Position numbers and translations under genes: made by a program | Notes under the pieces: model-generated | What the model saw: the letters and a program-made list of their open reading frames with translations, nothing else | Databases searched by the model: none | Told to the model about the DNA's origin: nothing | IMG/VR virus record: IMGVR_UViG_3300014911_000001 | Coordinates: 96,001-160,000 of that record | Reading direction: 5' to 3' (one strand) | DNA: 64,000 bases | Source of the DNA: a virus | Part shown: one piece after another, positions 1-64,000 of the stretch | How positions within the stretch are numbered: position 1 is the first letter of the stretch | Layout: the number at the start of each line of letters is the position of its first letter

Positions 1-363
1 ATCAGGCCACAGACAAATCTGTACATTCCAGAGTCTGTGTTTGTATTGCAATTTGGGCTTGTTTTAAACCCGGGGATCATCAAAAGGTTACCATTGGATT
101 TACATGAGGGGGACATAATTTTGCGGGCTGCATGGAAGGCCGACCTTATACGAACATGTAGTGGTGAATATGTTAAGTCTGCTGATTATATTGATATAGA
201 TGTACCAGATGTGCCGGGCTTCATCATCAAACCAGATGACTATCTAAAGCTAGTTTATCATAGAGACATTATAGCAATTTTCGATGATGTTGATGATTGG
301 GTAAAATTTGTTAAACATTTAAGCAAGATGGAGGGAAACTATGGGAATCAGTGTACCAAATAA
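1..363 (+). CDS. Hypothetical protein (5'-partial; frame open from base 1)
   Basis: Frame 1 has no stop from position 1 to TAA at 361-363; overlaps the next gene. Confidence 0.7.
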   Translation: MRPQTNLYIPESVFVLQFGLVLNPGIIKRLPLDLHEGDIILRAAWKADLIRTCSGEYVKSADYIDIDVPDVPGFIIKPDDYLKLVYHRDIIAIFDDVDDWVKFVKHLSKMEGNYGNQCTK

Positions 364-694
364 TGTTAGGGATGAGATGGAACGGGAGCGCCGTGAAAAG
401 ATTGTGAAGCACGCGCTCCTTGGTGAGTTGATGCCTATTATGATTGATCTTACGCGTCTGGTTACTGAGATACGTCATATACGTAACAAAGATGGTGATG
501 ATGCACCGCATCCTCATGTGAAAGATGATGTGCTTAATAAAATTGATTCATTGGTTGAGTTATTCTTTACGACATATACTGACTTTATGAAGACTTATAT
601 CAATGATATTGATGGTCTTGCGCGTAGTGCGCTTGAGCGTATGATGCAGGAGAGTATGACAATGGGGCCGGGGCCTCGCATACCACGAGAGTAA
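341..694 (+). CDS. Hypothetical protein (helical)
   Basis: 117-aa ORF, GGAGG upstream, tightly coupled to neighbours. Confidence 0.75.
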   Translation: MGISVPNNVRDEMERERREKIVKHALLGELMPIMIDLTRLVTEIRHIRNKDGDDAPHPHVKDDVLNKIDSLVELFFTTYTDFMKTYINDIDGLARSALERMMQESMTMGPGPRIPRE

Positions 695-695
695 T

Positions 696-1040
696 ATGAA
701 ACTATGTAATGGATACTACATAGGTGAGATCATTGATGATGGATCTGTTGCGCAGCGTACTGATATTATTGTGCCATTTGGTGAACTATCATATTTGTTA
801 AAAGTGCGCATTAAGTGGAAGGCATCATCTGCTTTGGTATATTCAAGGAGACAGGACAAGTATATTGACCTACCAGTTTCAGTTAATGTTGGTGATGAGG
901 TGTTGGTTCTGAGGTTTGATACGCAGCCTCTCGCTTTACGTGGTACCAATGAGCCGCGCTTCGTTATCGGTAGGTTGGTAGACATCTTGGGAGTATATGG
1001 GAATAAGAACAATATTGGCGAAAATAAAGAAGCGCGATGA
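696..1040 (+). CDS. GroES/Cpn10-like co-chaperonin
   Basis: Size and pattern match GroES: mobile-loop-like TDIIVP, then PVSVNVGDEVLV and C-terminal VDILGV (cf. GIILP..., P.xVKVGDxVL, xDILAV). Confidence 0.7.
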   Translation: MKLCNGYYIGEIIDDGSVAQRTDIIVPFGELSYLLKVRIKWKASSALVYSRRQDKYIDLPVSVNVGDEVLVLRFDTQPLALRGTNEPRFVIGRLVDILGVYGNKNNIGENKEAR

Positions 1041-1491
1041 GGCTGCTAATTATGATTATAAATACGAGAAAAAATATGGAATCCTGAGACGTAAAGGGCG
1101 CAAGTGGGATTCGGAACAGGAACGTATATTATATAGTATATTAAGGCAGATATATACAGGTCGTAAGATCTTTAACCATGTTCGTTTTGAGGAAGCGCCG
1201 ACCCTTGAGTATGATTTTTTTATACCTGATGAATTCCTTGTTATTGAATATAACGGTCAGGAGCATTACTGTGTCGTTGAAGGTATGACCGTGTATGACT
1301 TCTATGGTCGTGTGTATCGCGATCGTTGTAAATTGAATAATGCTTGCAAGCGTGGTTATACATACATACCCATTCCATTCGATATAGGTCTTACTGTTGG
1401 TATAGTAAAGAAGTGGATTGATAGTGGGTGGGATAAGGAAAAGGTAATACAACATTATCTTGAGTACTACGAAAAAAACAAATTCGGATAA
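997..1491 (+). CDS. Vsr/DUF559-like PD-(D/E)XK endonuclease (free-standing, possibly homing)
   Basis: SEQE...LEYDFFIP..LVIEYNGQEHY...RDRCK...GYTYIPIPF motif series typical of Vsr-like endonucleases. Confidence 0.8.
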   Translation: MGIRTILAKIKKRDEAANYDYKYEKKYGILRRKGRKWDSEQERILYSILRQIYTGRKIFNHVRFEEAPTLEYDFFIPDEFLVIEYNGQEHYCVVEGMTVYDFYGRVYRDRCKLNNACKRGYTYIPIPFDIGLTVGIVKKWIDSGWDKEKVIQHYLEYYEKNKFG

Positions 1492-2107
1492 GCTTGCGCG
1501 GGCTTATGATGAAACAATCCAGCGTGTCTGGGATACATTCTTCCCTGGTGTTGATATTGATGTTGTTGTTGGTATGAGGGATGCTGCATCTGTTGCCAAG
1601 CTACCTATCAAAAAGTGTACCCCGGCGTGTCCATTATATGATCAATGTGAGGTAAGGAAGAAGTATTCGCCATCGTATTGCCCTATGGAGTTTGTTAAGT
1701 TCTTTGAGCAGTTGACTAACATGGCAAAAGAGCTTGATATTGATCCTGATAATGTAGTTGAGGCATCGCGTGTATTGGATTACCAGTTGTTATCTCTTAT
1801 ACAGGATGCGATATTGGAAAAGATACAGCATAATGGGGTGAGTCAGTATGTTCCTGTTGTATCGGGGGAGGGTGTTATAGCGGAGGTTGAGGAGGTATCA
1901 CCGTTTGTGAAGACGCTTATGGAGATTGCGAAGTTGAAAGGTAAGATACTAGAGGAATTTTTAGCAACGCGTCAGTCGAAGAAAAAATTTGGTGAGGGTG
2001 AGGATAGTGATCCCGCGCGCTACTTATCAGGTTTGCCTGTTGTTGATGCGGAGATTGAGGATGTAGATACTGAGAAGAAGGATGATGATGATAAAAAAGC
2101 AGATTAA
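1460..2107 (+). CDS. Putative terminase small subunit (Cys-rich Zn-binding N-terminus)
   Basis: CxxxCxxxxxC...CP cluster, helical core, acidic tail; lies upstream of TerL; positional inference. Confidence 0.5.
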   Translation: MSTTKKTNSDKLARAYDETIQRVWDTFFPGVDIDVVVGMRDAASVAKLPIKKCTPACPLYDQCEVRKKYSPSYCPMEFVKFFEQLTNMAKELDIDPDNVVEASRVLDYQLLSLIQDAILEKIQHNGVSQYVPVVSGEGVIAEVEEVSPFVKTLMEIAKLKGKILEEFLATRQSKKKFGEGEDSDPARYLSGLPVVDAEIEDVDTEKKDDDDKKAD

Positions 2108-2612
2108 AATATTAGAGGGACTTGCCAAGTCAGGTAAGGAATTTGTCAGGCGTTTTGGACAGTTCTTGCGTGGTTCACATAATTTAGAGCCGCTGGTTGA
2201 GTTACCCGCGAAGACATTTAGGAAGCCGCCGCCTCTGCTTCTGTTCAAGAGATCGGCGGGCTTAATAGAAACGAATATTGTTAAACCTAAGTTGGTAAGA
2301 TCTACGGTAAGACGGTTGGAATATGCTATGACCCAAGATGTAATTAAGCGGATGCGGCAGAAGCTTAATTATAAGTTTTTGAAGAATAAGGTCGTACCGT
2401 TGACCAAAAATGTAAGAAGGGCGCGGCTTTGCACATCTTATAAACTTATAAGACCAAAATCGACAGGAAGGCATATACGTGATGTGATGTCTATACAAGG
2501 TGCAGGTATTGCTTGGGAGAATTTACATAAGCAGTCTTTAAATAAATTAGAGGCAACAAGGATAGGTTTTAGACCGAGGGTCAGGAAGCAATGGATAGGT
2601 TCGATCAGTTAA
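2082..2612 (+). CDS. Highly basic hypothetical protein
   Basis: K/R-rich 176-aa ORF overlapping both neighbours. Confidence 0.6.
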   Translation: MMMIKKQIKILEGLAKSGKEFVRRFGQFLRGSHNLEPLVELPAKTFRKPPPLLLFKRSAGLIETNIVKPKLVRSTVRRLEYAMTQDVIKRMRQKLNYKFLKNKVVPLTKNVRRARLCTSYKLIRPKSTGRHIRDVMSIQGAGIAWENLHKQSLNKLEATRIGFRPRVRKQWIGSIS

Positions 2613-3373
2613 ATTTATATGCGCAGCAGACTGATGAGTATTTCCTTCCCGAAGATAAATATAGACCGTTGCCGTGGAGGGTTGCTGCTAGTTATGTAGG
2701 TCTTGTTAAGTCACCTTTTACGGCAAGTATTGGTATTGGTAAGGCCTATGCTACCTTAGCAGGCACATCAATCTTATATCATTATGTGTATCGTCCCAAG
2801 ATATGGCGTACTGCTGTTAAGACGGGAGAACTTAAGTGGGTTGGTTTCCCGGGCTTCAGAGGATTTGCGCAGGGTCCACGTGGTGGTGTGATGCGCAAGA
2901 TGGGTCATTGGTTGTTTGGGCAGATGTTGAGACCTGTGTTGAGTACACAGGCTTATGATATGTATAGGAAGCGCGGCTTAATGGGTGTTGCCATGTATAT
3001 GAAGCAGGCTGGTAAGCCGGGTCTAGCGAGAAAGATTTATAAGGTTGCTCGTGTTTTGGGTGGTGGTACCATTAAGGTTGGACGTGTTGCTGCAAGCTTG
3101 GGTCGTACTGCTGCTTGGGGTATGCTTGCGTATGATGTTGTTCGTGGTGGTATAGCACTAGCAGGGGCGGCTATGAACCGCGGGCTTCGCATTCTGGATA
3201 GAGTGCATACTACATTAGTGCGTCTCAGGAGAAATCAATTACCGGAGGCCTATAGGATGCCTCAAGCGGCAACACTAAGGTCGTTGGCATTACAAGAGAT
3301 TCATACATCACGTACTAATGTAAGAAGTGTTTTACTGGGTAATGAGGCAGCTTATATGCATAGGGCATTATGA
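2591..3373 (+). CDS. Basic, Gly/Ala-rich hypothetical protein (possible internal virion protein)
   Basis: 260-aa ORF with amphipathic/hydrophobic helices; ends LGNEAAYMHRAL. Confidence 0.7.
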   Translation: MDRFDQLNLYAQQTDEYFLPEDKYRPLPWRVAASYVGLVKSPFTASIGIGKAYATLAGTSILYHYVYRPKIWRTAVKTGELKWVGFPGFRGFAQGPRGGVMRKMGHWLFGQMLRPVLSTQAYDMYRKRGLMGVAMYMKQAGKPGLARKIYKVARVLGGGTIKVGRVAASLGRTAAWGMLAYDVVRGGIALAGAAMNRGLRILDRVHTTLVRLRRNQLPEAYRMPQAATLRSLALQEIHTSRTNVRSVLLGNEAAYMHRAL

Positions 3374-3717
3374 GAGCATTACGTAGATTAAGGGAAATAT
3401 ATAATAGGCCGCAGATAGCACCACGGAATGTTTACCATTTTGTTGATCCTTTAGCTCGTGTCAAACGGTTACGGTTGTGGAGGGGTCGATTAGTTAACAG
3501 TCAAGGCAAAAAGGTTGTTAACAAGATTTTAACATCTATACAGCGCAGGAGGCCGCGGGCTTCAATGGCGTTGAGTCGTAAATTGCTAAAATTAACCAAA
3601 CGCAGCTGGATTGGATCGCGGCTTAGTCATTTTATGGTCTCAAAGGGGCGGCTTTGTAAGTGGGTTGGTGTATTAAATGTATTGAAGGATGCTATAAGAG
3701 TTAGGATGATAGCATGA
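3370..3717 (+). CDS. Highly basic hypothetical protein
   Basis: 115-aa R/K-rich ORF with ATGA overlaps at both ends. Confidence 0.6.
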   Translation: MRALRRLREIYNRPQIAPRNVYHFVDPLARVKRLRLWRGRLVNSQGKKVVNKILTSIQRRRPRASMALSRKLLKLTKRSWIGSRLSHFMVSKGRLCKWVGVLNVLKDAIRVRMIA

Positions 3718-4439
3718 CAACGCAGATAATAAAAAGTTTACGCTCCCAAGTTTTTATACCGCCGTCGTTGCAGGAAATGGAGCATATTGCTACACGTATG
3801 CGACATTTTACACAGTTGAAGCAGGCACGTAGCGCGTTCCAGCGGGCGTGGAGTTTCGCACGCAAGACTGGTTTAGGAGCTGAGTATATTGCAGCAGCGC
3901 GCCCATATATTTTAGGTAAGTATTGGAAAGCTGTAACTGGAATATCAGGTGGTTATAAAGGTAAGGTATGGGCTGAGGAGGTTTTTAAAACGCTGAGTAC
4001 GCACTATGCTAGGTTTACAAGGGCGCCATTAACCACAACTATGGGTGTGCGTCAGGGATTGCGTACACCATTACTTGTATCGGAGTCGATTTTAGGTAAG
4101 CGAGTTATATCATTGAAATCTGTTGCTGGTGCTGCAGCGGCTTCCCGTGCTGCTGCACAGGCTGGTGCTATAGGCGCTGCAAAGGGAGTAACAAATAGGG
4201 TAATGAGGAATCGTTTATTGAAGCGTATTGCCCAGGGAACATTTAAGTTTGCACAGACCAAAACAGGCGCATTTACAGCTGCTGTGCTCGGCGGGCTTAT
4301 AGCATTAACAATTGCTGGTGCAAGTTATGTAAGAAGGAATCCATCAGAGGTTGCTTTGGCCCAGCTTAGGCAGCGTAGGGCCACACGTTATCCAAGGGCG
4401 CCTTCTGGTTTGGTCTTTGCCCTACATGCAACAAGATAA
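3714..4439 (+). CDS. Basic hypothetical protein with a C-terminal transmembrane-like helix
   Basis: AFTAAVLGGLIALTIAGASYV hydrophobic segment; ends SGLVFALHATR. Confidence 0.7.
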   Translation: MTTQIIKSLRSQVFIPPSLQEMEHIATRMRHFTQLKQARSAFQRAWSFARKTGLGAEYIAAARPYILGKYWKAVTGISGGYKGKVWAEEVFKTLSTHYARFTRAPLTTTMGVRQGLRTPLLVSESILGKRVISLKSVAGAAAASRAAAQAGAIGAAKGVTNRVMRNRLLKRIAQGTFKFAQTKTGAFTAAVLGGLIALTIAGASYVRRNPSEVALAQLRQRRATRYPRAPSGLVFALHATR

Positions 4440-4440
4440 T

Positions 4441-6897
4441 ATGGAAGGGAAAAGGTTATCATTAAAAGAGCTAAGTGCTGATGAACTTTTGCGCATACGC
4501 AAATCCGCTTCTTACTTTGTTGAATTATTCCTGCGTGATCCAACCGACCCGCGCCGGCCTCTAAAACTCTACGATTACCAGCGTGAGGTTTTGGATTATC
4601 CCGGTAAGAAGGTTGTTATAAGAGGTGGCCGTGGTGTCAGTAAAACCACGATGATGGCATGGAAGGCATTACACCGTGCCTTCACGATACCAAGGCATGT
4701 TATTATTTATTTAGCACAATCGGAGACGATGCTGCTCAGATTTTTTACTGATTACCTTGACCGCTTCATTACAGATTCACCTCTAAGTAAATCAAAGGTT
4801 GCCTACCGCAAGCAGCCTCAGTATGAGATTGTATTGAGTAATGAGTCAAAAATTTTGGGGTTTGTTGGTAATTCCACGCAGACAATCAGAGGCCCGCGGG
4901 CTGGTACCATTCTTATTGATGAATGTTTTCACGGTATGACGAAGGTCTTAACACAGCGCGGGCTTATTCCCATCAGTCGTGTTAGGGATGGTGATTATGT
5001 TCTTGATGCTGATAGCAAATGGGTGCGTGTTATCCGTGCTGCGATGACGGGTGTTAAAGAAATGTGGGTTATTGAGCTACCTATATCAGATGAAAAATTG
5101 GTTGTTACACCTAATCATCCTGTTTTAACAAAGGATTCAGGATTTCAGCCTCTTAATATAGTTGATGAGATACCGATTAGTTGTCGTTATTATGAGCCTT
5201 TTGAGTATCCTAAGGAAGCGGCGCTGGCGCTTATTTATGCACGATATATAAGCGAGCGTGAATCGCTTGTATTTAATAATGAAGGTGTGCGGCTTATTAT
5301 ATCTGGTTATCCCAGATTCCGCACATTTTATGAGCGTTTCACGGCGGGCAGACATATTAATCCTGTGCTTATTGAGAAGGATTTTATAGACGGAAAAATT
5401 GATCAGCGTCTTTTTGTATATTATCTAGCTGCATTTGTTAATAGATTTCCTAAGATTGTCATCGATTATCTGACGGGGTTGGGTTATAAGGTTATAGCGG
5501 GTTCGCTGGCTAGTGATGATGTACCTAGATATGAAAAGGAGATAGGTTTTCCATTTTTTGAGTCAGGATGGTCAACGATTGTAAAATTAGCTGATAAGTT
5601 GAACCGTGATCCTGTTGAGTTATATAAGGAAATGAATTGGTACAATACAGGCATATTTGTTCCTTATAAGAAGAAATCTACCATTAAGGCGGCGGCTTAT
5701 AACCTTACTACCGAATCGGGGACTTATTGTGTCTTTATTGGTGGATTCCGCATTCCTGTTCACAATTGTGATTATATACCTGAGCGTAAGTTTGTAGAGG
5801 TATTTGGTACAACAATGTCAATGGAGGATGTTGTTATATGGTTATCATCCACACCCAGTCCTAAGAGAGGTTACTTTTGGCGTGCGTGTAATGACGAACG
5901 CATGGGATTCAAGGAGTTTCATTTACCAAGTTGGTTGCATCCGACATGGACGTGGATGAAGGATGCTGAGAGGTTGGGCATACCTATCGAAGAGACAACA
6001 GAGTATCAAACTCGTGTTGAGTTTCCTAACCAAGCTGACTGGTTGCGTGAAATAGCCGCTGAGTTTGTCGATCTTGAGGAGAGTGCTATACCATCAAAAT
6101 ATATAGATGAAGCATTCCAGCATTATGACGGTGAGGTGAGCAGGAAGCGCGGCTTCCGCATCCTTGGTATCGATTGGAATGCGATGGCAGCAGGTGTTGT
6201 TATGGTGTTAGTAGAATACGATAATAAAAATAATGTATTTAGGGTTATCCATTCAGAAACGATTTCTAATGTTGAATATCATCACCAGAAGGCATTGCAA
6301 CGTATTGTTGAGATGGTTAAACAATATCGCATTGATGCTATTGCAGCTGATTGGGGTTATGGAGAAAGTGATATACAGCAGCTTCAGCTTATTGGTAGAG
6401 CTAAAGGGATTCGCGCGCTTACCGACATCATGGCCGTAAAGTTTAATGAAAAGATGAAGATACCGCTTTTTTCGGGTGGTTATGATGAATGCTATGCTAA
6501 GGAATACCTTATGCGGTTGGTCAGGAAGTTATTTGAGATGGGTGCTATCATGCTGCCTCCATCGGAGGATGAAAGGTTGCCTGAAAATTACGCTGATGCT
6601 ACGAATATGTTGGGATACCAGTTGCGTAATTTGCGTGCTAAGGTAACGGGGACCGGTCACCTTACCTATGTTGTTGAACCAGACCATAAATTTGCTGCAT
6701 TTTTGGCTGCTGTCTATGGATTTTATAGGACATTCCAACCGCGTATAGATCCGGTGCAGGGGCTTATTATTTATAATGATTTAGAACGGCAAGAACAGAA
6801 GTTGGATCATGTTCCTAGTATAACATTACAGCCGAAGAAGACACAGCGGTTTGTCCATAGAGTTACAAATAGGTATAAGCCAATAAGAACTGTATGA
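4441..6897 (+). CDS. terL: Terminase large subunit, intein-containing (ATG at 4441 preferred over the TTG at 4351)
   Basis: Q-motif LYDYQRE, Walker A GGRGVSKT, Walker B TILIDE, motif III SSTP, RNase H-like nuclease LGIDWN...DWGYG...DH. Confidence 0.95.
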   Translation: MEGKRLSLKELSADELLRIRKSASYFVELFLRDPTDPRRPLKLYDYQREVLDYPGKKVVIRGGRGVSKTTMMAWKALHRAFTIPRHVIIYLAQSETMLLRFFTDYLDRFITDSPLSKSKVAYRKQPQYEIVLSNESKILGFVGNSTQTIRGPRAGTILIDECFHGMTKVLTQRGLIPISRVRDGDYVLDADSKWVRVIRAAMTGVKEMWVIELPISDEKLVVTPNHPVLTKDSGFQPLNIVDEIPISCRYYEPFEYPKEAALALIYARYISERESLVFNNEGVRLIISGYPRFRTFYERFTAGRHINPVLIEKDFIDGKIDQRLFVYYLAAFVNRFPKIVIDYLTGLGYKVIAGSLASDDVPRYEKEIGFPFFESGWSTIVKLADKLNRDPVELYKEMNWYNTGIFVPYKKKSTIKAAAYNLTTESGTYCVFIGGFRIPVHNCDYIPERKFVEVFGTTMSMEDVVIWLSSTPSPKRGYFWRACNDERMGFKEFHLPSWLHPTWTWMKDAERLGIPIEETTEYQTRVEFPNQADWLREIAAEFVDLEESAIPSKYIDEAFQHYDGEVSRKRGFRILGIDWNAMAAGVVMVLVEYDNKNNVFRVIHSETISNVEYHHQKALQRIVEMVKQYRIDAIAADWGYGESDIQQLQLIGRAKGIRALTDIMAVKFNEKMKIPLFSGGYDECYAKEYLMRLVRKLFEMGAIMLPPSEDERLPENYADATNMLGYQLRNLRAKVTGTGHLTYVVEPDHKFAAFLAAVYGFYRTFQPRIDPVQGLIIYNDLERQEQKLDHVPSITLQPKKTQRFVHRVTNRYKPIRTV
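4924..5766 (+). mobile_element. Intein (281 aa) in TerL, inserted immediately after Walker B DE
   Basis: Starts CFHGMTKV, block B VTPNHPV, block F AYNLTT, ends VHN followed by +1 Cys; splicing restores TILIDE-CDY. Confidence 0.92.
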
Positions 6898-8291
6898 AAA
6901 TATATGTAAGTAACATAAGTGAGGATGATGTTATATCTTATGAGGGGCGGCGCAACCGTGTGCTTGTAGTTTATGAAGGTGGCCGCAAGGATGTTGTCTA
7001 TGCTGAGTGTGGTAATGGATTCATTGATGTTGATACTGATAGGCGTGATATAAAGAAGATCAAGGGTGTGTTAAAGGGCGGGCGCTTAATCGACATTGAT
7101 GTCCATGTGGACATGTTTGATTTTATACCTGATGTTGTAGAAAAACCCACCAGAGAGCGCAGACCTGCTGAACCCTTAAAGGTTGAGACGCCAGAAACGC
7201 TGACACCTGAGAAGGAGGAAGAACTAAAATTAGAAATGTTGGGGATTCTTACCAGCATTATCACCGGTTTACAGTATGCGCATAATTTGAAGACGTTAAA
7301 TGAGGTTGAAAAAGTATTGGATGAGAAGCTTGCCAATTTATGCGTTAAATTTGACCCATCAGAGCGTCCTATGCTAGTTAAATCATTGGCTTTTGTTCGC
7401 GGGTGTAAGGAAAATCAGGTTGGTAATTGCGCTTATGTTGAGGATTTTAATAGAGCAATGAATATTATTAATGCCGCGCCTATATTATTAACAGGTACGA
7501 ACCCTTTATTAATACCTGCTAGTGAAAAGGTTCCTCGTTATAAACTACCGGCGGGGCTTCCTCCGAACATCATAGCACGTAAAGATTTTTATAGGCAGTT
7601 AACAGTTGACAGAGATGTATCAACAAGTGCTATTGAGGATTTAAGGAGCGTTCAGCTTATTGATGTATGGCGTATTATGATCCTTAAGGCTAGTATTGAA
7701 TTTTTGAAGTTATTGCGTAGCATATTTAGTGTTCTAAGCAAGGTACCGGGGTTAAAAGCGATCCCTCATACACTTGATAAATGGATTGAAGAATTGGATA
7801 AACAGTTATCACATTATATAGATCCTCAAGGTGATGTATATATAGGTAATGAAGGATATGTACCACCATTAGATCAAATTTTGCGTGAGGAGGCAGGTTA
7901 TACTAATAATAATGATATAAATAATGCTTTAGGGGAATATACACAGTTTATGCAAGAACTTGGCAGGGGTAGCTCTGTAGGTATAGGTGGTGTTGAATCT
8001 TCTAATGCCTTAACATATGCTAATACCATTATTAAATTTTTTGCAGCTGAGTTCCCCAAGCAGTATCCTGATAAGATGCATTTATTGACAGCAAAGTATT
8101 ATTTACCGCAAGCCAAGGATAAGGTTATGGCGGCAATTGGTACTGATTGGATGCACTTATGTACCCCTGAGAGGAAGGCTATAATGCGTGAGATTGAAGC
8201 GGATCCGCGGCTTAACTTTTACTGGGGTACTCTTATTAACCGTTTAGAGTCCGAGGAGGGTGTCCATTGGGTGATGGAGGAGAATGGCTAA
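6894..8291 (+). CDS. Hypothetical protein (probably structural) between TerL and portal
   Basis: 465-aa ORF, ATGA-coupled to terL. Confidence 0.75.
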   Translation: MKIYVSNISEDDVISYEGRRNRVLVVYEGGRKDVVYAECGNGFIDVDTDRRDIKKIKGVLKGGRLIDIDVHVDMFDFIPDVVEKPTRERRPAEPLKVETPETLTPEKEEELKLEMLGILTSIITGLQYAHNLKTLNEVEKVLDEKLANLCVKFDPSERPMLVKSLAFVRGCKENQVGNCAYVEDFNRAMNIINAAPILLTGTNPLLIPASEKVPRYKLPAGLPPNIIARKDFYRQLTVDRDVSTSAIEDLRSVQLIDVWRIMILKASIEFLKLLRSIFSVLSKVPGLKAIPHTLDKWIEELDKQLSHYIDPQGDVYIGNEGYVPPLDQILREEAGYTNNNDINNALGEYTQFMQELGRGSSVGIGGVESSNALTYANTIIKFFAAEFPKQYPDKMHLLTAKYYLPQAKDKVMAAIGTDWMHLCTPERKAIMREIEADPRLNFYWGTLINRLESEEGVHWVMEENG

Positions 8292-10389
8292 CCTTAGTGA
8301 AATATTAGCGGATGTTGAGGGCTATGTTTCGTCTCATTACCCTGATTATATAAGATTTTTGAATGGTAGATCCTATGAATTTTTAAGTACACCACCAGAT
8401 GATAGAGATGATTGGTGGAATTTTTGGTATCCAGCGTTGCGGGCTTCAACTCAGTATATATGCCAAGATATTTGGGAAACAGCGGAACATGATATAGAAA
8501 TTATATATTCGGAGTATGTTGCTAATATTGTTGTTGATTTGTTTGCTCATAGATTTCCTGATAGTGAAGTTTATTTAAGTAGACTTTGCACTGAAATAGC
8601 CAATTCCCGCGTACGCATTAGGTATGAGGGGGGTAGGTATATAACAGGAGATAGGTGGTCGCCGGAGGGATGGGAAAGAGAGGAAAATGAATCAGAATCA
8701 GATGAGGAAAGTGATTCATTTATTGATGATGTAAGAGATGCTATAGCACGTGGTGCAGAACATGCAAGAAGTTGGATTGAAACCCAAAGGGAACGTGTAA
8801 GTAATTGGAATAGACGCACATACGATAATGTAAGGCGGCGGCTTCGTGATATTAATGATGGTCTGGATGATACATGGGAACGGATGACAACACTGCCCCA
8901 TAATTGGCGTGATGGATTGGATAGTGTTAATGAGTTTTTGGATGGTATGTATAGTAGTATATCCCAATGGCGTGTTGATTGGGGGGCATTTAATGAAGCT
9001 CTAACTGATAAAGGATTTACAGTAAAGATATTAGGTACCCGTCATTTGGATTTATTATATAAACCTCATACATATATCAATGATGTATGGAAGGAATATC
9101 GTTCATGGGCGCGGGCTAATGGGTTGCCGTTAGATGTCAGCCATACGAATATAAGACGATTTTTAGCTCACAAGTGGGGATTAAAGTTTGATCCTAATGA
9201 TGTGGCTGTTGATGAAGGGCGTTTGGTTACAGTTACGGTAGGACGCCGTAAGCCGGAGAAATTTATCAGTATAAATTTTGGATTTTCTGATGCATGGGAT
9301 ATCATCAAGGAGGATGCTGTAGGTATATGGAATGAGTTTGCTGAACGCTATAATGTGCTAAAAAGTTTTGATTGGAAATATTATTTTATGACCCAGCTAC
9401 AGGAAATTGTCGATGAATTTGTAAAGATGCTTACAGTTGATCCTATCTATTTAGCTTGTTGTCTTTTAGATACTGGTTTGACATTAGAAAATTATGTTGA
9501 TCCAAAATTATTAAGCGCTATTGGTCGTATCCTTCAAATACTGACATATTCTCCATATATAGGTTTATCATTTGGTTTTGATTTTATGAAAGCTATTAAT
9601 GAGTCGTTAAGCTTTATGATTCGTACGGGGTGGGTTATATTTTTGAAATATACAGTATTTAATGCAGTTGCTGGGGTGTGGTATAAAATTGATCAATTTT
9701 TGTATGAGTTGGGAATGTGTATTGTTGATCCGGAACGTTCTGAAACCAAATGGTGTAAAGATTGGATGGCTATTCTTAGGTGCATTCCCTTAATGGATTT
9801 TCTGTATTATTTGTATAATAAATTAACAGGCATCAAGAATAGCATTTTGTCGTTTTATTTTCAATTATTAGATGATCTTAGATTTAGGGAGTTGAGATTC
9901 TTGGGTGATATACGTGCTATTTTTGCCAACGCTATTAATATAAATATTATTAATAAGTGGCGTGGGTTCTTCAATAAACTGTTGGCAATTGTTGATGCAC
10001 TTACTTTGTGTATATCGTCGGCTGATGTGCAGGATTATAGAGGGAGGTTTAGAGGATATAGAATGCCTATTGTACCAACACCCGGCGGTGAGCCTAGTGA
10101 TGAAGAACATATTAGTACCTCTGGACATGTACCAGGTCCAGGTGAATCGACGAGCACAGCACGTGAGTTTTACCGCAGGGCTGTAGGCGGTATAGATACC
10201 GAAGGTGCTATAGAGGCGGGAACTTCCATACATGACGTTATTGCCACAGTTGTACCAAATGAATTGTATAGAAGACTTGTGGAATGGTATAATTTTGTGC
10301 AAGAACACGTTCATACAGAAAGTAAGGATGAATGTGATCGCCGGTTGATAACCGGCTTGTTTAAGCTAATGGAGGACTTGTATGAATAG
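8284..10389 (+). CDS. Hypothetical protein with a Trp-rich N-half and a hydrophobic, Cys-containing helical C-half
   Basis: 701-aa ORF with GGAGG RBS, overlapping both neighbours. Confidence 0.75.
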   Translation: MANLSEILADVEGYVSSHYPDYIRFLNGRSYEFLSTPPDDRDDWWNFWYPALRASTQYICQDIWETAEHDIEIIYSEYVANIVVDLFAHRFPDSEVYLSRLCTEIANSRVRIRYEGGRYITGDRWSPEGWEREENESESDEESDSFIDDVRDAIARGAEHARSWIETQRERVSNWNRRTYDNVRRRLRDINDGLDDTWERMTTLPHNWRDGLDSVNEFLDGMYSSISQWRVDWGAFNEALTDKGFTVKILGTRHLDLLYKPHTYINDVWKEYRSWARANGLPLDVSHTNIRRFLAHKWGLKFDPNDVAVDEGRLVTVTVGRRKPEKFISINFGFSDAWDIIKEDAVGIWNEFAERYNVLKSFDWKYYFMTQLQEIVDEFVKMLTVDPIYLACCLLDTGLTLENYVDPKLLSAIGRILQILTYSPYIGLSFGFDFMKAINESLSFMIRTGWVIFLKYTVFNAVAGVWYKIDQFLYELGMCIVDPERSETKWCKDWMAILRCIPLMDFLYYLYNKLTGIKNSILSFYFQLLDDLRFRELRFLGDIRAIFANAININIINKWRGFFNKLLAIVDALTLCISSADVQDYRGRFRGYRMPIVPTPGGEPSDEEHISTSGHVPGPGESTSTAREFYRRAVGGIDTEGAIEAGTSIHDVIATVVPNELYRRLVEWYNFVQEHVHTESKDECDRRLITGLFKLMEDLYE

Positions 10390-12802
10390 ATTGCTTAAGC
10401 AGTTATTGCAGCGTCTTGCAGGTAGGGACTTGAATGCGGAAGCGTTATCTAGTATCACTGCTGAGCTGCCTCGTGCGACAGTACATACGGTTAAGTATAT
10501 GGATCCAAACAGAAGTATTATTTATGACGAACCGCCGCGGCCTCGCAATGCTGTTATGATCCATCCGCATTTTGATATGCACCAGTTAGCACAAATCTAT
10601 GATTCTGTAGCGGGCGACCGGCCTATAATAGTTAAATTCAGAGATGATATAACTATAACAACACATGCTTTTTTATTTTCATGGATGGGTAGCCTGTTTG
10701 GTATAAGGAATGAACATCCATATGAGGTTGTTTACCCTGATGATCTAGAAACAATCGTACCTATATCAAGTGATGGGTTTGTGTTTACAGGGACCTTTAG
10801 GCCTGTAAAAAAGCTTATCCGTCATGCTGTTGATAAGGATTTGGTTATGTTCCGTAGCACATTAGGTGAAACGGTAGTAACAAAAGATCATTCTTTAGTA
10901 TTTATAGATGGAAGCACTGGCACTGTAGATGATGTTGAAAAAAAGGTGCCTGGTATTGTTGCATATGTAAAGGATGTATCATTTTCTAAGGCGATAACAT
11001 ATAAACATTCGACGAGCACATTTTTGGGATTCGCACGCAATAGAGTTGTCGTACATGCACCATCTCTGGCTGAATTTGTGAAGTTTATGATTGTATTATT
11101 TGAGCATGGTGATTATGGTGTTTTTAATGATCAGTTAGGGTGGCGGCTTCCCGTCTGCCCATTTTTAATAAGGTTAATTGATGATAATAATTATCAGGTT
11201 ACATATGATGACGAGTATGTTTTTGTACCGAATGATAGTGCATTAGGAGAGGTTCTTTCCTACTTGTTACCATATGGGTTGGATGCATTGCCAAAGTGGT
11301 TCTTTGATGAAAAGTTTATTAATATTGCTATATCAGTCTTTTATAATGAATGGGAAGGGTATTTAAGGAGTCATACACCATTAATTGCATCGTATATATC
11401 ATTTTTATTAAGGCATAAAGGTGTACAATTTGCGTTAAATTATGATGAGGACGGTTATAAATTCATGGATATACGCAATTTTGAGATTCCTATTATTTAT
11501 TCGGATATACAGGTGTTGCCATATATGAGTGATGATCCATATGTTTATGATGTATCAGTTGAAGGTGAGGTTTTTGTAGATCCCGTTGGATTTTTGACAT
11601 TACATAATACAGAGGCTATTGTCCGCCGCGGGATTGAGGAATATGTTATTCGTATCCCATGGCATGAGGTTGAGGTTATTAGTGATAGCGTAAAGGCTAA
11701 AAACCACTTATTGCGGCGGCTTCAAATTATGAGGCGCCGCTTCAACTGTGACCTATTAGGTGAATTTTCGCAGTCATTTATAAGACAATTATTATTATTT
11801 GGTAATGTTTTTATCAGGATCGTATATTCACGTGAAACCTATGAAGGTCGCAAGCTGCCACTCTATCCTGAATTGCTCTATCCACCTGATGTAGCTATAA
11901 TGTATGATATAAAGAGAGATAAGATTATTGGGTATACATATGATCGTTATGTATTTAAACCTGAACGCATTATTCATGTGACCTTAGCAAAGTTTCCTGG
12001 GTATTTTTATGGAAATTCTATCCTATCTGCAACTGTGGAGGATGTTAAGGTTCTCAGGTTATTGGAACAGCAAGCAGAGATTATGTCTGTTTTATATTCG
12101 TCGCCACAGATATTTTTGAAGGTTGGTACGCCAACGATACCAGCTGGGCGGCCTCCTAATGATCTTTTAGATAGACCGATGATGATTGATGCATTAACAG
12201 AGGAGGATTTAGCGCGTGAAGGGCGCCGGCTTGAAGGTTCGGAGCCCCATTCACTAAAAATTATTCCATATTATGATGAGCCTGTGGCTATATCGCCAGA
12301 GGCACCGATTGATTTGGAGCCGTTCTTGAAGCATTTTAAGAATCGTGTTTATCAAGCGCTTGGGATTGATCCTGTTATATTAGGTGACCCCCAAGGGTCA
12401 AATAGAGATACGTCTGTTATTGGTGAATCGGCGACGAATAAACGCATTGAATATATAGCGCGTCTTTGGCAGAGACATATTAATTTCATTATAAATGATA
12501 TATTTATGAGTGAGGTGCCTTATACAGAGCCTGTTTATGTGCATTTACCGAAGATTGATACAACAGATTACATGGCACGTATAAGATTAGGGCTGAACTT
12601 ATATCAAAATGGTATAATTACCAATGACGAAATGCGTCGTTTGTATCTTGGTTATGATCCGTTGAGTGATGATGAGCTTGCAAGAACCATTTTTGGTTTA
12701 ACGGGGCGCTTAGTAATTAACACAAATGAAATTGAGTCTCAGTTAAGCCCCGAGAATCAATATGGGAGGCAAATGGCGCCTCCTAAGGTGAAGAGGAGGT
12801 GA
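10382..12802 (+). CDS. Portal protein, intein-containing
   Basis: Portal-like motifs LLLFGNVFI, IIHV...YFYGNSIL, ALGIDPVILG, GIITNDEMRRLYLGYDPL; lies between TerL and prohead protease. Confidence 0.9.
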   Translation: MNRLLKQLLQRLAGRDLNAEALSSITAELPRATVHTVKYMDPNRSIIYDEPPRPRNAVMIHPHFDMHQLAQIYDSVAGDRPIIVKFRDDITITTHAFLFSWMGSLFGIRNEHPYEVVYPDDLETIVPISSDGFVFTGTFRPVKKLIRHAVDKDLVMFRSTLGETVVTKDHSLVFIDGSTGTVDDVEKKVPGIVAYVKDVSFSKAITYKHSTSTFLGFARNRVVVHAPSLAEFVKFMIVLFEHGDYGVFNDQLGWRLPVCPFLIRLIDDNNYQVTYDDEYVFVPNDSALGEVLSYLLPYGLDALPKWFFDEKFINIAISVFYNEWEGYLRSHTPLIASYISFLLRHKGVQFALNYDEDGYKFMDIRNFEIPIIYSDIQVLPYMSDDPYVYDVSVEGEVFVDPVGFLTLHNTEAIVRRGIEEYVIRIPWHEVEVISDSVKAKNHLLRRLQIMRRRFNCDLLGEFSQSFIRQLLLFGNVFIRIVYSRETYEGRKLPLYPELLYPPDVAIMYDIKRDKIIGYTYDRYVFKPERIIHVTLAKFPGYFYGNSILSATVEDVKVLRLLEQQAEIMSVLYSSPQIFLKVGTPTIPAGRPPNDLLDRPMMIDALTEEDLAREGRRLEGSEPHSLKIIPYYDEPVAISPEAPIDLEPFLKHFKNRVYQALGIDPVILGDPQGSNRDTSVIGESATNKRIEYIARLWQRHINFIINDIFMSEVPYTEPVYVHLPKIDTTDYMARIRLGLNLYQNGIITNDEMRRLYLGYDPLSDDELARTIFGLTGRLVINTNEIESQLSPENQYGRQMAPPKVKRR
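10604..11608 (+). mobile_element. Intein (335 aa) in portal protein
   Basis: Starts SVAGDRPI, block B VTKDHSL, block F YVYDVSVE, ends LHN followed by +1 Thr; splicing restores QIYD-TEAIVRRGIE. Confidence 0.88.
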
Positions 12803-12803
12803 T

Positions 12804-14150
12804 ATGGCTATAAAATATAGGGATGAAGATGGTAATCTTATTATAGAGGGTGTTGAAATATCACATCCCAATGTAGTTAATGATAATTTTAGGTTCTATG
12901 TTAATGCGGCTGAAAAAATAAATACTCTTTTGGAGCCGGCTCCTGTACCAGTGCTTTTATATCATCAGGATCATGTAGATCCGATAGGAGAGGTGAAGGA
13001 TGCTAAGTTTACTGACTCGGAGTATGTTGAGGGTGCAAAAGCTATTAGTGCTACGCTTGTAATAAAGGATGAGGAGGCGGCTAAAAAGTTTGAAAAAGGT
13101 TTATATAAGAGGTTTTCTATTGGGACAAAACCGAAGAAGGTTGTCTGCAGCATATGTGGCAAGGAACGTGGTGAATGTGAACATATAGTAGGCAAAATTT
13201 ATGATGGCAAGCTTTGTTATGATAAGGTTTTCGTTGATAGATTTCTGGAGGTATCTGTTGTTAATATTGCAGCTGATAAATTTGCTGTATTACACGAGAA
13301 GGATGATTTGAAAGATGCCCTTTTTGACGAAATAAATTTAGAATTAGACACGGAGGAAGATATGGCAGATAAGGACAAAACGATTGATACAGATTTCGTT
13401 GAATATGCTGAGAATATTTTAGGGGAGGATCTTAGTGAGGAGGAATTGAATGATCTTGAAACGATTATAGCGGGGCTTGATGAATGTGATGAGTGTGGTG
13501 ATGAGGATGTTGAAGATAGCGAGACAGAGGATAGGAAGCTTCCTCCTGCGGGATCAAAAGCACGTAAGAAAATGAAGACCACATTCTGCGGTCCTAATAA
13601 GACATTTCCTGTTCCTGATTGTAAACATGGTGCTGTCGCGTTGGCGATGCTTAATTGGCCGCGTGTCAAAGCAAAGTATAAAGGCCAGATTTCGAAGATA
13701 CGCGCTTGCATAATGAGAGTTGGCCGCAAGCTTGGCTGCGCATATGCGAAGAAGAAAAAGGATGAGCTTCAGGCAGCTCTTGATGATCTCAAGCAGATTG
13801 TTGATTCTATGAACCAGGCGCCGGCTTCACTCGATATAGATTTCACCCCCATTAATGAGCGTTTTGACCGTATTGAGGAAACGCTGGCTGAATTGGTGGC
13901 ACTTATGAAGGATCTTATAAAAGGTATAACGGATAAGATGACAGTACCTGTGCCTGTTAAGGAATATGCTGCTGGTGGCAAGCTTCTTGATGAGATTAAG
14001 GCATCACTTAGTGAAGCCGTGAAGGAAAACACTGATAAAATATTGGAGTTTTTATCCAAAGCTACATCGGAAACCGATGATACGAAGACCGATGATGAGG
14101 TACCTAATAAGGTACTTGATGGAAGTGTGTTTGGGAAAATAAAATCGTAA
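12804..14150 (+). CDS. Prohead protease fused to scaffold-like C-terminus
   Basis: PVLLYHQ...PIG, RFSIG, Zn-finger CSICG...CEH...C, EVSVVNIAAD (HK97-type protease); acidic linker; coiled-coil C-terminus. Confidence 0.85.
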   Translation: MAIKYRDEDGNLIIEGVEISHPNVVNDNFRFYVNAAEKINTLLEPAPVPVLLYHQDHVDPIGEVKDAKFTDSEYVEGAKAISATLVIKDEEAAKKFEKGLYKRFSIGTKPKKVVCSICGKERGECEHIVGKIYDGKLCYDKVFVDRFLEVSVVNIAADKFAVLHEKDDLKDALFDEINLELDTEEDMADKDKTIDTDFVEYAENILGEDLSEEELNDLETIIAGLDECDECGDEDVEDSETEDRKLPPAGSKARKKMKTTFCGPNKTFPVPDCKHGAVALAMLNWPRVKAKYKGQISKIRACIMRVGRKLGCAYAKKKKDELQAALDDLKQIVDSMNQAPASLDIDFTPINERFDRIEETLAELVALMKDLIKGITDKMTVPVPVKEYAAGGKLLDEIKASLSEAVKENTDKILEFLSKATSETDDTKTDDEVPNKVLDGSVFGKIKS

Positions 14151-14176
14151 ACTAAGTAATATTATAGGAGGAAATT

Positions 14177-15376
14177 ATGGCAACACTTAGGCCTGAAGGT
14201 TATTACCGTAATATGGCGCTTCGTGACATTCCGTGGAAGCATAAGCGGAATGTCGTTCCTTCAATAGGTGTTATAGCGGATATAAGAGCGGTTGGTCCGT
14301 TTGCACCACATCCTGCCCTGCCAACAGCGTGGATTAATAAGGTTGATGAGAGACCATTTGTCATACCTGTTGGTAAGATTGTATGTGTGGTGCCTATAGA
14401 TTATTCAACAGCGAAGACACTTGGCAGAACAGATCTTTATACAGAGATGATATATCGTTCTGGGGAGAAATCTACTTATAAATGGACGATACCTGAATCG
14501 GAGCTGGGTTCAACCACATATGCTGATCCCTATTATGGTTATGGTGGAATACTGGGATTTATGATACCTTTTGGTAGAGGTACCGGAGGTGCTCATTATA
14601 GTCTTACGCCTGGTTATAAAATATCTGGAGAGGATGCTATGCCTTATTTTGTTGAAGGTGAATATGACTATGAAGGTTGGGTCCCATTTGGATTTGTAAT
14701 ACATGATGTGGAGAGGTTTGTTGCAGGGGATGATCTCAACTATAGGACGCGCCAAGCATATCCCATATGGAAGGAAGGGCTTCTTACTCTTCCATTCATG
14801 AATATATTGGGCCTTGTGCATGAACTGGAAGGTGATGATAATATTGAGAGAATAAATGCATGGATTAGGCATGATTTGACATCAATGGAGTCTGAGCCTA
14901 CCAGTTCAAATGTGTATATGACTTATAAATATCTATCTAGATATTATACAGCTGCTGTTGGGAGTGAGTGTTCATCAGATTATGCAGGAATAACCGTATA
15001 TACTGGATATGAATTTAATGTAAGGGTTATGAAATCTGGATATGTTGGTGTGACTTGTCATGGGGATTATCTTCTTACATCAGCATTTTCAGGTACAGAA
15101 ATGTGGTGTGTTGGTACGATTGTTAATGTTGATTATGAATTCCCGAAGAGCTTTATGGAGATGGTTGACGCACCACCTGCTTCAGGAATAGGTACAGCTA
15201 ATGGTGGGATACCAGAGATCGTATACCAGTACATGCATGATTTTGTAGTAATATATAATGAGCTAGCGGGAACAGATACATTGAGTTTGAAACCAGCAGA
15301 TCTGATAAGTTATATAGATAAAGGTTATTTCGGTGCTGCTTATATTTTGGCTGACTTTAATCCTCTTGGTACATAA
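14177..15376 (+). CDS. Putative head decoration/minor capsid protein
   Basis: Between protease and MCP, strong AGGAGG RBS, beta-rich composition. Confidence 0.55.
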   Translation: MATLRPEGYYRNMALRDIPWKHKRNVVPSIGVIADIRAVGPFAPHPALPTAWINKVDERPFVIPVGKIVCVVPIDYSTAKTLGRTDLYTEMIYRSGEKSTYKWTIPESELGSTTYADPYYGYGGILGFMIPFGRGTGGAHYSLTPGYKISGEDAMPYFVEGEYDYEGWVPFGFVIHDVERFVAGDDLNYRTRQAYPIWKEGLLTLPFMNILGLVHELEGDDNIERINAWIRHDLTSMESEPTSSNVYMTYKYLSRYYTAAVGSECSSDYAGITVYTGYEFNVRVMKSGYVGVTCHGDYLLTSAFSGTEMWCVGTIVNVDYEFPKSFMEMVDAPPASGIGTANGGIPEIVYQYMHDFVVIYNELAGTDTLSLKPADLISYIDKGYFGAAYILADFNPLGT

Positions 15377-15418
15377 GATCGTAATAATTTAAGTTTAAAA
15401 TAAATTTGGAGGAGGAAA

Positions 15419-16903
15419 ATGGAAATTTTGAAGGATACACTGTATGAGGCGCTTTTGCACAATGGACGCGTTCAGGTAACTGATAAGCTCCGTGAGGAGT
15501 TTAAGTCCGAGATACCAGAGATTGCTGAGGCGAGTGAGATACGGTTTACACTTCGGGATGTACTTACTAATAGCATGCTTGCGCCTCTCTTCCCTGAGGT
15601 TATAACGGTTATTGTTGAGGACACGATGGAGCCGCTGCTTCTTATAACTAAGTTATATGATGTTGTTAGGGGTATTCCTAATGCCCTTACAGTAAGAATC
15701 CTGCTGCCAACACCGATGCCTGTAGTTAAGCTTTCACCTAATGCTCCCACACCGAACCTTGGAAATCCGTCGCTTCATGAGATAGGTGGTACCGTATCCA
15801 TAACTGCGGAGAAATGGGGTGTTATATGGAGTGTTGATGAGCATGTTATTAAGAACAACCAATGGGATATCCTTAAGATGTCTCTTAGGAATGCTGCTCG
15901 AGCGCTTGCTAGACATAAGGAGAAGCAGGCCTATGAGCACATAAGGCATGGTGGGATAATACTATTCTCGAACTGGAGAAAGAATCATGCTGTTTTCAAG
16001 AACTTCCTCAGGGGGCGTGATATAAAGTTAAGGCAGAACGGTAGCCTTTCACCGAGAGACTTTTTCCAGGGTTATGCGTACTTCCTGCAGAATGAATTTA
16101 TCCCTGATGTTGTTATTATGAACTCATGGTCGTGGCTTGTATTCCTTTACTCACCTCTTACTAGAGAGATTGTTATGAATGGTAATACCATTGCGCCTGA
16201 CTTTACCAACTTTAACATGAGGGTCCGCAGCAGATGGCGTGAGGTATGGAACTCTCTTGGTAAGAAGGGTATTCTTGGTGGCAACAGCCCTGATGATATA
16301 TTTGGTAAGATAGGTCTGAGCATTTTTGAGCCGACGAATGCTCCTTGGAGCTGGAATCCGCTTGGTGTTGAGGTTTATCATAAGCCTTCTTGGATGCCGG
16401 CTGGTATAACATTCCTTATTTCACCATATGCTGATTGGTCGGCCAATGCAACTGATTACATGAATAAATACTTTAGTGGTTGGGACTTTACAGGTGCTCA
16501 GTCGTGGGCAGATACGACAACTCCGAAGGACCCGCTTAATATATTTGCGCACAACGACGCTGCGAATAAGAATGATCCTACGAAGACGACAGGTTTCAAA
16601 GAAGATGGTACTGTGGCAACATCACCTAGTGATGCACGTACTTATGCAGATCCGACGCTTAATCTAACCGATATAATCATGGTTGATAGTTCAGAGGTTG
16701 GAATTCTTTATCAGTATTCAGATCCGACGACTACTAAGTGGTCTGATCCAATGCTGGATATACAGAATAATAAGATTGCTGAGGAATATGGCTTTGCTGT
16801 CAAGTGGGGTGGACGTGCTATAGGTATCTTTGAGGCTGTTGTCATTGATGAGCAGTATACCGCTGAGCTTGTAGCACAGAATGAAATAGCAAAACCGCTG
16901 TAA
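15419..16903 (+). CDS. Major capsid protein (HK97 fold)
   Basis: Very strong GGAGGAGG RBS; KWGVIWSVDEHVI..NQWDI...AARALARHKE; PDVVIMN; C-terminal EEYGFAV; position in the head module. Confidence 0.85.
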   Translation: MEILKDTLYEALLHNGRVQVTDKLREEFKSEIPEIAEASEIRFTLRDVLTNSMLAPLFPEVITVIVEDTMEPLLLITKLYDVVRGIPNALTVRILLPTPMPVVKLSPNAPTPNLGNPSLHEIGGTVSITAEKWGVIWSVDEHVIKNNQWDILKMSLRNAARALARHKEKQAYEHIRHGGIILFSNWRKNHAVFKNFLRGRDIKLRQNGSLSPRDFFQGYAYFLQNEFIPDVVIMNSWSWLVFLYSPLTREIVMNGNTIAPDFTNFNMRVRSRWREVWNSLGKKGILGGNSPDDIFGKIGLSIFEPTNAPWSWNPLGVEVYHKPSWMPAGITFLISPYADWSANATDYMNKYFSGWDFTGAQSWADTTTPKDPLNIFAHNDAANKNDPTKTTGFKEDGTVATSPSDARTYADPTLNLTDIIMVDSSEVGILYQYSDPTTTKWSDPMLDIQNNKIAEEYGFAVKWGGRAIGIFEAVVIDEQYTAELVAQNEIAKPL

Positions 16904-16911
16904 TATAGATT

Positions 16912-16969
16912 AGGCCCGGTCTTCTAGCTCGTTAGACATTGTGATTCTTGTGGCTAGAAGGCCGGGCTT
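16912..16969 (+). promoter_or_regulatory. 17-bp stem-loop just downstream of the MCP stop (attenuator/processing/stabilising hairpin)
   Basis: AGGCCCGGTCTTCTAGC pairs with GCTAGAAGGCCGGGCTT (two G-U pairs), 24-nt loop, no U-tract. Confidence 0.7.
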
Positions 16970-16986
16970 CCTATAGGAGGACTATT

Positions 16987-17490
16987 GTGTATTGGGTAAA
17001 GCTATCAGGGCGCGCACCTGTAGCTACGATAACTTGTGGGCATCGTGTTGCACAGGTATCAGTCCGGTGCCCTATTTTTCCTCTTAAGGATTTTACGCCT
17101 CATTGTATAGCTCAGTTTCAAAGACATGTTGATGTATATATCATAGAGGAGAATTTTCCTATTGATGAGGACCGGAAGGTAGAAATTTTCTCTACGCTTA
17201 TAGATGGTGATATTGATATCGAACCTTCTGAGGAGGAATTCGTTATGTGGTTAATCTCCAATGGGTTCCAGCCTAAGGGTACCTATCATAAGGTTGTAGT
17301 GAAGGAAACGGAGTCAGAAGAGGAAAATATTGTGTCTCCTGAAGTAAGTGAAGAGGATGGTAAGGTTGATGATGTTTCTGTACAGGAATCTGATACAGTT
17401 AATGAGGTAACTAGTGATGAAAAACCTAAATCGGTAGGGAAGAAGAAAGGTGCGCGTCGAGGTAGAACAAACAAGCGTAAACGTAAATGA
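16987..17490 (+). CDS. Hypothetical head-associated protein with acidic-then-basic disordered tail (GTG start at 16987)
   Basis: AGGAGG at 16975-16980 precedes an in-frame GTG; the longer start in the ORF track would lie inside the hairpin. Confidence 0.7.
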   Translation: MYWVKLSGRAPVATITCGHRVAQVSVRCPIFPLKDFTPHCIAQFQRHVDVYIIEENFPIDEDRKVEIFSTLIDGDIDIEPSEEEFVMWLISNGFQPKGTYHKVVVKETESEEENIVSPEVSEEDGKVDDVSVQESDTVNEVTSDEKPKSVGKKKGARRGRTNKRKRK

Positions 17491-18700
17491 TACGATTATA
17501 ATTTCATGTGATCAGACACCTGATAGTAGTACTGTAGATGAAACGACCATCCGTCTTTATTATAAAGATTATCCCCTGCCGCCTTCCTATGATTGCAGGG
17601 TCAATGGAAATAATATTGAGGTAATACCAGTTGAACCGTGGTTGGCTGGTTATACAATAATTTTAACAGTAGTTGGTGAACAGTATGGTGTTAAATCTGT
17701 TGAAGGGGAGTCACTTGAGGAACCGGTTTATACATTTACAATAGCTGTATTACCTGCAGAGGAACCCGGCACGGCGCCTTCATATGAGCATGCATTAGTT
17801 GTAACGGCGACAATACCAGAGGATTATTATACAAATTACACGGGTAATCATATTAAATTTTTCTTCAATGTTCCTATTGATCCAAGTATCGAGGATGCAT
17901 ATGAGGAACATGTTTTTATACATATTAAGCCTGTAATAGTCCTACCTCCTAATAGCCGTCTACCGGTGCCACCTCAAGGCTATCTTGCGCCTGAAGCTTA
18001 TTCTGTTGATGTTGATGGTACTACAATGACTGTAACAATAGATGTGCCTATCTATAATGCAGAAATAAATGTTAAGATTGTTGATATCCATGCATTGGAT
18101 ATAAGTTATGTTCCTATATCAAGTTATGAAATAGTATTTACATATAGATATACGCCTCTTCTCTATACACCTGATTATTTTGAGGTTGATCTACCGGATG
18201 ATGTTATCTATCGGTACATTTTGAGGGCAGAGGCAATAGCTGACACACTTTATCCGGGTATTCTTGATTGGAATGACCCTGAGTGGTGTGTTGTTATGTT
18301 TGTTTATTATATGACGCAGCGGCTTATTTTAGAGCGTCTTTATGGCATATTAGCAATAATGGGTGGTTCATTTAGCAAGAGATTGGGCGATTTGCAGATA
18401 TCGTATAATATTAGGCCTGATAATGATTTGAATAAGTTGCTAGGTCCTCTTTCTGCGTTGGTGCGTAATAGGTGTGCTAAGGTAGCTTTACATGGTGTCA
18501 TACCGGGGCGTCTTGTCTACCCGATCCCATATCACCGTCCTGATGTAGCATGGCGCCGCTTCCCCATATTGAAGGATTATTTTATTGAGGAGCCTACGGT
18601 ATTTATGGGTGATCGGGCATGGGATTATGGTGTGTTTTTCAGGAAGCATATGGATCAATTGGAGACAGGTAGAGAGGTGCTTGGTGAAGAGAATGTATGA
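17450..18700 (+). CDS. Ig-like domain-containing head-tail adaptor
   Basis: Two Big_5/SbsA-like Ig patterns (IIISCDQTPD..TV; IKFFFNVPIDP) plus a helical C-terminus with SKRLGDLQISY, typical of connector proteins. Confidence 0.65.
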   Translation: MRVEVEQTSVNVNDTIIISCDQTPDSSTVDETTIRLYYKDYPLPPSYDCRVNGNNIEVIPVEPWLAGYTIILTVVGEQYGVKSVEGESLEEPVYTFTIAVLPAEEPGTAPSYEHALVVTATIPEDYYTNYTGNHIKFFFNVPIDPSIEDAYEEHVFIHIKPVIVLPPNSRLPVPPQGYLAPEAYSVDVDGTTMTVTIDVPIYNAEINVKIVDIHALDISYVPISSYEIVFTYRYTPLLYTPDYFEVDLPDDVIYRYILRAEAIADTLYPGILDWNDPEWCVVMFVYYMTQRLILERLYGILAIMGGSFSKRLGDLQISYNIRPDNDLNKLLGPLSALVRNRCAKVALHGVIPGRLVYPIPYHRPDVAWRRFPILKDYFIEEPTVFMGDRAWDYGVFFRKHMDQLETGREVLGEENV

Positions 18701-19232
18701 GAAAACTACCTTTACTGATCCGATAAATCTGCGTGTTGAGATGGATTTTTTTATGGATGGTGGAGGTGGTATAGGTCCCAAGGGACATTATGTTATTTTA
18801 CGGCATTATTTAGTTGATCAGAAGTCTGATTATTACTCGCACATAACAGGAGAAGGGCATGGCGGGCCGGCTTACAAATTTGAGGAAGCTTGTATAAAGA
18901 CACGGCGAGTGCCATTTAGATCGATGCAACAGGAAGCTGACATGACTCAGATTGGTGAGGTACAGAATTATGATTATATTTACTATTTTAGATATGATGA
19001 TGTGCCGTTTGATTTACTTCCGGGTGATCATATTTATGAATTACAACCTCCTTATGATTTAGATGGTAGTGCGGATGACGAGGAATTACTCAGAGTTCCG
19101 CGTTATGCGCGTTATCGTATAGGATTTGTGCATCATTATAGAGAGCGTTCGGGGCGTGTTGAATATGTTGCAGCATTAGTAACTTATGACAGTATAGGTG
19201 GTGAAGCCCCGCTTATGAAACAAAATGGCTAA
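18693..19232 (+). CDS. Putative head closure/neck protein (ATG at 18693)
   Basis: Position after the adaptor; YIYYFRYD...GDHIYEL...SGRVEY pattern. Confidence 0.55.
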   Translation: MYEKTTFTDPINLRVEMDFFMDGGGGIGPKGHYVILRHYLVDQKSDYYSHITGEGHGGPAYKFEEACIKTRRVPFRSMQQEADMTQIGEVQNYDYIYYFRYDDVPFDLLPGDHIYELQPPYDLDGSADDEELLRVPRYARYRIGFVHHYRERSGRVEYVAALVTYDSIGGEAPLMKQNG

Positions 19233-19923
19233 TAGTAATAGTACAGCGCAGTTTGTAGATCTTATTTTTGATCCACGGTTTCTTGATGCGTTGAAGTCTA
19301 ATGTTATACCGAGGCCGATAAGATATGGTGAGATCTTATCCTTGTCGCAGTTATTTGGTGTTATAAAGCAGGTTATTGAGCATCTGAGGCCGCAGTGCAA
19401 GGTTTATCCGGCATATGGAAAGCATTTTTTGTATGCTTATGGTCTTGTTGATGATGAACCTGAGGCGGGCTTCAAAATTCCAGATGAGATTATCGGTTAT
19501 GTACTATATAGTGCGGAGCCTGCGACGATGGGTGGTTCACAACCTGGTTCAAGTCCACAGGTGCGGCGGCCTCGTCCGGTACATAATGCTTTAACCGTAG
19601 ATGTGGATTATGCTGCGCAGTTATATTACTATGCACTTGATGCGTACATTGATTTTTTCTTTTTTGCAAAGGATACACAGAGCATATATGAGTTGATGGA
19701 TTGGTTTCAGGAATTGATGTTTTCGACGCTGTCGCCTTTGTTAAAATATTTGGGTGTAGAGCAGGTTCATTTTGATTCGGCGGGCTTCGATGAATACATG
19801 CGTTCTGTTCGACCAGAGGTTGTAATTCCGATAATGAGGTATTATTTTAGGATACAGCGTCTGTATGTTTCGTATCAGAAGATTATTAAAGCAATTTTGT
19901 TTAGTCTTATAGAGGAACAATAA
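19225..19923 (+). CDS. Putative tail terminator/completion protein
   Basis: Immediately upstream of the sheath; size and alternating alpha/beta pattern. Confidence 0.5.
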   Translation: MANSNSTAQFVDLIFDPRFLDALKSNVIPRPIRYGEILSLSQLFGVIKQVIEHLRPQCKVYPAYGKHFLYAYGLVDDEPEAGFKIPDEIIGYVLYSAEPATMGGSQPGSSPQVRRPRPVHNALTVDVDYAAQLYYYALDAYIDFFFFAKDTQSIYELMDWFQELMFSTLSPLLKYLGVEQVHFDSAGFDEYMRSVRPEVVIPIMRYYFRIQRLYVSYQKIIKAILFSLIEEQ

Positions 19924-19942
19924 AACATAGGAGTGGGGAAAA

Positions 19943-22900
19943 ATGCCAAGGGATATAAGAGTAAGATTCAGGCCTACGTTGGTTACCCCTCAGATAAGAG
20001 GGGGGTTTCCCACGCTAGGTGTTTTGATTATCGGTACGGCTACTGATGGCCCGACAAATGAGCCGGTTATTGTAAGGGGTCTTGAAGAAGCACAGGAGAT
20101 TTTTGGCAACTTAGGTGAGGGGACTCTGCTGGAGGGTTATCATGAATTTATCACAGGTGCTTCACGTGGTGCAGACCTGCGTACTGTTGTGGGGCTTATG
20201 AGACTGGATTTCGGTGAGTATGCTAGTGTGGAGCTACCAGAGCCATCGACGGGTACAGGGCTAAGCGAGCCAATGGGTGCAACGGCGCTTACTATTAGAG
20301 CAAGATATAAAGGTGAAATATACAATATGTTTACCATATCATATAAAGCGGTAGCTGGCGGGTTTGCTGTATCTATAGTTGTGCCAGCTGAGAAAGATCC
20401 ATCAGGAAAAAGCCAAGAATATGTGCTTCTTTGTGACCCATCAGGTAGTAATACAGAGCTTATAAATAATCTTACGGAGCTGGCTAATGCTATTAATCAT
20501 CATCCAGTGCTGGCACGTTGGTTGTATGCGGAGGTAAACCTTCTTGATAGTAGATATTCAACGTATATATCCAATGGATTTTATTCGGGAGCTGGTGAGT
20601 CATTTAATGCGTGGGGTGTAGGATATAATGAGACTGATAAGGTTATAGATTTTGTGAGCCGATTTAGTGGCTCGCCTAGTAGTGATGTTTTGGATTCAGA
20701 TGGTGACGATACACTAGGACAGTATCATCCTTATACGATATTTGGGACGACTCCTATCAATGTTAGGGCCACATCACTTGACAACATACAGAATATAAGG
20801 AATTTTGGAAAACTGGCATTGTATGATGTGTCTGTGGATGCTAATACGAAGATTGCTAATTTAGGTGTCTATCCTCTTATACAGACCAAAGCCGGTGCAA
20901 CAAAATTTTATCCCATAAGCGCATATAATGATTATGATGATGATGGTATGTATATTGATGTACCTAATTATCTAAGGAATTGGGACACCCCCGCGACAGC
21001 TAAATATCTTATACCGGGTAGATTTCCTGTATCGGAGGCTGTCTTCTATATGGATGTGATTCTGAACCCCAGCGGGGCTTCAGGGGATGTGAATTATGTC
21101 GAAACTAATATGTTCCTGCCTGTGGATGTTTATGGTGATGTATCACTAGCTAATCTTATTAATGCATCAAGTGTTAGTGATACAAGACGGTTTAGTTATA
21201 AATGGATAATACAGACAGAAGCCGGGACGGTTTATGATAGTGGGGCATCTACTTATACGGGTTGGATGTTGCCTCTTTTCCATTCTCCAATGTCATCTAT
21301 CGGTGGATTAATATTATTCCATCAGAAAGATGGATCGCCGGTTGATGAGTTGGATACGATATTTGGTTCATGGAAATATCTCTATTTAGGTGTGCCTTCA
21401 CAGGTAGGTGGATCGGCGCCTGATTGGTATTCTACGACATCTGATGCAGCTACATTAAAACTTATTGATACAGGGGATAGTGAGAAGGTCCATATAGGTT
21501 TGGGTCCTGCATCAGCATTTTTCACGAAGACTGATGTAACGAGCCATTATGGTAATGAGACATCACCGGATGAGAATTATACTAATGCTATAAATACGGA
21601 TGTAAAAGATTTTGATGGTTCGTATTCAGGTAATGAGTTCAAGCTCTATTATTCAACAGATGGTTCATCTTGGCATGAAATTCCTTTGTATTATGAATAT
21701 GATGGTAAATATTGTTCTGGCCTTACATTAGAGTGGACATTTAATGGTCAAACAGATCTGGCCGCCTTAACTGACCTAAATACATTCAAGATCAAATTCT
21801 TTGATGGGATCACATGGTCCTCGGAGGATGATCCCGAGATCAAAGAAATCCAGTCGAAGTATCCATTCCTTGAGGTTGCGAAGGATACCAGCACTGGTGA
21901 ATATTATCTCGTAATAGCTGCTGGAACAAGAATAAGACTAACGGGTTATACACCGAAGGTTATGTTGAAGTACCTGCCTTCGAGGGCGGCGCTTAATGAC
22001 TGGTATGAGTATACTGTCTATCAGGATAGGATTGAGTTTGGTACACCTTATCCATACACAATTAAATTCAAGGTTCATTATCTCAAGGAGTTTGTTGAGA
22101 ATGTTGATTACATATATGATTCCGCACAGGGTACATTCCAGATGCTTGACTCTGAATTGATACCACCTGATAAGCTAACATTGCTTTATATGGATTACCA
22201 GTTTGAGCCTGAGTGGTTTGATACGTCTCGTATCTATACATTATCAGGTGGTTCATCTGGGTTTGAGAGGGCGCGGCCTCTTGAATACTATGCAAAGTTC
22301 CGTACGGCCTTGCAAGCTATAAGCACAGATGATAGATTTGACATTATAGTGCCAAAGGGTGCTTATATAGACACAGTTGATGAGGTATATGATGCATCTA
22401 TATCTTCGACGACATATGTTAATGTAGGCTATGTGGATCTCTTTGATGAGTTTACGCAGAAACGTGCTGATGATGGCAACCCAACGATTGTTATCCTAGC
22501 AGCGGAACCTTATAAACCTGAGACAGCTATTGTAGGTTATACCCGTGAGGGTATAGCTAATTGGGTAACAAGGATGACCGATACTACATCAATTGATCCC
22601 CGTTCGCCGGCGGGCTTAATTGCCTCTGTGACTGACAATCCAATGATGTGTGTTACTGTTGTACCGATAGCACTTATAGCACCGGGCGGCGCTTATTACA
22701 TATCGGATGGAGCTGCATTCCTTGCGGGTCTTGCTGCAAGATTCCATTATGTGCCCCGCACTGCAGCTAATGAGAGTCTTTACAACCTTGCACTTCCTAA
22801 TGGTGTCAGACCTGCGTTTAGATTATCGGAGTCACAGGTTGATGCATTGCTCAACATGCGTTACATAGTGTTCCACATGGGTCAGGATGGAGCGCCGCGG

Positions 22901-23227
22901 CTTATGAGAGATACAACACTTGCCCAGCCATTTAGTTCATTGAGTGCGCTAACCCACCTAGCTGTGTTGCTGCGTATTAAGCAGGGATTTATAAGAAGGC
23001 TGCGGCCTCATATCGGTAAGATCGTTAACGCTCAGACGAAGATGGAGGTTGATGCAGCTATAACATCCGAGTTGGCACTATGGCAGAAGAGTGGGATTAT
23101 ACAGCAGGCTATAGTTGATATTGATTGGGCAAGTCTTGAAGGTACATTGGGAGTATTACCAGTGCATATTACGATTGTGAGATCACCCATTCTGAAGGGT
23201 GTTGAAATAGATATTGTTGTGCGGTAA
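19943..23227 (+). CDS. Contractile tail sheath protein with a large central insertion
   Basis: N-terminal IIGTATDGPTNEPV...AQEIFG; LSGGSSG; C-terminal sheath domain (FLAGLAA, LSESQVDALL, HIGK, LPVHITIV). Confidence 0.9.
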   Translation: MPRDIRVRFRPTLVTPQIRGGFPTLGVLIIGTATDGPTNEPVIVRGLEEAQEIFGNLGEGTLLEGYHEFITGASRGADLRTVVGLMRLDFGEYASVELPEPSTGTGLSEPMGATALTIRARYKGEIYNMFTISYKAVAGGFAVSIVVPAEKDPSGKSQEYVLLCDPSGSNTELINNLTELANAINHHPVLARWLYAEVNLLDSRYSTYISNGFYSGAGESFNAWGVGYNETDKVIDFVSRFSGSPSSDVLDSDGDDTLGQYHPYTIFGTTPINVRATSLDNIQNIRNFGKLALYDVSVDANTKIANLGVYPLIQTKAGATKFYPISAYNDYDDDGMYIDVPNYLRNWDTPATAKYLIPGRFPVSEAVFYMDVILNPSGASGDVNYVETNMFLPVDVYGDVSLANLINASSVSDTRRFSYKWIIQTEAGTVYDSGASTYTGWMLPLFHSPMSSIGGLILFHQKDGSPVDELDTIFGSWKYLYLGVPSQVGGSAPDWYSTTSDAATLKLIDTGDSEKVHIGLGPASAFFTKTDVTSHYGNETSPDENYTNAINTDVKDFDGSYSGNEFKLYYSTDGSSWHEIPLYYEYDGKYCSGLTLEWTFNGQTDLAALTDLNTFKIKFFDGITWSSEDDPEIKEIQSKYPFLEVAKDTSTGEYYLVIAAGTRIRLTGYTPKVMLKYLPSRAALNDWYEYTVYQDRIEFGTPYPYTIKFKVHYLKEFVENVDYIYDSAQGTFQMLDSELIPPDKLTLLYMDYQFEPEWFDTSRIYTLSGGSSGFERARPLEYYAKFRTALQAISTDDRFDIIVPKGAYIDTVDEVYDASISSTTYVNVGYVDLFDEFTQKRADDGNPTIVILAAEPYKPETAIVGYTREGIANWVTRMTDTTSIDPRSPAGLIASVTDNPMMCVTVVPIALIAPGGAYYISDGAAFLAGLAARFHYVPRTAANESLYNLALPNGVRPAFRLSESQVDALLNMRYIVFHMGQDGAPRLMRDTTLAQPFSSLSALTHLAVLLRIKQGFIRRLRPHIGKIVNAQTKMEVDAAITSELALWQKSGIIQQAIVDIDWASLEGTLGVLPVHITIVRSPILKGVEIDIVVR

Positions 23228-23252
23228 GATTGGTGGAAGGAATATCAAGTAG

Positions 23253-23289
23253 AAGGCCCTCCGTATGAAGCGGGGGGCCTTTTTGTTTT
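23253..23289 (+). terminator. Rho-independent terminator after the sheath gene
   Basis: AAGGCCCTCCG-TATGAAG-CGGGGGGCCTT followed by TTTGTTTT. Confidence 0.85.
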
Positions 23290-23305
23290 GGTATGTTGTC
23301 TTGAG

Positions 23306-23539
23306 ATGAAAGATGTGAAGATATACATTGATGATGGTATTTTATATGTGGAATTTCATGAGTTCTACGATCGGGCCGATATATTGATTTATGATGTGAA
23401 GGGCCGGCTTATTCATGAAGGGACTGCGGCCGGCTTAAGCGTCTATACATATGACATGTCTCGTTATGCAAGTGGTCCTTACATTGTTGTTATTTTGGTT
23501 AGTGGTAGAAAATATAGTAAGGTAGTCACATTGCATTAG
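23306..23539 (+). CDS. Stand-alone T9SS type A C-terminal sorting domain-like (Por_Secre_tail/FlgD-Ig) protein
   Basis: ILIYDVKGRLI...YDMSRYASGPYIVVI...KVVTLH matches the CTD pattern IyD..Gr.v...d.s.l..G.Yiv.i...K; start at ATG 23306 chosen because TTG 23288 overlaps the terminator. Confidence 0.7.
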   Translation: MKDVKIYIDDGILYVEFHEFYDRADILIYDVKGRLIHEGTAAGLSVYTYDMSRYASGPYIVVILVSGRKYSKVVTLH

Positions 23540-23554
23540 TATTAGGAGGTTATT

Positions 23555-24412
23555 ATGGGACTGACATTAAGTTCTAATAAATATGCTAAGACATTTAATT
23601 CCTTTTCAGGTGCCGATATATTCATAATCTTTGAAAATGCTACTGTTGGGACAATAACCCAGCTATCTTGGAATATAACGAGGGAGAAGGCCCCTCTTTA
23701 TGTTCTTGGCCATGTTGATGCTGTGGGTACATCACGTGGTAAGAGAAGCATTGCTGGTTCACTTACAGGTCTAATCTTTGACCGTTGGACACTCTTTGAT
23801 CTGGCATGGGGATCTGACATTACAGGTGAAGGTGGCCGTACCGGTGAGTATGCTGAGTATGCAAGGAAGACGGGTGATATCTTGGTGCCGGGTGATTTGA
23901 TGTTTGTGGATTATGCTGATATATATGGCACTGATGTAGCACCGGGTACTAGAGCATGGCCTGTAGGTGGTGGTGGGTCTGCTGAGGAAGCATGGAAAAA
24001 GATGCTTGGTTGGGAGCCTAGCAGGGTTGTGTATGCTGACCAAATGCTACCATGTGATGTAACGATTGTTGGTATTAATGAGGCAGGTAACTTTATGGTT
24101 TCGAGGATTTTTGGTATAGATTTGCTATCAACAGGTGCTGGTATATCAATTGATGATGTAACTATGGAGGAGCAGTATACATGGTTTGCTATGTCAATGC
24201 TACCATTTTTACCGAGGTATACAGGCGGTGAAGGTACTGGCTTAGAACTTTATAATCTCCTTAAGGAGTATTGGGGACTACCGGGTTCAGAGATGGCGTC
24301 GTTAAAGTCAGCTATGGAGACAATAGCTAGAGCAAGTCGTTCTGGTTTAGGTACTGGTAGCACTACTGGTGGAACAGGTACTGGAGGAACTGGTACTGGT
24401 GGAGGAGGTTGA
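23555..24412 (+). CDS. Tail tube protein
   Basis: Follows the sheath, strong AGGAGG RBS; SFSGADI...REKAPLYVLG...RGKRSIAGSL tube-type motifs; Gly/Thr C-terminal tail. Confidence 0.75.
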   Translation: MGLTLSSNKYAKTFNSFSGADIFIIFENATVGTITQLSWNITREKAPLYVLGHVDAVGTSRGKRSIAGSLTGLIFDRWTLFDLAWGSDITGEGGRTGEYAEYARKTGDILVPGDLMFVDYADIYGTDVAPGTRAWPVGGGGSAEEAWKKMLGWEPSRVVYADQMLPCDVTIVGINEAGNFMVSRIFGIDLLSTGAGISIDDVTMEEQYTWFAMSMLPFLPRYTGGEGTGLELYNLLKEYWGLPGSEMASLKSAMETIARASRSGLGTGSTTGGTGTGGTGTGGGG

Positions 24413-25587
24413 TGAGATTAGAGGATGCTGAAAGCAAGCAGTATGTATTTAGTTTTAGTGGTGCTGATTATATACCATTTGCTTTTGTGGGGGGGCGGCT
24501 TCGTGCGCTCCCCCTTGTTATGACGATAACGGCTTCTTTTGTTGCTGATCAGGCGCCAGCCTTAACCCTTGGTAGTAAGGTACCACTGACAATAAGGCCC
24601 GGTCATGTTACTGTCGCGGGCTCCATTATAGGGGCTGTTAGTGATGTACATCCTCTCTTTCCATTGACATCATTGTTTGTTAGGGATGTGCGCTTCGGTA
24701 CTGATGTTGCGCTAAGGACATATGAATTACCCCTTTTTGATATTATTATTGTTGGCATTAATGAGGTAGGTAGGACGACCGTTGCGAAGGTTTATGGTGC
24801 ACGCATCCAGCAGGGAGGATATACGTATTCAATCCAGGATCTTTACACAGAAACAACATTTCAGTATAGGGCGCTGGATATGGATGAACCTCAGGTAGCA
24901 CCTGTTATGGAAGGTGAGATGATGCATTATATTAATCCAGCCATATTTTTTGACCGGCTTAATAGGATTCCTATCTTAGCGAAGAATAAAGCGGAGGTTG
25001 GTGCTGTATTGGGTGTTATATTATCATTGCGTGCGAAACTTATTGACATCTATGACAAGATTGCTAATGCAAAGAGTATAGAAGAGCGTGAGCATTGGTT
25101 GCAGGAAGCTGAAAATGTGCAGGAAGAAATCCGCAGGTATGAGGATGCGCTTAATACGACATTGAGGTTATATTCGAGGACTGTTATATCAGGTAATCAA
25201 TTTGCGGATGCTGTATTTGGGGATTTGGTTTGGCCGCGGGATTTGAAGTATGTTGAAGTGGAGAAATCTTATGTATATCCGCAGCGTTATTATGCATCTG
25301 TTGGGGATACACAGAAGATTGGTACCTATCAATGGCGTTCTGAACATGAGACTGATATGTGGAATATATATACCTATTTCCAACAGATTTATATAATGTT
25401 ACGAGATTCGTATCGAAAAGGAGATGTACCTATGCATGATTTATATAGGAGGTGCTTAGATTTCCGTGCGAAGTTAATAAGTGCTATGTCAACCTTTAAG
25501 GAGGATAAATATTTACATCCATATTATGGTGAAGCTTTATTGAAGCGTTATGATGAGTTAATTAAGCAGATAAGAGAGAGACTATGA
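24412..25587 (+). CDS. Tail-tube paralogue (tube initiator-like) with a coiled-coil C-terminus
   Basis: Visibly homologous to the preceding gene: SFSGADY, VAGSII, LPLFDIIIVGINE.G. Confidence 0.7.
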   Translation: MRLEDAESKQYVFSFSGADYIPFAFVGGRLRALPLVMTITASFVADQAPALTLGSKVPLTIRPGHVTVAGSIIGAVSDVHPLFPLTSLFVRDVRFGTDVALRTYELPLFDIIIVGINEVGRTTVAKVYGARIQQGGYTYSIQDLYTETTFQYRALDMDEPQVAPVMEGEMMHYINPAIFFDRLNRIPILAKNKAEVGAVLGVILSLRAKLIDIYDKIANAKSIEEREHWLQEAENVQEEIRRYEDALNTTLRLYSRTVISGNQFADAVFGDLVWPRDLKYVEVEKSYVYPQRYYASVGDTQKIGTYQWRSEHETDMWNIYTYFQQIYIMLRDSYRKGDVPMHDLYRRCLDFRAKLISAMSTFKEDKYLHPYYGEALLKRYDELIKQIRERL

Positions 25588-27590
25588 TAGTCCGCCGTTT
25601 TGTAAATACTAACATATATAAGAATCTACAGGAGAAGCAGGGCATAACGGACAATGATGGTACTGTTTCCTATAAGCCGGCTGAGGAAACGACTTTTGAT
25701 ATACCTTATTTAGAGGATTTTTATACCCCTGCGCTTATTACGCTTTACTTTGATGGCATAAGGATAGCTGAGGCTGTTTTTGTGGAATATGTTTATAATG
25801 ATCAGAAGATACCTGTTTATGGTTATGGGGATCGTTATGTTCGTGCATTTGAGGAGGGGCATCATTTAATAAGCGGGCGCATGGGGTTTTTATTTAAGGA
25901 GACGGCTTATTTATCGAGTGTTATTGATTTGGTATCAGGAAGCCGGCTTATTACCACACCCGGAGGTGAAAGTGCTGTATATGCATTGCTGCAGAGAGTA
26001 CTGAGCGATCCTGAGGTTAATGAAAAAGTTGAATATATGAGGCAGATTTTGACATCGGTATTTGGGTTGGAGCCCTTCAAGGTTGGGCAGCTTAATGCTA
26101 ATCAGATGATTAATTTATTAAAGATTTATAAGTCTGTTATTTATATGACTGTGAATCCCCGCTATGGCGCCACAGGTCCTTTGGTGACAGAGGCAATGAA
26201 CAGTAGCGAAGCGCTTAGTTCTCCCTCATCGCCACTGGTATGGAAGATCGGCTCGCCTCATGTTATATCGGCAATGTTAGATATGGAGGATGTCTTTGGT
26301 GAGGTGGCTATTGAAGGATTGTGGGAATCAGTGGAAGATGCATTATGGAGTAAGGAGGTGCCGGGCTTAGACATTGCACCCATCGTAGAGCATGATTTAG
26401 GTTATACAGGTTATGGGTATGTAATATCTGACAAAACATTTGATGTTTTTATAAGGTATGGTGCTGATGGATCAAGCATTACAGACCATACAGTTGAGGT
26501 TATCAATGATGTCCATCTTGTATCAAGTGGCAAGAGCATCAATGTTGGCTCGCCTGATCTTGTTGTTGAGGTTTTGGAGTTCATAGCGCGCACTAACAAT
26601 CGGCGGCTTAATATCTACCAGCATAAACAGGTATCGGAGACGGATGAGCTTATTCCACCGCAAATGGATAGTGGTATGAGCGAGGGGAAGAAGTATTTTA
26701 GTTATAAGAAAGAAGAAATGGAGAATGCGAGGGTCGGGGATCAGGAAAAGGAGAAATATAGAAAGCTTTCAGAAGAGGAATTGAAAGAAATGCGGGCTAC
26801 CTTGTGCGGTCGTTGTATTGATGAAAGATGTAGTATCAAGGTGGGTAGTTTTGGGTTTAACACGTTGAAAGATAGCTTGTTTGAACATACAGGTATAACA
26901 TTAGATATTAGCTATCGAGGTGAGACTCATTTTGGTCCTTTGGTCATATATGAAAAACCGACATTTACTTTGAGTGTGGAGAAGACAGTTGATAATTTGT
27001 TGGCTAATATTGCAAAATTATCGCAGGCTGCTACAAGGGGATCATTGGGTGGATTTGTAGTAGAGAAAGGTTTGTTGGAAGTTGTGTGGGGGCAGCATCC
27101 TAAACTTGAGCAGCAGGGCCCTCATAAAGTAAGGACAGTTGGTTGTCCTTTTGCGTTTGCGGAGGCGGTTGTAGAAAATTTGAAGCCATCATTTTGTTTA
27201 CGCTACTTGAATGCTCTTTTAAGGTATAGTGCCCCACCGAGTGCTATTATTGATGATTTGCGTGCTATTTTAGATTATGTTACTTCGCATTCAGGTATCG
27301 CAAGTTTGAAGTTTCCTATAGCTATTGCTATGGCTGGTCATGGTGATGAGTTTAATAAAAACATTTCGCAATATATGAAAGGGGTTCATGTGCCACAATT
27401 TGATGTATATGATGGATTAAAGATAAGTGTAAAAAAAGCACTACTACAAATAAATGAAGGGGAAAATACTCCTTATAAATTGGCTGTTTTGCCGTTGTAC
27501 ATAATTATGATTGATTTAGCTGACCGTGAATCGGTATTGAATTTTAAAAATAAGCTTGACACATGGACATTCCATCATTATTATTACTGA
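25584..27590 (+). CDS. Third tube-fold protein with insertion and C-terminal extension
   Basis: QKIPVYGYG...GHHLISGRM resembles tube motif EKAPLYVLG...GKRSIAGSL; later FDVFIRYG...DVHLVSSGKSI...EFIAR. Confidence 0.55.
   Translation: MIVRRFVNTNIYKNLQEKQGITDNDGTVSYKPAEETTFDIPYLEDFYTPALITLYFDGIRIAEAVFVEYVYNDQKIPVYGYGDRYVRAFEEGHHLISGRMGFLFKETAYLSSVIDLVSGSRLITTPGGESAVYALLQRVLSDPEVNEKVEYMRQILTSVFGLEPFKVGQLNANQMINLLKIYKSVIYMTVNPRYGATGPLVTEAMNSSEALSSPSSPLVWKIGSPHVISAMLDMEDVFGEVAIEGLWESVEDALWSKEVPGLDIAPIVEHDLGYTGYGYVISDKTFDVFIRYGADGSSITDHTVEVINDVHLVSSGKSINVGSPDLVVEVLEFIARTNNRRLNIYQHKQVSETDELIPPQMDSGMSEGKKYFSYKKEEMENARVGDQEKEKYRKLSEEELKEMRATLCGRCIDERCSIKVGSFGFNTLKDSLFEHTGITLDISYRGETHFGPLVIYEKPTFTLSVEKTVDNLLANIAKLSQAATRGSLGGFVVEKGLLEVVWGQHPKLEQQGPHKVRTVGCPFAFAEAVVENLKPSFCLRYLNALLRYSAPPSAIIDDLRAILDYVTSHSGIASLKFPIAIAMAGHGDEFNKNISQYMKGVHVPQFDVYDGLKISVKKALLQINEGENTPYKLAVLPLYIIMIDLADRESVLNFKNKLDTWTFHHYYY
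27556..27584 (+). promoter_or_regulatory. Sigma70-type promoter
   Basis: TTGACA (27556-27561), 17-nt spacer, TATTAT (27579-27584), AT-rich UP-like tract upstream. Confidence 0.7.
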
Positions 27591-27617
27591 TGTTAAATCT
27601 TAACAAAGGGGTGGTAT

Positions 27618-28295
27618 ATGGATCCCAAAGAGTATAAACAGCAGCATGGTGTTGATATTTTTGCGGTTGGTTGTAATGTTCTGAAAAATACTTATAAGGC
27701 ATATTTTCCTATTATGTCTGTTGCTGATCTTACGACTGATGTTATGTATAATGACCCTGCGCGGGTTCATCTATTAAATGTTGTCCGTAACCTTGTTGAA
27801 AAGATAAGTTTAGGAACGATGACTGATGATGATTTGGTTGCTGTCATGGGTGGTTGCATTCATCTCGAAAAGAATATGCAACCTATTGATCCGATGTCTG
27901 TAGAGAATGCTATAGCTAAGCTCTTAGCTGAACGGTGGATTACTGCGATGGGCTTCTTTGATACACCGCGGGTTTATGTTGCTGAGGTGGATGGGCAAAC
28001 ATGCGATGTTGTTGAAACTGTTTATGCAGGTAAGGTTTACAAAATTTATCTAAAGCCTATATCAGGTGACAATGATCCTCGTATTGAGCATGTGTTGAAG
28101 GTCTTGGGTAGAGAGTATACGATTGATCAGACATATGATGTATTTAGAAGCTCGGTTGTGAAGGTTGAAGCCGCGCCCTTTGGGCAGCTATCGTTTGAGG
28201 ATGTTGAACTTAATGATAAAGTGCTGTTTGCAAGTGCTGTTATGGCGTGGATTGAGAATACAGGTAGCATTGAATATGATTACGAAATTATATAA
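27618..28295 (+). CDS. Hypothetical protein (tail assembly chaperone position)
   Basis: 225-aa ORF with GGGGTGG RBS, between tube genes and the tape-measure-like gene. Confidence 0.7.
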   Translation: MDPKEYKQQHGVDIFAVGCNVLKNTYKAYFPIMSVADLTTDVMYNDPARVHLLNVVRNLVEKISLGTMTDDDLVAVMGGCIHLEKNMQPIDPMSVENAIAKLLAERWITAMGFFDTPRVYVAEVDGQTCDVVETVYAGKVYKIYLKPISGDNDPRIEHVLKVLGREYTIDQTYDVFRSSVVKVEAAPFGQLSFEDVELNDKVLFASAVMAWIENTGSIEYDYEII

Positions 28296-28672
28296 TGAAT
28301 CTTATACGTATTAAGTATGAGGATACCACCTATGAATTTAATTATCCCACCCTATTTGATTACTACTTGTTTATTGATGGTCAAAAAGTTCGGGTATTTG
28401 ATCGCCTCGCATTAAAGGATTATAGTATTCCATCAATTAAGAAGGTGCGCATTATAACCATCCTCTTTCGTCACTTCCCCGCCTTTGCTACAGAGGATGA
28501 GGTATTTTCCAATATACCGGATGCTGGTGGTTTGATTTATTTAATTCGGGCATTTGGATATAAACCTCACGAATTATTGCAGTTAAATCCTTATGAGCTT
28601 GATTTTGCGGTAAGGTTGGCGGAATATATAAACAATCCAAAACTAGAGAATGACAGTAGTCCGCAGGAATAA
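28295..28672 (+). CDS. Putative tail assembly chaperone
   Basis: Small ORF before the giant protein; AFGYKPHELLQLNPYEL resembles TAC C-terminal motifs. Confidence 0.5.
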   Translation: MNLIRIKYEDTTYEFNYPTLFDYYLFIDGQKVRVFDRLALKDYSIPSIKKVRIITILFRHFPAFATEDEVFSNIPDAGGLIYLIRAFGYKPHELLQLNPYELDFAVRLAEYINNPKLENDSSPQE

Positions 28673-31600
28673 GCCCTTTCTTTTCCAGAGTGATTTAGCA
28701 CGCATACGCACAGATGAGACATTGCGCAGCCGTTATGGGTGGGGTCGTACACTTTTGCGTTTTGGAGTGGCGATGGCTTCCTTTGCTGTTTTGTCTTATG
28801 GTGCGCGTTCCTTATCGCGTGCATGGCGTGCATTGGCCACATCTGGAGCATTATCACGGAAGTTTGTTGAAGGCGTTAAGGTAGTAAAGAAGTTAGGGCT
28901 TGAGCAGGGTAACTTACTTGATGTAATATTATCAGTATCTAGGCGTGCGCGTCGAGTTGCTTATAAATATGTTAAGTGGTCGCAAGATTATAGGGATGCG
29001 TCGCGGCTTCTGCATTTTGGTAAGGCATTAAGGAAAATATGGAGCGGTGGTAAAGCATCATTAAAGGGTTTTAGGAAGGCGCGTGAGGCTTATCGACGGG
29101 TTGGATTACGAGGTGCATTGTTTGGTGCCTTTTTGCGTGGTGCAGAAAGAGGTGTTGGATTTGCGATTTTATCTTCGGCTGCTGATGCATTAACACATTC
29201 ATTTATAACACCTGCGGATAGAGAGAAGACAAGAAAGTATGGTCCTGTTGCTCGTGTGAAGCGTTTTTTCACTGATGCTGTCCTATTTAGTGGATTACAA
29301 GGACTTTGGGGTGTATCAAAAGTTGCCTTTCCTACCTATATACATAGGTATAGCCCACAAATACAGCGTTTTCTTACCCGCATTGGAGCGCCTACTTATG
29401 TGGCTAAGTTTTATGGATGGAGGCGTCGCTTCTATGATTATCTAATTCGTGCTATAGAATATAAGCAGAAGTTTACTCAGAAATTGCAAGGTGCTAATAT
29501 ATGGCAGCACATAAAGCAGCAGATGAAGGAGCATCCCGGGTTAGGTGCTATTGCAACCTATTTGCGGGAGCAGATAAGGGAAGCTCATCTACATGCTAAG
29601 AAATCGTTTAGGAGGCCGGGTGGATTTCCACCAAGGAGTGGTTATGATACGGTTATAACAATGATGAATTATGCGAAAGAGGTTAATGTTAAGGATCCTA
29701 AGTTTGCAGCGGAGATTGCAGCTCAAGCTGTTGGACGTTATAAAGGTGTGAGTAAGTGGCGGCGGCTTCTTAATATCGAACGTGAAAGGTTGACCAAGAA
29801 GCAGGCTGTTGCTTTCAGGGAGATGCTTGAGAAAATGGGGTTTAGCAAGTCATGGATCGAGACATTAAAGGGGGAGGAACGCAAGTTTTATGAGAATCTG
29901 TATTACCGTGTGATGAGGGGACCATTGTTCCATGGTCCCGGATGGTTTGAAGTAGCCGGGCAAAAGTTTTCACAGTATGAGACGCGTTATTTTGTAAAAG
30001 GAATTCTCCAGAATCTATATGCTGGTCGATGGAGGGGGGTTACACGCATTTTGGCTTCTGCGGCGGGCTTAGACCTCTATGCCAACCGCAGACCTGTATT
30101 TATCTTCCATCCTACCATGGATATTCCGATGAGCGTTCCTATACCGACTGATGAGGGTGTTCGTATGCTACGCTTGGTAACCGAACGTGGTAATGATCGG
30201 GTTCGTCATGGGATTGTATTCTTACAGAATAAATTGTACAGATTATCGCCGACAGAGGAGGGTGGTGAATATTTTGTGGATAGGGTTATAGAGAATGTTA
30301 AATTATATGAGAGCCCGGCTTATAACATATTAAAGAGGGAGTTAACGCAGTATTATATCAAGCAGAGGCGGCGCACGGATGAGATAGGTTTGCGTCCACC
30401 CGGTGAATATGTTAGGGATATAATCAGGAAATTATCGCGGGGTGTTGATAAGGCTAGCTTAGAGGAATTGGTTAATGTATATAAGTCAACCCGTTCGACG
30501 GCCCATATTATCTTTGGTAAATTGTTATCAAAGAAGGAGGTCCGTGAGGTTGCATCGCAGATCTTGGAGCAATTAGGCGCGAGTAGAGCGCAAAGGATCT
30601 TGCAGATGGATGAGGCATCATTAATCAGGGAACTTGAGAAGGTTATAGAAAAGCCTGCACAGGTAACGGAGCGGCTTCGTAACAAGTTTATCTATCTTAT
30701 AAATGCATCACGGAGTAGGATGAGGACTATGAAGGATCTTTTGAATCAGGAGTTTATAGGTTCTGGATATGCAGAAGCACGGGCTAGGCATGTTATTGAG
30801 TCGTTCTTAATTGAGCAGCATTTGACACCAGAAATAAGGGCGAAATTCTTTAGCAGGCTTGCTGAGGAGCAGTTGATCGGGAAGTGGATAAGGAAGCCGG
30901 CTTATACACATTTCTTCAAAGCATTAGCAGAGCTAGCACCTGTTGAGATGGATGCAGAAGCTCTAAGGTCTACTATAAAGGGCGCGCTTAATGATATTGT
31001 AGTCGGTTGGAAAAAATTACCTACAGTTGATCCATTTAGGCCGATATCTGCCTTATTCCAGTATGGTGGATTGGGTATCCACAGGTTATTTGAACCTACC
31101 ATAGAAGGTATACGGGTAATGGGTACTACAGTACCATTTACTGTTGTTAGAGAAGGTATGAGTCCATTTAAACGGTATACGGTAACAAGTTTATTGTTTT
31201 CCCATCACTTACGGCGCATATGGGGATTTATGGATTATGTAAGCAAAGCTCCTCGCAAGTTTCCTATTATCAGGCATTTATTAAGGCGATTAGACCCTAG
31301 ATTGGCTGATACGGCGCATATCTTTCCATTTGAGACTAATACTACTGGTTGGACGGCTTCAGATATGATAAAGAATTTATGGAAGCCGGCGGCTACATTA
31401 TTGGCATTAGGTGTAGGATATAAGGCTGTTGATACATTCTTTGATGAAAGTGGTTTATTTGAAGGGACTGCATTAGGAGAGGGGTTGACACCTGCTATAC
31501 TGGATGCATATGCATTAGGTCGTCTTTCCTTGGCAAGAGTATTGGATATTGCAGGTGTAACTGATGCAGCGCGGTATTTAGAGGGATTAATGCCGGGGTC

Positions 31601-34481
31601 TACGACATGGTTGCCGGGTGCACTATATGGCGTATGGAAGTTTGCACCTGCGGGGCCGGCGGCTTCCGCTATGGGTGCATTAATAATGGGTGCTGTTAAT
31701 AAAATGTTAGCGCCATTTTTGCCTGATTTAACAAAGAGTTATGATCAACTGAAAAGGATATATAGAGGTGAGGAGTATGTGCCTGTAAGGAGAGCAAGGT
31801 ATTGGCCTCTATCTTTAACTCCTTGGGAGGGTTATGATATTGAATATTGGCGGCCTTCTCTATGGTTCATTGTAAGACAGCAGGCAAAATACACTCCTGA
31901 TATAAGTGGTAGCAAGATACAGTCCTTGTTACAGGGTGACTGGTTGTTTGGTTATAATCCATTGCGTATGTTTGATCCATATGCTAAGGAAAGACAGCAT
32001 TATTTCTCTAGGCCGGCGCCTCTCACACAGTTGCCATTTTGGGATGTGCCAGTTATAGGGCCGTTTTTAGCTTTAACTGTTGGGCAGGTATTGAAACCAC
32101 AGCAGATGATGCATACAGCCTTTTTGAAGGAGATGTATCCCGGTGAGTATGGTGTGCCGAAGGGTGAAGTTGTCACACCGGAGGATTTATCTAATCCTGA
32201 TCAATATGTATCAGCTATGCAATCCAATCAAGCTGTTGCAATGTTAATGAATAGATATGCGGGGCGGGCTTACAGGCATGTCACAGGAGATATGCTTAAT
32301 AGAGGTATAACAGAAACTCTGTATAGATCGATGGAGATGGCGGGCTTAAGAGGTTACCTAACATCGTTATTATTAGGAACACAGACACCGCTTAATTTCA
32401 GTAGGTATCTAGAAATGTATGGTGAAAACGAAGGGTTTTTATCTGAGTACTGGAACATGGAGCTTAATGATGTAGCTGGTGGATTGTCTGAGATGATAAG
32501 AAGATTCCGGCCTGACAAGCGGATAAATACAGTTAACCCTATCCCCAACCTTATGGCACAATTTTTACCCGAAGGAGAGTATGGTGGTAGCGATTTTCTA
32601 CATGGTGATCCTTATACTAAAATTCCTATGGGTTTCATAAGATTGCCAGGGACTGGATATGAAGCAACACATAATGTAATGCATACATTTCCTGCATCGT
32701 TAAGAATGTTGGGTAAGACAGTAACAGAGATAAGGGACATTATGGCCGGGTGGGAGGATATTATTGAGGAGAGAACGGAACGGGAGCTAAATCAATTTTA
32801 TGATGCCAAAAAGATTGTGCAGGGATTGCTTGAGATATCAGGACAGAATGTTGAGATGGATGTGCAGATTTACGATCCATATAACAACATTGTTGGTACC
32901 GTTGATGCAGTTGTGAGGAGAGGGCGATTTAGGCAACCTATTATTATACGTCCTGTTAGTGAGGAGGAATTTAGGGAGCTTGTTGCCCCGAAGGAGGAGC
33001 ATGCGAGTCAGGTAAATTTTGCTATGAAGTTTTTTGGTGCGAAGACGGGTAAATTGATTTATGTGAATGTAAGATCGCCTGAACAGATTAAGACATATAC
33101 CATCTTTTTTGATCCATCAAGGTTAAGAGAGGATATAAGTGCATTAAAGAGGGCGAGGGAACAGGCTGGTGAGTTGTTAAGGGCAGGAGCTGTTTTTGAT
33201 TATGGTCGTAGTTATAGCTGGTTTGATAGATATAGAATTTTAGCTGATGTTGCTCCTTTATCTGATCAATATAAGCAGGCGCGTGCTATTGTATTGAAGC
33301 AATTGCAACAGGGATTTTTGCCACCTGAGTTATGGGATGAGGTGCATGAGATTGAGCGAAGGCGGCGGCTTCAGCTTTTAAAATATCCTATGTATGTGCG
33401 TCGTTTTACTGGTGAAAATGTTGTTGAAACGGTGCAGAAGCTTTTGCATCCGCCTAGGCTTTCCGGCAGGGAGTTATCGCTATCTTTGAATCCATATTTA
33501 AGGTCGCCTGATGAATACAGTTTACCAGAAAGGATCGTAGGTAGTATCTGGGAGACATTTACACATTTACCAACACCTTATAATAGGAAATTCTTTTTCC
33601 AGTATTCACCGTCAGAGATTTATAAGTATTTCCATTTATATGATCGGGAGTATAAAGCATGGACGCGGCCTATTGAGGATTGGGTTAAGCCACAGGTTAG
33701 GACGATGCTTGCTTCACAAGGCGTAATGGAGGGCGCGGCTTCATGGGCTACAGCAGGTTATGCTGTTGGTAGGTTATACGGCGGGCTTATAGGTGCAGTG
33801 GCTGGATCCATATATGGGTTGATACCTAAGCCGCCGATGATACCGGAGGATGTGGAGAAGGCGCGCGAGGCTTATTCGTATTATGATAAATTGAAATATG
33901 CACGTAACATGCAGTTTTATGTTATGACAGGTAATAGAATATATGAGGAGCGTGCTGAGCGGACCTTATTGGGTGCGAAGAACTTACGTGATTATGTAAG
34001 AGCATTACCACGTTTTGAGCGCCCATTTACTGTAGCGTTTATGAACATAACTGATGAGAGTGAAAGAGAAAGGATAAGGCAGATTATATCACCTGAGGCG
34101 CGTCGTGCCTTGGATGCAGCATGGGCGAGACGTGAATTGCGGTATAGTGTTGAAGAAGGTGGTTATGAAGAGGTACCGAGAACACCAGCTAATTGGGCTG
34201 GTTGGATTTTTGCGATACCTGATGAGGATATTTATGTGAAGGAGCTTGAGCAGCGGGGTGTTGATCCTCTAGATTTTGGTTATGGTTATCATGGTCAGGC
34301 AGCTGCTGTACGCCGTCTATCTGAAGATTTTGCTATACCTGATCAAACTGTAGACGTCGTAAATATTATGGATGTACAGGAAACGATAGTAAGGTCATTG
34401 CAGGCGCAGGGTATTAATGCTTCTGTATCCATCATGGGATTTGATAATAGTAGAAGAGTTGATGTTGTTATTTATAAATAA
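28650..34481 (+). CDS. Tape-measure-like/ejection giant protein with transmembrane segments and a degenerate Cas4-like PD-(D/E)XK domain
   Basis: 1943 aa, basic helical N-half, several hydrophobic/glycine-zipper helices, GTVDAVV...PKEEHASQV segment; tape-measure position. Confidence 0.6.
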   Translation: MTVVRRNKPFLFQSDLARIRTDETLRSRYGWGRTLLRFGVAMASFAVLSYGARSLSRAWRALATSGALSRKFVEGVKVVKKLGLEQGNLLDVILSVSRRARRVAYKYVKWSQDYRDASRLLHFGKALRKIWSGGKASLKGFRKAREAYRRVGLRGALFGAFLRGAERGVGFAILSSAADALTHSFITPADREKTRKYGPVARVKRFFTDAVLFSGLQGLWGVSKVAFPTYIHRYSPQIQRFLTRIGAPTYVAKFYGWRRRFYDYLIRAIEYKQKFTQKLQGANIWQHIKQQMKEHPGLGAIATYLREQIREAHLHAKKSFRRPGGFPPRSGYDTVITMMNYAKEVNVKDPKFAAEIAAQAVGRYKGVSKWRRLLNIERERLTKKQAVAFREMLEKMGFSKSWIETLKGEERKFYENLYYRVMRGPLFHGPGWFEVAGQKFSQYETRYFVKGILQNLYAGRWRGVTRILASAAGLDLYANRRPVFIFHPTMDIPMSVPIPTDEGVRMLRLVTERGNDRVRHGIVFLQNKLYRLSPTEEGGEYFVDRVIENVKLYESPAYNILKRELTQYYIKQRRRTDEIGLRPPGEYVRDIIRKLSRGVDKASLEELVNVYKSTRSTAHIIFGKLLSKKEVREVASQILEQLGASRAQRILQMDEASLIRELEKVIEKPAQVTERLRNKFIYLINASRSRMRTMKDLLNQEFIGSGYAEARARHVIESFLIEQHLTPEIRAKFFSRLAEEQLIGKWIRKPAYTHFFKALAELAPVEMDAEALRSTIKGALNDIVVGWKKLPTVDPFRPISALFQYGGLGIHRLFEPTIEGIRVMGTTVPFTVVREGMSPFKRYTVTSLLFSHHLRRIWGFMDYVSKAPRKFPIIRHLLRRLDPRLADTAHIFPFETNTTGWTASDMIKNLWKPAATLLALGVGYKAVDTFFDESGLFEGTALGEGLTPAILDAYALGRLSLARVLDIAGVTDAARYLEGLMPGSTTWLPGALYGVWKFAPAGPAASAMGALIMGAVNKMLAPFLPDLTKSYDQLKRIYRGEEYVPVRRARYWPLSLTPWEGYDIEYWRPSLWFIVRQQAKYTPDISGSKIQSLLQGDWLFGYNPLRMFDPYAKERQHYFSRPAPLTQLPFWDVPVIGPFLALTVGQVLKPQQMMHTAFLKEMYPGEYGVPKGEVVTPEDLSNPDQYVSAMQSNQAVAMLMNRYAGRAYRHVTGDMLNRGITETLYRSMEMAGLRGYLTSLLLGTQTPLNFSRYLEMYGENEGFLSEYWNMELNDVAGGLSEMIRRFRPDKRINTVNPIPNLMAQFLPEGEYGGSDFLHGDPYTKIPMGFIRLPGTGYEATHNVMHTFPASLRMLGKTVTEIRDIMAGWEDIIEERTERELNQFYDAKKIVQGLLEISGQNVEMDVQIYDPYNNIVGTVDAVVRRGRFRQPIIIRPVSEEEFRELVAPKEEHASQVNFAMKFFGAKTGKLIYVNVRSPEQIKTYTIFFDPSRLREDISALKRAREQAGELLRAGAVFDYGRSYSWFDRYRILADVAPLSDQYKQARAIVLKQLQQGFLPPELWDEVHEIERRRRLQLLKYPMYVRRFTGENVVETVQKLLHPPRLSGRELSLSLNPYLRSPDEYSLPERIVGSIWETFTHLPTPYNRKFFFQYSPSEIYKYFHLYDREYKAWTRPIEDWVKPQVRTMLASQGVMEGAASWATAGYAVGRLYGGLIGAVAGSIYGLIPKPPMIPEDVEKAREAYSYYDKLKYARNMQFYVMTGNRIYEERAERTLLGAKNLRDYVRALPRFERPFTVAFMNITDESERERIRQIISPEARRALDAAWARRELRYSVEEGGYEEVPRTPANWAGWIFAIPDEDIYVKELEQRGVDPLDFGYGYHGQAAAVRRLSEDFAIPDQTVDVVNIMDVQETIVRSLQAQGINASVSIMGFDNSRRVDVVIYK

Positions 34482-37400
34482 TGGCAGTTATAAGGAAAAA
34501 ACATACATATTTGCGTACTTTTACACGCAGGAAGGAGCGGGAGAAGGGCAACCGTTTTGCGAAGTTTGGACTGGGGGTTGCTGCTCTTGTGCCCATTGTT
34601 TATTTGGTCAGGGGGCGCGGCTTCGAAAGGCTACATGATTTTCTTAAGACCTTTGCTGAGGCTTCATATAAGAAAGAGGCGCGGGCTTCAGAAGCATCTC
34701 TATGGGCATATGGGCCTCTTGATAGGATAAAAAAGGCATTTATGGATAATCCATTTTTATCGGTACTGGGTACTGTTACCAAAAAGGAAGCACAAGGAAG
34801 GTCTGTAAGGGAGGTATTGAATAAATTAAAGGATATTGTCGAGCTCTTGCGTGAATATTATTCGGTAGCTGAAATAAGAAAATTATTTAATGAGGATATT
34901 ATTCCTTATGCTGATAAAGCGTCTAAGCTTATTGTTGAGGAGGAAAAGCAATTAGTATATAAGTATCAGTTAATGTTTGAGCGGGCGCTTAAAATTCTCA
35001 CGAGGAAGATTAATGAAAAAGGGTGGCTTCCGCGAGACCCATTTCATTTTCGTCTCCTAAGTAAGTATTTACCACATAGCTACAAATTTGGATTGTTTTA
35101 TGGTACGATGCCGAGTTTTTCGGCGCCTCTATTTGAGATTTCTACAGCTAGTGAGCAGTTTGCACAGATTTTCCAAAGGGAGATAAAGAATCTATCAGAA
35201 AGTGAGGTTTTACTTGGTCAACATGTTGAGCAGGTTATAAAAGATTATGTAAAAAAGCATGTAGTTGTAAATCCTGAGTGGGAGCTTGCTGCTAGTGAGG
35301 TGTTTAAGCATCTATCAGCTGAGGAGCATTTACAGGTCCGAAATCTTGTTACAAGAATTACAGAGCAGGTAGCTAAGTGGTTGCATCGTCATGCCGGTAT
35401 TGATGCAACAGATTTGCCTGATGTGCATGTTGTTATAAAGGCGCAGCGTTATTATGATGTTCCTATGCTAGTTGCTCAGCTGTCGGTTGTTGATCTGCGT
35501 GGGGTCAAAAGGAGTATAGAGATCAAGCTTGGTGTTCCCCAGAAAAGTGGATTGATGGCAGCTATAGGAAATTATCCAACAGCAAATGTCAGATTTGCTC
35601 AAGGTAACAGGGTAAGGTCGATCTTTTCCTTGAAGCTGGAGCGCTTAGGCGAGATGTTTGAGCATGCCTTGAACGATTTATACGAAGGGAAGTCAGAGGA
35701 TTATGTTACCAGACGCATTCATAGAATCATTGGACGATATGATTTATATGGAACTGGGCGTAATGATAAAGCATTCCAGTTGGTGCATTCCATTGTTGAT
35801 AAGGACTTTAAGGATTATGCGGCTTATAATGCTAAAAAGAGATTTTTGAAGCGCGCTGCTGAGTTGGTGCTTGGTGTGAGAAAAGGCAAGTATCGGGTGT
35901 TTATGGATGCTGAGTGGGTTATGGCTGGTATATCGAGTACTGGGACTCAATATGCAGTGACTGAATCCCGCCGGCGCTTGATATGGAGTTTTGCCATACA
36001 AGTTTTTGATGATCTTGGTAATGAGGTTGATAAGTTGGTTGTATTTATAGATCCGAAGACGATAAGCGATGAGTTCTTCATGTCGCAGGTGCGTCGTTTT
36101 GGATTATCAAAGGCAGCTGCTGAGGAGGCATTAAAAGCGGTTAGAGGTCGTGTTGCGATGCCTGCTGGATATGTCAGAGTTGATAGTGAGATGGAAGCCA
36201 GCCGGCTTATATGCAAGAAAATAAAAGACATAATTAATAAATATGGTAAGGATGATCTACTTGTTATGGGTAAGAACTTCTGGAGCTCAGAGGTTGCATT
36301 GTTGGAGCGGGCCTTTAAAGCTGACAGTAATATATTAAATTATATCAAAAGAAAGTTAGTTGATATAGAGGATATATATAGGTTGGTATATGGTGCTAAG
36401 GCTATTAACAGGTCATTAAGTGTTGAGGCTATTCTCGATTATGTAAAGGTATCGGATGAAGGATCGAAGCTATTGGGCCGGCTTCTTAATTATGAACCGA
36501 GGGTTGAGGTCCAAGCGTTTGCTAATTTAGTTAGGTCGCTACATTTTGGTGAGCAAGATAACAGGATTGCATACATCCTATCAAAAATTGCGGAGAGCAT
36601 GGTTAATAATGATCCTGAGTTGCGTGAGAGAGTACTAAGGATTTATGATATTGTAGCGAAGTCACAGGGAGCTGTTTTATCATTTACAACGCAGCAGGAG
36701 TTCATGCAGCGGGCTTACAATTATGTAAAGGAGCAATTGAAATCTGTTGGTGTTGGTTCGCCTAATGCTGCGCGTAAGTGGCGTTTTGAATATCCGTTTA
36801 ATCCGGCTGATTGGGTTCCGCTATTTGTTCCCACCTTGGAGAAACAGAGGTATCAGTTAGGCCGCGGCTTACCTTTATCGGAGGCGTCGAAAAGATTGCT
36901 TGAAACTCTTAAGAAGGAATATGCTAGGCGCGTATTAGGGTTGGGTGAGGCTGATATCAATTATCTAGGACCGGCGCTTATTTCTATGCCATTTAAGAGA
37001 TTCCTAGAACAGCAGATGTTATATAATGTCCGTAGTGTATTTACGATACCTGTCTTCTCAACATTTTTCCCATTTGCTGGCGAAGGACATATGTTTATAC
37101 ACAGGAGACTTACTGAGCTATCGACAGTAGTGCAGGAGGTGATTAGTCAGAAAATTCCGATAAGTAGGTTGGAGAATATGGATGCTCGTATGCAGTTGTG
37201 GGTGAAGCTTTTTGAATCTGCCATGGAGGCTGTTAAGACATCTCCGAAGTTGGGTGAGTTAATTAAAAGCAAATTTAATAATGATATTGTTAAGTTTTTG
37301 AGAGCTGTAGATTTGTCGATTGTTATTGGTAGATATCGTGGATGGATAAAGGATTCTGAGCGGTTGGCTAATGTTTTAGTGCAGTTGTTTCCGGGGTTTC

Positions 37401-40400
37401 CTATCAAGCGTTTTGTTGGTCATGCTATTGGTAGGAATCTAAGAGGTCTTACTATAAAGCAGTATATGGCACTGCGCCGCGGTGTGAGTGCACCAAAAAT
37501 AAATTTGGGGGATATATGGAAGGAGATATTTAGCGACAAAGCAGCTGCTCATCCATTATACGACATGTTGAGTAATGATAATATGTTGAAACTTGGATTG
37601 ATGGATGAGTCTGCTCAGGCAGGTTATGCACAATGTGCATTAATAAGGGAAATCTTTAATAGATTGGTAGAATCGGGGCTTCATCTTACCAACCCAGAGC
37701 AGTACATCAAGTATGGTACTTTCGTAATGACGGACCGGCTTCAGCTTGGTGATAAGGTTGTAAAAATTGGTTATAATGGTAAATTGGTTTTTAATAAAAT
37801 AATTACATCTTATGATCTTACAGGTGTACCTTCATTAGATTTTTCACTTACCTATGAGATAGTTTTGCCAACTCCCTTAAAGTGGGTTACATATTATCAA
37901 AAAGGTATGGGGACAGCACAGCGCTGGTCCTTAAGCCAATTTCCATATTATCTTATAGAACCGGCACGTTTTATGGAGCGTGGTGAATTGGGCATCTTTA
38001 TAGAGACAGAGATGACCCGGCTAAAGGAGGCATTAATTAAAAAATATGGTGTGCGGGAAGCCGCCAATGTTATGTCAAAGATGACAAAGGACCTCAATGA
38101 TTATATGAATAGAGTGGTTAATTACGCTATTAAGGAGCACGGGCTTCCCATCAAACTTACCAGTCCGTTGTTTATATTCAATCCCAAAATGATGGCAATA
38201 GAGGGCAATTATGATTTGTTTAACACATTGACAACAGAACAAAAGGGATTATTGTGGACAGTATTTTTGGAGGGTTTACCTGAGAAGGTGGGAAAGATTG
38301 GTGGATATCCAAGCTTGTTTGATTATCTTGAGGCTAAATTCAAGGAGCATGGTATTGTTGTAACTCCCCAAGAAAGGAGGATATTCAGAAGATATGTACA
38401 GAAACAATATGCGTTGTATAAGAACAAAAAGATAAGCGAAAAGGAATTTTTTGAAACAGTCTTGCTGAAGGACATAGCTGATGAGAGGATACGAAACTGG
38501 TTTAGCAGATTATATTATGGAGATGATAGGGAGCAGCTGGCGCGCTTATTCGATATATATCAGATAAAATTAGGTAAAAGGGTTGTTGAGCTTATTGGTT
38601 TGGGCCGTCATAGCCCCTTTGGGTTGGGTGATACGGCTCTAACTAGTACCTACAAAAGTTTTGTTCGTATACCAATGCAGATGTATTGGGATATCCATCG
38701 CTGGCCTCATTTAGAGGGTATGGCTCAATTTATTGATGCCTTCCAAGCTCAGAATCTACCTATTTATGAGACACTTCTTAAGATGGCTGATATGCTAAAA
38801 ATGAGTCAGTCATCTATTGATGAGTTGGTGAAGGCAGGGGGTATCTATGCTGTACCGGTGCGGCGCTTCTTTGACTTTGTGCGCAAACATATGAATCTTC
38901 TTAGGTCAATAAGGGAGGATATATATGTACCAGAAAAGATATTAGAGGAGGCTCATGGTGATATGGTTCGTGCTGTCCAAATGATGCTTGATCTGGGTGT
39001 ATCGTTAACGGATTTTAAGGAGAATGCTATAAAGTTTGAAGGCGCGCAGGTCCGTGCGCAGGTTGCCAAGGAAGTGCAGGATTTCCTCAGACAGATATTT
39101 GAGGAGGCGCAAGGGAAGCGCGTTGTTATCGATGTAGGCAGGGCAATGTCTGTTTCCTATAAGAACCTTGAGTCGATGATTGGTCAGAATGATGCTATTA
39201 TTAGGGATCTTATAAAATATTTAGAGAGAATGGGTTACAACAAGCTGAAGTATATACCATTGGGGACAAGGGAATTTTGGGATCTGTCATTCCACCAGAT
39301 TGGTAGAGACCAAGTTATTGTTGAGCCTCAGGTTAAGAAGTTGCTGCAATTAATGGCATCGATTGCATCAATTAAGGGTAAGGTGCAAGCAACTGGTGTG
39401 CCATCGGCGCAGGTTAAATTTGAAGAGAGAAATGTATTTTATAAGCAGTTTGTTAATTATCTTGGTTCTATAGCTAGTAGCTTTATAGGCCGGCAATCCT
39501 TATGGGCACGCACTGCTGTAACACATCTTCCTGGTGTTGAGGGTGTTGGACTTCCGTCCTTCTTGCTTTTTAATAAGTCGCGGCTTCTTGACACAGTTGT
39601 ATGGGAGCCATTTACGACCTATGTTGATGCTTCTGTTATTGAGAATCTCAGAGGTATGTTGGAAGCCGCCGGCTTCTCCAAGGAATTTATCGATGCTTTT
39701 TACAAGGGCAGTCCTAATGTAGCATTTTTAGGTATGCCCGGACGTATGCCATTCCACCCCGGTATGGGATTGATAGGATTTATAAAGAGTTTAACCAAGC
39801 AGCAGAAGAAACATGTTTCATCTGTAAGCGATGCCGTTAAAATATATATGGATCCTTTATTGATAACGAAGGTTCTATTAGGTGACTGGGATACAGATAG
39901 ATTGATGGCGTTACTAACAATGACATCTCCGAAGGGTGCTGAGGATATAACAAGGATATGGAAGTGGGTCTATGGTTTATCAGATCAGGATGTTGCATTT
40001 CTTATGTCGTATGGTAAGTTTAGAGCTGGTGACAGGAAGGCTATAGGTGAATTGCAGACATTTTTTACGTCTGTTTTTGAGAAGATGACAAAAGAGCAGA
40101 AGGAGGCATATATACAGAGCAAAGAGTTTGAGGATATGCTCCACAAAAGATTATCAGCCATTGTTGCAAGAATGAAGGAAGGATATTTGAGCTGGTTTGG
40201 TAAGTCTGAGGCAGAAGAGTTAAGCGAGCGGGTCGAGTTTTTAGTGACAGGTGATGTGACGAAGATACCGACAACGGAGGGTAAGGTTATTTATTTACCG
40301 ACTATATTAGCGCAGATGCGTGGTTATACGATGAAGATTGAAAAAATGTGGCCATTTATACAGGAGGCCAAGGAAATTGCGAGGAAGGAAGGAATTCCAT

Positions 40401-41542
40401 TCAAGGAGGCATTAGCTAAGCATATGGCTGACATTTTTGCTAATAGGGAGCTTAGGAATGTACTGGGTACATCGATGGCTGGTAAAGCTGATGTGATAAG
40501 AACAGGGTATGCATTAGCATTGCAGCATATATATAAATTAAGAGCTGAAGGGCTTTCATATCAGGATATAAGTAAGATCATGGGATTAAGCATTCCAGAA
40601 GCATTTGGTCAAGTATTTGATAAATGGATTGCGGCGGGTTCTGAAAGACAGAAGATGATTCTTACATTTGAAAGGGAAATACTCGATAAGGTATTAAAGA
40701 TGAAGCGTGGTGGTTCTCCAGAGGCGATGGCTGAAGCAATAAATAATCTTGCTAATGAGTTGCTGGAGTATAGTAAGGTTTCATCATCTGTTGCGAAGAA
40801 AGGACATGAGTTAATAGATAAATTTGTTGCAGAAATTGATTGGGAGAAGATGGGATTGAAGCCGCGTGATGCTTTATACATGATGGGGTGGTTATTAAGA
40901 AACACGCAATGGACTATCCGTAATTCCAGTTATCTTGTTACGAGACAATCGATAAATAGAGGTCTTATTGAAGCATATGCGATGTTTGCATCCCGTTTGC
41001 TGAGTCAACCGACGGGTCCTACGGTAAGCCCGACATTGTTAGATGCATTGTCGGGTGAGGTATTAAGGGGCATGGCAAGGGAGCCGAAGCCATTGAATGA
41101 ATTACTTGGCGAGCAAACAGCAAATATGAGGTTTAGGGAGGCATTGGCGGGCTTCCTTACAAAAACATTTGAGAATTTATCTAAATCAAGAAAACATAGA
41201 TTGCTATTAGCAGGTGCATTGGCTGGGATAGCGGGATATATATTAAGCGGGCCGAAATTAAGAGGAGATATATTTTCATTTGGTATCGATATAGGCACAG
41301 TGCATGGATTGGAGCCGAGCTTCTTTGATGGTAGATGGACATACCCTGAGTTGCCCCGAGGGGAGGATATAAGGGGTTTGGAGAATCCATATCATAAAAG
41401 GAAAATTTATATTCTACGTAATATAAGGCGCAGGAACCCTGCATTATTTAATGAGTTAAGGAGGCGCGGTATAATTCAAGAGTGGGAAATGTCGGCGCCT
41501 TATGATTACCCACGCAGAGAAAGGAAGGTGATCTATGTATGA
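34481..41542 (+). CDS. Putative virion single-chain two-barrel RNA polymerase fused to a DEDDh-like exonuclease
   Basis: Beta'-like GRMPFH...IYMDPLL...GDWDTD; beta-like LKWVTYYQKG and GEGHMFI; N-terminal FMDAE...GKNFWSSE...HFGEQD. Confidence 0.7.
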   Translation: MAVIRKKHTYLRTFTRRKEREKGNRFAKFGLGVAALVPIVYLVRGRGFERLHDFLKTFAEASYKKEARASEASLWAYGPLDRIKKAFMDNPFLSVLGTVTKKEAQGRSVREVLNKLKDIVELLREYYSVAEIRKLFNEDIIPYADKASKLIVEEEKQLVYKYQLMFERALKILTRKINEKGWLPRDPFHFRLLSKYLPHSYKFGLFYGTMPSFSAPLFEISTASEQFAQIFQREIKNLSESEVLLGQHVEQVIKDYVKKHVVVNPEWELAASEVFKHLSAEEHLQVRNLVTRITEQVAKWLHRHAGIDATDLPDVHVVIKAQRYYDVPMLVAQLSVVDLRGVKRSIEIKLGVPQKSGLMAAIGNYPTANVRFAQGNRVRSIFSLKLERLGEMFEHALNDLYEGKSEDYVTRRIHRIIGRYDLYGTGRNDKAFQLVHSIVDKDFKDYAAYNAKKRFLKRAAELVLGVRKGKYRVFMDAEWVMAGISSTGTQYAVTESRRRLIWSFAIQVFDDLGNEVDKLVVFIDPKTISDEFFMSQVRRFGLSKAAAEEALKAVRGRVAMPAGYVRVDSEMEASRLICKKIKDIINKYGKDDLLVMGKNFWSSEVALLERAFKADSNILNYIKRKLVDIEDIYRLVYGAKAINRSLSVEAILDYVKVSDEGSKLLGRLLNYEPRVEVQAFANLVRSLHFGEQDNRIAYILSKIAESMVNNDPELRERVLRIYDIVAKSQGAVLSFTTQQEFMQRAYNYVKEQLKSVGVGSPNAARKWRFEYPFNPADWVPLFVPTLEKQRYQLGRGLPLSEASKRLLETLKKEYARRVLGLGEADINYLGPALISMPFKRFLEQQMLYNVRSVFTIPVFSTFFPFAGEGHMFIHRRLTELSTVVQEVISQKIPISRLENMDARMQLWVKLFESAMEAVKTSPKLGELIKSKFNNDIVKFLRAVDLSIVIGRYRGWIKDSERLANVLVQLFPGFPIKRFVGHAIGRNLRGLTIKQYMALRRGVSAPKINLGDIWKEIFSDKAAAHPLYDMLSNDNMLKLGLMDESAQAGYAQCALIREIFNRLVESGLHLTNPEQYIKYGTFVMTDRLQLGDKVVKIGYNGKLVFNKIITSYDLTGVPSLDFSLTYEIVLPTPLKWVTYYQKGMGTAQRWSLSQFPYYLIEPARFMERGELGIFIETEMTRLKEALIKKYGVREAANVMSKMTKDLNDYMNRVVNYAIKEHGLPIKLTSPLFIFNPKMMAIEGNYDLFNTLTTEQKGLLWTVFLEGLPEKVGKIGGYPSLFDYLEAKFKEHGIVVTPQERRIFRRYVQKQYALYKNKKISEKEFFETVLLKDIADERIRNWFSRLYYGDDREQLARLFDIYQIKLGKRVVELIGLGRHSPFGLGDTALTSTYKSFVRIPMQMYWDIHRWPHLEGMAQFIDAFQAQNLPIYETLLKMADMLKMSQSSIDELVKAGGIYAVPVRRFFDFVRKHMNLLRSIREDIYVPEKILEEAHGDMVRAVQMMLDLGVSLTDFKENAIKFEGAQVRAQVAKEVQDFLRQIFEEAQGKRVVIDVGRAMSVSYKNLESMIGQNDAIIRDLIKYLERMGYNKLKYIPLGTREFWDLSFHQIGRDQVIVEPQVKKLLQLMASIASIKGKVQATGVPSAQVKFEERNVFYKQFVNYLGSIASSFIGRQSLWARTAVTHLPGVEGVGLPSFLLFNKSRLLDTVVWEPFTTYVDASVIENLRGMLEAAGFSKEFIDAFYKGSPNVAFLGMPGRMPFHPGMGLIGFIKSLTKQQKKHVSSVSDAVKIYMDPLLITKVLLGDWDTDRLMALLTMTSPKGAEDITRIWKWVYGLSDQDVAFLMSYGKFRAGDRKAIGELQTFFTSVFEKMTKEQKEAYIQSKEFEDMLHKRLSAIVARMKEGYLSWFGKSEAEELSERVEFLVTGDVTKIPTTEGKVIYLPTILAQMRGYTMKIEKMWPFIQEAKEIARKEGIPFKEALAKHMADIFANRELRNVLGTSMAGKADVIRTGYALALQHIYKLRAEGLSYQDISKIMGLSIPEAFGQVFDKWIAAGSERQKMILTFEREILDKVLKMKRGGSPEAMAEAINNLANELLEYSKVSSSVAKKGHELIDKFVAEIDWEKMGLKPRDALYMMGWLLRNTQWTIRNSSYLVTRQSINRGLIEAYAMFASRLLSQPTGPTVSPTLLDALSGEVLRGMAREPKPLNELLGEQTANMRFREALAGFLTKTFENLSKSRKHRLLLAGALAGIAGYILSGPKLRGDIFSFGIDIGTVHGLEPSFFDGRWTYPELPRGEDIRGLENPYHKRKIYILRNIRRRNPALFNELRRRGIIQEWEMSAPYDYPRRERKVIYV

Positions 41543-41706
41543 AAATTATAGTTAGAGTACCACCAAATGCAGATATTGTTCGTGTTGAAGCGGCAATACG
41601 TAATGCTTTGATGGCGTATGATTTAGATGTACGGTCGATACAAGTGGTAACAACAGCTTTCGGACAGGAGGAGTATGCCAGAGGACTCGAAAAAACCGAG
41701 GCTTGA
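41539..41706 (+). CDS. Small hypothetical protein (55 aa) absent from the ORF track
   Basis: MKIIVRVPPNADIVRVEAAIRNALMAYDLDVRSIQVVTTAFGQEEYARGLEKTEA; AAGGAAGGTG RBS; ATGA overlap with the upstream stop; fills the gap exactly. Confidence 0.7.
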   Translation: MKIIVRVPPNADIVRVEAAIRNALMAYDLDVRSIQVVTTAFGQEEYARGLEKTEA

Positions 41707-44700
41707 TTACAGGACAGCTATTATAGGTACTGTTCCTGTGATTGTTACAGATTTTAGAGTTGTTGAGAATTTTTCCTACCAGCAGATACAGACGCTACGT
41801 ATGGATAATAATGTTATTTACCAGATACCCGGAAGGAATTTGTATGTTATTATTGGATTAGAATTTCCTGATGGTTATTCCATTAATACAGGACTGCGTG
41901 AGCTCCATGCCATGATGTTTCTTGCTCCCATTGTACCTATTTATAGTCCGTGGCTTAATGACATGGTTATTGCATCGTTTGATCAATATAGAGGGCTTGC
42001 TGAATTAATGGGTGTTAATACAGATGTAAACATTTATGCATTGCGTCGTTTAACGATGAGATCTGTTGAGTCGCCTTATGCTATTGGTGTTGAGATGGAG
42101 ATTGCTCCTATGGATTTAGATGCGGCGCGGCTTAAACCCCAATTCCTTGTGGATGAAGAGGCAGCGCGGGCTAAATCTGAATTTATAGCGAGGTTGTTTG
42201 AGTTATATGAAACGATGAAGAGAAGTGAGGACCCGCTGGCTTATTTGGATGGCTTTACATCTATCTACAATGATTACAAGAGGGCTGTTGCTAATAAGGT
42301 TGTCGACTTCCTATGGCAGTCAGAATTATTTAAAAGGTGGATAAGCATAATGTATCCTGAGGGTGATAAGTCACTTTTACCAGTTCAAGGGGTGCGGCTT
42401 AAGCGGCAGCTTGGCATATGGCGGCAGACACCGTTTGCTAATATTGTTATTCATTATCTTCATATGGCTGATGATATCGTATCGTTGCGAGATGAAATCC
42501 ATAAGTATGTTTCAGATGTGGCTAGTAGTACAGCGAAAATGATCCGTGATTATGTAGCTGATTACGAACAAATTCAGCAGGTTGGCGCGCCTCGACGATT
42601 TTTTCAAGTATTACAGACATTATATAATAGCATTAAAGGTGGCATACGCACCCGTGTTGATAGTTCATTAATGGGTACTATAGCGTTTGGTAATCAGATA
42701 AGAGAGATGTTACTTGAGGTTGCGTTACGCATGGATAATGGGCAGAGGGGTAAGTTTACTAACTATGTGCAAAGGATTCTATCTCTGACGGCGGGGCCTA
42801 ATCTAGTAGTCCCTGAGATGATGATGGAGGGTGAGTCAGCTATTGTTACCATGTCTGATTTTCTTACTAGATTTTTTGCGGAATTAGGTAAGAAGTTAGA
42901 TACGGATTCATACAAAATTTTTGTTGATTTATTTGCTGATGTTATGTCTGAACGTATTGCGTATTGGGAGTTGTTTTCAAAGGTGATGAAATATGAGACA
43001 TTTGATTTTGGTAAGTATCGTGCTACTCCAACCAGATGGGAATATACCGTAACTAATAAATTCGTACCTCTGAGGATTGGTGATGCAGTAGCTCCCTTGT
43101 TGCAACATCTTGGTACTGACAGTCCTATATTTAGGGTGCAATATGCATGTGGTGATGGTCTGGCCATAAGGCAGCTAAAACAGTTAAGAGATGATGTTGA
43201 TAAGGCTGTGCAACAGATAAATGAAATAGGGTCGTATTTCCCTTGGATTACGAGATATATAGAGCCTATAATATTATCCTCAACGGACGGCTTAATTGAA
43301 TTTCTGGGCATGCAGCATGCGGTTTTAGATTCAGTAAGTATTAATCCGATGGAAGAAGCCGCGATGGTTGCTGAGGCTACATGTACATTTGTTGCCTCTG
43401 ATATAACGATTTTTGATTACGAGCAGTTTGAGTTTGCCGATACTGTTGGTGCCAATAATTTATCATGTCTATTATTATTCTATGCATTGCGTAAATGGTA
43501 CCAGGAAATTTTTGGCAAAGACCTTCCTCCGAGTGGTACTGTTGCAGAGACGGTGCAGCCATTAAAGGAAGGTGAAGATATTTCGAAGCTAAGGATTCCG
43601 TTTAAATTGTTTGATGTTATGGATTCACAGAATGTAACGAAGCGTGCATTTCAGTATGCGATGACATTATCCAAAGCTGAGAATCAGAATTATTATAACT
43701 TCACTATCTATAATTCAGATAAAAAGGCTGTATATGCATTAAATGAGGGTGTGGTTACTAACGTAACTAATAATCTGGTTGATGGTTATATAGTTCGTGT
43801 GAAAAACGGTGATTTTGTAACGGAGTATAGGAATCTGGGGAAATTGGCAGAGGATATTAAGCCGGGCGAAAAGGTGTTGGGTGGACAATATTTAGGGGAG
43901 GCGCGCTTCTTTGCTAGTGGAACATATCCAACCGAAGTACAGGAAAAAGAAGTTAAAATGCTACCTAACCTATTAGGATTAGGGGTGCCTGAGGTTGTTC
44001 AAGAATACAAGAAGAAAGTAAAAACATCTGGTCCTGCGCCTTATGGGGTGTTTGTATTATTTATGTATAAAAATATTCCATTGGACCTAGAAATTTATAA
44101 AGGTAAGGAGGTTTTTGAAAAAGCAGCTAATATATCTGCGCCCACAGATATATATGCATATTTTTGGACCCATACTAAGGATGATAAAATAACATGGGCT
44201 GGGCATACCTATGATGTGAAAAATAATCCTTATGTCCAAGGATATGTAAATAGTGTCTTAGGTGGGATACCTATTTTAGAATCAATTTCGAATCGTGTTT
44301 TTGATGAGAAGACATTTTTTGATGTCCTTATTCGATTACTGATGGAGAAATGTATGACATGTGTATCGTCATTTGATATTGCTGGCTTGGAGCAGAAGCT
44401 TGCAAATGAATTGGGTATGGAGCCGGCTTCTGCAACTGATAAAGCTGTTCCAACACAGGAGGAATATGTGCCCGTTCTTGGCCGTCCATACTTTACCCAC
44501 CCATCATTGGAAGAGATGAAACTACCAGAGCCACAATTACCTCCTAAGGTAACTCCGGCACCAGAGGAAGGAAAAATGGAAGTACCTGAGGAGAAAGTAG
44601 AGAAACCGCAGCTTTCTGCACCAAAAGAATTACCTGAGGAGGCCCCGCCAGTAGAGGTGCCGCCTAGTGAACCACCAATGATAGAAGAAGGTGAAAAAGA

Positions 44701-47071
44701 GGAGGGTGATCTTTTAAATAGACTCATAGCACGTTACATGGCGCTTGTATCGCAAGATATGAAATATTTACAGCAGTTACCACCTACCCCTATAGTTGAT
44801 ATGGAAGCGGTGCCTACTGATGATGAACTTATACATAGGAAAAATAGTGGTTTATGGGAGCATTTAAAGCAGCATTACACAGAGTTTGTAAAATTGGAAG
44901 CTGTATTGTCACAGAAATTTGGTGATGAATTCTTTAAGGATTTTGATGAACGGGTAAAAGCTGAGCGTGAGGAATTACGGAAACTAGAAGGTGGTGGATT
45001 ATACCGTTGGGTTGTTGCAGATCGCTACCGTGAAATAATTAATGATGAATATGTGACATATGGTATACCGTGGCAAAGTTTGAAGGATCAGGCACCCTTT
45101 GATGAATTGTTGCCATTGGTAAAACAGAGACATGCTGTTGTTGTCAGTCTTATGAGGAATTTGTTTGAACTAGGAAAGAATTCTTCTGAGCATGATTTCT
45201 GGGCCGCGGCTTCTTCAAGATTTGAAAATAGGCTGTCCTTCTTTAACAATGGTCTTGATCAGATCGCTGCTGAATACGGTGATAATTCAATGGAGATAAT
45301 TGAATTTTATGATAATGCTTTGGTGAAGGAGCAGGATTATTTATCAGCTCTCGAAGAGGCTTATGAGAGTCAGTTGGTTAGGGAGGAAAAGAAAGAATCT
45401 ATAGAGAAAAAGGATATGCCATCCAGTACTATACCACCAGCTGGTACTCCAAATCGTCTGCCTGAGTTAGAAGCAAAATATAAGGAGATCATAGGATATG
45501 AACGAGATCTATTAGAAGCGGCACAGGATTTAAAAGATCCTTATTGGAAGAATGCATTGGAGGAGTTTAACAAGCGTGTGGCTAATTATGAGGGAGATAT
45601 TAAGGAGGCCGCGGGCCCAGATTTAGAAAAAATTTATGAGAATGCTATAGCTTATGAGACAATGATGCTTGATAATTATAAGACCAAATATCAGAAGCAG
45701 AGGGCTATTGGGGATTATACGAAGCCGCCAATGCCCCAGCATGTGGCGCCGGTAACAGTGCCAAAAGCAAAAGTAGTACCACCTCCTAAGGAGATGATTA
45801 TTGTTCCGGATGATGAGATTGAAATGTGGCGTGATTTGTTAGATTTTGTGGCTGATCATTGGATCGGTTCTAGTAAGTTTAGGGATATTGATTTAACAGA
45901 AAAGATAGATGCTACTGATATAGACCATTCTTTCCAGAGTATAAAATCGGCGTTACGCGAGGCTTGGAATCGTTATAGTGAGATAGATCTGAGAGCTATT
46001 GCTGTGCATGTAACTGATAGCCATCCAGCTAGTGATAGCTATCTGGTAGGATCATCATTGTGTAGGCCATTTCTTATAGAGGGTCAAGAGGAAAAGACAA
46101 ATCGTAAAGAGGGAGGTGCATATACAATTTATCATATAATGATTGGTAATGGGTTTAGTAGAAATATTGATCATGAGATAATAGGTTATGATACGCATTA
46201 TGATGGCAGGATAATGACAAGTCGACCATTAACCCAAAAAGCATATCATGTAGGTGGATTGAATCATCTTGCTGTTGCGGTTGCATGGGTAGGTGCTACA
46301 TTTGCGGATATAAGAAGCCCTAATGTACAATCTTTTGCAACAGTTTGGGGAATACAAACAGTTACACCATATGCTTTTATATCATTTTGGGATAATGTTA
46401 TCGAACCAGCTTTACATTCATTGGAAACACCAACATATGATACATTGAGGGAAAGAGCATTTGATGTATTAAGTGATTCTGGATGGATTGATAGTAACTT
46501 CTTCACTAATAAGAAAACAAAGGGAGTTGTACCTTTTACAGAGAAATTCTATGAAGTTGCACCTGTATATGATTTTACTTATTATTTAAAAAATGAGTTA
46601 GAGGTTGCATGGCCTGGGTATGGGGAATTGCTTTCACCTGGCAAAATGTCTGCTAAAGGTTGTGCGTGGAAGCGTGGTGTCAGAGAGGCAGGGGTATATG
46701 TAGAAAAACATGCAGGGAAATGGCGGCTTGGCACTATATATGGTATGAGTAGAATGGCTTGGGATAGATTAGTAAAGACAGTAGGTATTCTCAATATGTT
46801 ATTTAGACAGGCATTAGGTAAGGATATTATTATAGCGGGTCATTCGGAATTATATGGATTTATACCCTCATCATTGGGGCAAAAAGGTAAGGTTTGTCCA
46901 GGATTTAATTTACGTGGTAATCGTAGAGGCAATAATGACTTATTATCAGATATAAAATATGCGAAGGCATATTTACCAGATTTGGGTTATGAGTTATGGC
47001 TATCACCAACCGCAGAGAAATATTGGGAGAAATATTTTAAAGCTGTTATTAAGGCTATAGGAGAATCATAA
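41675..47071 (+). CDS. Giant tail-associated protein with a degenerate M23-like domain and a C-terminal Amidase_2 (N-acetylmuramoyl-L-alanine amidase)
   Basis: AIAVHVT...YHIMI...DGRI...AYHVGGLN...AGHSE...CPG (His/His/Cys Zn ligands); VYALNEGVV...YRNL...KPGEKV..GQYLG. Confidence 0.8.
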   Translation: MPEDSKKPRLDYRTAIIGTVPVIVTDFRVVENFSYQQIQTLRMDNNVIYQIPGRNLYVIIGLEFPDGYSINTGLRELHAMMFLAPIVPIYSPWLNDMVIASFDQYRGLAELMGVNTDVNIYALRRLTMRSVESPYAIGVEMEIAPMDLDAARLKPQFLVDEEAARAKSEFIARLFELYETMKRSEDPLAYLDGFTSIYNDYKRAVANKVVDFLWQSELFKRWISIMYPEGDKSLLPVQGVRLKRQLGIWRQTPFANIVIHYLHMADDIVSLRDEIHKYVSDVASSTAKMIRDYVADYEQIQQVGAPRRFFQVLQTLYNSIKGGIRTRVDSSLMGTIAFGNQIREMLLEVALRMDNGQRGKFTNYVQRILSLTAGPNLVVPEMMMEGESAIVTMSDFLTRFFAELGKKLDTDSYKIFVDLFADVMSERIAYWELFSKVMKYETFDFGKYRATPTRWEYTVTNKFVPLRIGDAVAPLLQHLGTDSPIFRVQYACGDGLAIRQLKQLRDDVDKAVQQINEIGSYFPWITRYIEPIILSSTDGLIEFLGMQHAVLDSVSINPMEEAAMVAEATCTFVASDITIFDYEQFEFADTVGANNLSCLLLFYALRKWYQEIFGKDLPPSGTVAETVQPLKEGEDISKLRIPFKLFDVMDSQNVTKRAFQYAMTLSKAENQNYYNFTIYNSDKKAVYALNEGVVTNVTNNLVDGYIVRVKNGDFVTEYRNLGKLAEDIKPGEKVLGGQYLGEARFFASGTYPTEVQEKEVKMLPNLLGLGVPEVVQEYKKKVKTSGPAPYGVFVLFMYKNIPLDLEIYKGKEVFEKAANISAPTDIYAYFWTHTKDDKITWAGHTYDVKNNPYVQGYVNSVLGGIPILESISNRVFDEKTFFDVLIRLLMEKCMTCVSSFDIAGLEQKLANELGMEPASATDKAVPTQEEYVPVLGRPYFTHPSLEEMKLPEPQLPPKVTPAPEEGKMEVPEEKVEKPQLSAPKELPEEAPPVEVPPSEPPMIEEGEKEEGDLLNRLIARYMALVSQDMKYLQQLPPTPIVDMEAVPTDDELIHRKNSGLWEHLKQHYTEFVKLEAVLSQKFGDEFFKDFDERVKAEREELRKLEGGGLYRWVVADRYREIINDEYVTYGIPWQSLKDQAPFDELLPLVKQRHAVVVSLMRNLFELGKNSSEHDFWAAASSRFENRLSFFNNGLDQIAAEYGDNSMEIIEFYDNALVKEQDYLSALEEAYESQLVREEKKESIEKKDMPSSTIPPAGTPNRLPELEAKYKEIIGYERDLLEAAQDLKDPYWKNALEEFNKRVANYEGDIKEAAGPDLEKIYENAIAYETMMLDNYKTKYQKQRAIGDYTKPPMPQHVAPVTVPKAKVVPPPKEMIIVPDDEIEMWRDLLDFVADHWIGSSKFRDIDLTEKIDATDIDHSFQSIKSALREAWNRYSEIDLRAIAVHVTDSHPASDSYLVGSSLCRPFLIEGQEEKTNRKEGGAYTIYHIMIGNGFSRNIDHEIIGYDTHYDGRIMTSRPLTQKAYHVGGLNHLAVAVAWVGATFADIRSPNVQSFATVWGIQTVTPYAFISFWDNVIEPALHSLETPTYDTLRERAFDVLSDSGWIDSNFFTNKKTKGVVPFTEKFYEVAPVYDFTYYLKNELEVAWPGYGELLSPGKMSAKGCAWKRGVREAGVYVEKHAGKWRLGTIYGMSRMAWDRLVKTVGILNMLFRQALGKDIIIAGHSELYGFIPSSLGQKGKVCPGFNLRGNRRGNNDLLSDIKYAKAYLPDLGYELWLSPTAEKYWEKYFKAVIKAIGES

Positions 47072-50000
47072 TGCCAGAGGATAGAACAAATATTATCTCC
47101 GATCCAAGCTCTAAGCCTACTGGAGATGGGAAGACTAAAGATAAGGGTTATGGGATGTTGCCTCTAACAGCTAATTTGTTTTTAGATGATATGCTTCAAT
47201 TTACGAATGAAGCATTTCCTCTTGCATCTGCGATGTCTATATTGAGTGGTGATTATCATTTTATTGTGCGTAATTGGACGACGGCTTACCCAGATAGGTA
47301 TATACCTGACAGGATTTTAAATAAGAGGGGGTCGACGCCTCTATTCTACTATGATAGTGATATAGGAATTAACAATAAAGTTATACGTGCTCTTGTTAAT
47401 GAGACTCGGTATCAGGCTAATATGATTCTTAATCAGTTGGCGGCGTTTACTAATATGCCGGAGGATCTTATTGAATCTATTAAGCAACAATTAAAGAAAT
47501 TTTATGGACCTGAGGCCGCCAATAAGTTTGAAAATGAAATTAAAAAACATACTTACGGGAAGAAGTTAGATTTAAAGGAATACAGGAAATTTCTTGAACA
47601 ATTTAAAGAGCTTTATTTAGATGATTCGCGGCTTCAGTACTTGCTTGACTCATCGGATAAGCAGACAAGCAAGTTGTTAGGTGGCTTGGATGCGCGGCTT
47701 GGTCTATTATCATGGTTAAATGTCCGCAATTACGCGCGCTTATACATTAAGCTTTTGGAGCTCAAGGAGATATTGGAGCAGATTGGAAAGGGAGAGGGAG
47801 CCGTGCCTCCTGATGCTGATGCGCTTAATCTTATAAAGGCGATGATAATAGCTAAGTACAAGGTTGATAATCCCAAGGCATCAGAAGCAGATATTTCAGC
47901 TAAGGCTGCTGAGATAGATGCTGCTTTTGGTGATGAAGCAAAGTTAGCACAAGTGTTGACAAAATATGGTAAGGAGCTCGCTGACATATATAGTTCATAT
48001 GATAAATTAAGTAAGTTTGTCGATAAGCTTATTAATGTTTGGACAAATGATCCATTTTTTAGCGGGTTGTTATCGGCGTATAGGGCAGAGAATAGAAGTA
48101 TTACTGAAATTTTATGGTTGGCAAGGGATATTGCCCATGTTGATGCCGTGTTTGCGGCTAAAAATGTAGAAGATGCTGTGAATACCTATTTCCAGCATTC
48201 CCTTATGGTGGGTCCTAAAGAATTTGAAACACAGTTAGATATTTTGTACCGCATTCTGGTTACATATCCTCTAGAGGTTGCCTATAAAGTGAACCGAATT
48301 TATCCAACATTCAGGATTTTCCTTGTTCATCCGGGTACGGGGCTTATTTACTCATTCAGAGACTTTTATTCACCAAAGGCTGTTGAGAGTATTGATATTT
48401 ATAGAGACAAGTTAGGCACGGCAGATGTATGTCGTATAACGGTTTCCAATCGGGGTGGTCAGTTTGTAACAGATCTCCCAGCATTTCTTGAGCCACATGA
48501 TATTATTGATGCAGGGGGTGCAAGGACACCTCTTATGTTGAAGCCCGGCATGTATCTTATTGTAAAATTAGGTTATGCTAATTTGGAGAATGATCTTAGG
48601 ACTAGGTTTATAGGGCGCATAACAGATGTACAAATGCAGGAAGGGCGCATTGTTGTTATGGCACAAGGTCTTGGTACTCAGTTGTTGATGGTACCCGGGC
48701 AGGATGAGGATCATAAGGGTGAGATTAAAGTCAAAGATGGCGGAATATTAAGGTTATTGGGGTTTGGTTCTATTATAAGTAGTTATGGGGCGCTTATTGC
48801 TCATTTATTATTGCAGACGCGCGGGCTTGGTGATCTAGGTCGCCGTGTGAGTTTATTCCGTAGGTGGGAGCTAGGGTATCGTGGAGGTATATATAAGACA
48901 CATCGCGGGCCTATCATGTTTAGTTTGTCCAATGCATTAAATAGACTTCTTCATAATACGGCGCATCTTTTACCGTTTTTTGCTAAAAAAATAGTAGGTG
49001 TTTTTAAACATTCACCATTATATCATTTTCTGCCTGCGAAAACGCGTGAGAATATAGATAAAATGATTGATGCCTTGCCTTTATTGCCAACTATAATGGA
49101 TGCATACCGTCATTATCGAGATGTAACACATAATATTGGTGCGCTTATGGAGAATATTTATATTGATGCTGGTGTTGGTGGGGCTAGTACATATACAGGC
49201 GCGGGTAAGTTTGCGTGGGATATATGGGCTCAATACTTGAGAAGTATATTTGGTGGTATTGGACGTGGGCGTTCAGCTAAAGACATTCAATCGCAGCAGA
49301 GACCTATTAATAGTGAGGTGGTTCCATGGGGTATTGAGTACTATACTCGTGCAAAGTCCCTATATGATTGCTTGAAGGAAGTAGCATGGTTCTTCCCCGG
49401 ATATATTTTATATACACCGTTTTATAATGAGGATTTTGTGTATAGTGCGCGGGCCACTATATTTATAGGTCAGAAGACATTTTATTACAGATACAGAGAT
49501 GATTTATATTCAAGGGTTGAGGATGGTCCTGTTATCAAGAAAGCATTATTGGAAATCATTGATGATGCGATACAGAATATAGGTAAATTAAAGAAAGTTG
49601 ACTGGGTTTATCGTTATGGGCAATTGTTTTATCTATTTCCTGATATAAATTCCATCTTGGGCAAGTACAGCTCTTCACGTATGAGGTCATTGCCGACAAC
49701 ACAGCCAGGGAAACTTCCCGGTTATTTAGATCTAGTTTCTGGCGGTCGTGCACATGCTGTTCCACAAACGGTAACAGAAAGTAAAGGTGATATAACCGGG
49801 GAGGAGTTTAGGGTTCAATTGCAGGATCTTAGGACTCTTATCGAAACAGAGGGTGAATCATTACATAAAACGGAGAAGAACATCTTCCACTTAAAGTTCT
49901 TGTTTAGACCTGAAAATTATTCTCCCGATGTTTATAACTATGTATTATCGATGAAGCCGGAGGTTGCGTTGCATATGGTATCAGCGCGCCCGCTTCAAAA

Positions 50001-51084
50001 AACCCACTTTATTAATAGTGAAGAGGATATTATAGCCAACAATCTTGCCGCCAATGCAACTGATATGCATAATGCGGTGGCTTATTATTTCCCCCACGAT
50101 CCATTTATGTGGGCTCCGGGGATAGCAGTGCCGGGGCCTGATGAAAATAAATTTGATAACTTCTTTATGTATGTGTTGGATGATTCGATTCCTGATGATA
50201 TATTAACACCTGTTGAATTTTATGAGCCGAATTCCGATCCCAATGTATGGTTTGACTGGCGTCGCAGTTTGGCATTCAAGAAGCGTGTAAAGAAAAAAAT
50301 TCTGGAGCCAAAGGATCTATTAGAAGCATTCCAATTTTTGCCGGCTTACATGATGCAGCCGCTTAACAAACTTATGGAAGAGATTGCTAAGATGTATGCG
50401 GGTGAAGTCATTATTGTTGGTATGCCCACAATCGATCCGTGGGATATAGTTTACATGATGGATCTAACTAATGATATGGTTGGTTTACTAGAAGTAGAAG
50501 GGGTTACTGAGCATTTTAGTGTTGAGACTGGTTATGTTACCGTCATACATCCATCACTTTATACTACTATTGATATGCTTGATAAGTATAGGGCGAGTGT
50601 ATTGCATCGTGTGTTTCATACAGTTTATGCGTCGACATTAAAAGGTGCTATTTTAAAGGCGGTATTGACGGCTTTTGGATTAGCCATATTTGGACCATTC
50701 ATAGGTGCGGCGGCCGCCTTCATAGGTATATCAGCTGGTTGGTTGCTGATACCATTAATCATATATAAAGTAACCACAGGTGTTTATAAGACTTTGAAGG
50801 AACATACAAGTCTGATGGTATTTAATGCAGCTAGGGTTATGTTAAGGAATGCTTTATCATTTATACCTGTATGGTATAAGGGATTCCCATATGTGGCAGG
50901 GATACAGGGTTACAGAAGAGATACCATAGAGGTTATGATGTTGGATAAGTATCGTAATAATCCTGTGATACGGACGTTCATTGGCATAGATCCGTATCGG
51001 CTGTGGTATAATCAGGGGAAAATAGATAATTGGTATATATTTGGGACATTCTTTAAGTCTTTAATTGGATTTTATCCATTCTGA
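47071..51084 (+). CDS. Baseplate hub protein (gp27/late-control-D-like) with a C-terminal transmembrane hairpin
   Basis: ADVCRITVSN, LKPGMYLIVKLGY, FIGRITDV, AQGLG; GEVIIVG.P.IDPWD...VEGVTEHFSVETGYVT. Confidence 0.7.
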   Translation: MPEDRTNIISDPSSKPTGDGKTKDKGYGMLPLTANLFLDDMLQFTNEAFPLASAMSILSGDYHFIVRNWTTAYPDRYIPDRILNKRGSTPLFYYDSDIGINNKVIRALVNETRYQANMILNQLAAFTNMPEDLIESIKQQLKKFYGPEAANKFENEIKKHTYGKKLDLKEYRKFLEQFKELYLDDSRLQYLLDSSDKQTSKLLGGLDARLGLLSWLNVRNYARLYIKLLELKEILEQIGKGEGAVPPDADALNLIKAMIIAKYKVDNPKASEADISAKAAEIDAAFGDEAKLAQVLTKYGKELADIYSSYDKLSKFVDKLINVWTNDPFFSGLLSAYRAENRSITEILWLARDIAHVDAVFAAKNVEDAVNTYFQHSLMVGPKEFETQLDILYRILVTYPLEVAYKVNRIYPTFRIFLVHPGTGLIYSFRDFYSPKAVESIDIYRDKLGTADVCRITVSNRGGQFVTDLPAFLEPHDIIDAGGARTPLMLKPGMYLIVKLGYANLENDLRTRFIGRITDVQMQEGRIVVMAQGLGTQLLMVPGQDEDHKGEIKVKDGGILRLLGFGSIISSYGALIAHLLLQTRGLGDLGRRVSLFRRWELGYRGGIYKTHRGPIMFSLSNALNRLLHNTAHLLPFFAKKIVGVFKHSPLYHFLPAKTRENIDKMIDALPLLPTIMDAYRHYRDVTHNIGALMENIYIDAGVGGASTYTGAGKFAWDIWAQYLRSIFGGIGRGRSAKDIQSQQRPINSEVVPWGIEYYTRAKSLYDCLKEVAWFFPGYILYTPFYNEDFVYSARATIFIGQKTFYYRYRDDLYSRVEDGPVIKKALLEIIDDAIQNIGKLKKVDWVYRYGQLFYLFPDINSILGKYSSSRMRSLPTTQPGKLPGYLDLVSGGRAHAVPQTVTESKGDITGEEFRVQLQDLRTLIETEGESLHKTEKNIFHLKFLFRPENYSPDVYNYVLSMKPEVALHMVSARPLQKTHFINSEEDIIANNLAANATDMHNAVAYYFPHDPFMWAPGIAVPGPDENKFDNFFMYVLDDSIPDDILTPVEFYEPNSDPNVWFDWRRSLAFKKRVKKKILEPKDLLEAFQFLPAYMMQPLNKLMEEIAKMYAGEVIIVGMPTIDPWDIVYMMDLTNDMVGLLEVEGVTEHFSVETGYVTVIHPSLYTTIDMLDKYRASVLHRVFHTVYASTLKGAILKAVLTAFGLAIFGPFIGAAAAFIGISAGWLLIPLIIYKVTTGVYKTLKEHTSLMVFNAARVMLRNALSFIPVWYKGFPYVAGIQGYRRDTIEVMMLDKYRNNPVIRTFIGIDPYRLWYNQGKIDNWYIFGTFFKSLIGFYPF

Positions 51085-51674
51085 TGGTTGTCGATTATGT
51101 AAATAAGTTAGAGTTTTATGATGCTGATCGGATGCTCGGGCTCTTTAGGGTAAGGCAAGGGCTTTATGTTGGTTATGTGATCAATTTACGCCTTGGTCAA
51201 AAGTTTGATGATGCTGATTTATTTTTATGGTTTCATTCGGAGAATCCCAGTCCTTATGATGGTAATAAACCTGTTGATGAGACAGATCATTTAGATCCCC
51301 CTCATTACATAAGTTTACTTTTACCTGTTTTTACTCATGGTATAAAGGGGACGACTGTTTCACCATTAGAGGCATCGATTGTTAGTGCGCCTTCTGCATA
51401 TGGTTCAAAGGATAGTGCATCAGTAACGGATGGTGAGGGCCACGGCTTATTCGTAAGTAATAATACAGTAACAATCAATGCAGAAGATGCTGGCATTACA
51501 CTTGGGCGTGACGGTATTTATATAAAAGGTAGAGTATTGTTTGAGGAGCCATCCAATACTTATGGATGGTTCAGGAAAAACCCTATGGCAATAATACCTT
51601 CTACTGTTGTTACTCCGTTTCCTGATTTATCGATTGATGTTGAGATGTTAAGCAAGCTAATACCGGGCTTATAA
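51084..51674 (+). CDS. Putative short baseplate spike (gp5/gpV-like)
   Basis: Between hub and wedge genes; beta-strand repeats VTINAEDAGITLGRDGIYIKG. Confidence 0.45.
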   Translation: MVVDYVNKLEFYDADRMLGLFRVRQGLYVGYVINLRLGQKFDDADLFLWFHSENPSPYDGNKPVDETDHLDPPHYISLLLPVFTHGIKGTTVSPLEASIVSAPSAYGSKDSASVTDGEGHGLFVSNNTVTINAEDAGITLGRDGIYIKGRVLFEEPSNTYGWFRKNPMAIIPSTVVTPFPDLSIDVEMLSKLIPGL

Positions 51675-52153
51675 TGGTGGATTTGCACATAAATCATTTA
51701 GGATTGCTCGGTGATGATGTTTTTATCGATACTGATAAGAACGAGTATCTTGCTGATTTTATCGCATTTTTGTTGCGCACTACTCCCGGAAGTATTGATA
51801 TTTATCCAGAGCTGGGTGTAGGTGTTTATGATATGATCGGTGAATTCTGGTCCAAGGAGAAGAAAAAGCACATTACATTGGCTATAAAAAGGAAGCTTAA
51901 TGATCTGCCTCAGATAGGAAACAGAGTCGCTCGTATTACTGTGTCAAGGGTTGTGGAAAAGGGTGATACCTATTTATTCATTGGTATAACGCTTATTACT
52001 GGCGAACGATATTTTTACACATTAGTTATGAATGAACATGGATTAAGGTTATCGAAAGGGGGTAGGGATGAGGTGTATGATGAATATGTAGAAATGTTGG
52101 CAAAGGTAGAGTTTAAGGATGAAGATTTCAATAGCATTATGGAGCTATTATGA
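51674..52153 (+). CDS. gp25-like baseplate wedge/sheath initiator
   Basis: LRTTPGS...YPELGVG..DMIGE motif; precedes baseplate J. Confidence 0.75.
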   Translation: MVDLHINHLGLLGDDVFIDTDKNEYLADFIAFLLRTTPGSIDIYPELGVGVYDMIGEFWSKEKKKHITLAIKRKLNDLPQIGNRVARITVSRVVEKGDTYLFIGITLITGERYFYTLVMNEHGLRLSKGGRDEVYDEYVEMLAKVEFKDEDFNSIMELL

Positions 52154-53244
52154 TTACCAAAACGGCAATCAAAAATATATTAGCTGATGCTGGCTTTGAC
52201 ACAACAGATGGTTCACATCTGGATAGGCTGGTTGATGCTATGTATGATGTTACGCAGCAGCTGTTTTCTTCATGGGATATAAATCTTGATGCTTTTAATG
52301 TTGATGCTCTTTCTGGTGGTGATCTTGATCGAGTTGGTGATTTCTTTGGTATAACACGGTTACCTGCATTGAGAGCAAGTGATCCATTGGGTGTGATTTT
52401 AAAGGTAACCAATGAAACTGATGATCCTATTACATTGCCAACGGGGGTATTAGTTAGGTCAGCTGATTGTAATTATGTTTTAACAAATGAAGCCGCCATT
52501 ACCATCGAACCACATGATTCAGTATTTGTTCCATTTGAGGCATTAATTGAGGGGACAGTAGGTAATGCTGCTGTTGGTGAGGTTAACAGCATTGATTATG
52601 TAGGTTTATCCGTAACTAATGTATTACCTATTTTGACTGGTCGTGATGAAGAACCTGATGATTCATACCGTTATCGTCTATCGTTAGTGCGTCATATGCG
52701 CATGGGTGTTACTGCTACGGCATTAGAGGCGCTTGCATATACATTTCCATATGTAGCTAATGCTAGTGTTGATACAGTAGGCGCGGGCTTAATAACCGTT
52801 TTTGTTGAACCAGTTATAGGTTATTATGACCCAGCATTGTCCTATTATGTTAAACTATATTTGCAGCGTTTTACGGCAGCTGGCGATTTATTAACGGTTC
52901 TTATGCCATCTGTAAAGGTTGTTGAATTAGATATAGCATACAAATCACGGACTGATTATACTGCAGAAATCTATAACATTGTTGTTGATTATTTATTGAA
53001 TCAAACATGGTCATTTTCAATTACTGAGATAATAGAAAGAATTTATGATTCCGTCGGGCCTATTGATCTATATATAAGGTCTTGTTATGTTGGTGATTTG
53101 GATCTTAAGACAATGACTGTTTACAACAGGATACCTATTATTGATGAGTATTTACCTGAACGACGGGAGGAACCTGAGGTGCCTGTTTTCTCATCTGTGC
53201 GGTTTTATACCAATTCAGATTTTATTAAGATAACTAGATTATGA
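52150..53244 (+). CDS. Baseplate J-like protein
   Basis: SGGDLDRVGDFFGITRLPA, GTVGN...GEVN, GRDEEPDDSYRYR. Confidence 0.9.
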   Translation: MITKTAIKNILADAGFDTTDGSHLDRLVDAMYDVTQQLFSSWDINLDAFNVDALSGGDLDRVGDFFGITRLPALRASDPLGVILKVTNETDDPITLPTGVLVRSADCNYVLTNEAAITIEPHDSVFVPFEALIEGTVGNAAVGEVNSIDYVGLSVTNVLPILTGRDEEPDDSYRYRLSLVRHMRMGVTATALEALAYTFPYVANASVDTVGAGLITVFVEPVIGYYDPALSYYVKLYLQRFTAAGDLLTVLMPSVKVVELDIAYKSRTDYTAEIYNIVVDYLLNQTWSFSITEIIERIYDSVGPIDLYIRSCYVGDLDLKTMTVYNRIPIIDEYLPERREEPEVPVFSSVRFYTNSDFIKITRL

Positions 53245-55601
53245 GAGCTGTAATTTCTAAGTATAGAGGTTTAGTATCTGATAGCGTAATGCGCAGAGCA
53301 TTTCCGCCGTGGGTATATGTCGAACCTGGCGGGCCTCTCTACACGCTTATTGGTACACTATTATCCCTTGCTGAGTCATATGCAAGATATGCTCGCTATT
53401 TACGTCGTAATGATCCATTAAAATCATCATTGCAAGATTTAGTTAATTTGTATTATAAAGCAGTACCTGAAAAGCCTGAATTCTGTAATGTTCGTGTTGG
53501 TGACAATGTATTTAAGATAGCTGTTACGGATGACCACATAGAATTTCTGGGAGCTGATGTAGGATATATTGCACCTGTGGGTGTAATAAGGGTACCGGAA
53601 GGGGTACAAGATTTTATTATTTACAGAAAGGATATGGAGCTTTACCTTGATGTTGTGACATCAAGTGAGCATTATTCGACTAAGTATCCCTTTGAGGTAT
53701 TTAAGAAAATGTCTCCGTTTATAGCGGGGACTGTGGTGAAGCGCGGGCTTATCATCACTCCTAAATACACAACCTATACCAAACTTGATACCTTTGAGGA
53801 ATCAAAGTCCGATCCTTATTTTACTATCACAAAGAAGATTAAAGTTATTGACCCGTTTCATAAAAGAGATGGAATTTCATTATCATGGGTTCTTAATGAT
53901 GGTGAGGTTATAGAGCATAATTTAGTTGACCCAGCAACATATGAAGCCGCGCCGCTTACTGTTTCTAACTTTATGTTTCCTTATACAGATGACATTACTC
54001 CTTACAAGTTCCGCATTGAATTTGATAATGGTATAGTCCAGTTGTATAATCCTGTTTCACCGTTTTATATAATTTATGAATATGGATCACCAACACCATA
54101 TATATCGTTTAATCAGTCATATGATTACATCCAAGAGGAAATGGTAACAGATTATCCTGATGAGGTTATTTCTGATGGTACTACGGGGGATATGCATCTT
54201 GAGGGAAATCATATGGTTGTTGATGTTACATTGAATAATATGGTATCGAGTTGTGATCTCTTAGTAGCGCGGCTTATTTCCCATGCTTATCTGGGTGACC
54301 CCGATGGAATAGAACCAAATGAATCTGATGATGAAGGTCACTATTATAAATTTACTTTCAATCCAGAGCCTTCCGATCCTTATGAATATGGTAATGGGGA
54401 AAACGATAGAGGCCTATTATTTGAGGTTATTTTACAGCGTGCAGAAGCAAGAGTTGATCTGCATGATGCATCGATGACTGATGTAGTTACGTTTCCTGCT
54501 GGTACTGATTTAAAGGATTATTTTACGGTCTCACATGAAGGGTTAGCTATATCCATAAAGCCTAACGGGGCACTACTTGAGACAGCTGAGTATGGAACCA
54601 GCGACTTTAAGTTTGCATTTACATTTAAGTATGTATTAATATATACAGTAGAAGGTAGTGTGCCGACTGTGGGGCGCTTGCAGTACCTTGATGAGGTTAT
54701 AAATTGGGAGGATCCTAATGCATGGGTGATTGGTCCTATGACAGCATATATTGATCATGTTCCTGAGGGTTATGGCGAGCGCTTCATTTTCACTGGTGGG
54801 TTAACGGACTATAAGGTTGTATTGCAAGCGGATGTGCATGAGTATGATCCATCGCATCCCGATATACCTGGACCTGTATTATATGCGAGTGGTACTGATA
54901 TAACAGACCTTGTTGAACTGGAGGTATGCGAGGATTATATGCGGTTTGTGCCCAAGATAGAGTTATCATTTAATGGTTTTGAATTCCGAAACTTAAGTGC
55001 AACAGTACCACCTATAAGGGTGCAGGGTACATTGCGTATTGAAACTTTGAACTTTTATACACTTACACCAACTCCAGAGAACACAGTATACATGTCATTA
55101 TCATTATATCCATTTGCAGACAGGACAAAGAATGCGATTTTAAGTAAATATAGTAGATTTACATCGAATGTAAAGATTACGAGTGTAAGGGTTTATAACT
55201 TTCTTGAATATATTGATAATGTTCTTATTGAGGACGATATTACAGTTCAGGCATTGGGGCCGGTGCGGGCTTATGTGTTAAAGGCATATCCGACGCGCCT
55301 GTTTTTATATTACATGGGGACCAATGATGTAGAATATAGAGATTTTGATAGTAGCATTCGTAGTATTACCCACTTTGATGGATATATTTTTATTGCACTT
55401 GATGATGGTATTTATGCATATGATTTATATGCTGCTGAGGTAACAAAACTGAGTGATGTTGTGGCTGATAGGATACGTATCGGTCCTGATAACAAGTTAT
55501 ATATTCTTAAGGGTTCAAGAATCACAGTATGTGAGTTAGTAAGAAATAGAGCTTTTTATAATGGTGCAGAGATAGTATCATTTTATTCTATTGTAGAATA
55601 A
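53241..55601 (+). CDS. Putative baseplate wedge/structural protein (possible beta-propeller C-terminus)
   Basis: Follows baseplate J; acidic, beta-rich 786 aa. Confidence 0.55.
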   Translation: MRAVISKYRGLVSDSVMRRAFPPWVYVEPGGPLYTLIGTLLSLAESYARYARYLRRNDPLKSSLQDLVNLYYKAVPEKPEFCNVRVGDNVFKIAVTDDHIEFLGADVGYIAPVGVIRVPEGVQDFIIYRKDMELYLDVVTSSEHYSTKYPFEVFKKMSPFIAGTVVKRGLIITPKYTTYTKLDTFEESKSDPYFTITKKIKVIDPFHKRDGISLSWVLNDGEVIEHNLVDPATYEAAPLTVSNFMFPYTDDITPYKFRIEFDNGIVQLYNPVSPFYIIYEYGSPTPYISFNQSYDYIQEEMVTDYPDEVISDGTTGDMHLEGNHMVVDVTLNNMVSSCDLLVARLISHAYLGDPDGIEPNESDDEGHYYKFTFNPEPSDPYEYGNGENDRGLLFEVILQRAEARVDLHDASMTDVVTFPAGTDLKDYFTVSHEGLAISIKPNGALLETAEYGTSDFKFAFTFKYVLIYTVEGSVPTVGRLQYLDEVINWEDPNAWVIGPMTAYIDHVPEGYGERFIFTGGLTDYKVVLQADVHEYDPSHPDIPGPVLYASGTDITDLVELEVCEDYMRFVPKIELSFNGFEFRNLSATVPPIRVQGTLRIETLNFYTLTPTPENTVYMSLSLYPFADRTKNAILSKYSRFTSNVKITSVRVYNFLEYIDNVLIEDDITVQALGPVRAYVLKAYPTRLFLYYMGTNDVEYRDFDSSIRSITHFDGYIFIALDDGIYAYDLYAAEVTKLSDVVADRIRIGPDNKLYILKGSRITVCELVRNRAFYNGAEIVSFYSIVE

Positions 55602-55602
55602 T

Positions 55603-57228
55603 ATGAGAAGTGCTGGTTATTTAAATATAGCGGCTTATTTTGATGCGGTACCAAATAGGGAGCTACAACAAGCAGAGATATCATACTTGTGGAGGCGTAT
55701 TGGTGGTGCGCCTCTGACGCTTCATTATATGTCGCTGAATCGCATATTGATGGCGTTCTTGATGAAGGATTTTGATGTTATTAATTACCGTTTTCCATTT
55801 AGAGTTGATAGATTATCATTATTTGCTTATAGGAAAAGGGGTAAAGATTGGAAATATAAAGTATATGAGGATATTGAAGCCGCCGCCTCCCTTATAGATA
55901 AATATGAAGAGGGCGATGACTATCCATTCTTTCCCGTAAGGACCGAAAATTCATACATGATTGTACCTTATCCGGGGTATGAGATCCTTTATATTGGTGA
56001 TAATGGTCAAGAACTTTTTGAAGCGCCAGCTCCATCGACAGATAGATTGGTTTATTCAGCATTGTATTGGGCCTTGTTATATGCTGATGATTATGGGTAT
56101 TTACCTAAATCAATTGAGGAGCATATTATTAATTGTTTGTTAAAGAGACCAACGACGATGGCGGGCTTCGAACCTTATGCTTATGACGTGGCTGAATATG
56201 ATGTTAATATGGGTTCCTATCCTCTTATGACTGGAGCCCGTGTTGCGTATCCTGATAAGGATTTTAATATTGATACATCTAAGCCGGCGCCCGGCTTATG
56301 CTTCGGTCTGGAGGTGGATGACATAGAGGTTGATGCTGAGGATTATCGTTTTGTTATGACTGACGGCGGCTTCATCATAGGCGGCCGCTTCCTACACACA
56401 GGATTATATGATGTTTATGTTTATGATATTTCTAAATATGAATGGGACGACGGAGAAGGTACATGGATACCAGTCGGGCCATATGAAGAGCCGATAGATC
56501 TGAAATTATCAGTCCCTCTTTCATTTCCTCACCTTATTTTTGCTTTTGAGAAACCATATATGTTTTCTCACCACTATGTTCGTATTGATCCGGCGCCCGG
56601 TGATAGCTTTGAAGTGCCATTTATGGATCCTCCGTTGCCTTATTCGTTGGAGGGGGCTTATACGCCTTATTCCGGATCATATCACGATGCCATGTACGGT
56701 AATCCAACCGTTTTAGATGAGCATCTTTTGAAGTGTGTCGATCCGGATCATCCTGAGCGTTACAGTTATTCGATCCTTGATGTAGATCTTATTAGGATTC
56801 ATCATTGTGGATACAGGACATACATTTATATATTTATTCTGCGGCATGATGAGCTACAAAAGTTAAATAAAAGCGTTGATAGTGTTAAATATGATGTTTT
56901 GGATGGATTAACATTAGGGGTTGTTGGTATTGATGATGACTTTTCAGATACTACCATAGAGATTAAAGGTAATCCTGATCCGTTATATTTATCGTCTAGT
57001 TATGAGTGGTTGACATTAAAGGTAAAGAAGGATGGTGTGTTTTTAGATGCTGTTGTTGTTAAAGCATATGATGATTCAGATAGCCGTATTGTAATGCATC
57101 ATGCCAATCTTGCTCCTGATTACGGTGCATCTGATGTCTATCCTATTATGACAACATGGTTTGGGTATGCTTTAGTAGGTGTTGAGGATAGTTCACGTAT
57201 TGATCATTTTGTGGTTGAAAAGATTTAA
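55603..57228 (+). CDS. Putative baseplate/tail structural protein
   Basis: 541-aa acidic, Tyr-rich ORF in the baseplate cluster. Confidence 0.55.
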   Translation: MRSAGYLNIAAYFDAVPNRELQQAEISYLWRRIGGAPLTLHYMSLNRILMAFLMKDFDVINYRFPFRVDRLSLFAYRKRGKDWKYKVYEDIEAAASLIDKYEEGDDYPFFPVRTENSYMIVPYPGYEILYIGDNGQELFEAPAPSTDRLVYSALYWALLYADDYGYLPKSIEEHIINCLLKRPTTMAGFEPYAYDVAEYDVNMGSYPLMTGARVAYPDKDFNIDTSKPAPGLCFGLEVDDIEVDAEDYRFVMTDGGFIIGGRFLHTGLYDVYVYDISKYEWDDGEGTWIPVGPYEEPIDLKLSVPLSFPHLIFAFEKPYMFSHHYVRIDPAPGDSFEVPFMDPPLPYSLEGAYTPYSGSYHDAMYGNPTVLDEHLLKCVDPDHPERYSYSILDVDLIRIHHCGYRTYIYIFILRHDELQKLNKSVDSVKYDVLDGLTLGVVGIDDDFSDTTIEIKGNPDPLYLSSSYEWLTLKVKKDGVFLDAVVVKAYDDSDSRIVMHHANLAPDYGASDVYPIMTTWFGYALVGVEDSSRIDHFVVEKI

Positions 57229-57242
57229 ATTTTATGTATAAT
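57215..57242 (+). promoter_or_regulatory. Possible sigma70-type promoter for the fibre operon
   Basis: TTGAAA (57215-57220), 16-nt spacer, TATAAT (57237-57242), followed by a GGAGG RBS. Confidence 0.5.
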
Positions 57243-57259
57243 AATATTGGAGGGTTAAC

Positions 57260-60200
57260 ATGGGTTTCTCAATAATACCATCGGATCATTATATAAAGCC
57301 CGGTCGGATAACAGCGGCAGATATTAACCGGGCGTTTGATGATATAAATAATAGGCTTGGTGGCTCAAATTATGTTTTGCCGCTCCTTGTTGCAGATACC
57401 AATATTATTTATCTTTCGCGTATTAGTGAATGGGGTCCTGATGATGTTGAGGTGCATGTAAGGGATGTCACACCTTATTCTGTTGATCCAGCAACAAGAA
57501 CAGGTACACTTAAGATATTACCAAGCATCCCTACCGGTAGTTGTGTAAAGGATACCTCCACATGGGAGGTTACTATTGAAGGTACAACGATCGGATCCGG
57601 GACATTCGATGGAGCAACACATGAGTTTAGTGGTATAGCTTTATATGGTAAGACAATAACAGTACATTTTCATTTTGATTTTGATGATACAGTTGGATTT
57701 TTAGACGTAAGGGAGAAGGTTTTATTTAATTTCCAGCTTGCTGTAGAAGCGTTGACTGATGCTACTGATAAGCCTTGGAGTTATTATACAATTGTTGGAC
57801 GTGCCGAACCGCTGCCTTCATTTGCGTCTTCATATCCCCATGTGCTTGTCAGATTTGATTCGAGGGTTGTTGAGACAGATGCTACAGGAACGGCTATGGT
57901 TACCGGTACTGTATATTTTTCATGGGGTAGTGATACGACAGGTACACATTGGGAAATTTATAAGGTTATTGATGGCGCAGAGACACTAATATCATCGGGA
58001 ACTGATGCCATATCAGAAAAAGATTTTAGTTTTAATGTTACTCTTACGGATGAGCGGGAGAAGGAGGTTATTTTAAAGGTTATTCTTGGTAATAGTACAT
58101 TCCCTAATGTGACCTTTACTGATAAGTGTTGGGTGATAACTGATGTATCTGATGCCTTACCTTTAATTGAACAGATACCTTCATGTGTTGTTATGCCTCC
58201 ATTGTGGGAATCATTCTATACTGTCGGTTCAAATACTTATGTCTATACATTCTATCTAACTACATCAGCTACCCATTGGGTTGGTATCGATGATGATAAG
58301 CGCGCGCTTAAATTAAATATAGAAAACGACGATTACGAAATCAAGAAGACTGATGGTACATGGGCAACAATTGCTGATGCCGTTGAGAAGGTAATAGCTA
58401 TTGCACATACGCGTAATACAAGTGGTGGCGAGAGTGTTTATGTATATGATCCTTATACATTAGATAGCTATATTTATGCGGGTGATGGTACCATACCTTC
58501 TGGGGAAACTCTACTATATGTTGATTTCCTTGTAATGTTATCGAAGCAATATGATTACAGTTATATCAAATCACCCGGTGGTACTTATACTTATAACGAT
58601 AGCCCTATAGAATTTTTATATACAATCGCTGAGCATGATACCAGCTTCATGGTTATTGGTAGTAGATCGCATACAACACATGTTCATTATTATCCCATTT
58701 TATCATCTTGTATTGCATTTTTCGATCCTACTAATGTGAGTATGGAAAGTGGTAGTGCCGCCAGTACCCTTAGGGCTATTATTCTAAATGCTCCACTACA
58801 AGAAGCTGATCTTGTGCGATATGGGTTTATTAGTGGATCTGCATCACCAACATCGAAAATTGAGTATCAATATGTTATATCATGTTTGGAGGCTCCTGCA
58901 GGGGTTACTGTTGAAATATATGATGATAGTGATGATAATTGGCACCCTATTACATCAAGTAGTTATACTATTAGTATAGGCGAACTTGATGCCGTGCCGG
59001 CTTATTATAGTTTTCCTGTACGAGTTATTGGTAGTGCTACGGCTAATATTCTGTTCAATGTTGAATTAGTTGCAAAGTATCATGATGCATCAGGTACCGA
59101 ATCGACTGTGCTAATAGAGCGCAGGCATATTGCATTGGCTACATTTTTGTCTGGAGGCGCGGCGGCTTATGCAACCTCCCTTTCGTTACCCCGTACCAAT
59201 TTTATGGTCTATGTTGGTGGGTATGGTATGGGCATACCAACAATTTCGAAACCAGATATTAGTGATGTCTATTTAGATAGTAGTACTCATTTATATTATC
59301 TTGGGTTAATTGCGCGGGAACCATTGAAGATCATTTATGGAGATACCACAGGAGATATTGTAGGAGGCGAATCGAGGCTTGGTGGCGTAACACTGGAGGA
59401 CATGTCGGCATCTATGCTTGGGTATCGTCTTGATACAGATATCCTGTTACCAGCAGGGGTATTAAAGAGTGAGATCTATGTTGCTTATGACCCATCATCA
59501 AAGCATATAATAATAAGTAGTGAGTTTACAGGTGGTTGCATTCCAATAGGTGTACTAATAATCGAGCGTTATGCTGAAAATCTGTATCCATCATTGAAAT
59601 TCATTCCCTATGTACATACATATGTATATGAGGCAACACGTGGTTTAGAGGTCGGCCGCTTCGGTTTAGTAGATAAGGTTGGAGTAGATAGTCCTGTTAT
59701 TGTTGCGACGACGCATTTTGAGAATGCTGATGATTTGACAAACTTGCTTGCGCTTATGAATACTGGTGACAGTTGTTTGCTTATTGGTGAGAATTATGCG
59801 AGTAGCGATTCCTTAAGATTCCCTTATGTAATGGGTGTAAGGAAACTTGCTGAAGATAAGGTGAAGCTTACGATGCTTACTGATGTGGGTATGGCAACTG
59901 TTTTAATGGAGAGTGCAAGCAGATATGTCTATCCAGTTCTTGATGTCTTTAGAATTTATTATGTAGATGCTAGCGGTAATTTTAGTGCCACGCCGCCACC
60001 TCCGACAGCGGTCTATCATGCTGTAGGCCCTCCAGGGAGTATAATTAGTACCAGTGTGCTGGGAGATGATGCAAAGATTTTTGAGAATATTGGCAATCAA
60101 CTTATTATTCTAGTAGAGCCATACATTTATGTTGATAAAACATTACTTCCTGATCCCAGTGTTAATATAGTAGGCATGCAAGTTGTTGGTGGTGGTCAAT

Positions 60201-60379
60201 ATATGGGAGGATTCTTAATGCTTTCCCATTATATATTATTGACGGATGATCATGGGAGTGGTTATTTCCTGTCAGTACCAGCGAGGATAATAGTATTTGG
60301 CTCTATGTATCATGCCCTTGGTGGTTGGGGTGCACCGAGTACACCTGGTAGTCCATTTACACCGACAGCACATGATTAA
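57260..60379 (+). CDS. Putative tail fibre/receptor-binding protein with Ig-like modules
   Basis: Fibre-like N-terminus ITAADINRAFDDI; Ser/Thr/Tyr-rich beta composition; downstream of the baseplate genes. Confidence 0.5.
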   Translation: MGFSIIPSDHYIKPGRITAADINRAFDDINNRLGGSNYVLPLLVADTNIIYLSRISEWGPDDVEVHVRDVTPYSVDPATRTGTLKILPSIPTGSCVKDTSTWEVTIEGTTIGSGTFDGATHEFSGIALYGKTITVHFHFDFDDTVGFLDVREKVLFNFQLAVEALTDATDKPWSYYTIVGRAEPLPSFASSYPHVLVRFDSRVVETDATGTAMVTGTVYFSWGSDTTGTHWEIYKVIDGAETLISSGTDAISEKDFSFNVTLTDEREKEVILKVILGNSTFPNVTFTDKCWVITDVSDALPLIEQIPSCVVMPPLWESFYTVGSNTYVYTFYLTTSATHWVGIDDDKRALKLNIENDDYEIKKTDGTWATIADAVEKVIAIAHTRNTSGGESVYVYDPYTLDSYIYAGDGTIPSGETLLYVDFLVMLSKQYDYSYIKSPGGTYTYNDSPIEFLYTIAEHDTSFMVIGSRSHTTHVHYYPILSSCIAFFDPTNVSMESGSAASTLRAIILNAPLQEADLVRYGFISGSASPTSKIEYQYVISCLEAPAGVTVEIYDDSDDNWHPITSSSYTISIGELDAVPAYYSFPVRVIGSATANILFNVELVAKYHDASGTESTVLIERRHIALATFLSGGAAAYATSLSLPRTNFMVYVGGYGMGIPTISKPDISDVYLDSSTHLYYLGLIAREPLKIIYGDTTGDIVGGESRLGGVTLEDMSASMLGYRLDTDILLPAGVLKSEIYVAYDPSSKHIIISSEFTGGCIPIGVLIIERYAENLYPSLKFIPYVHTYVYEATRGLEVGRFGLVDKVGVDSPVIVATTHFENADDLTNLLALMNTGDSCLLIGENYASSDSLRFPYVMGVRKLAEDKVKLTMLTDVGMATVLMESASRYVYPVLDVFRIYYVDASGNFSATPPPPTAVYHAVGPPGSIISTSVLGDDAKIFENIGNQLIILVEPYIYVDKTLLPDPSVNIVGMQVVGGGQYMGGFLMLSHYILLTDDHGSGYFLSVPARIIVFGSMYHALGGWGAPSTPGSPFTPTAHD

Positions 60380-61428
60380 TGTATAAGTATGTTGACATAG
60401 AGGAAGCCGGCAGCAATGTTATCCCTTTGTTTACGATGCATGGGCATACTATGCCGTGGGTTGTGCATAATGTATTTGCTAGTGAAGAGGGCTATGCTGC
60501 AACGGGTTATTACCTCCATCCATTTGATGTCAGTGGTATTAAATATTACTTTTATCATGAGCTTCCATCGGTGCCATCTACATTGAATGTTTATAGAATT
60601 GATGGGGTGCCATTGATTGAACATGTTGATTATGATTTAGTTGGTAATAGAGTTTATCTTGATTGGTATTGGAGGTATGAGTCTATTATTATTGAAGCCG
60701 ATGGTGTGAAGTTAGCTGCTGATTGGATACCATATGAATTGTCAACAGATCCGGTGGCTGATGCTAAGCGACATCATTTTCTTGTTCCTGTTGGAGATAT
60801 AATCGAATTTGACGGTTCGGAAGCGGGGCTTCACTATTATTATCCGCGTCTTATCCCTAGGAAGGTTTCGATGCCGCCTGTTTATTATGACAGGTTTGAT
60901 TTAGTCTGGACGCCGCCTTCTGATACCACATTATATGTTAAAGCGAAGCGGAAGAGATTTATAATTTATCAAACGGTGCCATATGTGACGCTAGATTTGG
61001 CACACTATTATACATGGGATGGTTCTACATATGTTGAGCATGATGTTAGTGATGTATTATATTTTAGGAACACTGGAGAGATAAAGTTTGATGATTATGT
61101 GCCATATGATGAAATAAGTTTCAAGGTTGTATCTATCGACGGGATTGTTATGAATTTAAATATAAATCCTTCAAATCTTGAGTTATTGTCGAGAACTGAG
61201 TACATGCCGTCATTTTTAGTTGGTTATGCCATTACATCTGATGAGTTTATTGTATCAGTTAGAGGATTTGACCACCACATTCATTACTATGATTTTGGAG
61301 ATATTAGGTCTGAGTTACATGGTATTACTGATGTTTTTTGGTTGTGTGAATATAGATTATTAGATCCTTTGAAACGGTTGATGATGGTAAAGCATGATGT
61401 CCATCGAAGGAGAGGAGGGTATGTATAG
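60379..61428 (+). CDS. Putative structural protein
   Basis: 349-aa beta-rich ORF coupled to the previous stop. Confidence 0.6.
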   Translation: MYKYVDIEEAGSNVIPLFTMHGHTMPWVVHNVFASEEGYAATGYYLHPFDVSGIKYYFYHELPSVPSTLNVYRIDGVPLIEHVDYDLVGNRVYLDWYWRYESIIIEADGVKLAADWIPYELSTDPVADAKRHHFLVPVGDIIEFDGSEAGLHYYYPRLIPRKVSMPPVYYDRFDLVWTPPSDTTLYVKAKRKRFIIYQTVPYVTLDLAHYYTWDGSTYVEHDVSDVLYFRNTGEIKFDDYVPYDEISFKVVSIDGIVMNLNINPSNLELLSRTEYMPSFLVGYAITSDEFIVSVRGFDHHIHYYDFGDIRSELHGITDVFWLCEYRLLDPLKRLMMVKHDVHRRRGGYV

Positions 61429-61840
61429 TATTGGCGAGACAGCCATTATACCGGTTTTATTTTTTGATGAATCGTATAGTTTGATGGATCCTGTTGAATT
61501 GGAAGGAGAGTGTGTTACTCTTACGATGTATCGTCTTGATGCAGCGCCGTCCGTAGCAAAGTTTATTGATGACTTTAGATGGATACACACAGGAGCTGCG
61601 GGCTTATATGATCTGGAGGTCATTGTTGAAGAAAATATACTAAGTGGTGGAGATTATTATATTGGGGCAACGAGATATGATGTGGGTATTTATGCATTGA
61701 AGGTTAAGCCGCGGCTTCCTGGCACTTATTATATTGTTGTAGAGGCTCATGCATCTGGTCTTGCTAGCGAATGTGTTTTACAAACCTTTACTGTAAGATT
61801 CATAGAGAAGAGAGATCCATCATTATTATTAATGGAATGA
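61421..61840 (+). CDS. Hypothetical protein, BppU/Ig-like beta sandwich (ATG at 61421)
   Basis: GGAGGG RBS; GETAIIPV...VGIYAL...PGTYYIVVEA pattern. Confidence 0.6.
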   Translation: MYSIGETAIIPVLFFDESYSLMDPVELEGECVTLTMYRLDAAPSVAKFIDDFRWIHTGAAGLYDLEVIVEENILSGGDYYIGATRYDVGIYALKVKPRLPGTYYIVVEAHASGLASECVLQTFTVRFIEKRDPSLLLME

Positions 61841-62241
61841 GTGAGTTATCAACAGCGCGCGGGCTTCACCGTATAGTAATATCATTACCTGATGATACAT
61901 ATACGGCAACTATAAAGCGATTTAAGGATTCGTTATTGTATGAGGAGTCAGTTAATCTCGAGAAGCTTGATACAGAAAAATATCTTCTGGAATTCGTTGA
62001 TAAATCGAGTGATGACGGCTTGATATTTATCCAAGTTGTTAATTCTGTTGGTGATGTAGTGGCTTTTGAGGCTATTGGGGTGAGTGAGGTAAAAACGGAT
62101 GTGTTGTGGTTAGTTGGTTATGCAGATACCTATGGTGTGCGTTATCCATTGGCAAAGGATGCATTTGTTATATTAAATCATAGTGATTTACATTATCTGA
62201 TAAGGAAGAAATTAAAAGGTAACAGGTTTGGGAGGTCATAA
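61837..62241 (+). CDS. Hypothetical protein (ATG at 61837)
   Basis: ATGA overlap with the upstream stop. Confidence 0.6.
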   Translation: MSELSTARGLHRIVISLPDDTYTATIKRFKDSLLYEESVNLEKLDTEKYLLEFVDKSSDDGLIFIQVVNSVGDVVAFEAIGVSEVKTDVLWLVGYADTYGVRYPLAKDAFVILNHSDLHYLIRKKLKGNRFGRS

Positions 62242-62738
62242 TGAATGTTGCGGTTGATAGATTCGTTGTCTTGCCTATAACATTTAGAACTAGTGGTGGG
62301 TATGCTACATTAGATCCATCTACGAATATAGATGTGGACATCACATATCTTCCGAATTTCGATAGTGATGATGGATCGACGGCAGTCAGTACATATAATA
62401 TTTTTAACCCCCTAAGTGACCCGAATGTTTGCATTCTATCCTTCCTGTCATCGAAGAGGGGCATCTATATGGTAAAGGTAACATATACAGGGACTGAAGT
62501 ATTATCAGAACCACCAACTAAGTATTTTGTTGTAACATGTGGTAATGATTATGATCCACCGCTAAAGCATACATATGTATATAATCCTCTAACTGGTAAC
62601 GTATCTGAGGTTCATACAGATTATTATAAAGATAGTGAGAGTACCGAAACCATCTTCAGGAAGAAGATTGTTGGTTTCGTCTATGAAGAGGATGGTGGTG
62701 AAGCACGGCTTAATGAGGTGACGGATAAGAACGAATGA
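62241..62738 (+). CDS. Hypothetical protein
   Basis: GGAGG RBS, 165 aa. Confidence 0.7.
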   Translation: MNVAVDRFVVLPITFRTSGGYATLDPSTNIDVDITYLPNFDSDDGSTAVSTYNIFNPLSDPNVCILSFLSSKRGIYMVKVTYTGTEVLSEPPTKYFVVTCGNDYDPPLKHTYVYNPLTGNVSEVHTDYYKDSESTETIFRKKIVGFVYEEDGGEARLNEVTDKNE

Positions 62739-62968
62739 TACGTAAGGAAAGAGAGACATATGCTGGGGCTGTCTATGTAACTGGTATACCGATGCCTCTG
62801 ACACCGAGGGCATTTGATGGATTATACATTGGGGGGCTTCTTTTGCCTTACTATGTCCCTAATGAGTTCTATGATCGGTTGCAAACAGATGCTGTTAACT
62901 TTATAAATTCTGTTTTTGACTTCTGGAGGCCGGCGGGCTTATGTCGCTACATCTATTTGAAAGATTAG
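62735..62968 (+). CDS. Small hypothetical protein
   Basis: 77 aa, ATGA-coupled. Confidence 0.6.
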   Translation: MIRKERETYAGAVYVTGIPMPLTPRAFDGLYIGGLLLPYYVPNEFYDRLQTDAVNFINSVFDFWRPAGLCRYIYLKD

Positions 62969-64000
62969 GTCTAGGAACAACAGATATAGATCGGACGATC
63001 GATATCCTATTAGAGTTGCGCGATGCGCTTCAGCAGCTATCTAGGTGCGAGAAGCGCAAGCTATTAGAATCATATACTGATTTTGGTGGTTATCCATCTG
63101 ATTTCAAGGAGCTTGTTGCCTTATTAACAAAGATCGAGGCATATGTTGAACTGATTGAACAGCGTTATCCTGTATTTAAGCAGTTCATCGATGATGTTCT
63201 TCGGTCACTTTATGATGTAAGACATCTTACATCTAGTGCTGTTTTTTCCTATATGGATGGTATTAATATCGATTATTACCCAGCGCCTCATCTGTCATCT
63301 GTAACCGAAGAGGTTGATGTTAATGATATAGATGTTAGCGTTGTACCTTATACAGAGGATATTGAAATTGGTGAACATTTTATTGCATGTAGTCTTGAGC
63401 GTCAGGATAACATACAGAAGATTATATTATCTTTTAAATCTCCTATAAAGGCAACGCGGATATGGATGCCGATTTTTGGTGCTAAGGTTAAGAGGTTACT
63501 TATTAATACAGTAAGCGCGGGCTTCGATTACTGGTATGGATACATTGTACCTATACATAGGGTTATTAATGCTGATGATAAGGTAACTATTGTTGTGGAA
63601 ATGATGATGAAGCCGCGCTTCGAGGCTGTTAAGAAGCCGGCTGATGTGTGGAAATTATATAAAAAGCCTACTTGGATTGGAGATGCGGTTATTTTGAAGC
63701 CGCGCTTGGTATTAGATATATCATCAGGCGCGGGGCTTCTTGAAACAACAACACTACCCATGGTATTTGGCGATAATGGTAGTGTTGTGCCGTTTGTTAA
63801 GGTAAATGGAATTTATTTCCCTGCGATTGGTCGTGAATATAATGGGTTACCATTTCCATTTCACTATGATGGGCGATATTATTATTTCCCTATTTATACA
63901 TCTGGTGATTTCACATCTAGTACGCCTCTTATGGGATATCGTACTGAATACAGGTTATTTAAATCATCATCGCTTCCAGAATTATCATATGAGGTCGATT
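62941..64000 (+). CDS. Hypothetical protein (3'-partial; absent from the ORF track)
   Basis: ATG at 62941 (MSLHLFERLGLG...) reads without a stop to the window end. Confidence 0.75.
   Translation, partial: MSLHLFERLGLGTTDIDRTIDILLELRDALQQLSRCEKRKLLESYTDFGGYPSDFKELVALLTKIEAYVELIEQRYPVFKQFIDDVLRSLYDVRHLTSSAVFSYMDGINIDYYPAPHLSSVTEEVDVNDIDVSVVPYTEDIEIGEHFIACSLERQDNIQKIILSFKSPIKATRIWMPIFGAKVKRLLINTVSAGFDYWYGYIVPIHRVINADDKVTIVVEMMMKPRFEAVKKPADVWKLYKKPTWIGDAVILKPRLVLDISSGAGLLETTTLPMVFGDNGSVVPFVKVNGIYFPAIGREYNGLPFPFHYDGRYYYFPIYTSGDFTSSTPLMGYRTEYRLFKSSSLPELSYEVD

Follow-up and report, generated by a model that had tools for sequence, protein, structure and literature searches.

A G/C-run word ending in GCTT[C/A], kept by selection throughout an uncultivated phage genome, and the phage primase as its putative reader

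A genome of 40% GC whose G/C runs repeatedly close with the same few letters raises two questions: whether the recurrence is written at the level of DNA or of protein, and what reads it. The genome is that of an uncultivated phage (175,796 bp, ~176 kb) from hydrothermal-vent and sediment metagenomes; the window, that is, the whole stretch of 64,000 nucleotides analysed here, covers positions 96,001 to 160,000 of its record. In the word, a run of five or six G/C letters is followed by GCTT and a final C or A. It occurs about once per 400 bases genome-wide, giving a total of ~440-510 copies (250 on the + strand and 192 on the - strand). In the window, 102 of the 305 G/C runs of at least six letters end in GCTTA or GCTTC, and SSSSGCTTM is present 141 times, against 7.2±3.0 (maximum 14) in dinucleotide shuffles. 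These counts bear out an earlier sequence-only reading, which had described long G/C runs with this ending at one copy per 0.5-0.7 kb; on the + strand of the window there is one per ~630 bases.

213..63739, both strands: dispersed array of S(4-9)GCTT[C/A], from shuffle counts, run ends and logo
214..222, + strand: CCGGGCTTC, a typical half-site and the first window copy

Read 5' to 3' on the motif strand, purine-rich, T-poor letters at -10 to -7 stand ahead of the G/C run. The run ranges from four to nine letters, with five or six preferred, and is CpG/GpC-rich and homopolymer-poor; G occupies -1 in ~75% of copies, followed by the exact GCTT and then C or A. The sequence is specified only at GCTT[C/A] and at -1 (G); of the 32 possible five-letter G/C words, 31 occur before GCTT. 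Past the C/A come A and T, and then, on the 3' side, a G-poor, C-rich tract of ~25 nt, a swap of G for C that leaves the GC content unchanged. This flank signature is polar and motif-specific (p=8e-9 for sense and p=0.0035 for antisense copies), being absent at unflanked G/C runs and at GCTT alone. The reverse strand reads GAAGC(C/G)SSS, with GAAGCC, not GAAGCGG, as its commonest form, and in this GAAGC-bearing strand the 5' side is rich in G. Enrichment extends to the GCCT variant (3.8-fold), and S4GTTT, one C-to-T change away, is the sole clearly depleted neighbour (30 vs 63 expected, 0.48, z=-4.3). Two-sided copies number 59 among ~500, including 12 exact AAGCCGCGGCTT in the genome, and are not above the independence expectation, one exact palindrome excepted. 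Neither folding energy at the copies nor complementary pairing among them is in excess. The two-sided copies listed for the window are as follows.

2968..2980, unstranded: two-sided copy GAAGCGCGGCTTA, two half-sites with one common GC run
25939..25950, unstranded: two-sided palindromic GAAGCCGGCTTA
30893..30904, unstranded: two-sided palindromic GAAGCCGGCTTA
61705..61718, unstranded: perfect two-sided copy TAAGCCGCGGCTTC, the sole window member of the 12 AAGCCGCGGCTT

The sequence-only reading had named a codon-preserving null as its refuting test. This was run and far exceeded: under synonymous-codon shuffling, the 264 sense copies genome-wide compare with 19.1±4.5 (z=54) and the 123 antisense copies with 20.4±4.3 (z=24). 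The excess is 14-fold over this null and 29-fold over a codon-order null. All three reading frames are used, as had been claimed, with the G of GCTT at codon position 0, 1 or 2 in 53, 105 and 106 sense copies, and copy density is equal in intergenic and coding DNA. Spacing between copies is Poisson (CV ~1.0), with one site per 0.6-0.9 kb on each strand.

Copies also lie within the intein insertion of the TerL gene, an 848-aa ORF at 4351-6897; the insertion, taken from the blastp gap against intein-less TerL, spans roughly 245 aa (aa ~192-436).

4958..4966, + strand: copy inside the TerL intein insertion, aa 203 (blastp gap)
5215..5223, - strand: antisense copy inside the TerL intein insertion, aa 289 (blastp gap)
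5691..5699, + strand: copy at aa 447, on or slightly beyond the C-terminal border of the insertion
13829..16961, unstranded: longest motif-free stretch of the genome (gap measured as 13,824-16,966, 3,142 bp), with the decoration-protein and major-capsid genes

The presence of the word in the intein, claimed earlier from a copy at 5688, holds for those at 4958 and 5215, while the cited copy itself (5691) sits at or just past the end. Scarcity in the capsid and decoration genes is likewise upheld, in that the longest gap of the genome falls there, between copies at 13820-13828 and 16962-16970, though taken alone it is only marginally beyond the Poisson expectation.

At four-fold degenerate sites, motif G/C letters diverge by 5.6%, compared with 19.4% outside and 18.6% in unflanked GC runs (Fisher p=5e-13). 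They change 3-5 times more slowly than other G/C letters, and GC runs that GCTT does not follow evolve neutrally. In a comparison with a 96% identical genome over 128.6 kb, the GC run shows a divergence of 2.7%, the GC core one of 1.7% and the TT one of 0/132, against a background of 9-14%. Synonymous constraint extends from about -15 to +15, with flank divergence roughly half of the background. Whole sites are retained in 316 of 336 cases, versus 480 of 598 control words (p=2.5e-9). Counted by orientation, 204/215 sense and 94/100 antisense copies are retained, an equal level. Site differences from a 91% identical relative are substitutions, not indels; in PhoH, one site corresponds to a K-to-R codon change without a gap. 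New sites arise via clustered AT-to-GC changes, as at genome position 118,682, where four fall within nine bases, three of them synonymous. A relative at 39% identity carries the word too, none of 13 sites there lying at the same position here, and the word was found in only two phage lineages. The word is a selectively maintained, lineage-specific DNA signal that acts by density, not position. The earlier proposal of selection on DNA rather than on protein is confirmed by the codon-preserving null, the three frames, the equal intergenic density and the 3-5-fold lower synonymous divergence seen in copies only. Since the word is kept by natural selection, some DNA-handling enzyme must read it, perhaps the phage primase.

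Orientation bears directly on what kind of reader this could be. The sequence-only reading had placed the word mostly on the + strand and taken polarity as part of the signal. The raw window count agrees (102 vs 39, or 2.6:1, 72:28), with a lower bias elsewhere in the genome. However, the difference nearly vanishes once protein-permitted sites are allowed for: 25.3% of the synonymously possible sites are used in sense and 23.5% in antisense orientation, and the fractions are similar in both orientations when computed by genome region. Intergenic copies are co-oriented in 12 cases and anti-oriented in 8, and the strand-switch region of relative L136 has a ratio of 10:9. We conclude that coding accounts for most of the raw strand bias. 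Polarity as a signal is weakened accordingly, both orientations being enriched and equally conserved, and the same equality argues against the Chi/KOPS/HIP1-like polar role that had been suggested. Polar signals of the KOPS/AIMS type are skewed to one strand above ~80%, a level that the word does not reach in the window or elsewhere. The majority orientation is the sense strand in both divergent gene arms, which meet at a switch at ~94 kb; the sense strand is the lagging-strand template if forks leave this switch.

The best single candidate for a function, to which we assign a probability of roughly 0.3, is the first role suggested earlier, which is putative: the copies would template the GC-clamped primers that the phage's DnaG-type primase-helicase synthesises. 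Equally tentatively, the word may be read as a genome-wide priming code, for which about a quarter of the synonymously available positions, plus some amino acids, would have been rewritten to suit this enzyme. The primase-helicase gene (genome 15,069-17,414, minus strand) encodes DNAG_N, Toprim/DnaG core and DnaB_C domains and an N-terminal CHC2-like zinc finger (C-x5-H...C-x2-C); the phage also encodes PolB, RNase H and a ligase. Each copy would serve as a single-strand template site, the enzyme recognising the CTT/GCTT end with a cryptic 3' T. T7 gp4 uses GTC with a cryptic 3' base in this manner. With ATP placed opposite T as the first nucleotide, the GC run would be copied to give a primer ~8-10 nt long (pppAGC-S5-6), whose GC content would hold it on the template in a 40% GC genome from vent habitats. 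The 3' flank would be a contact or discriminator region, and sites on both strands could be of use if forks, e.g. recombination-dependent ones, can pass either way.

Several observations fit a primase site: a cognate zinc-finger DnaG-type primase is encoded, the per-strand spacing is on the Okazaki scale, run length has a preferred value rather than following 'the longer the better', the 3' flank is polar and motif-specific, and the sense-strand majority holds in both arms, provided that forks leave the ~94-kb switch. The constraint to about +15 and the G-poor, C-rich tract suggest that the 3' flank contributes to recognition. In T7, binding is governed by the 10 nt located 3' of the primase site (PMC12839067) and varies up to 10-fold with sequence context (PMC6136900), and a hyperthermophile DnaG initiates on G/C trinucleotides only (PMC2532735). 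Other observations speak against the primase. A lagging-strand signal should be polar, whereas the minority orientation is just as enriched and conserved and intergenic copies divide 12:8; spacing is not regularised, as selection against primer-less gaps might have made it. Moreover, the word is absent from phages with 25-30% identical primase-helicases, so co-occurrence gives no link between word and enzyme. We know of no primase site enriched genome-wide on such a scale.

The equal use and conservation of the two orientations are what recognition of duplex DNA predicts, and the word may instead be a binding site for a phage-encoded or host protein with a marking or organising role (condensing, virion-packing or self-marking), a possible but doubtful reading; a virion DNA-organising protein was among the roles suggested earlier. 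With similar reserve, such a protein could contact the bases of GCTT[C/A] and sense the shape or stiffness of the GC run, two molecules binding to a back-to-back GAAGCCGCGGCTTC. A constrained footprint of ~30 bp, the occurrence of the 12 exact AAGCCGCGGCTT in unrelated flanks and frames and the identical coding and intergenic density would all suit such a protein. Two-sided copies, however, are (the one palindrome aside) no commoner than independence predicts, and a G/C run of variable length and free sequence is not known to be read by any protein. Comparison of ~150 proteins with Pfam gave no candidate DNA-binding family, which is weak evidence, as most match no family at all.

An improbable reading is that the word resembles Chi in function, attenuating a host AddAB/RecBCD-type nuclease or stimulating phage RecA-like recombination. 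It recalls the Firmicutes words AGCGG and GAAGCGG (PMC8022716), occurs about as densely as a Chi-like 5-mer, and is found in a phage that encodes a RecA-like protein and a Cas4/PD-(D/E)XK exonuclease; the 5' G-richness of the GAAGC strand lies on the side that would become the recombinase-loaded tail. Chi, however, is a specific sequence strongly co-oriented with replication, whereas here any G/C run serves and the word is orientation-neutral given coding potential.

We likewise give little credence to biased repair or gene conversion, a molecular drive that would restore and create the word without cellular function. Very-short-patch repair acts on CCWGG in E. coli. Such a drive would mimic conservation, orientation neutrality and position turnover, and the depletion of S4GTTT, the clustered AT-to-GC changes at new sites and an encoded UDG-family protein would all agree with it. 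On the other hand, known repair biases fall far short of a 14-fold excess that fills 25% of the possible sites, and neither a preferred run length nor a polar 3' flank is expected from deamination repair. The proteins scanned, many of which have no family, include no Vsr-like endonuclease or cytosine (C5) methyltransferase.

Less probable still is another role suggested earlier, in which virion DNA would be nicked or base-modified at the word in a programmed way and the GC run would hold the two strands together at the lesion. Site-specific nicks at short words are known from T5-, phiKMV- and tf-like phages, the T5 word (R/GCGCRGG) being GC-rich (PMC3517423), and this phage encodes glycosyltransferases and a ligase with a 3'-phosphoesterase-like domain. 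Known nick words, however, lie on one strand at few to 14 per genome (PMC3517423), against ~440-510 copies on both strands here, and no nickase or methyltransferase family was detected in the proteins scanned. Finally, the word might follow from codon usage or from protein motifs, or be an RNA element such as a hairpin arm. This would account for the commoner sense orientation and the recurrent tripeptides encoded by the word (AGF, AGL, RRL and AAS), but is refuted by the codon nulls, the use of all three frames, the lack of folding or pairing excess and the enrichment and conservation of antisense and intergenic copies.

There are few cases in which the action of a DNA-handling machine can be seen across an entire genome; dispersed words such as Chi, KOPS and uptake sequences belong to them, and nearly all known examples come from cells. 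The present case is viral: ~500 copies of a 10-12-bp word are maintained, at a measurable cost in rare GC-rich codons and in avoidance of the word in capsid genes (where the gap is marginal against Poisson). This gives a testable handle on a replication, recombination or packaging step in a deep-branching lineage of uncultivated phages. If the primase is the reader, primase specificity would for the first time be seen to have shaped a genome on such a scale, lagging-strand (Okazaki) starts would be predictable from sequence alone, and the word would reveal how AT-rich DNA is reliably primed under melting-prone conditions; if it is not, the signal belongs to a class without a described counterpart. 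The separation of a true strand signal from a coding artefact is relevant to any motif in one-directional gene arrays.

Among known systems, yeast mitochondrial GC clusters and the Rickettsia RPE are likewise GC-rich islands in AT-rich coding DNA. They are, however, inserted elements with their own sequence, whereas the sites here differ from those of relatives by substitutions (the 91% identical relative; the gapless K-to-R change in PhoH) and their GC run has no fixed sequence. HIP1 of cyanobacteria and the DUS/USS of Neisseria and Haemophilus, exact 8-12-mers of cellular genomes, share the location in coding DNA, the several frames, the DNA-level maintenance and a density of ~1 per kb. In contrast to them, the phage word is a half-site with a variable GC run, and palindromes do not dominate as in HIP1 (12 exact AAGCCGCGGCTT and 59 two-sided copies of ~500). 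The nick sites of T5-, phiKMV- and tf-like phages are also short words in a phage genome, some of them GC-rich (PMC3517423), but localised to one strand with 4-14 sites per genome, against the 250 + strand and 192 - strand copies found here. Chi words (E. coli GCTGGTGG; B. subtilis AGCGG; S. aureus GAAGCGG) are similarly over-represented, dispersed, G-rich and intragenic, and the reverse strand of this word starts with GAAGC (PMC8022716). Chi, though, is a fixed sequence of 5-8 nt oriented with replication, whereas this word, seen in only two phage lineages, has a degenerate run (31 of 32 G/C 5-mers) and is neutral in orientation per possible site (25.3% vs 23.5%; 12:8 in intergenic DNA and 10:9 in the relative). 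DnaG-type primase sites, such as 5'-(G/T)2GTC-3' of T7 gp4 and 5'-CCC-3' of Aquifex aeolicus DnaG, likewise place a short exact core beside letters that would enter the primer. The likeness extends to a functional 3' flank of ~10 nt in T7 (PMC12839067, PMC6136900), to which the flank signature here would correspond by analogy, to G/C-only initiation in a thermophile (PMC2532735), to Okazaki-scale spacing and to a matching zinc-finger enzyme in the phage. Known primase sites span 3-5 nt and their genome-wide enrichment is unreported, whereas the word described here spans 10-12 nt, is 14-fold enriched and takes up a quarter of its synonymous opportunities on both strands.

Long G/C runs in the window had been noted, from the sequence alone, to end in GCTTA or GCTTC. 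Such an ending is found in 102 out of 305 runs of at least six letters, and any other ending occurs at most eight times. Counted as SSSSGCTTM (S4GCTTM; S = G/C, M = A/C), the word is present 141 times in the window, compared to 7.2±3.0 in dinucleotide shuffles. Its abundance also exceeds a codon-preserving null model. Across all coding sequences of the genome, 264 copies lie in the sense orientation relative to the gene and 123 in the antisense orientation, while shuffling synonymous codons within genes yields 19.1±4.5 and 20.4±4.3, respectively, and shuffling codon order gives expected counts that are lower still. The G of GCTT falls at the three codon positions 53, 105 and 106 times, in line with the frame independence proposed in the sequence-only reading, and word density is 3.2 per kb in intergenic and 2.9 per kb in genic DNA. 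The spacing of the copies is Poisson-like (CV 1.05, about 1), which rules out regular spacing. The GCCT variant, also picked out beforehand, is 3.8-fold enriched. In the whole genome, the C-to-T neighbour of the word (GC run followed by GTTT) is found 30 times vs 63 expected, and the remaining one-letter neighbours are close to expectation.

The window covers bases 96,001-160,000 of one virus contig of 175,796 bp. Its GC content is 40.6%, its + strand shows a strong excess of G, and all its genes are on that strand. It encodes a portal protein, a Phage_capsid_4-type capsid protein and several proteins of 1,300-2,350 aa without any family, and contains the following features:

Window 4351-6897, + strand: TerL with a Hint-type intein, 848 aa; the intein (~245 aa) is inserted after aa ~191, in the Walker region
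Window 28650-51084: four giant ORFs in succession, of 1,943, 2,353, 1,798 and 1,337 aa

The intein boundaries were set by comparison with an intein-less 605-aa TerL from a distant relative. Copies of the word are present inside this insertion and the capsid region is the longest word-free gap in the whole genome, both as anticipated by the sequence-only reading. A PHROG search (E≤1e-5) returned no match for the 2,353- and 1,798-aa proteins. Outside the window lie genes for a primase-helicase that joins a Toprim/DnaG core to a DnaB-like part (genome 15,069-17,414, minus strand), a family-B polymerase, a DEAD/SNF2 helicase, a RecA-like protein, a ligase, a class II-like RNR, PhoH, TnpB, a UDG-family protein, a Cas4-type nuclease, RNase H and a dUTPase; no tRNA genes were found in the genome. 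Also outside the window, a 20-kb block (genome 55,000-75,000) has 44-48% GC, compared to 37-42% elsewhere, and carries many short minus-strand ORFs. The TnpB/IS605 OrfB-type gene (genome 74,808-76,052, minus strand, outside the window; 17811-19052 of L119, the stretch of this genome that holds it) has Cas12f-like TNB, OrfB_IS605 and HTH domains. With ~8 word copies in 1.2 kb, it is the densest stretch of the genome, and thus this mobile-element gene has been rewritten like the resident genes. A host search in GTDB genomes using TnpB gave a sole, uninformative match (28%, in a Runella MAG). Neither the DNA nor the capsid protein matched any INPHARED phage record, so no relative was found there. 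Near-identical DNA was found in Logan contigs from runs labelled as hydrothermal-vent, marine-sediment and marine metagenomes. Four Logan runs, one of which may be the source, contained at least half of the sampled words.

The strand bias described from the sequence holds for raw counts, with a ratio of 2.6:1 in the window, and it tracks the gene strand in both arms of the genome; per possible site, it nearly vanishes. Defining opportunities as every position where the protein permits the word by synonymous choice, 25.3% of 1,113 sense and 23.5% of 570 antisense opportunities are used, compared to 2-4% for control words, and this equality holds region by region. In the proteins of a word-free relative, sense opportunities are already 1.5 times as numerous as antisense ones. 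A contig encoding a 39%-identical capsid protein shows a sense excess in its structural module (18/170 vs 3/122) and orientations of 10:9 in its strand-switch region. Against the shuffle null, sense over-representation is ~2 times that of antisense, so the word may retain a modest polarity. Overall, it appears to work in both orientations, which argues against the polar Chi/KOPS-like role proposed earlier and narrows the options to duplex recognition or a single-strand signal required on both strands. A distinct word, AAGG plus four G/C letters, is strand-specific: across the whole genome it fills 12.9% of possible sites on the sense strand, where alone it is over-used, and its reverse complement fills 2.9%.

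The number of G/C letters preceding GCTT[C/A] is bimodal, with a background decaying over 0-3 and a second mode at 5-6 (range 4-9). The sequence of the run is free, as 31 of the 32 possible G/C pentamers were found; CpG/GpC steps are frequent and homopolymers scarce. Position -1 is G in 70-80% of copies. Separate logos of sense and antisense copies agree, with a purine-rich, T-poor stretch at -10 to -7, C/A at +4, A at +5 and T at +6. On the motif strand, ~25 nt 3' of the word are C-rich and G-poor with unaltered GC content, the (G-C) shift per nt being -0.049 for sense (p=8e-9) and -0.036 for antisense copies (p=0.0035). This shift was absent at unflanked GC runs and at run-less GCTT; the contig with the 39%-identical capsid protein gave no signal, from an underpowered sample (n=23). 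Two-sided runs, flanked by AAGC and GCTT on the left and right, respectively, number 59, which is not above the expectation under independence. The exception is the exact 12-mer AAGCCGCGGCTT, present 12 times with unrelated flanks, genes and frames; 9 of the 12 copies lie between 12 and 93 kb of the genome. An RNA-structure explanation was rejected, given that complementary AAGC-Sn/Sn-GCTT pairs 100-3000 nt apart are at chance level and that the folding energy around word sites, which would bear on a hairpin role, equals that of control GC runs.

Comparison with IMG/VR relatives at 91-99% DNA identity corroborated the proposal that selection acts on the DNA rather than the protein, since four-fold divergence is lowered only inside word copies. 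At four-fold third positions, 21 of 374 G/C letters in word copies (5.6%) differ from relatives, compared to 19.4% of G/C elsewhere and 18.6% in unflanked runs (p=5e-13). The GC run alone is thus neutral, while the flanked word is protected. Over the 128.6 kb that align with a 147-kb relative (overall divergence 3.9%), four-fold sites differ in 2.7% of cases within the run, in 1.7% within GC and in 0/132 within TT; the flanks (-15 to -7 and +8 to +15) show about half the background divergence, which is reached farther out. Whole sites are retained in 316/336 cases, vs 480/598 for control words (p=2.5e-9): 204/215 sense, 94/100 antisense and 18/21 intergenic. This conservation by orientation class, together with the synonymous and codon-order nulls, rejects a codon-level or peptide-level origin. 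Sites are gained and lost by substitution, with some clustered, mostly synonymous AT-to-GC changes, which rules out an origin from insertion elements. The contig with the 39%-identical capsid protein (34% GC) carries the word mainly as S(4-7)GGCTTC, with positions not conserved, as none of its 13 alignable sites matches a site here; no PolB ortholog was found on it. The word is absent from a 29%-identity relative, and an exact IMG/VR scan for GAAGCCGCGGCTTC gave mostly unrelated single matches, the flank rule being present only in contigs of the same phage group. By the retention, the lack of shared sites and the word-free relatives, the word is lineage-specific and maintained as a density while its positions turn over.

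The first-ranked reading, to which we tentatively assign a probability of roughly 0.3, is that the word is a candidate primase template site. It is favoured by an architecture like that of the T7 gp4 site, by the zinc finger present in the phage-encoded primase-helicase and by the per-strand spacing of 0.6-0.9 kb, and weakened by three observations: the sites are not polar, their spacing is Poisson-like, and contigs bearing 25-30% identical primase-helicases lacked the word, so that co-occurrence lends no support. The DnaG of one hyperthermophile initiates on G/C only (PMC2532735). The primase-helicase gene adjoins, divergently, a Cas4/PD-(D/E)XK exonuclease gene (genome 15,069-18,441, outside the window), as also on L126, an unrelated contig of 60% GC; by this shared gene order, the two look like a conserved replication-recombination pair.

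Recognition by a putative duplex-binding protein, ranked second, is possible and would account for the orientation neutrality and the exact palindromic copies, but no candidate was found among the phage proteins scanned. A Chi-like signal is unlikely for a degenerate, non-polar word, even though its reverse strand resembles the Chi-like words AGCGG and GAAGCGG (PMC8022716). Similarly improbable is a footprint of biased repair or molecular drive, which the halved count of S4GTTT and the appearance of new sites through clustered changes would suggest, but this reading accounts for neither the preferred run length, nor the flank signature, nor the scale. Nick or modification sites are very unlikely, given that known phage nick words are few and confined to one strand (PMC3517423). 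A 634-aa protein encoded among DNA-metabolism genes (genome 82,805-84,709, outside the window) fuses GT4-type and GT2-type glycosyltransferase domains, and sugar modification of DNA bases by it is possible.

Dispersed functional DNA words are an already known kind of element. For a 10-12-bp GC-clamp word occurring once per 350-400 bp in a phage and using a quarter of synonymous opportunities, no described counterpart could be found in the literature searched. As for the candidate primase template site, the likeness is to T7 gp4, whose site has an exact short core, 5'-side letters that are copied and a contributing 3' flank (PMC12839067, PMC6136900); the word likewise has a short exact core, a GC run on its 5' side and a 3' flank of ~10-15 nt.

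Follow-up and report, generated by a model that had tools for sequence, protein, structure and literature searches.

The window analyzed here, a stretch of 64,000 nucleotides (positions 96,001 to 160,000 of the IMG/VR virus record IMGVR_UViG_3300014911_000001), harbors a gene for a giant protein, P0001, among its tail genes, and the question is whether this protein is a structural part of the tail or a polymerase delivered with it. Among transcription enzymes, two-barrel polymerases are the oldest, and annotation repeatedly overlooks those of phages. A preliminary description had proposed that P0001 is a highly divergent single-chain two-barrel RNA polymerase (RNAP) of the virion, and its statement that crAss-like phages carry such enzymes agrees with the literature (10.1101/2020.03.07.982082). 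Judged from conserved sequence motifs, P0001 is probably a two-barrel polymerase.

The phage is uncultured and has a 176-kb genome, a 209-ORF proteome and, as indicated by the presence of a sheath gene, a contractile tail. P0001 (2353 aa) is encoded by a single uninterrupted ORF with exactly the limits given in the preliminary description (Table 1). Its location among tail genes was likewise confirmed, with sheath and tube on one side and baseplate J on the other. The start of the gene and the stop of the 1943-aa gene upstream share one base, and P0001 has the same orientation as the tail cluster and is translationally coupled within it. A scan for promoters and terminators revealed no promoters around P0001 above shuffled sequences, and k-mers from intergenic regions, searched for a promoter word specific to the phage, yielded nothing beyond Shine-Dalgarno and AT-rich words. 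Further giant proteins, which contain wall-degrading domains and membrane segments, are encoded next to P0001. This setting favors an alternative that we consider unlikely, namely that P0001 is not a polymerase but a giant protein with a structural or ejection function in the tail (resembling a tape measure, located in the tail lumen or forming a channel). The conserved acidic loop would then bind a metal in a structural or an unrelated enzymatic role, and its resemblance to beta' would be due to convergence. Genes for tape measure proteins directly follow the pair of tail-assembly chaperone genes, and their products contain hydrophobic segments and, in many cases, a lytic domain. Here, the gene following a chaperone-sized pair (225 and 125 aa) is that for the 1943-aa protein, which is the better tape-measure candidate by position, and P0001 does not occupy this place. 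The 1337-aa neighbor contains a multi-span hydrophobic cluster and a lysin-like region, which also argues against a structural role of P0001.

Relatives of P0001 were sought by a word-based search of 5.8 billion proteins, an exhaustive phmmer search of 1.84 billion representatives, and three IMG/VR, one metagenome and two genome scans. Only three were found, P0002, P0003, and P0004; all those scans added only near-identical copies, P0003, P0004 and a single weak match at the C-terminus, from a Bryobacterales MAG. P0002 is 91% identical to P0001, and the distant relatives P0003 and P0004 show 22–23% and 24–29% identity, respectively (pairwise E-values 3e-47 and 8e-36). The family is represented by four sequences among ~1.8 billion representatives and by three independent lineages only, and the conservation statistics given below rest on few sequences. 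On the contig of P0003, the whole tail-gene cluster is syntenic with that around P0001. In tblastn searches of 50,697 phage records, P0001 had no match and the barrel region of P0003 gave chance matches only; the best of these, a 130-aa hypothetical protein of a Xanthomonas jumbo phage, was checked and dropped as chance.

The proposed parallel to the catalytic barrel of beta' was borne out at the motif level. Both quoted sequences, GRMPFHPGMG (residues 1754–1763) and DWDTD, lie where the preliminary description had placed them. The signature comprises a strand-helix element, R1755-x-P1757, Y1789-x-D-P-L1793, G1801, and D1802-x-D1804-x-D1806. R-x-P and D-x-D-x-D occupy aligned positions in all four family members; R-x-P is kept in P0003 and P0004 39–47 residues upstream of the Asp loop, and the distant relatives also keep D-P-L ten residues ahead of the loop and the Gly just before it. 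R1755, P1757, D1802, D1804, and D1806 are invariant in the relatives of 22–29% identity, and invariance across the three lineages is limited to 14% of the columns. With few sequences from three lineages, the probability that these five positions, chosen a priori, are all invariant by chance is ~5e-5. Absence of the Asp triad from homologs had been named beforehand as an argument against a polymerase; P0003 and P0004 keep the triad, and the proposal withstood this objection. Thr is indeed present at the fourth loop position, but the term non-canonical was an overstatement, as P0003 has Gly and P0004 has Ala at this position and gp66 of a crAss-like phage reads DFDID. According to the alignment, this Thr is lineage-specific.

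A bare DxDxD is common (18% of P0001 shuffles, 24 occurrences in the proteome of the phage), which favors the structural alternative. Against it stands that the conserved set exceeds the triad, with R-x-P, P-L, and G-D-aromatic-D-x-D in this order and at polymerase-like spacing, which counts for a two-barrel polymerase. A composite signature (R-x-P, 30–50 residues, [GASN]-D-aromatic-D-x-D) is expected 1.6–3e-4 times per 2300 aa and fits P0001 alone in the proteome. Moreover, the residue following the triad is not Gly, unlike in DxDxDG calcium loops. The layout R-x-P, ~35–45 residues, D-x-D-x-D was read out in 11 known enzymes, including beta' of E. coli, gp96 and gp64 of the Thermus phage P23-45, and seven crAss-type RNAPs. 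P0004 mirrors N-R-A-P-T-L-H ... H-P-L ... N-A-D-F-D-G-D of cellular beta' nearly position by position.

A second, beta-type barrel would be situated upstream of the Asp loop. The preliminary description had assigned beta-like motifs to LKWVTYYQKG, with K1134 and K1141, and to FAGEGHMFIHRR (FAGEGH...; residues 865–876, nt 37073–37108). Both sequences are present at these positions, but in the alignment with P0003 (23% identity) neither lysine faces a lysine, and only E-G and one F of the second sequence are kept, so that neither assignment could be upheld. Based on sequence comparison, the best candidate for this putative barrel is GDK...NGK, which resembles GDK...GNKG of cellular beta and has a chance expectation of 1.4e-3 per protein; hhalign paired it, not significantly, with the K-x7-KG motif of another protein of the phage, P0006. 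It is located ~700–710 residues from the Asp loop, a longer spacing than the 180–350 residues between the barrels of known single-chain two-barrel enzymes. The distance of ~710 residues approximates that in an end-to-end beta-beta' fusion (~737). Other conserved beta/beta' regions were not recognizable in P0001.

Homology tests of P0001 against polymerases were all negative, which again favors a structural protein. Searches with the whole protein and nine sub-regions gave no polymerase family in Pfam and no informative match in PHROGs, and PDB sequences were not matched by P0001 alone or by the family profile. In the phage genome, PF00623 and PF00562 had no match and PF05183 gave nothing at E-values up to 10. 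Comparisons of the family by hhalign with gp96, P0006, gp64, gp66-type and beta' barrels were not significant. Only with the pooled known barrels as template was the expected register obtained, with RxP on RxP and DxDxD on DxDxD, without significance. Our own HMM of known beta'-type barrels did not place P0001 among its top matches in the proteome. AlphaFold2 models based on the four-sequence alignment were unusable, both for residues 1330–2353 (mean pLDDT 31.7) and for the barrel crop (mean pLDDT 42.0). ESM Atlas features of residues 1480–1900 matched an LPD38 cluster and otherwise unnamed viral clusters only (score 0.87). For the barrel region of P0003, protein-language-model features ranked a viral PF05183 cluster (QDE-1-type RdRP) second among the named ones (0.81), a match that we treat as a lead only. 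In many two-barrel families, similarity is confined to the loop region (PMC10770324).

Table 1. Features of P0001 and their positions in the window.
Feature	Position (nt)	Strand	Residues	Basis and remarks
P0001, whole gene	34481..41542	+		ORF and homologs P0002, P0003, P0004
N-terminal hydrophobic helix after basic stretch	34553..34612	+	25-44	Hydropathy scan
DEDDh-exonuclease-like motif set	35891..36559	+	471-693	Alignment, motif level only
Candidate beta-type lysine motif GDK...NGK	37748..37783	+	1090-1101	Also at 1051-1066 of P0003
LKWVTYYQKG	37877..37906	+	1133-1142	KG 5 residues away in P0003
Invariant Lys-Gly, then hydrophobic stretch	38243..38248	+	1255-1256	Alternative beta-type barrel candidate; alignment
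Beta'-type double-psi barrel signature	39581..39970	+	~1701-1830	Motif conservation
Putative Mg-binding Asp triad DWDTD	39884..39898	+	1802-1806	DYDGD in P0003, DFDAD in P0004
Conserved blocks +190 and +267 residues after triad	40457..40708	+		Invariant columns
Sigma-70 region-4-like helix-turn-helix	40529..40594	+	2017-2038	Pfam, below threshold
C-terminal hydrophobic segment	41201..41251	+	2241-2257	Hydropathy; kept in all relatives
C-terminal domain, ~95 residues	41252..41539	+		Most conserved part of the family

The sequence of P0001 looks largely helical and has hydrophobic segments at both ends, features that would also suit a structural tail protein. The C-terminal segment is probably membrane-spanning. 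The DEDDh-like set consists of D476-x-E478, G-K-N599 followed by E604/D, and H688-x4-D693, all of which are kept in P0003; Pfam gave no match for this region. The match to sigma-70 region 4 had an E-value of 0.0035 and 17.4 bits compared to a cut-off of 25.7, and G-L-S and two Ile within the helix-turn-helix are invariant. The two blocks following the triad, N1993-V...G2001 and I2067-x-D...L-K-x-K-R2076, lie ~190 and ~270 residues past the loop and may correspond in position to the bridge helix and the trigger loop of crAss gp66, judging from their spacing after the catalytic loop of that enzyme (10.1101/2020.03.07.982082).

The phage encodes a further candidate, P0006 (830 aa, genome positions 68458–70950), which might be a non-virion two-barrel RNAP. 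It contains G-L-K-G and, at beta'-like spacing, K-x-P followed by DADGD, and had no tblastn match in the 50,697 phage records. No T7-type or canonical beta/beta' gene was found in the 176-kb genome, which, like the presence of such a second candidate, counts for the polymerase reading. Given the separate candidate P0006, an injected RNAP is not strictly required by the phage. Nevertheless, the position in the tail cluster and the precedents of gp66 and gp96 count for P0001 as a virion RNAP. In our view, the chances are somewhat better than even that P0001 is a divergent single-chain two-barrel polymerase, most likely a DNA-dependent RNAP, within a multi-domain protein made with the tail. Together with its relatives, it would then probably make up a novel and very rare family of phage RNA polymerases that are injected. 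The three Asp of the triad would bind the catalytic Mg. The protein would be built into the virion, in the tail lumen or baseplate region, and be ejected with the DNA, a route of delivery that we infer. The C-terminal hydrophobic segment would hold it at the membrane, and P0001 would transcribe the first phage genes, which may include that for P0006, as in P23-45. A more far-reaching version is doubtful and put forward tentatively: a hitherto overlooked, membrane-anchored, tail-delivered two-barrel RNAP family of contractile-tailed phages with a cis-fused DEDDh-type 3'-5' exonuclease and a sigma-region-4-like DNA-binding helix, acting first in a two-polymerase cascade with P0006. If true, the P23-45 strategy would have been invented a second time, independently, and no earlier two-barrel RNAP would have carried a nuclease of its own.

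Proofreading DNA polymerases typically feature a fused exonuclease. The conserved DEDDh-like set on the same chain, the ESM Atlas lead to an RdRP family and the presence of P0006, which could handle phage transcription, speak for a real polymerase domain in a protein other than an injected early-transcription enzyme, be it RNA-dependent (QDE-1), DNA-synthesizing (PolD), or nuclease-coupled in the cell or the virion; this is quite improbable, as a primase-helicase and a family-B DNA polymerase that includes an exonuclease are already encoded by the phage, P0001 is coupled to the tail genes, and the two giant two-barrel enzymes characterized from phages are both DNA-dependent RNAPs of the virion.

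To our knowledge, the giant virion two-barrel RNAPs characterized so far are of two kinds only, those of crAss-like phages and that of P23-45. If our favored reading of P0001 as an injected RNAP is true, a third kind would be added, with an unrelated sequence, a different domain order, and possibly a nuclease and a membrane anchor, in a contractile-tailed phage, and injection of a cellular-type RNAP would be a recurrent solution across tail types. It would also provide a new lineage for reconstructing polymerase evolution and raise the question of how a contractile tail stores a 260-kDa enzyme or lets it pass. The family would otherwise keep its annotation as hypothetical.

Among the known systems, the single-subunit enzymes of the QDE-1/YonO type (PF05183 RdRP) share the loop form DYDGD with P0003; they have 700–1400 aa, are soluble and are not associated with virions. 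The virion RNAP gp66 of the crAss-like phage phi14:2 (2180 aa, loop DFDID; 10.1101/2020.03.07.982082) resembles P0001 as a single chain of similar size in which the fold of most of the protein is not known, in the non-Gly fourth loop residue, and in adjoining other giant structural genes. It differs in belonging to another phage type, in showing no sequence similarity, and in its barrels being ~350 residues apart with a 140-residue connector, compared to the ~700 residues proposed for P0001. The closest precedent, to which the preliminary description did not refer, is gp96 of P23-45, a virion two-barrel RNAP fused to a tape measure protein and paired with the non-virion RNAP gp64 (PMC10770324). 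For the four giant tail proteins of our phage, direct homology to gp96 was rejected, as similarity was not detectable, including that between P0001 and gp96. The polymerase signature of P0001 belongs to the C-terminal third of the protein, that of gp96 to the N-terminus; peptidase-like and lysin-like parts are encoded by separate neighboring genes outside P0001, unlike in gp96; the DEDDh-like region is an extra of P0001; and the tail of P23-45 is long and non-contractile. Despite these differences, both proteins are giant, encoded in the tail module, equipped with hydrophobic segments on the same chain and elusive to standard annotation, both carry R-x-P ... D-aromatic-D-x-D at similar spacing, and a smaller second two-barrel RNAP is encoded elsewhere in the genome, gp64 in P23-45 and the candidate P0006 here.

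P0001, the protein of a giant gene in the tail module that had been proposed to be a cryptic two-barrel virion RNA polymerase, belongs to an extremely small family. P0002 (91% identical) was the sole match when 5.8 billion proteins were searched by word index; running phmmer exhaustively on 1.84 billion representatives brought in P0003 (2268 aa, 22-23% identity) and P0004 (671-aa C-terminal fragment, 24-29% identity). Further scans, which covered IMG/VR, JGI metagenomes and GTDB genomes, returned near-identical copies only. The P0003 contig (111,781 bp) contains a counterpart for each gene of the P0001 cluster in the same order; between the two phages, identity is 35% for the upstream giant gene but only 22% for the P0001 gene. 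The best-conserved part of the family is a hydrophobic segment (residues 2241-2257) with a 95-residue C-terminal domain. A 367-aa ORF of a Bryobacterales MAG (JADLDI010000025.1, L020:9863-10966) weakly matched residues 50-118 of this domain (30% identity; E 1e-4, calculated among candidates only), which may reflect chance or a shared small domain.

All strings quoted for P0001 in the preliminary description were found in the protein at the positions claimed. A lone DxDxD motif means little, occurring in 18% of P0001 shuffles and 24 times in the 209 ORFs of the phage. In pairwise and multiple alignments the three lineages have DWDTD, DYDGD and DFDAD at the loop, and the Gly preceding it, a Tyr-x-Asp-Pro-Leu block ten residues upstream and an Arg-x-Pro 39-47 residues upstream are invariant; the Asp triad (D1802/D1804/D1806), on whose conservation the proposal had been staked, is kept in the homologues. 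R-x-P likewise stands 35-39 residues before D-[FY]-D-x-D in every known enzyme compared (E. coli beta', gp96 and gp64 of Thermus phage P23-45, TSP4, phi14:2 gp66 and six other crAss-type enzymes). In P0001 the loop between R-x-P and the triad is longer by a 9-residue insertion, and P0004 matches the E. coli beta' string nearly position by position. The composite signature is expected 1.6-3e-4 times per protein of this size, and P0001 is the only ORF in the phage matching it. Only 14% of the columns are unchanged across the three lineages; the R, P, D, D and D positions, which known polymerases had set beforehand, are all five invariant (chance ~5e-5). A strand-Pro-helix element and a Gly-acidic turn precede R-x-P in the family; on inspection of the sequences they appear to resemble the first barrel half of gp96 and of P0006, a separate candidate two-barrel RNAP of the same genome.

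The beta-type barrel is less clear-cut. K1134/K1141 and FAGEGHMFIHRR, previously likened to beta, fall off the conserved residues in the alignment, although the alignment is poor there. P0001 and P0003 each have exactly one GDK...NGK, at matching places (residues 1090-1101 and 1051-1066; chance 1.4e-3 per protein); the motif resembles GDK...GNKG of cellular beta, and hhalign pairs it, not significantly, with a K-x7-K-G motif of P0006. This motif and K1255-G1256, an invariant pair with a hydrophobic stretch after it, are candidates for the second barrel. GDK...NGK and the triad lie ~710 residues apart, much farther than in gp96, gp64 or gp66 (180-350 residues) but about as far as in an end-to-end beta-beta' fusion. 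Beyond the triad, conserved blocks at ~190 and ~270 residues coincide, in spacing only, with the bridge helix and trigger loop of gp66.

Pfam and PHROGs searches of P0001 and PDB sequence searches with P0001 alone and with a profile gave no polymerase match, hhalign of the family against gp96 and P0006 gave no polymerase link, and an HMM built from known barrels did not rank the P0001 ORF. Against pooled known barrels hhalign placed RxP on RxP and triad on triad, but with 1.5% probability. AlphaFold2, with four sequences only, reached a mean pLDDT of 31.7 (residues 1330-2353) and 42.0 (barrel crop). The profile failures weaken the polymerase case without excluding it, because many two-barrel families have nothing detectable in common beyond the loop region (PMC10770324). 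The main alternative, in which the acidic loop serves some other purpose in a structural or ejection protein, we regard as unlikely. A weak independent lead came from the ESM Atlas: by language-model features, a viral cluster with PF05183 (QDE-1-type two-barrel polymerases) ranked second among named clusters for the P0003 barrel region (score 0.81). Judged from sequence, the P0001 region is probably a genuine two-barrel polymerase barrel.

The source IMG/VR virus record (175,796 bp, rated complete by CheckV; window, bases 96001-160000) carries every large gene of the window on the plus strand, together forming a head-tail module in which four giant genes (1943, 2353, 1798 and 1337 aa) lie between the tube and baseplate genes.

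Features of the tail module, of P0001 and of P0006
Feature	Position	Strand	Remarks
Terminase	4351-6897	+	window
Portal	10382-12802	+	window
Sheath	19943-23227	+	window; 1094 aa
Three tube-like paralogues	23555-27590	+	window
P0001 gene	34481-41542	+	2353 aa; one of four giant genes
DEDDh-exonuclease-like motif set	35891-36559 (residues 471-693)	+	D-x-E, G-K-N...[E/D], H-x4-D in DEDDh order
Sigma-70 region-4 helix-turn-helix match	40529-40594 (residues 2017-2038)	+	sub-threshold, E 0.0035
1798-aa gene	41675-47071	+	sub-threshold M23-peptidase match (residues 680-743), weak amidase PHROG match (residues 1472-1542)
1337-aa gene	47071-51084	+	lysin-like region (phrog_20474, E 7e-18), hydrophobic-segment cluster at residues 1189-1235
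Baseplate-J/wedge gene	52150-53244	+	window
P0006	genome 68458-70950	-	830 aa; outside window; candidate non-virion two-barrel RNAP

PHROG 9206, a group labelled major head protein, is matched by each of three consecutive genes (285, 392 and 668 aa), which lie directly after the sheath gene and so look like tube-protein paralogues. The 1337-aa product, which might serve as a tape measure or as a channel-forming ejection protein, shows 38% identity to the corresponding protein of the P0003 contig, which also has an SNase domain. A 132-bp gap (41543-41674) directly 3' of the P0001 gene is the sole inter-ORF gap of at least 90 bp in the late plus-strand module. A long Shine-Dalgarno sequence (AAAGGAGGTG type) is the commonest intergenic word genome-wide, and in the proteins I, V, Y, E, R and K are abundant and Cys is nearly absent (0.1% in P0001), features that fit a thermophilic, non-Bacteroidota host. 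Genes for a family-B DNA polymerase, primase-helicase and ribonucleotide reductase lie elsewhere in the genome, in which no T7-type or canonical beta/beta' RNAP was found and the beta', beta and RdRP models of Pfam gave no match.

Within P0001, the DEDDh-like motifs are kept in P0003 (23% identical), whose last motif looks very DnaQ-like; Pfam gave no RNase_T/DnaQ match for this region. In residues 2017-2038, G-L-S and two Ile are invariant across the family. P0006 has a gp96-like G-L-K-G motif near residue 193 and ~250 residues further L-K-D-G-E...K-x-P...H-P...DADGD with beta'-like spacing; its relatives are only close ones (78-89% identical), and Pfam, PDB and phage-database searches gave no profile or other match. 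Both the exonuclease-like domain and the existence of P0006 would suit a polymerase without a virion or early-transcription role, which we consider improbable. We lean slightly towards P0001 as a tail-delivered early RNAP, delivery being suggested by gene position, terminal hydrophobic segments and the precedents of gp66 and gp96.

The principle is not new, since giant virion two-barrel RNAPs (crAss gp66, 10.1101/2020.03.07.982082; P23-45 gp96, PMC10770324) and a non-Gly fourth loop residue (DFDID in gp66, 10.1101/2020.03.07.982082) are already known. New would be a two-barrel family sequence-unrelated to the known ones in a sheath-bearing phage, its separate gene as opposed to a tape-measure fusion, a catalytic loop in the C-terminal third and, possibly, a nuclease domain and a membrane anchor; searches of published full texts turned up no account of such a family. 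In P23-45, tape-measure-fused gp96 transcribes the pre-early genes, among them that of gp64 (PMC10770324). A giant tail-module protein together with a small early-region enzyme, both here candidates known from sequence, is exactly the P23-45 arrangement.

Follow-up and report, generated by a model that had tools for sequence, protein, structure and literature searches.

Thermus phage P23-45 has in its virion a two-barrel RNA polymerase, gp96, that is fused to the tape measure protein of the tail (Chaban et al. 2024, PMC10770324); the words exonuclease and nuclease have 0 occurrences in that paper, and none of the literature searched describes an RNA polymerase of the virion, or one fused to a tape measure, that bears an exonuclease. 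In Bacillus phage 0305phi8-36, gp146 is a ‘hypothetical tape measure protein’ identified as a virion protein by mass spectrometry, its tape-measure assignment having rested on tail length only (PMC2147016), and gp145 is a virion protein. Among 3′-5′ exonucleases, nidovirus nsp14 ExoN works with the viral polymerase and alternates Glu and Asp in its motif II, hence the designation DEDDh/DEEDh (PMC6693484).

The window examined here is a stretch of 64,000 nt from an uncultured phage (positions 96,001 to 160,000 of IMG/VR record IMGVR_UViG_3300014911_000001). It carries a gene, here P0001 (Table 1), in the slot where relatives of this phage have the tail tape-measure gene. Synteny of the slot is anchored by the upstream neighbour, which is homologous to 0305phi8-36 gp145 and has tblastn matches in six phage records: 0305phi8-36 (two records), MTATph1, Edson, WH1 and KLEB27-3. 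Sheath, tube and two chaperones lie upstream of this gp145 homologue and a hub-like protein follows P0001, matching the order in 0305phi8-36-like myophages (sheath, tube, two chaperones, gp145, slot protein, hub), where gp146 occupies the same slot. The downstream, hub-like protein matches PF01551 at E 4.5e-5, under the cut-off. A second, weaker hydrophobic stretch is found near aa 2241–2257 of P0001. P0001 resembles P23-45 gp96 as a giant protein in the tail slot of a thermophile phage, with a lone DxDxD; gp96 differs in belonging to a siphovirus, in having DFDGD and in placing the polymerase at the N-terminus (PMC10770324), and no sequence similarity was found between the two proteins.

Table 1 Features of P0001 and its neighbours, with positions in the window.
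Feature	Position	Strand	Evidence or remark
Upstream neighbour, 1,943 aa, homologue of 0305phi8-36 gp145	28650..34481	+	blastp colinear segments, E 2.5e-16 to 2e-9
P0001 host ORF, 2,353 aa, tape-measure slot of tail module	34481..41542	+	open frame
N-terminal hydrophobic, transmembrane-like segment, aa 25–44	34553..34612	+	Kyte-Doolittle 19-residue window maximum 1.66
Exonuclease-like domain, DnaQ/RNase T type (DEDDh, here DEEDh), aa 466–712	35876..36616	+	
ExoI-like KYRVFMDAE, aa 470–478, D476/E478	35888..35914	+	inside predicted strand 1, aa 471–482
ExoII-like VMGKNFWSSE, aa 595–604, E604	36263..36292	+	predicted strand LLVMGK, then helix
KLVDIED, aa 625–631, D628 as counterpart of conserved ‘iDt’ strand-5 motif	36353..36373	+	short predicted strand, aa 627–628
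ExoIII-like LHFGEQD, aa 687–693, H688/D693	36539..36559	+	directly before predicted last long helix, aa 694–709
Beta-prime-like catalytic barrel signature GRMPFHPGMG..(~35 aa)..LLGDWDTD, aa 1754–1806	39743..39898	+	sequence
Downstream neighbour, 1,798 aa, hub-like, 0305phi8-36 gp147 position	41675..47071	+	PF01551 (M23 peptidase), weak, and gene order

All four motif strings cited in an earlier sequence-only reading of this DNA are found in the P0001 frame, at precisely the residues given there. Their order (ExoI DxE, ExoII acid, ‘iDt’ strand, H-x4-D) is that of PF00929 DEDDh exonucleases (epsilon/DnaQ, RNase T, Orn, ExoX), from which P0001 differs in its ExoII Glu, in extra helices between strands 3 and 4 and before ExoIII, and in that the domain is buried inside a tail-module protein of 2,353 aa. 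VFMDAE supplies the D-x-E that ends the first beta strand of DEDDh enzymes, and H688/D693 the H-x4-D that starts the last helix in the ‘h’ subtype. MAFFT placed D476/E478 opposite D12/E14 in E. coli epsilon and opposite the DxE in RNase T, Orn and ExoX, and also opposite DTE/DIE/DLE in the slot proteins of KLEB27-3, WH1 and MTATph1; H688-x4-D693 aligned with AHFGLSD, THMALQD and AHEALTD of the same three, and P0001 KLVDIEDIYRLVYG...RSLSVEAILDY was paired with epsilon KVTDSLAVARKMFPG..NSLDALCARY (epsilon aa 129–155). E604 lies in the first turn of the helix that follows predicted strand LLVMGK, MAFFT also giving other registers here, and the G-K-N-x4-E604 spacing equals that of the relatives’ AGYNVHNFD, GGQNINTYD and AGQNVVGFD. 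Glu in place of the usual ExoII Asp, as pointed out in the sequence-only reading, is a known variant in nidovirus ExoN (PMC6693484). D568, proposed by MAFFT as the ExoII acid, was rejected because the metagenomic variant L007 has Gly at that position; E649, from MAFFT against the relatives, is less likely, since just 39 residues are left before H688 and the E604 register gives the spacing of MTATph1. A generic pattern with ExoI, ExoII and ExoIII in order and canonically spaced is matched once in P0001 and in 0/5,000 composition-preserving shuffles, with a chance of ~4e-4 per protein of this size (a rough estimate from per-motif counts); as the search pattern was composed after the P0001 match was already known, a very large scan can still be expected to contain some matches by chance, and the motifs by themselves are not decisive.

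Between P0001 and L007 (90% identical), aa 466–712 differ by 64 synonymous and 5 non-synonymous changes, a dN/dS of 0.015, which speaks for the importance of the segment but not for catalysis; the flanks give 0.042 and 0.059, both higher. The segment is genuinely coding and strongly constrained. By sequence, the relatives of P0001 are only near-identical copies (P0002, L002 and L007, given as 94–100% identical). Searches of a set of 5.8 billion proteins, together with a full HMMER pass over 1.84 billion representatives, returned only P0002 (94–98% identical), and scans of viral and metagenome contigs yielded nothing beyond copies of 98–100% identity. Five further candidate homologues (P0003–P0007) were rejected as repeat-protein artefacts. 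No match was obtained by tblastn of whole P0001 or aa 1600–1950 against GenBank phages, and a PDB sequence search with P0001 gave histone and lectin noise only.

Profile methods were likewise negative. Pfam, PHROGs and NCBIfam had no relevant match for whole P0001 or the domain, PF00929 had none at E≤1 for whole P0001 or aa 434–740, and PF00929 run over all six frames of the phage produced no candidate at E≤10. With hhalign, the domain reached a probability of 0.1 against four E. coli DEDDh proteins and gave nothing against the exonuclease domains of the relatives, whose HMMs (exonuclease domain; full-length KLEB27-3/WH1/Edson) also miss P0001. A homologue search with an E. coli DEDDh profile, meant to build a diverse family alignment, retrieved close RNase T and DnaQ relatives only. 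Profile search of the domain region, put forward in the sequence-only reading as a check, thus detected no DEDDh domain by Pfam, NCBIfam, PHROGs, hhalign or HMMs. The domain escapes standard annotation and is visible solely through its motifs, predicted fold and synteny.

Structure prediction, the other check put forward, pointed to a DnaQ-like fold class for aa 466–712. Two AF2 runs, with a shallow alignment and no templates, both gave the DnaQ element order (the second was better, with pLDDT 60.5 and pTM 0.58), and the predicted topology, b1-b2-b3-a-b4-a-b5-a, is that of PF00929 DEDDh exonucleases. In the PDB, the majority of the best 50 Foldseek matches to the model are DnaQ-like exonucleases, the best being ERI2 (7n8v; E 3.9e-4, probability 1.00) and 3′hExo (1w0h); in BFVD, 12 matches fell at E≤1e-3, headed by an exoribonuclease, with DEDDh- and Orn-named entries lower. 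A Foldseek-independent VIA search listed ERI2, DexA, ExoI, Pol alpha exo, QIP, REXO2, Cap18, PolC exo and epsilon, and among the matches listed all those aligning at least 125 residues over the full model span are DnaQ-like exonucleases. When a longer construct was used, helical-bundle matches to the C-terminal flank dominated the VIA results. Nearest neighbours of the domain in a protein language model (ESM) are viral RNase_T/Rv2179c clusters, with PF00929, PF16473 or DEDDh_C in 26/30 named clusters. A DnaQ-like fold for aa 466–712 is probable. The assignment to the DnaQ/RNase T family, whose signature the sequence-only reading gave as established, is partly supported: predicted structure, language-model neighbours and syntenic architecture agree with it, whereas no sequence-profile statistic does.

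Gene order identifies the giant proteins that follow the gp145 homologue in related phages as MTATph1 CDS0027, KLEB27-3 gp34, WH1 gp095 and Edson 0920. Neither blastp nor HMM searches found similarity of P0001 to any of these or to gp146. CDS0027 of MTATph1, a Moorella phage, matches PF00929 itself (E 5.4e-5, 24.2 bits, cut-off 24), and its aa 838–938 match aa 67–164 of the KLEB27-3 protein (E 4.9e-8). P0001 and these slot proteins have in common the DEDDh motifs with an unusual G-x-N-x4-acid ExoII, the motif spacings being 128/24/60 in P0001 versus 124/22/37 in MTATph1, and KLEB27-3 shares HFG..D in ExoIII with P0001. The position of the exonuclease varies, from aa ~90–365 in the Bacillus phages to ~865–1060 in MTATph1 and 466–712 in P0001. 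In 0305phi8-36, gp146 keeps an exonuclease remnant homologous to MTATph1 aa 1002–1173 (E 3.9e-10); unlike P0001, it lacks a DxDxD and has lost both the DxE of ExoI and the His of ExoIII. Scanning this phage in six frames with PF00929 gave no candidate. A transposase gene adjoins the MTATph1 slot gene on its downstream side.

The fusion of an exonuclease to a polymerase, regarded as unusual in the sequence-only reading, is not unique to P0001: KLEB27-3 gp34, WH1 gp095 and Edson 0920 all have the exonuclease followed by DxDxD. These Bacillus jumbo phages are cultured, and no paper on their exonuclease-polymerase proteins was found. The sole DxDxD of P0001 is GDWDTD (aa 1801–1806), and aa 1754–1806 fit, at the level of motif, the R-x-P...(~40 aa)...DxDxD pattern of two-barrel RNA polymerases; no polymerase Pfam match was found in P0001. 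The same barrel layout, NRYPTIN...ADYDGD/ADHDGD, occurs in KLEB27-3 and WH1, there with weak PF00623 matches (E 0.015 and 0.09). P0001 may accordingly be described as a putative RNA polymerase, as it was in the sequence-only reading: the beta-prime-like motif is a good one and is the single piece of evidence for that identity.

The reading preferred here, moderately probable, is that aa ~466–712 form a genuine, extremely diverged DnaQ/RNase T-type 3′-5′ exonuclease, a module of its own and the counterpart of the same-slot domains in contractile-tailed relatives. Its motifs, constraint, predicted fold class and synteny are shown here; for activity, substrate, virion location and timing we infer the following. 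P0001 would be a virion component that leaves via the tail at infection, and the domain would remove nucleotides from free 3′ ends by two-metal catalysis, with D476, E478, E604 and D693 as candidate metal ligands and H688 as general base. Targets may be whatever nucleic-acid ends are available when infection begins, whether the end of the entering genome, host nucleic acid or RNA. The exonuclease would act in its own right rather than as an obligatory part of a polymerase active site. Exonuclease activity of aa 466–712, taken by itself, is an evenly balanced proposition.

A DnaQ-like fold with dead or altered catalysis, retained in the tail-slot protein to bind nucleic acid or for a structural role by analogy with Exuperantia and with the inactive exonuclease domains in Pol alpha and Pol epsilon, is unlikely but has several points in its favour. 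ExoII has Glu instead of Asp in an uncertain register, the T-T-G and H-N features are absent from P0001, the slot protein of 0305phi8-36 retains a degenerate copy only, and inactive folds (Pol alpha, the C-terminal half of Pol epsilon, Exuperantia, Maelstrom) are among the structural matches. However, chemically competent residues occupy 5/5 canonical positions, active ExoN enzymes use a motif II Glu (PMC6693484), and relatives with otherwise canonical motifs have the same N+5 ExoII spacing; the low dN/dS also counts against a dead domain, to the extent that it indicates importance. That there is no exonuclease fold at all, the motifs having come together by chance in a different alpha/beta domain of a tail protein that evolves fast, with the weak models and the neighbours merely echoing them, appears rather improbable, since predicted fold, ESM features and syntenic relatives with Pfam-level DEDDh agree on the family, the spacing is close to that of MTATph1 and the shuffles failed to reproduce the pattern.

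Within the preferred reading of a genuine exonuclease lies a more specific case, in which the domain works in functional coupling with the polymerase core of its own chain and trims nascent or backtracked RNA at the 3′ end, as a proofreader or restart factor. It would then be the built-in 3′-end editor of an injected, cellular-type two-barrel RNA polymerase, kept as a module across a deep, unrecognised tail-slot family. That P0001 has the same exonuclease-then-DxDxD order as KLEB27-3, WH1 and Edson, although its sequence is not similar to theirs, is consistent with such coupling, and an exonuclease partner is described for the two-barrel PolD. Nidoviruses have polymerase-associated DEDDh/DEEDh proofreaders (PMC6693484); ExoN is an analogy only, being, unlike the P0001 domain, a separate subunit of an RNA virus with zinc fingers and an nsp10 cofactor. 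In MTATph1, however, the exonuclease is present with no DxDxD in the forward frames of 24 kb of tail module, a mild argument against obligatory coupling, and in the proteins that have both, 1,100–1,600 residues separate the exonuclease from the catalytic barrel. Multisubunit-type RNA polymerases, moreover, normally cut RNA in their own active site. The editor role is improbable; if true, it would be the first case of a proofreading or restart exonuclease linked covalently to a cellular-type two-barrel RNA polymerase, a DNA-phage counterpart of nidovirus ExoN or PolD DP1.

If the preferred reading of an exonuclease module is true, the tape-measure slot encodes enzymes and not merely a ruler in a widespread lineage of large phages with contractile tails, which extends from Bacillus jumbo phages to those of thermophiles and vents. 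The slot protein would carry a 3′-5′ exonuclease, often with an RNA-polymerase-like core, and would presumably enter the cell before the DNA. With WH1, KLEB27-3 and Edson in culture, the idea is open to testing. P23-45 has a second, non-virion polymerase, and the phage studied here, too, has a second polymerase-like ORF; similarity of P0001 to this ORF was not found. It carries DADGD and lies at 68461–71010 of the genome on the minus strand.

The record of the uncultured phage totals 175,796 bp, of which the window holds bases 96001–160000; all long window ORFs are on the + strand, and terminase, portal and tail sheath are recognised by PHROG matches. P0001, the giant protein in the tape-measure slot of the tail module, is encoded between two other large ORFs (see table), the downstream one with a weak M23 peptidase match. 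All four motif strings from which a sequence-only reading had proposed a DEDDh 3′-5′ exonuclease domain (here aa 466–712) were found at the residues named, and all five presumed catalytic positions hold competent residues. Glu in place of the usual Asp in ExoII, which that reading had singled out, has a documented precedent in nidovirus ExoN, which is termed DEDDh/DEEDh and whose motif II alternates between E and D (PMC6693484). An ordered generic ExoI/ExoII/ExoIII pattern occurs once in P0001 and in 0/5,000 shuffles, a rarity that is suggestive only, because the pattern was composed after the hit was seen. The domain and a 90%-identical metagenomic variant differ by 64 synonymous and 5 non-synonymous changes (dN/dS 0.015, vs 0.042 and 0.059 in the flanks); the motif-bearing stretch is real and constrained.

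Coordinates of P0001, its motifs and related features (window positions unless another record is named; L010, 0305phi8-36; L011, MTATph1; G000:C1, full phage genome record)
Feature	Position	Strand	Details
P0001 ORF	34481–41542	+	2,353 aa; 1,943-aa ORF before, 1,798-aa ORF after
gp145-like ORF	28650–34481	+	1,943 aa
N-terminal hydrophobic segment	34553–34612		P0001 aa 25–44
Weaker hydrophobic segment	about 41201–41251		P0001, near aa 2241–2257
ExoI-like motif		+	KYRVFMDAE (D476/E478)
ExoII-like motif		+	VMGKNFWSSE (E604)
KLVDIED motif		+	D628
ExoIII-like motif		+	LHFGEQD (H688/D693)
gp146 decayed exonuclease copy	L010:25941–26813		aa ~1440–1730
MTATph1 CDS0027 to hub gene	L011:8513–15869		OR602862 30512–37868
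Terminase large subunit	4351–6897	+	848 aa
Tail-sheath ORF	19943–23227	+	1,094 aa
Second polymerase-like ORF	G000:C1:68461–71010	−	850 aa, DADGD; outside window

The profile search proposed as a check by the sequence-only reading did not support it, a DEDDh domain being recognised by no sequence search. Pfam, PHROGs and NCBIfam gave no relevant match to P0001 or the domain, PDB sequence searches gave noise only, and tblastn of P0001 against GenBank phages gave no match. A PF00929 scan of the entire phage (E ≤ 10) yielded zero candidates, the same scan being positive in 13/14 control genomes. Profile–profile comparison of the domain with an alignment of E. coli DnaQ, RNase T, Orn and ExoX, which recovers D12, E14, D103, H162 and D167 as invariant, gave a probability of 0.1. 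In a set of 5.8 billion clustered proteins, and in 1.84 billion representatives scanned in full with HMMER, P0001 has a 94%-identical copy as its sole relative (other listed rows were discarded as repeat proteins); by these searches it is an orphan. Of the 30 named ESM-Atlas clusters closest to the 247-aa domain, 26, mostly viral and with scores of 0.90–0.92, carry PF00929, PF16473 (Rv2179c/RNase AS) or DEDDh_C. Shared-feature counts (140–155) are lower than among close family members, so these neighbours are a lead, not proof.

Structure prediction, also proposed as a check, returned a DnaQ-like element order and matches. AF2, run with no alignment depth, gave pLDDT 52 for aa 451–748 and a better model for aa 466–712 (pLDDT 60.5, pTM 0.58). 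The latter begins with strand 1 bearing D-x-E, a strand 2–3 hairpin, two helices, a short strand and a long helix, continues with strand LLVMGK, a helix from near E604, a second helix and a short strand at LVDI, and ends with more helices, the last beginning directly after D693; as modelled, this is the DnaQ order plus insertions. The top Foldseek match in the PDB is ERI2 (E 3.9e-4, prob 1.00), followed mostly by 3′hExo, ExoI, RNase T, the DinG exonuclease domain, PolB-family exonuclease domains and MAEL. In BFVD, 12 matches had E ≤ 1e-3. A viral exoribonuclease leads them (E 2.4e-5), and the names DEDDh, Orn and DnaQ-like appear among lower-ranked entries. A DnaQ fold class is thereby indicated by the models, not proven.

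Synteny proved the most informative line of evidence. The upstream ORF and gp145 of Bacillus phage 0305phi8-36 are homologues, aligned by blastp in colinear segments with E values as low as 2.5e-16; by tblastn the ORF also matches Moorella phage MTATph1, Edson, WH1 and KLEB27-3. This homology ties the tail module of the vent phage to the Bacillus jumbo-myophage lineage and the Moorella phage. MTATph1, whose host is Moorella thermoacetica, has a genome of nearly the same size (176.6 kb). The order gp145-like protein, giant slot protein, hub-like protein is common to these five phages; sheath, tube and two chaperones are annotated upstream in 0305phi8-36 and WH1. The slot protein of 0305phi8-36, gp146, carries an annotation as a virion protein detected by mass spectrometry and was named tape measure from tail length (PMC2147016). 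From slot position and this annotation we infer that P0001 is a virion protein that is ejected; membrane-like segments at both ends fit an ejected, membrane-meeting protein.

DEDDh motifs recur in the relatives' slot proteins, whose architecture was examined here for KLEB27-3, WH1, Edson and MTATph1. MTATph1 CDS0027 (1,309 aa) matches PF00929 (E 5.4e-5, 24.2 bits; cut-off 24), and aa 67–164 of KLEB27-3 gp34 match MTATph1 aa 838–938 (E 4.9e-8). The slot-protein alignment gives, for KLEB27-3, WH1 and MTATph1 respectively, DTE, DIE and DLE in ExoI, AGYNVHNFD, GGQNINTYD and AGQNVVGFD in ExoII, QVDAF, SFDTL and VIDLV at the 'iDt' strand, and AHFGLSD, THMALQD and AHEALTD in ExoIII. The relatives' ExoII acid lies at Asn +5, vs +4 in E. 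coli epsilon, and the P0001 spacing (G-K-N-F-W-S-S-E) is identical to theirs; inter-motif distances are close (128, 24 and 60 in P0001; 124, 22 and 37 in MTATph1). Some 1,600 residues downstream, KLEB27-3, WH1 and Edson carry NRYPTIN...ADYDGD or ADHDGD, with weak PF00623 matches at the site, paralleled by GRMPFHPGMG...GDWDTD of P0001. The polymerase-like motif DxDxD is absent from gp146, whose decayed exonuclease copy keeps an ExoII-like AGKDVDGFD but has lost the DxE of ExoI and the His of ExoIII, and from the forward frames of the 24 kb of MTATph1 tail module covered. In MTATph1, the gene immediately after CDS0027 is annotated as a transposase, and three small ORFs separate it from the hub gene; the slot gene may be a split giant gene.

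Similarity of P0001 itself to these slot proteins is statistically undetectable: blastp found nothing, HMMs from the relatives' exonuclease domains and full-length slot proteins did not find P0001, and hhalign of the domains gave prob 0.2. For ExoII, MAFFT offered other registers, pairing the family motif with D568 in one alignment and with residues near E649 in another. D568 is Gly in the natural variant and E649 would leave too few residues before H688; E604 is therefore retained as the probable ExoII acid.

The DnaQ/RNase T reading is partly supported: it draws on predicted fold, ESM neighbours and syntenic relatives, and no sequence profile matched. The domain is probably a genuine DnaQ-like one, counterpart of the relatives' exonuclease; we put even chances on its being catalytically active. 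We regard it as a strongly diverged new form of a familiar class of enzyme, placed in a fusion that the literature searched does not describe. As its function we favour independent trimming of nucleic-acid ends at the start of infection over obligatory transcript proofreading, since MTATph1 has the exonuclease but no polymerase signature in the tail module covered, and the exonuclease–barrel distance is long and variable; host nucleic acid, RNA or the end of the incoming genome would be candidate substrates. Among published systems, the one nearest to the host protein is gp96 of P23-45, a virion two-barrel polymerase fused to the tape measure, in whose description neither an exonuclease nor a nuclease is mentioned (PMC10770324). 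Full-text literature searches for an exonuclease domain with a tape measure protein or virion polymerase found no such fusion described. Two further cases, the two-barrel polymerase PolD with its Mre11-like exonuclease subunit and nidovirus ExoN (PMC6693484), are functional analogies only.

Elsewhere in the window, terminase profiles match two separate blocks of the large subunit (aa 36–217 and 553–679), the ~330 residues between them being unexplained, possibly an intein or other insertion. Sheath profiles cover only the first ~135 residues of the tail-sheath ORF, the remainder being unexplained. The second polymerase-like ORF has no detectable similarity to P0001; together the two recall P23-45, which pairs a virion polymerase with a non-virion one.
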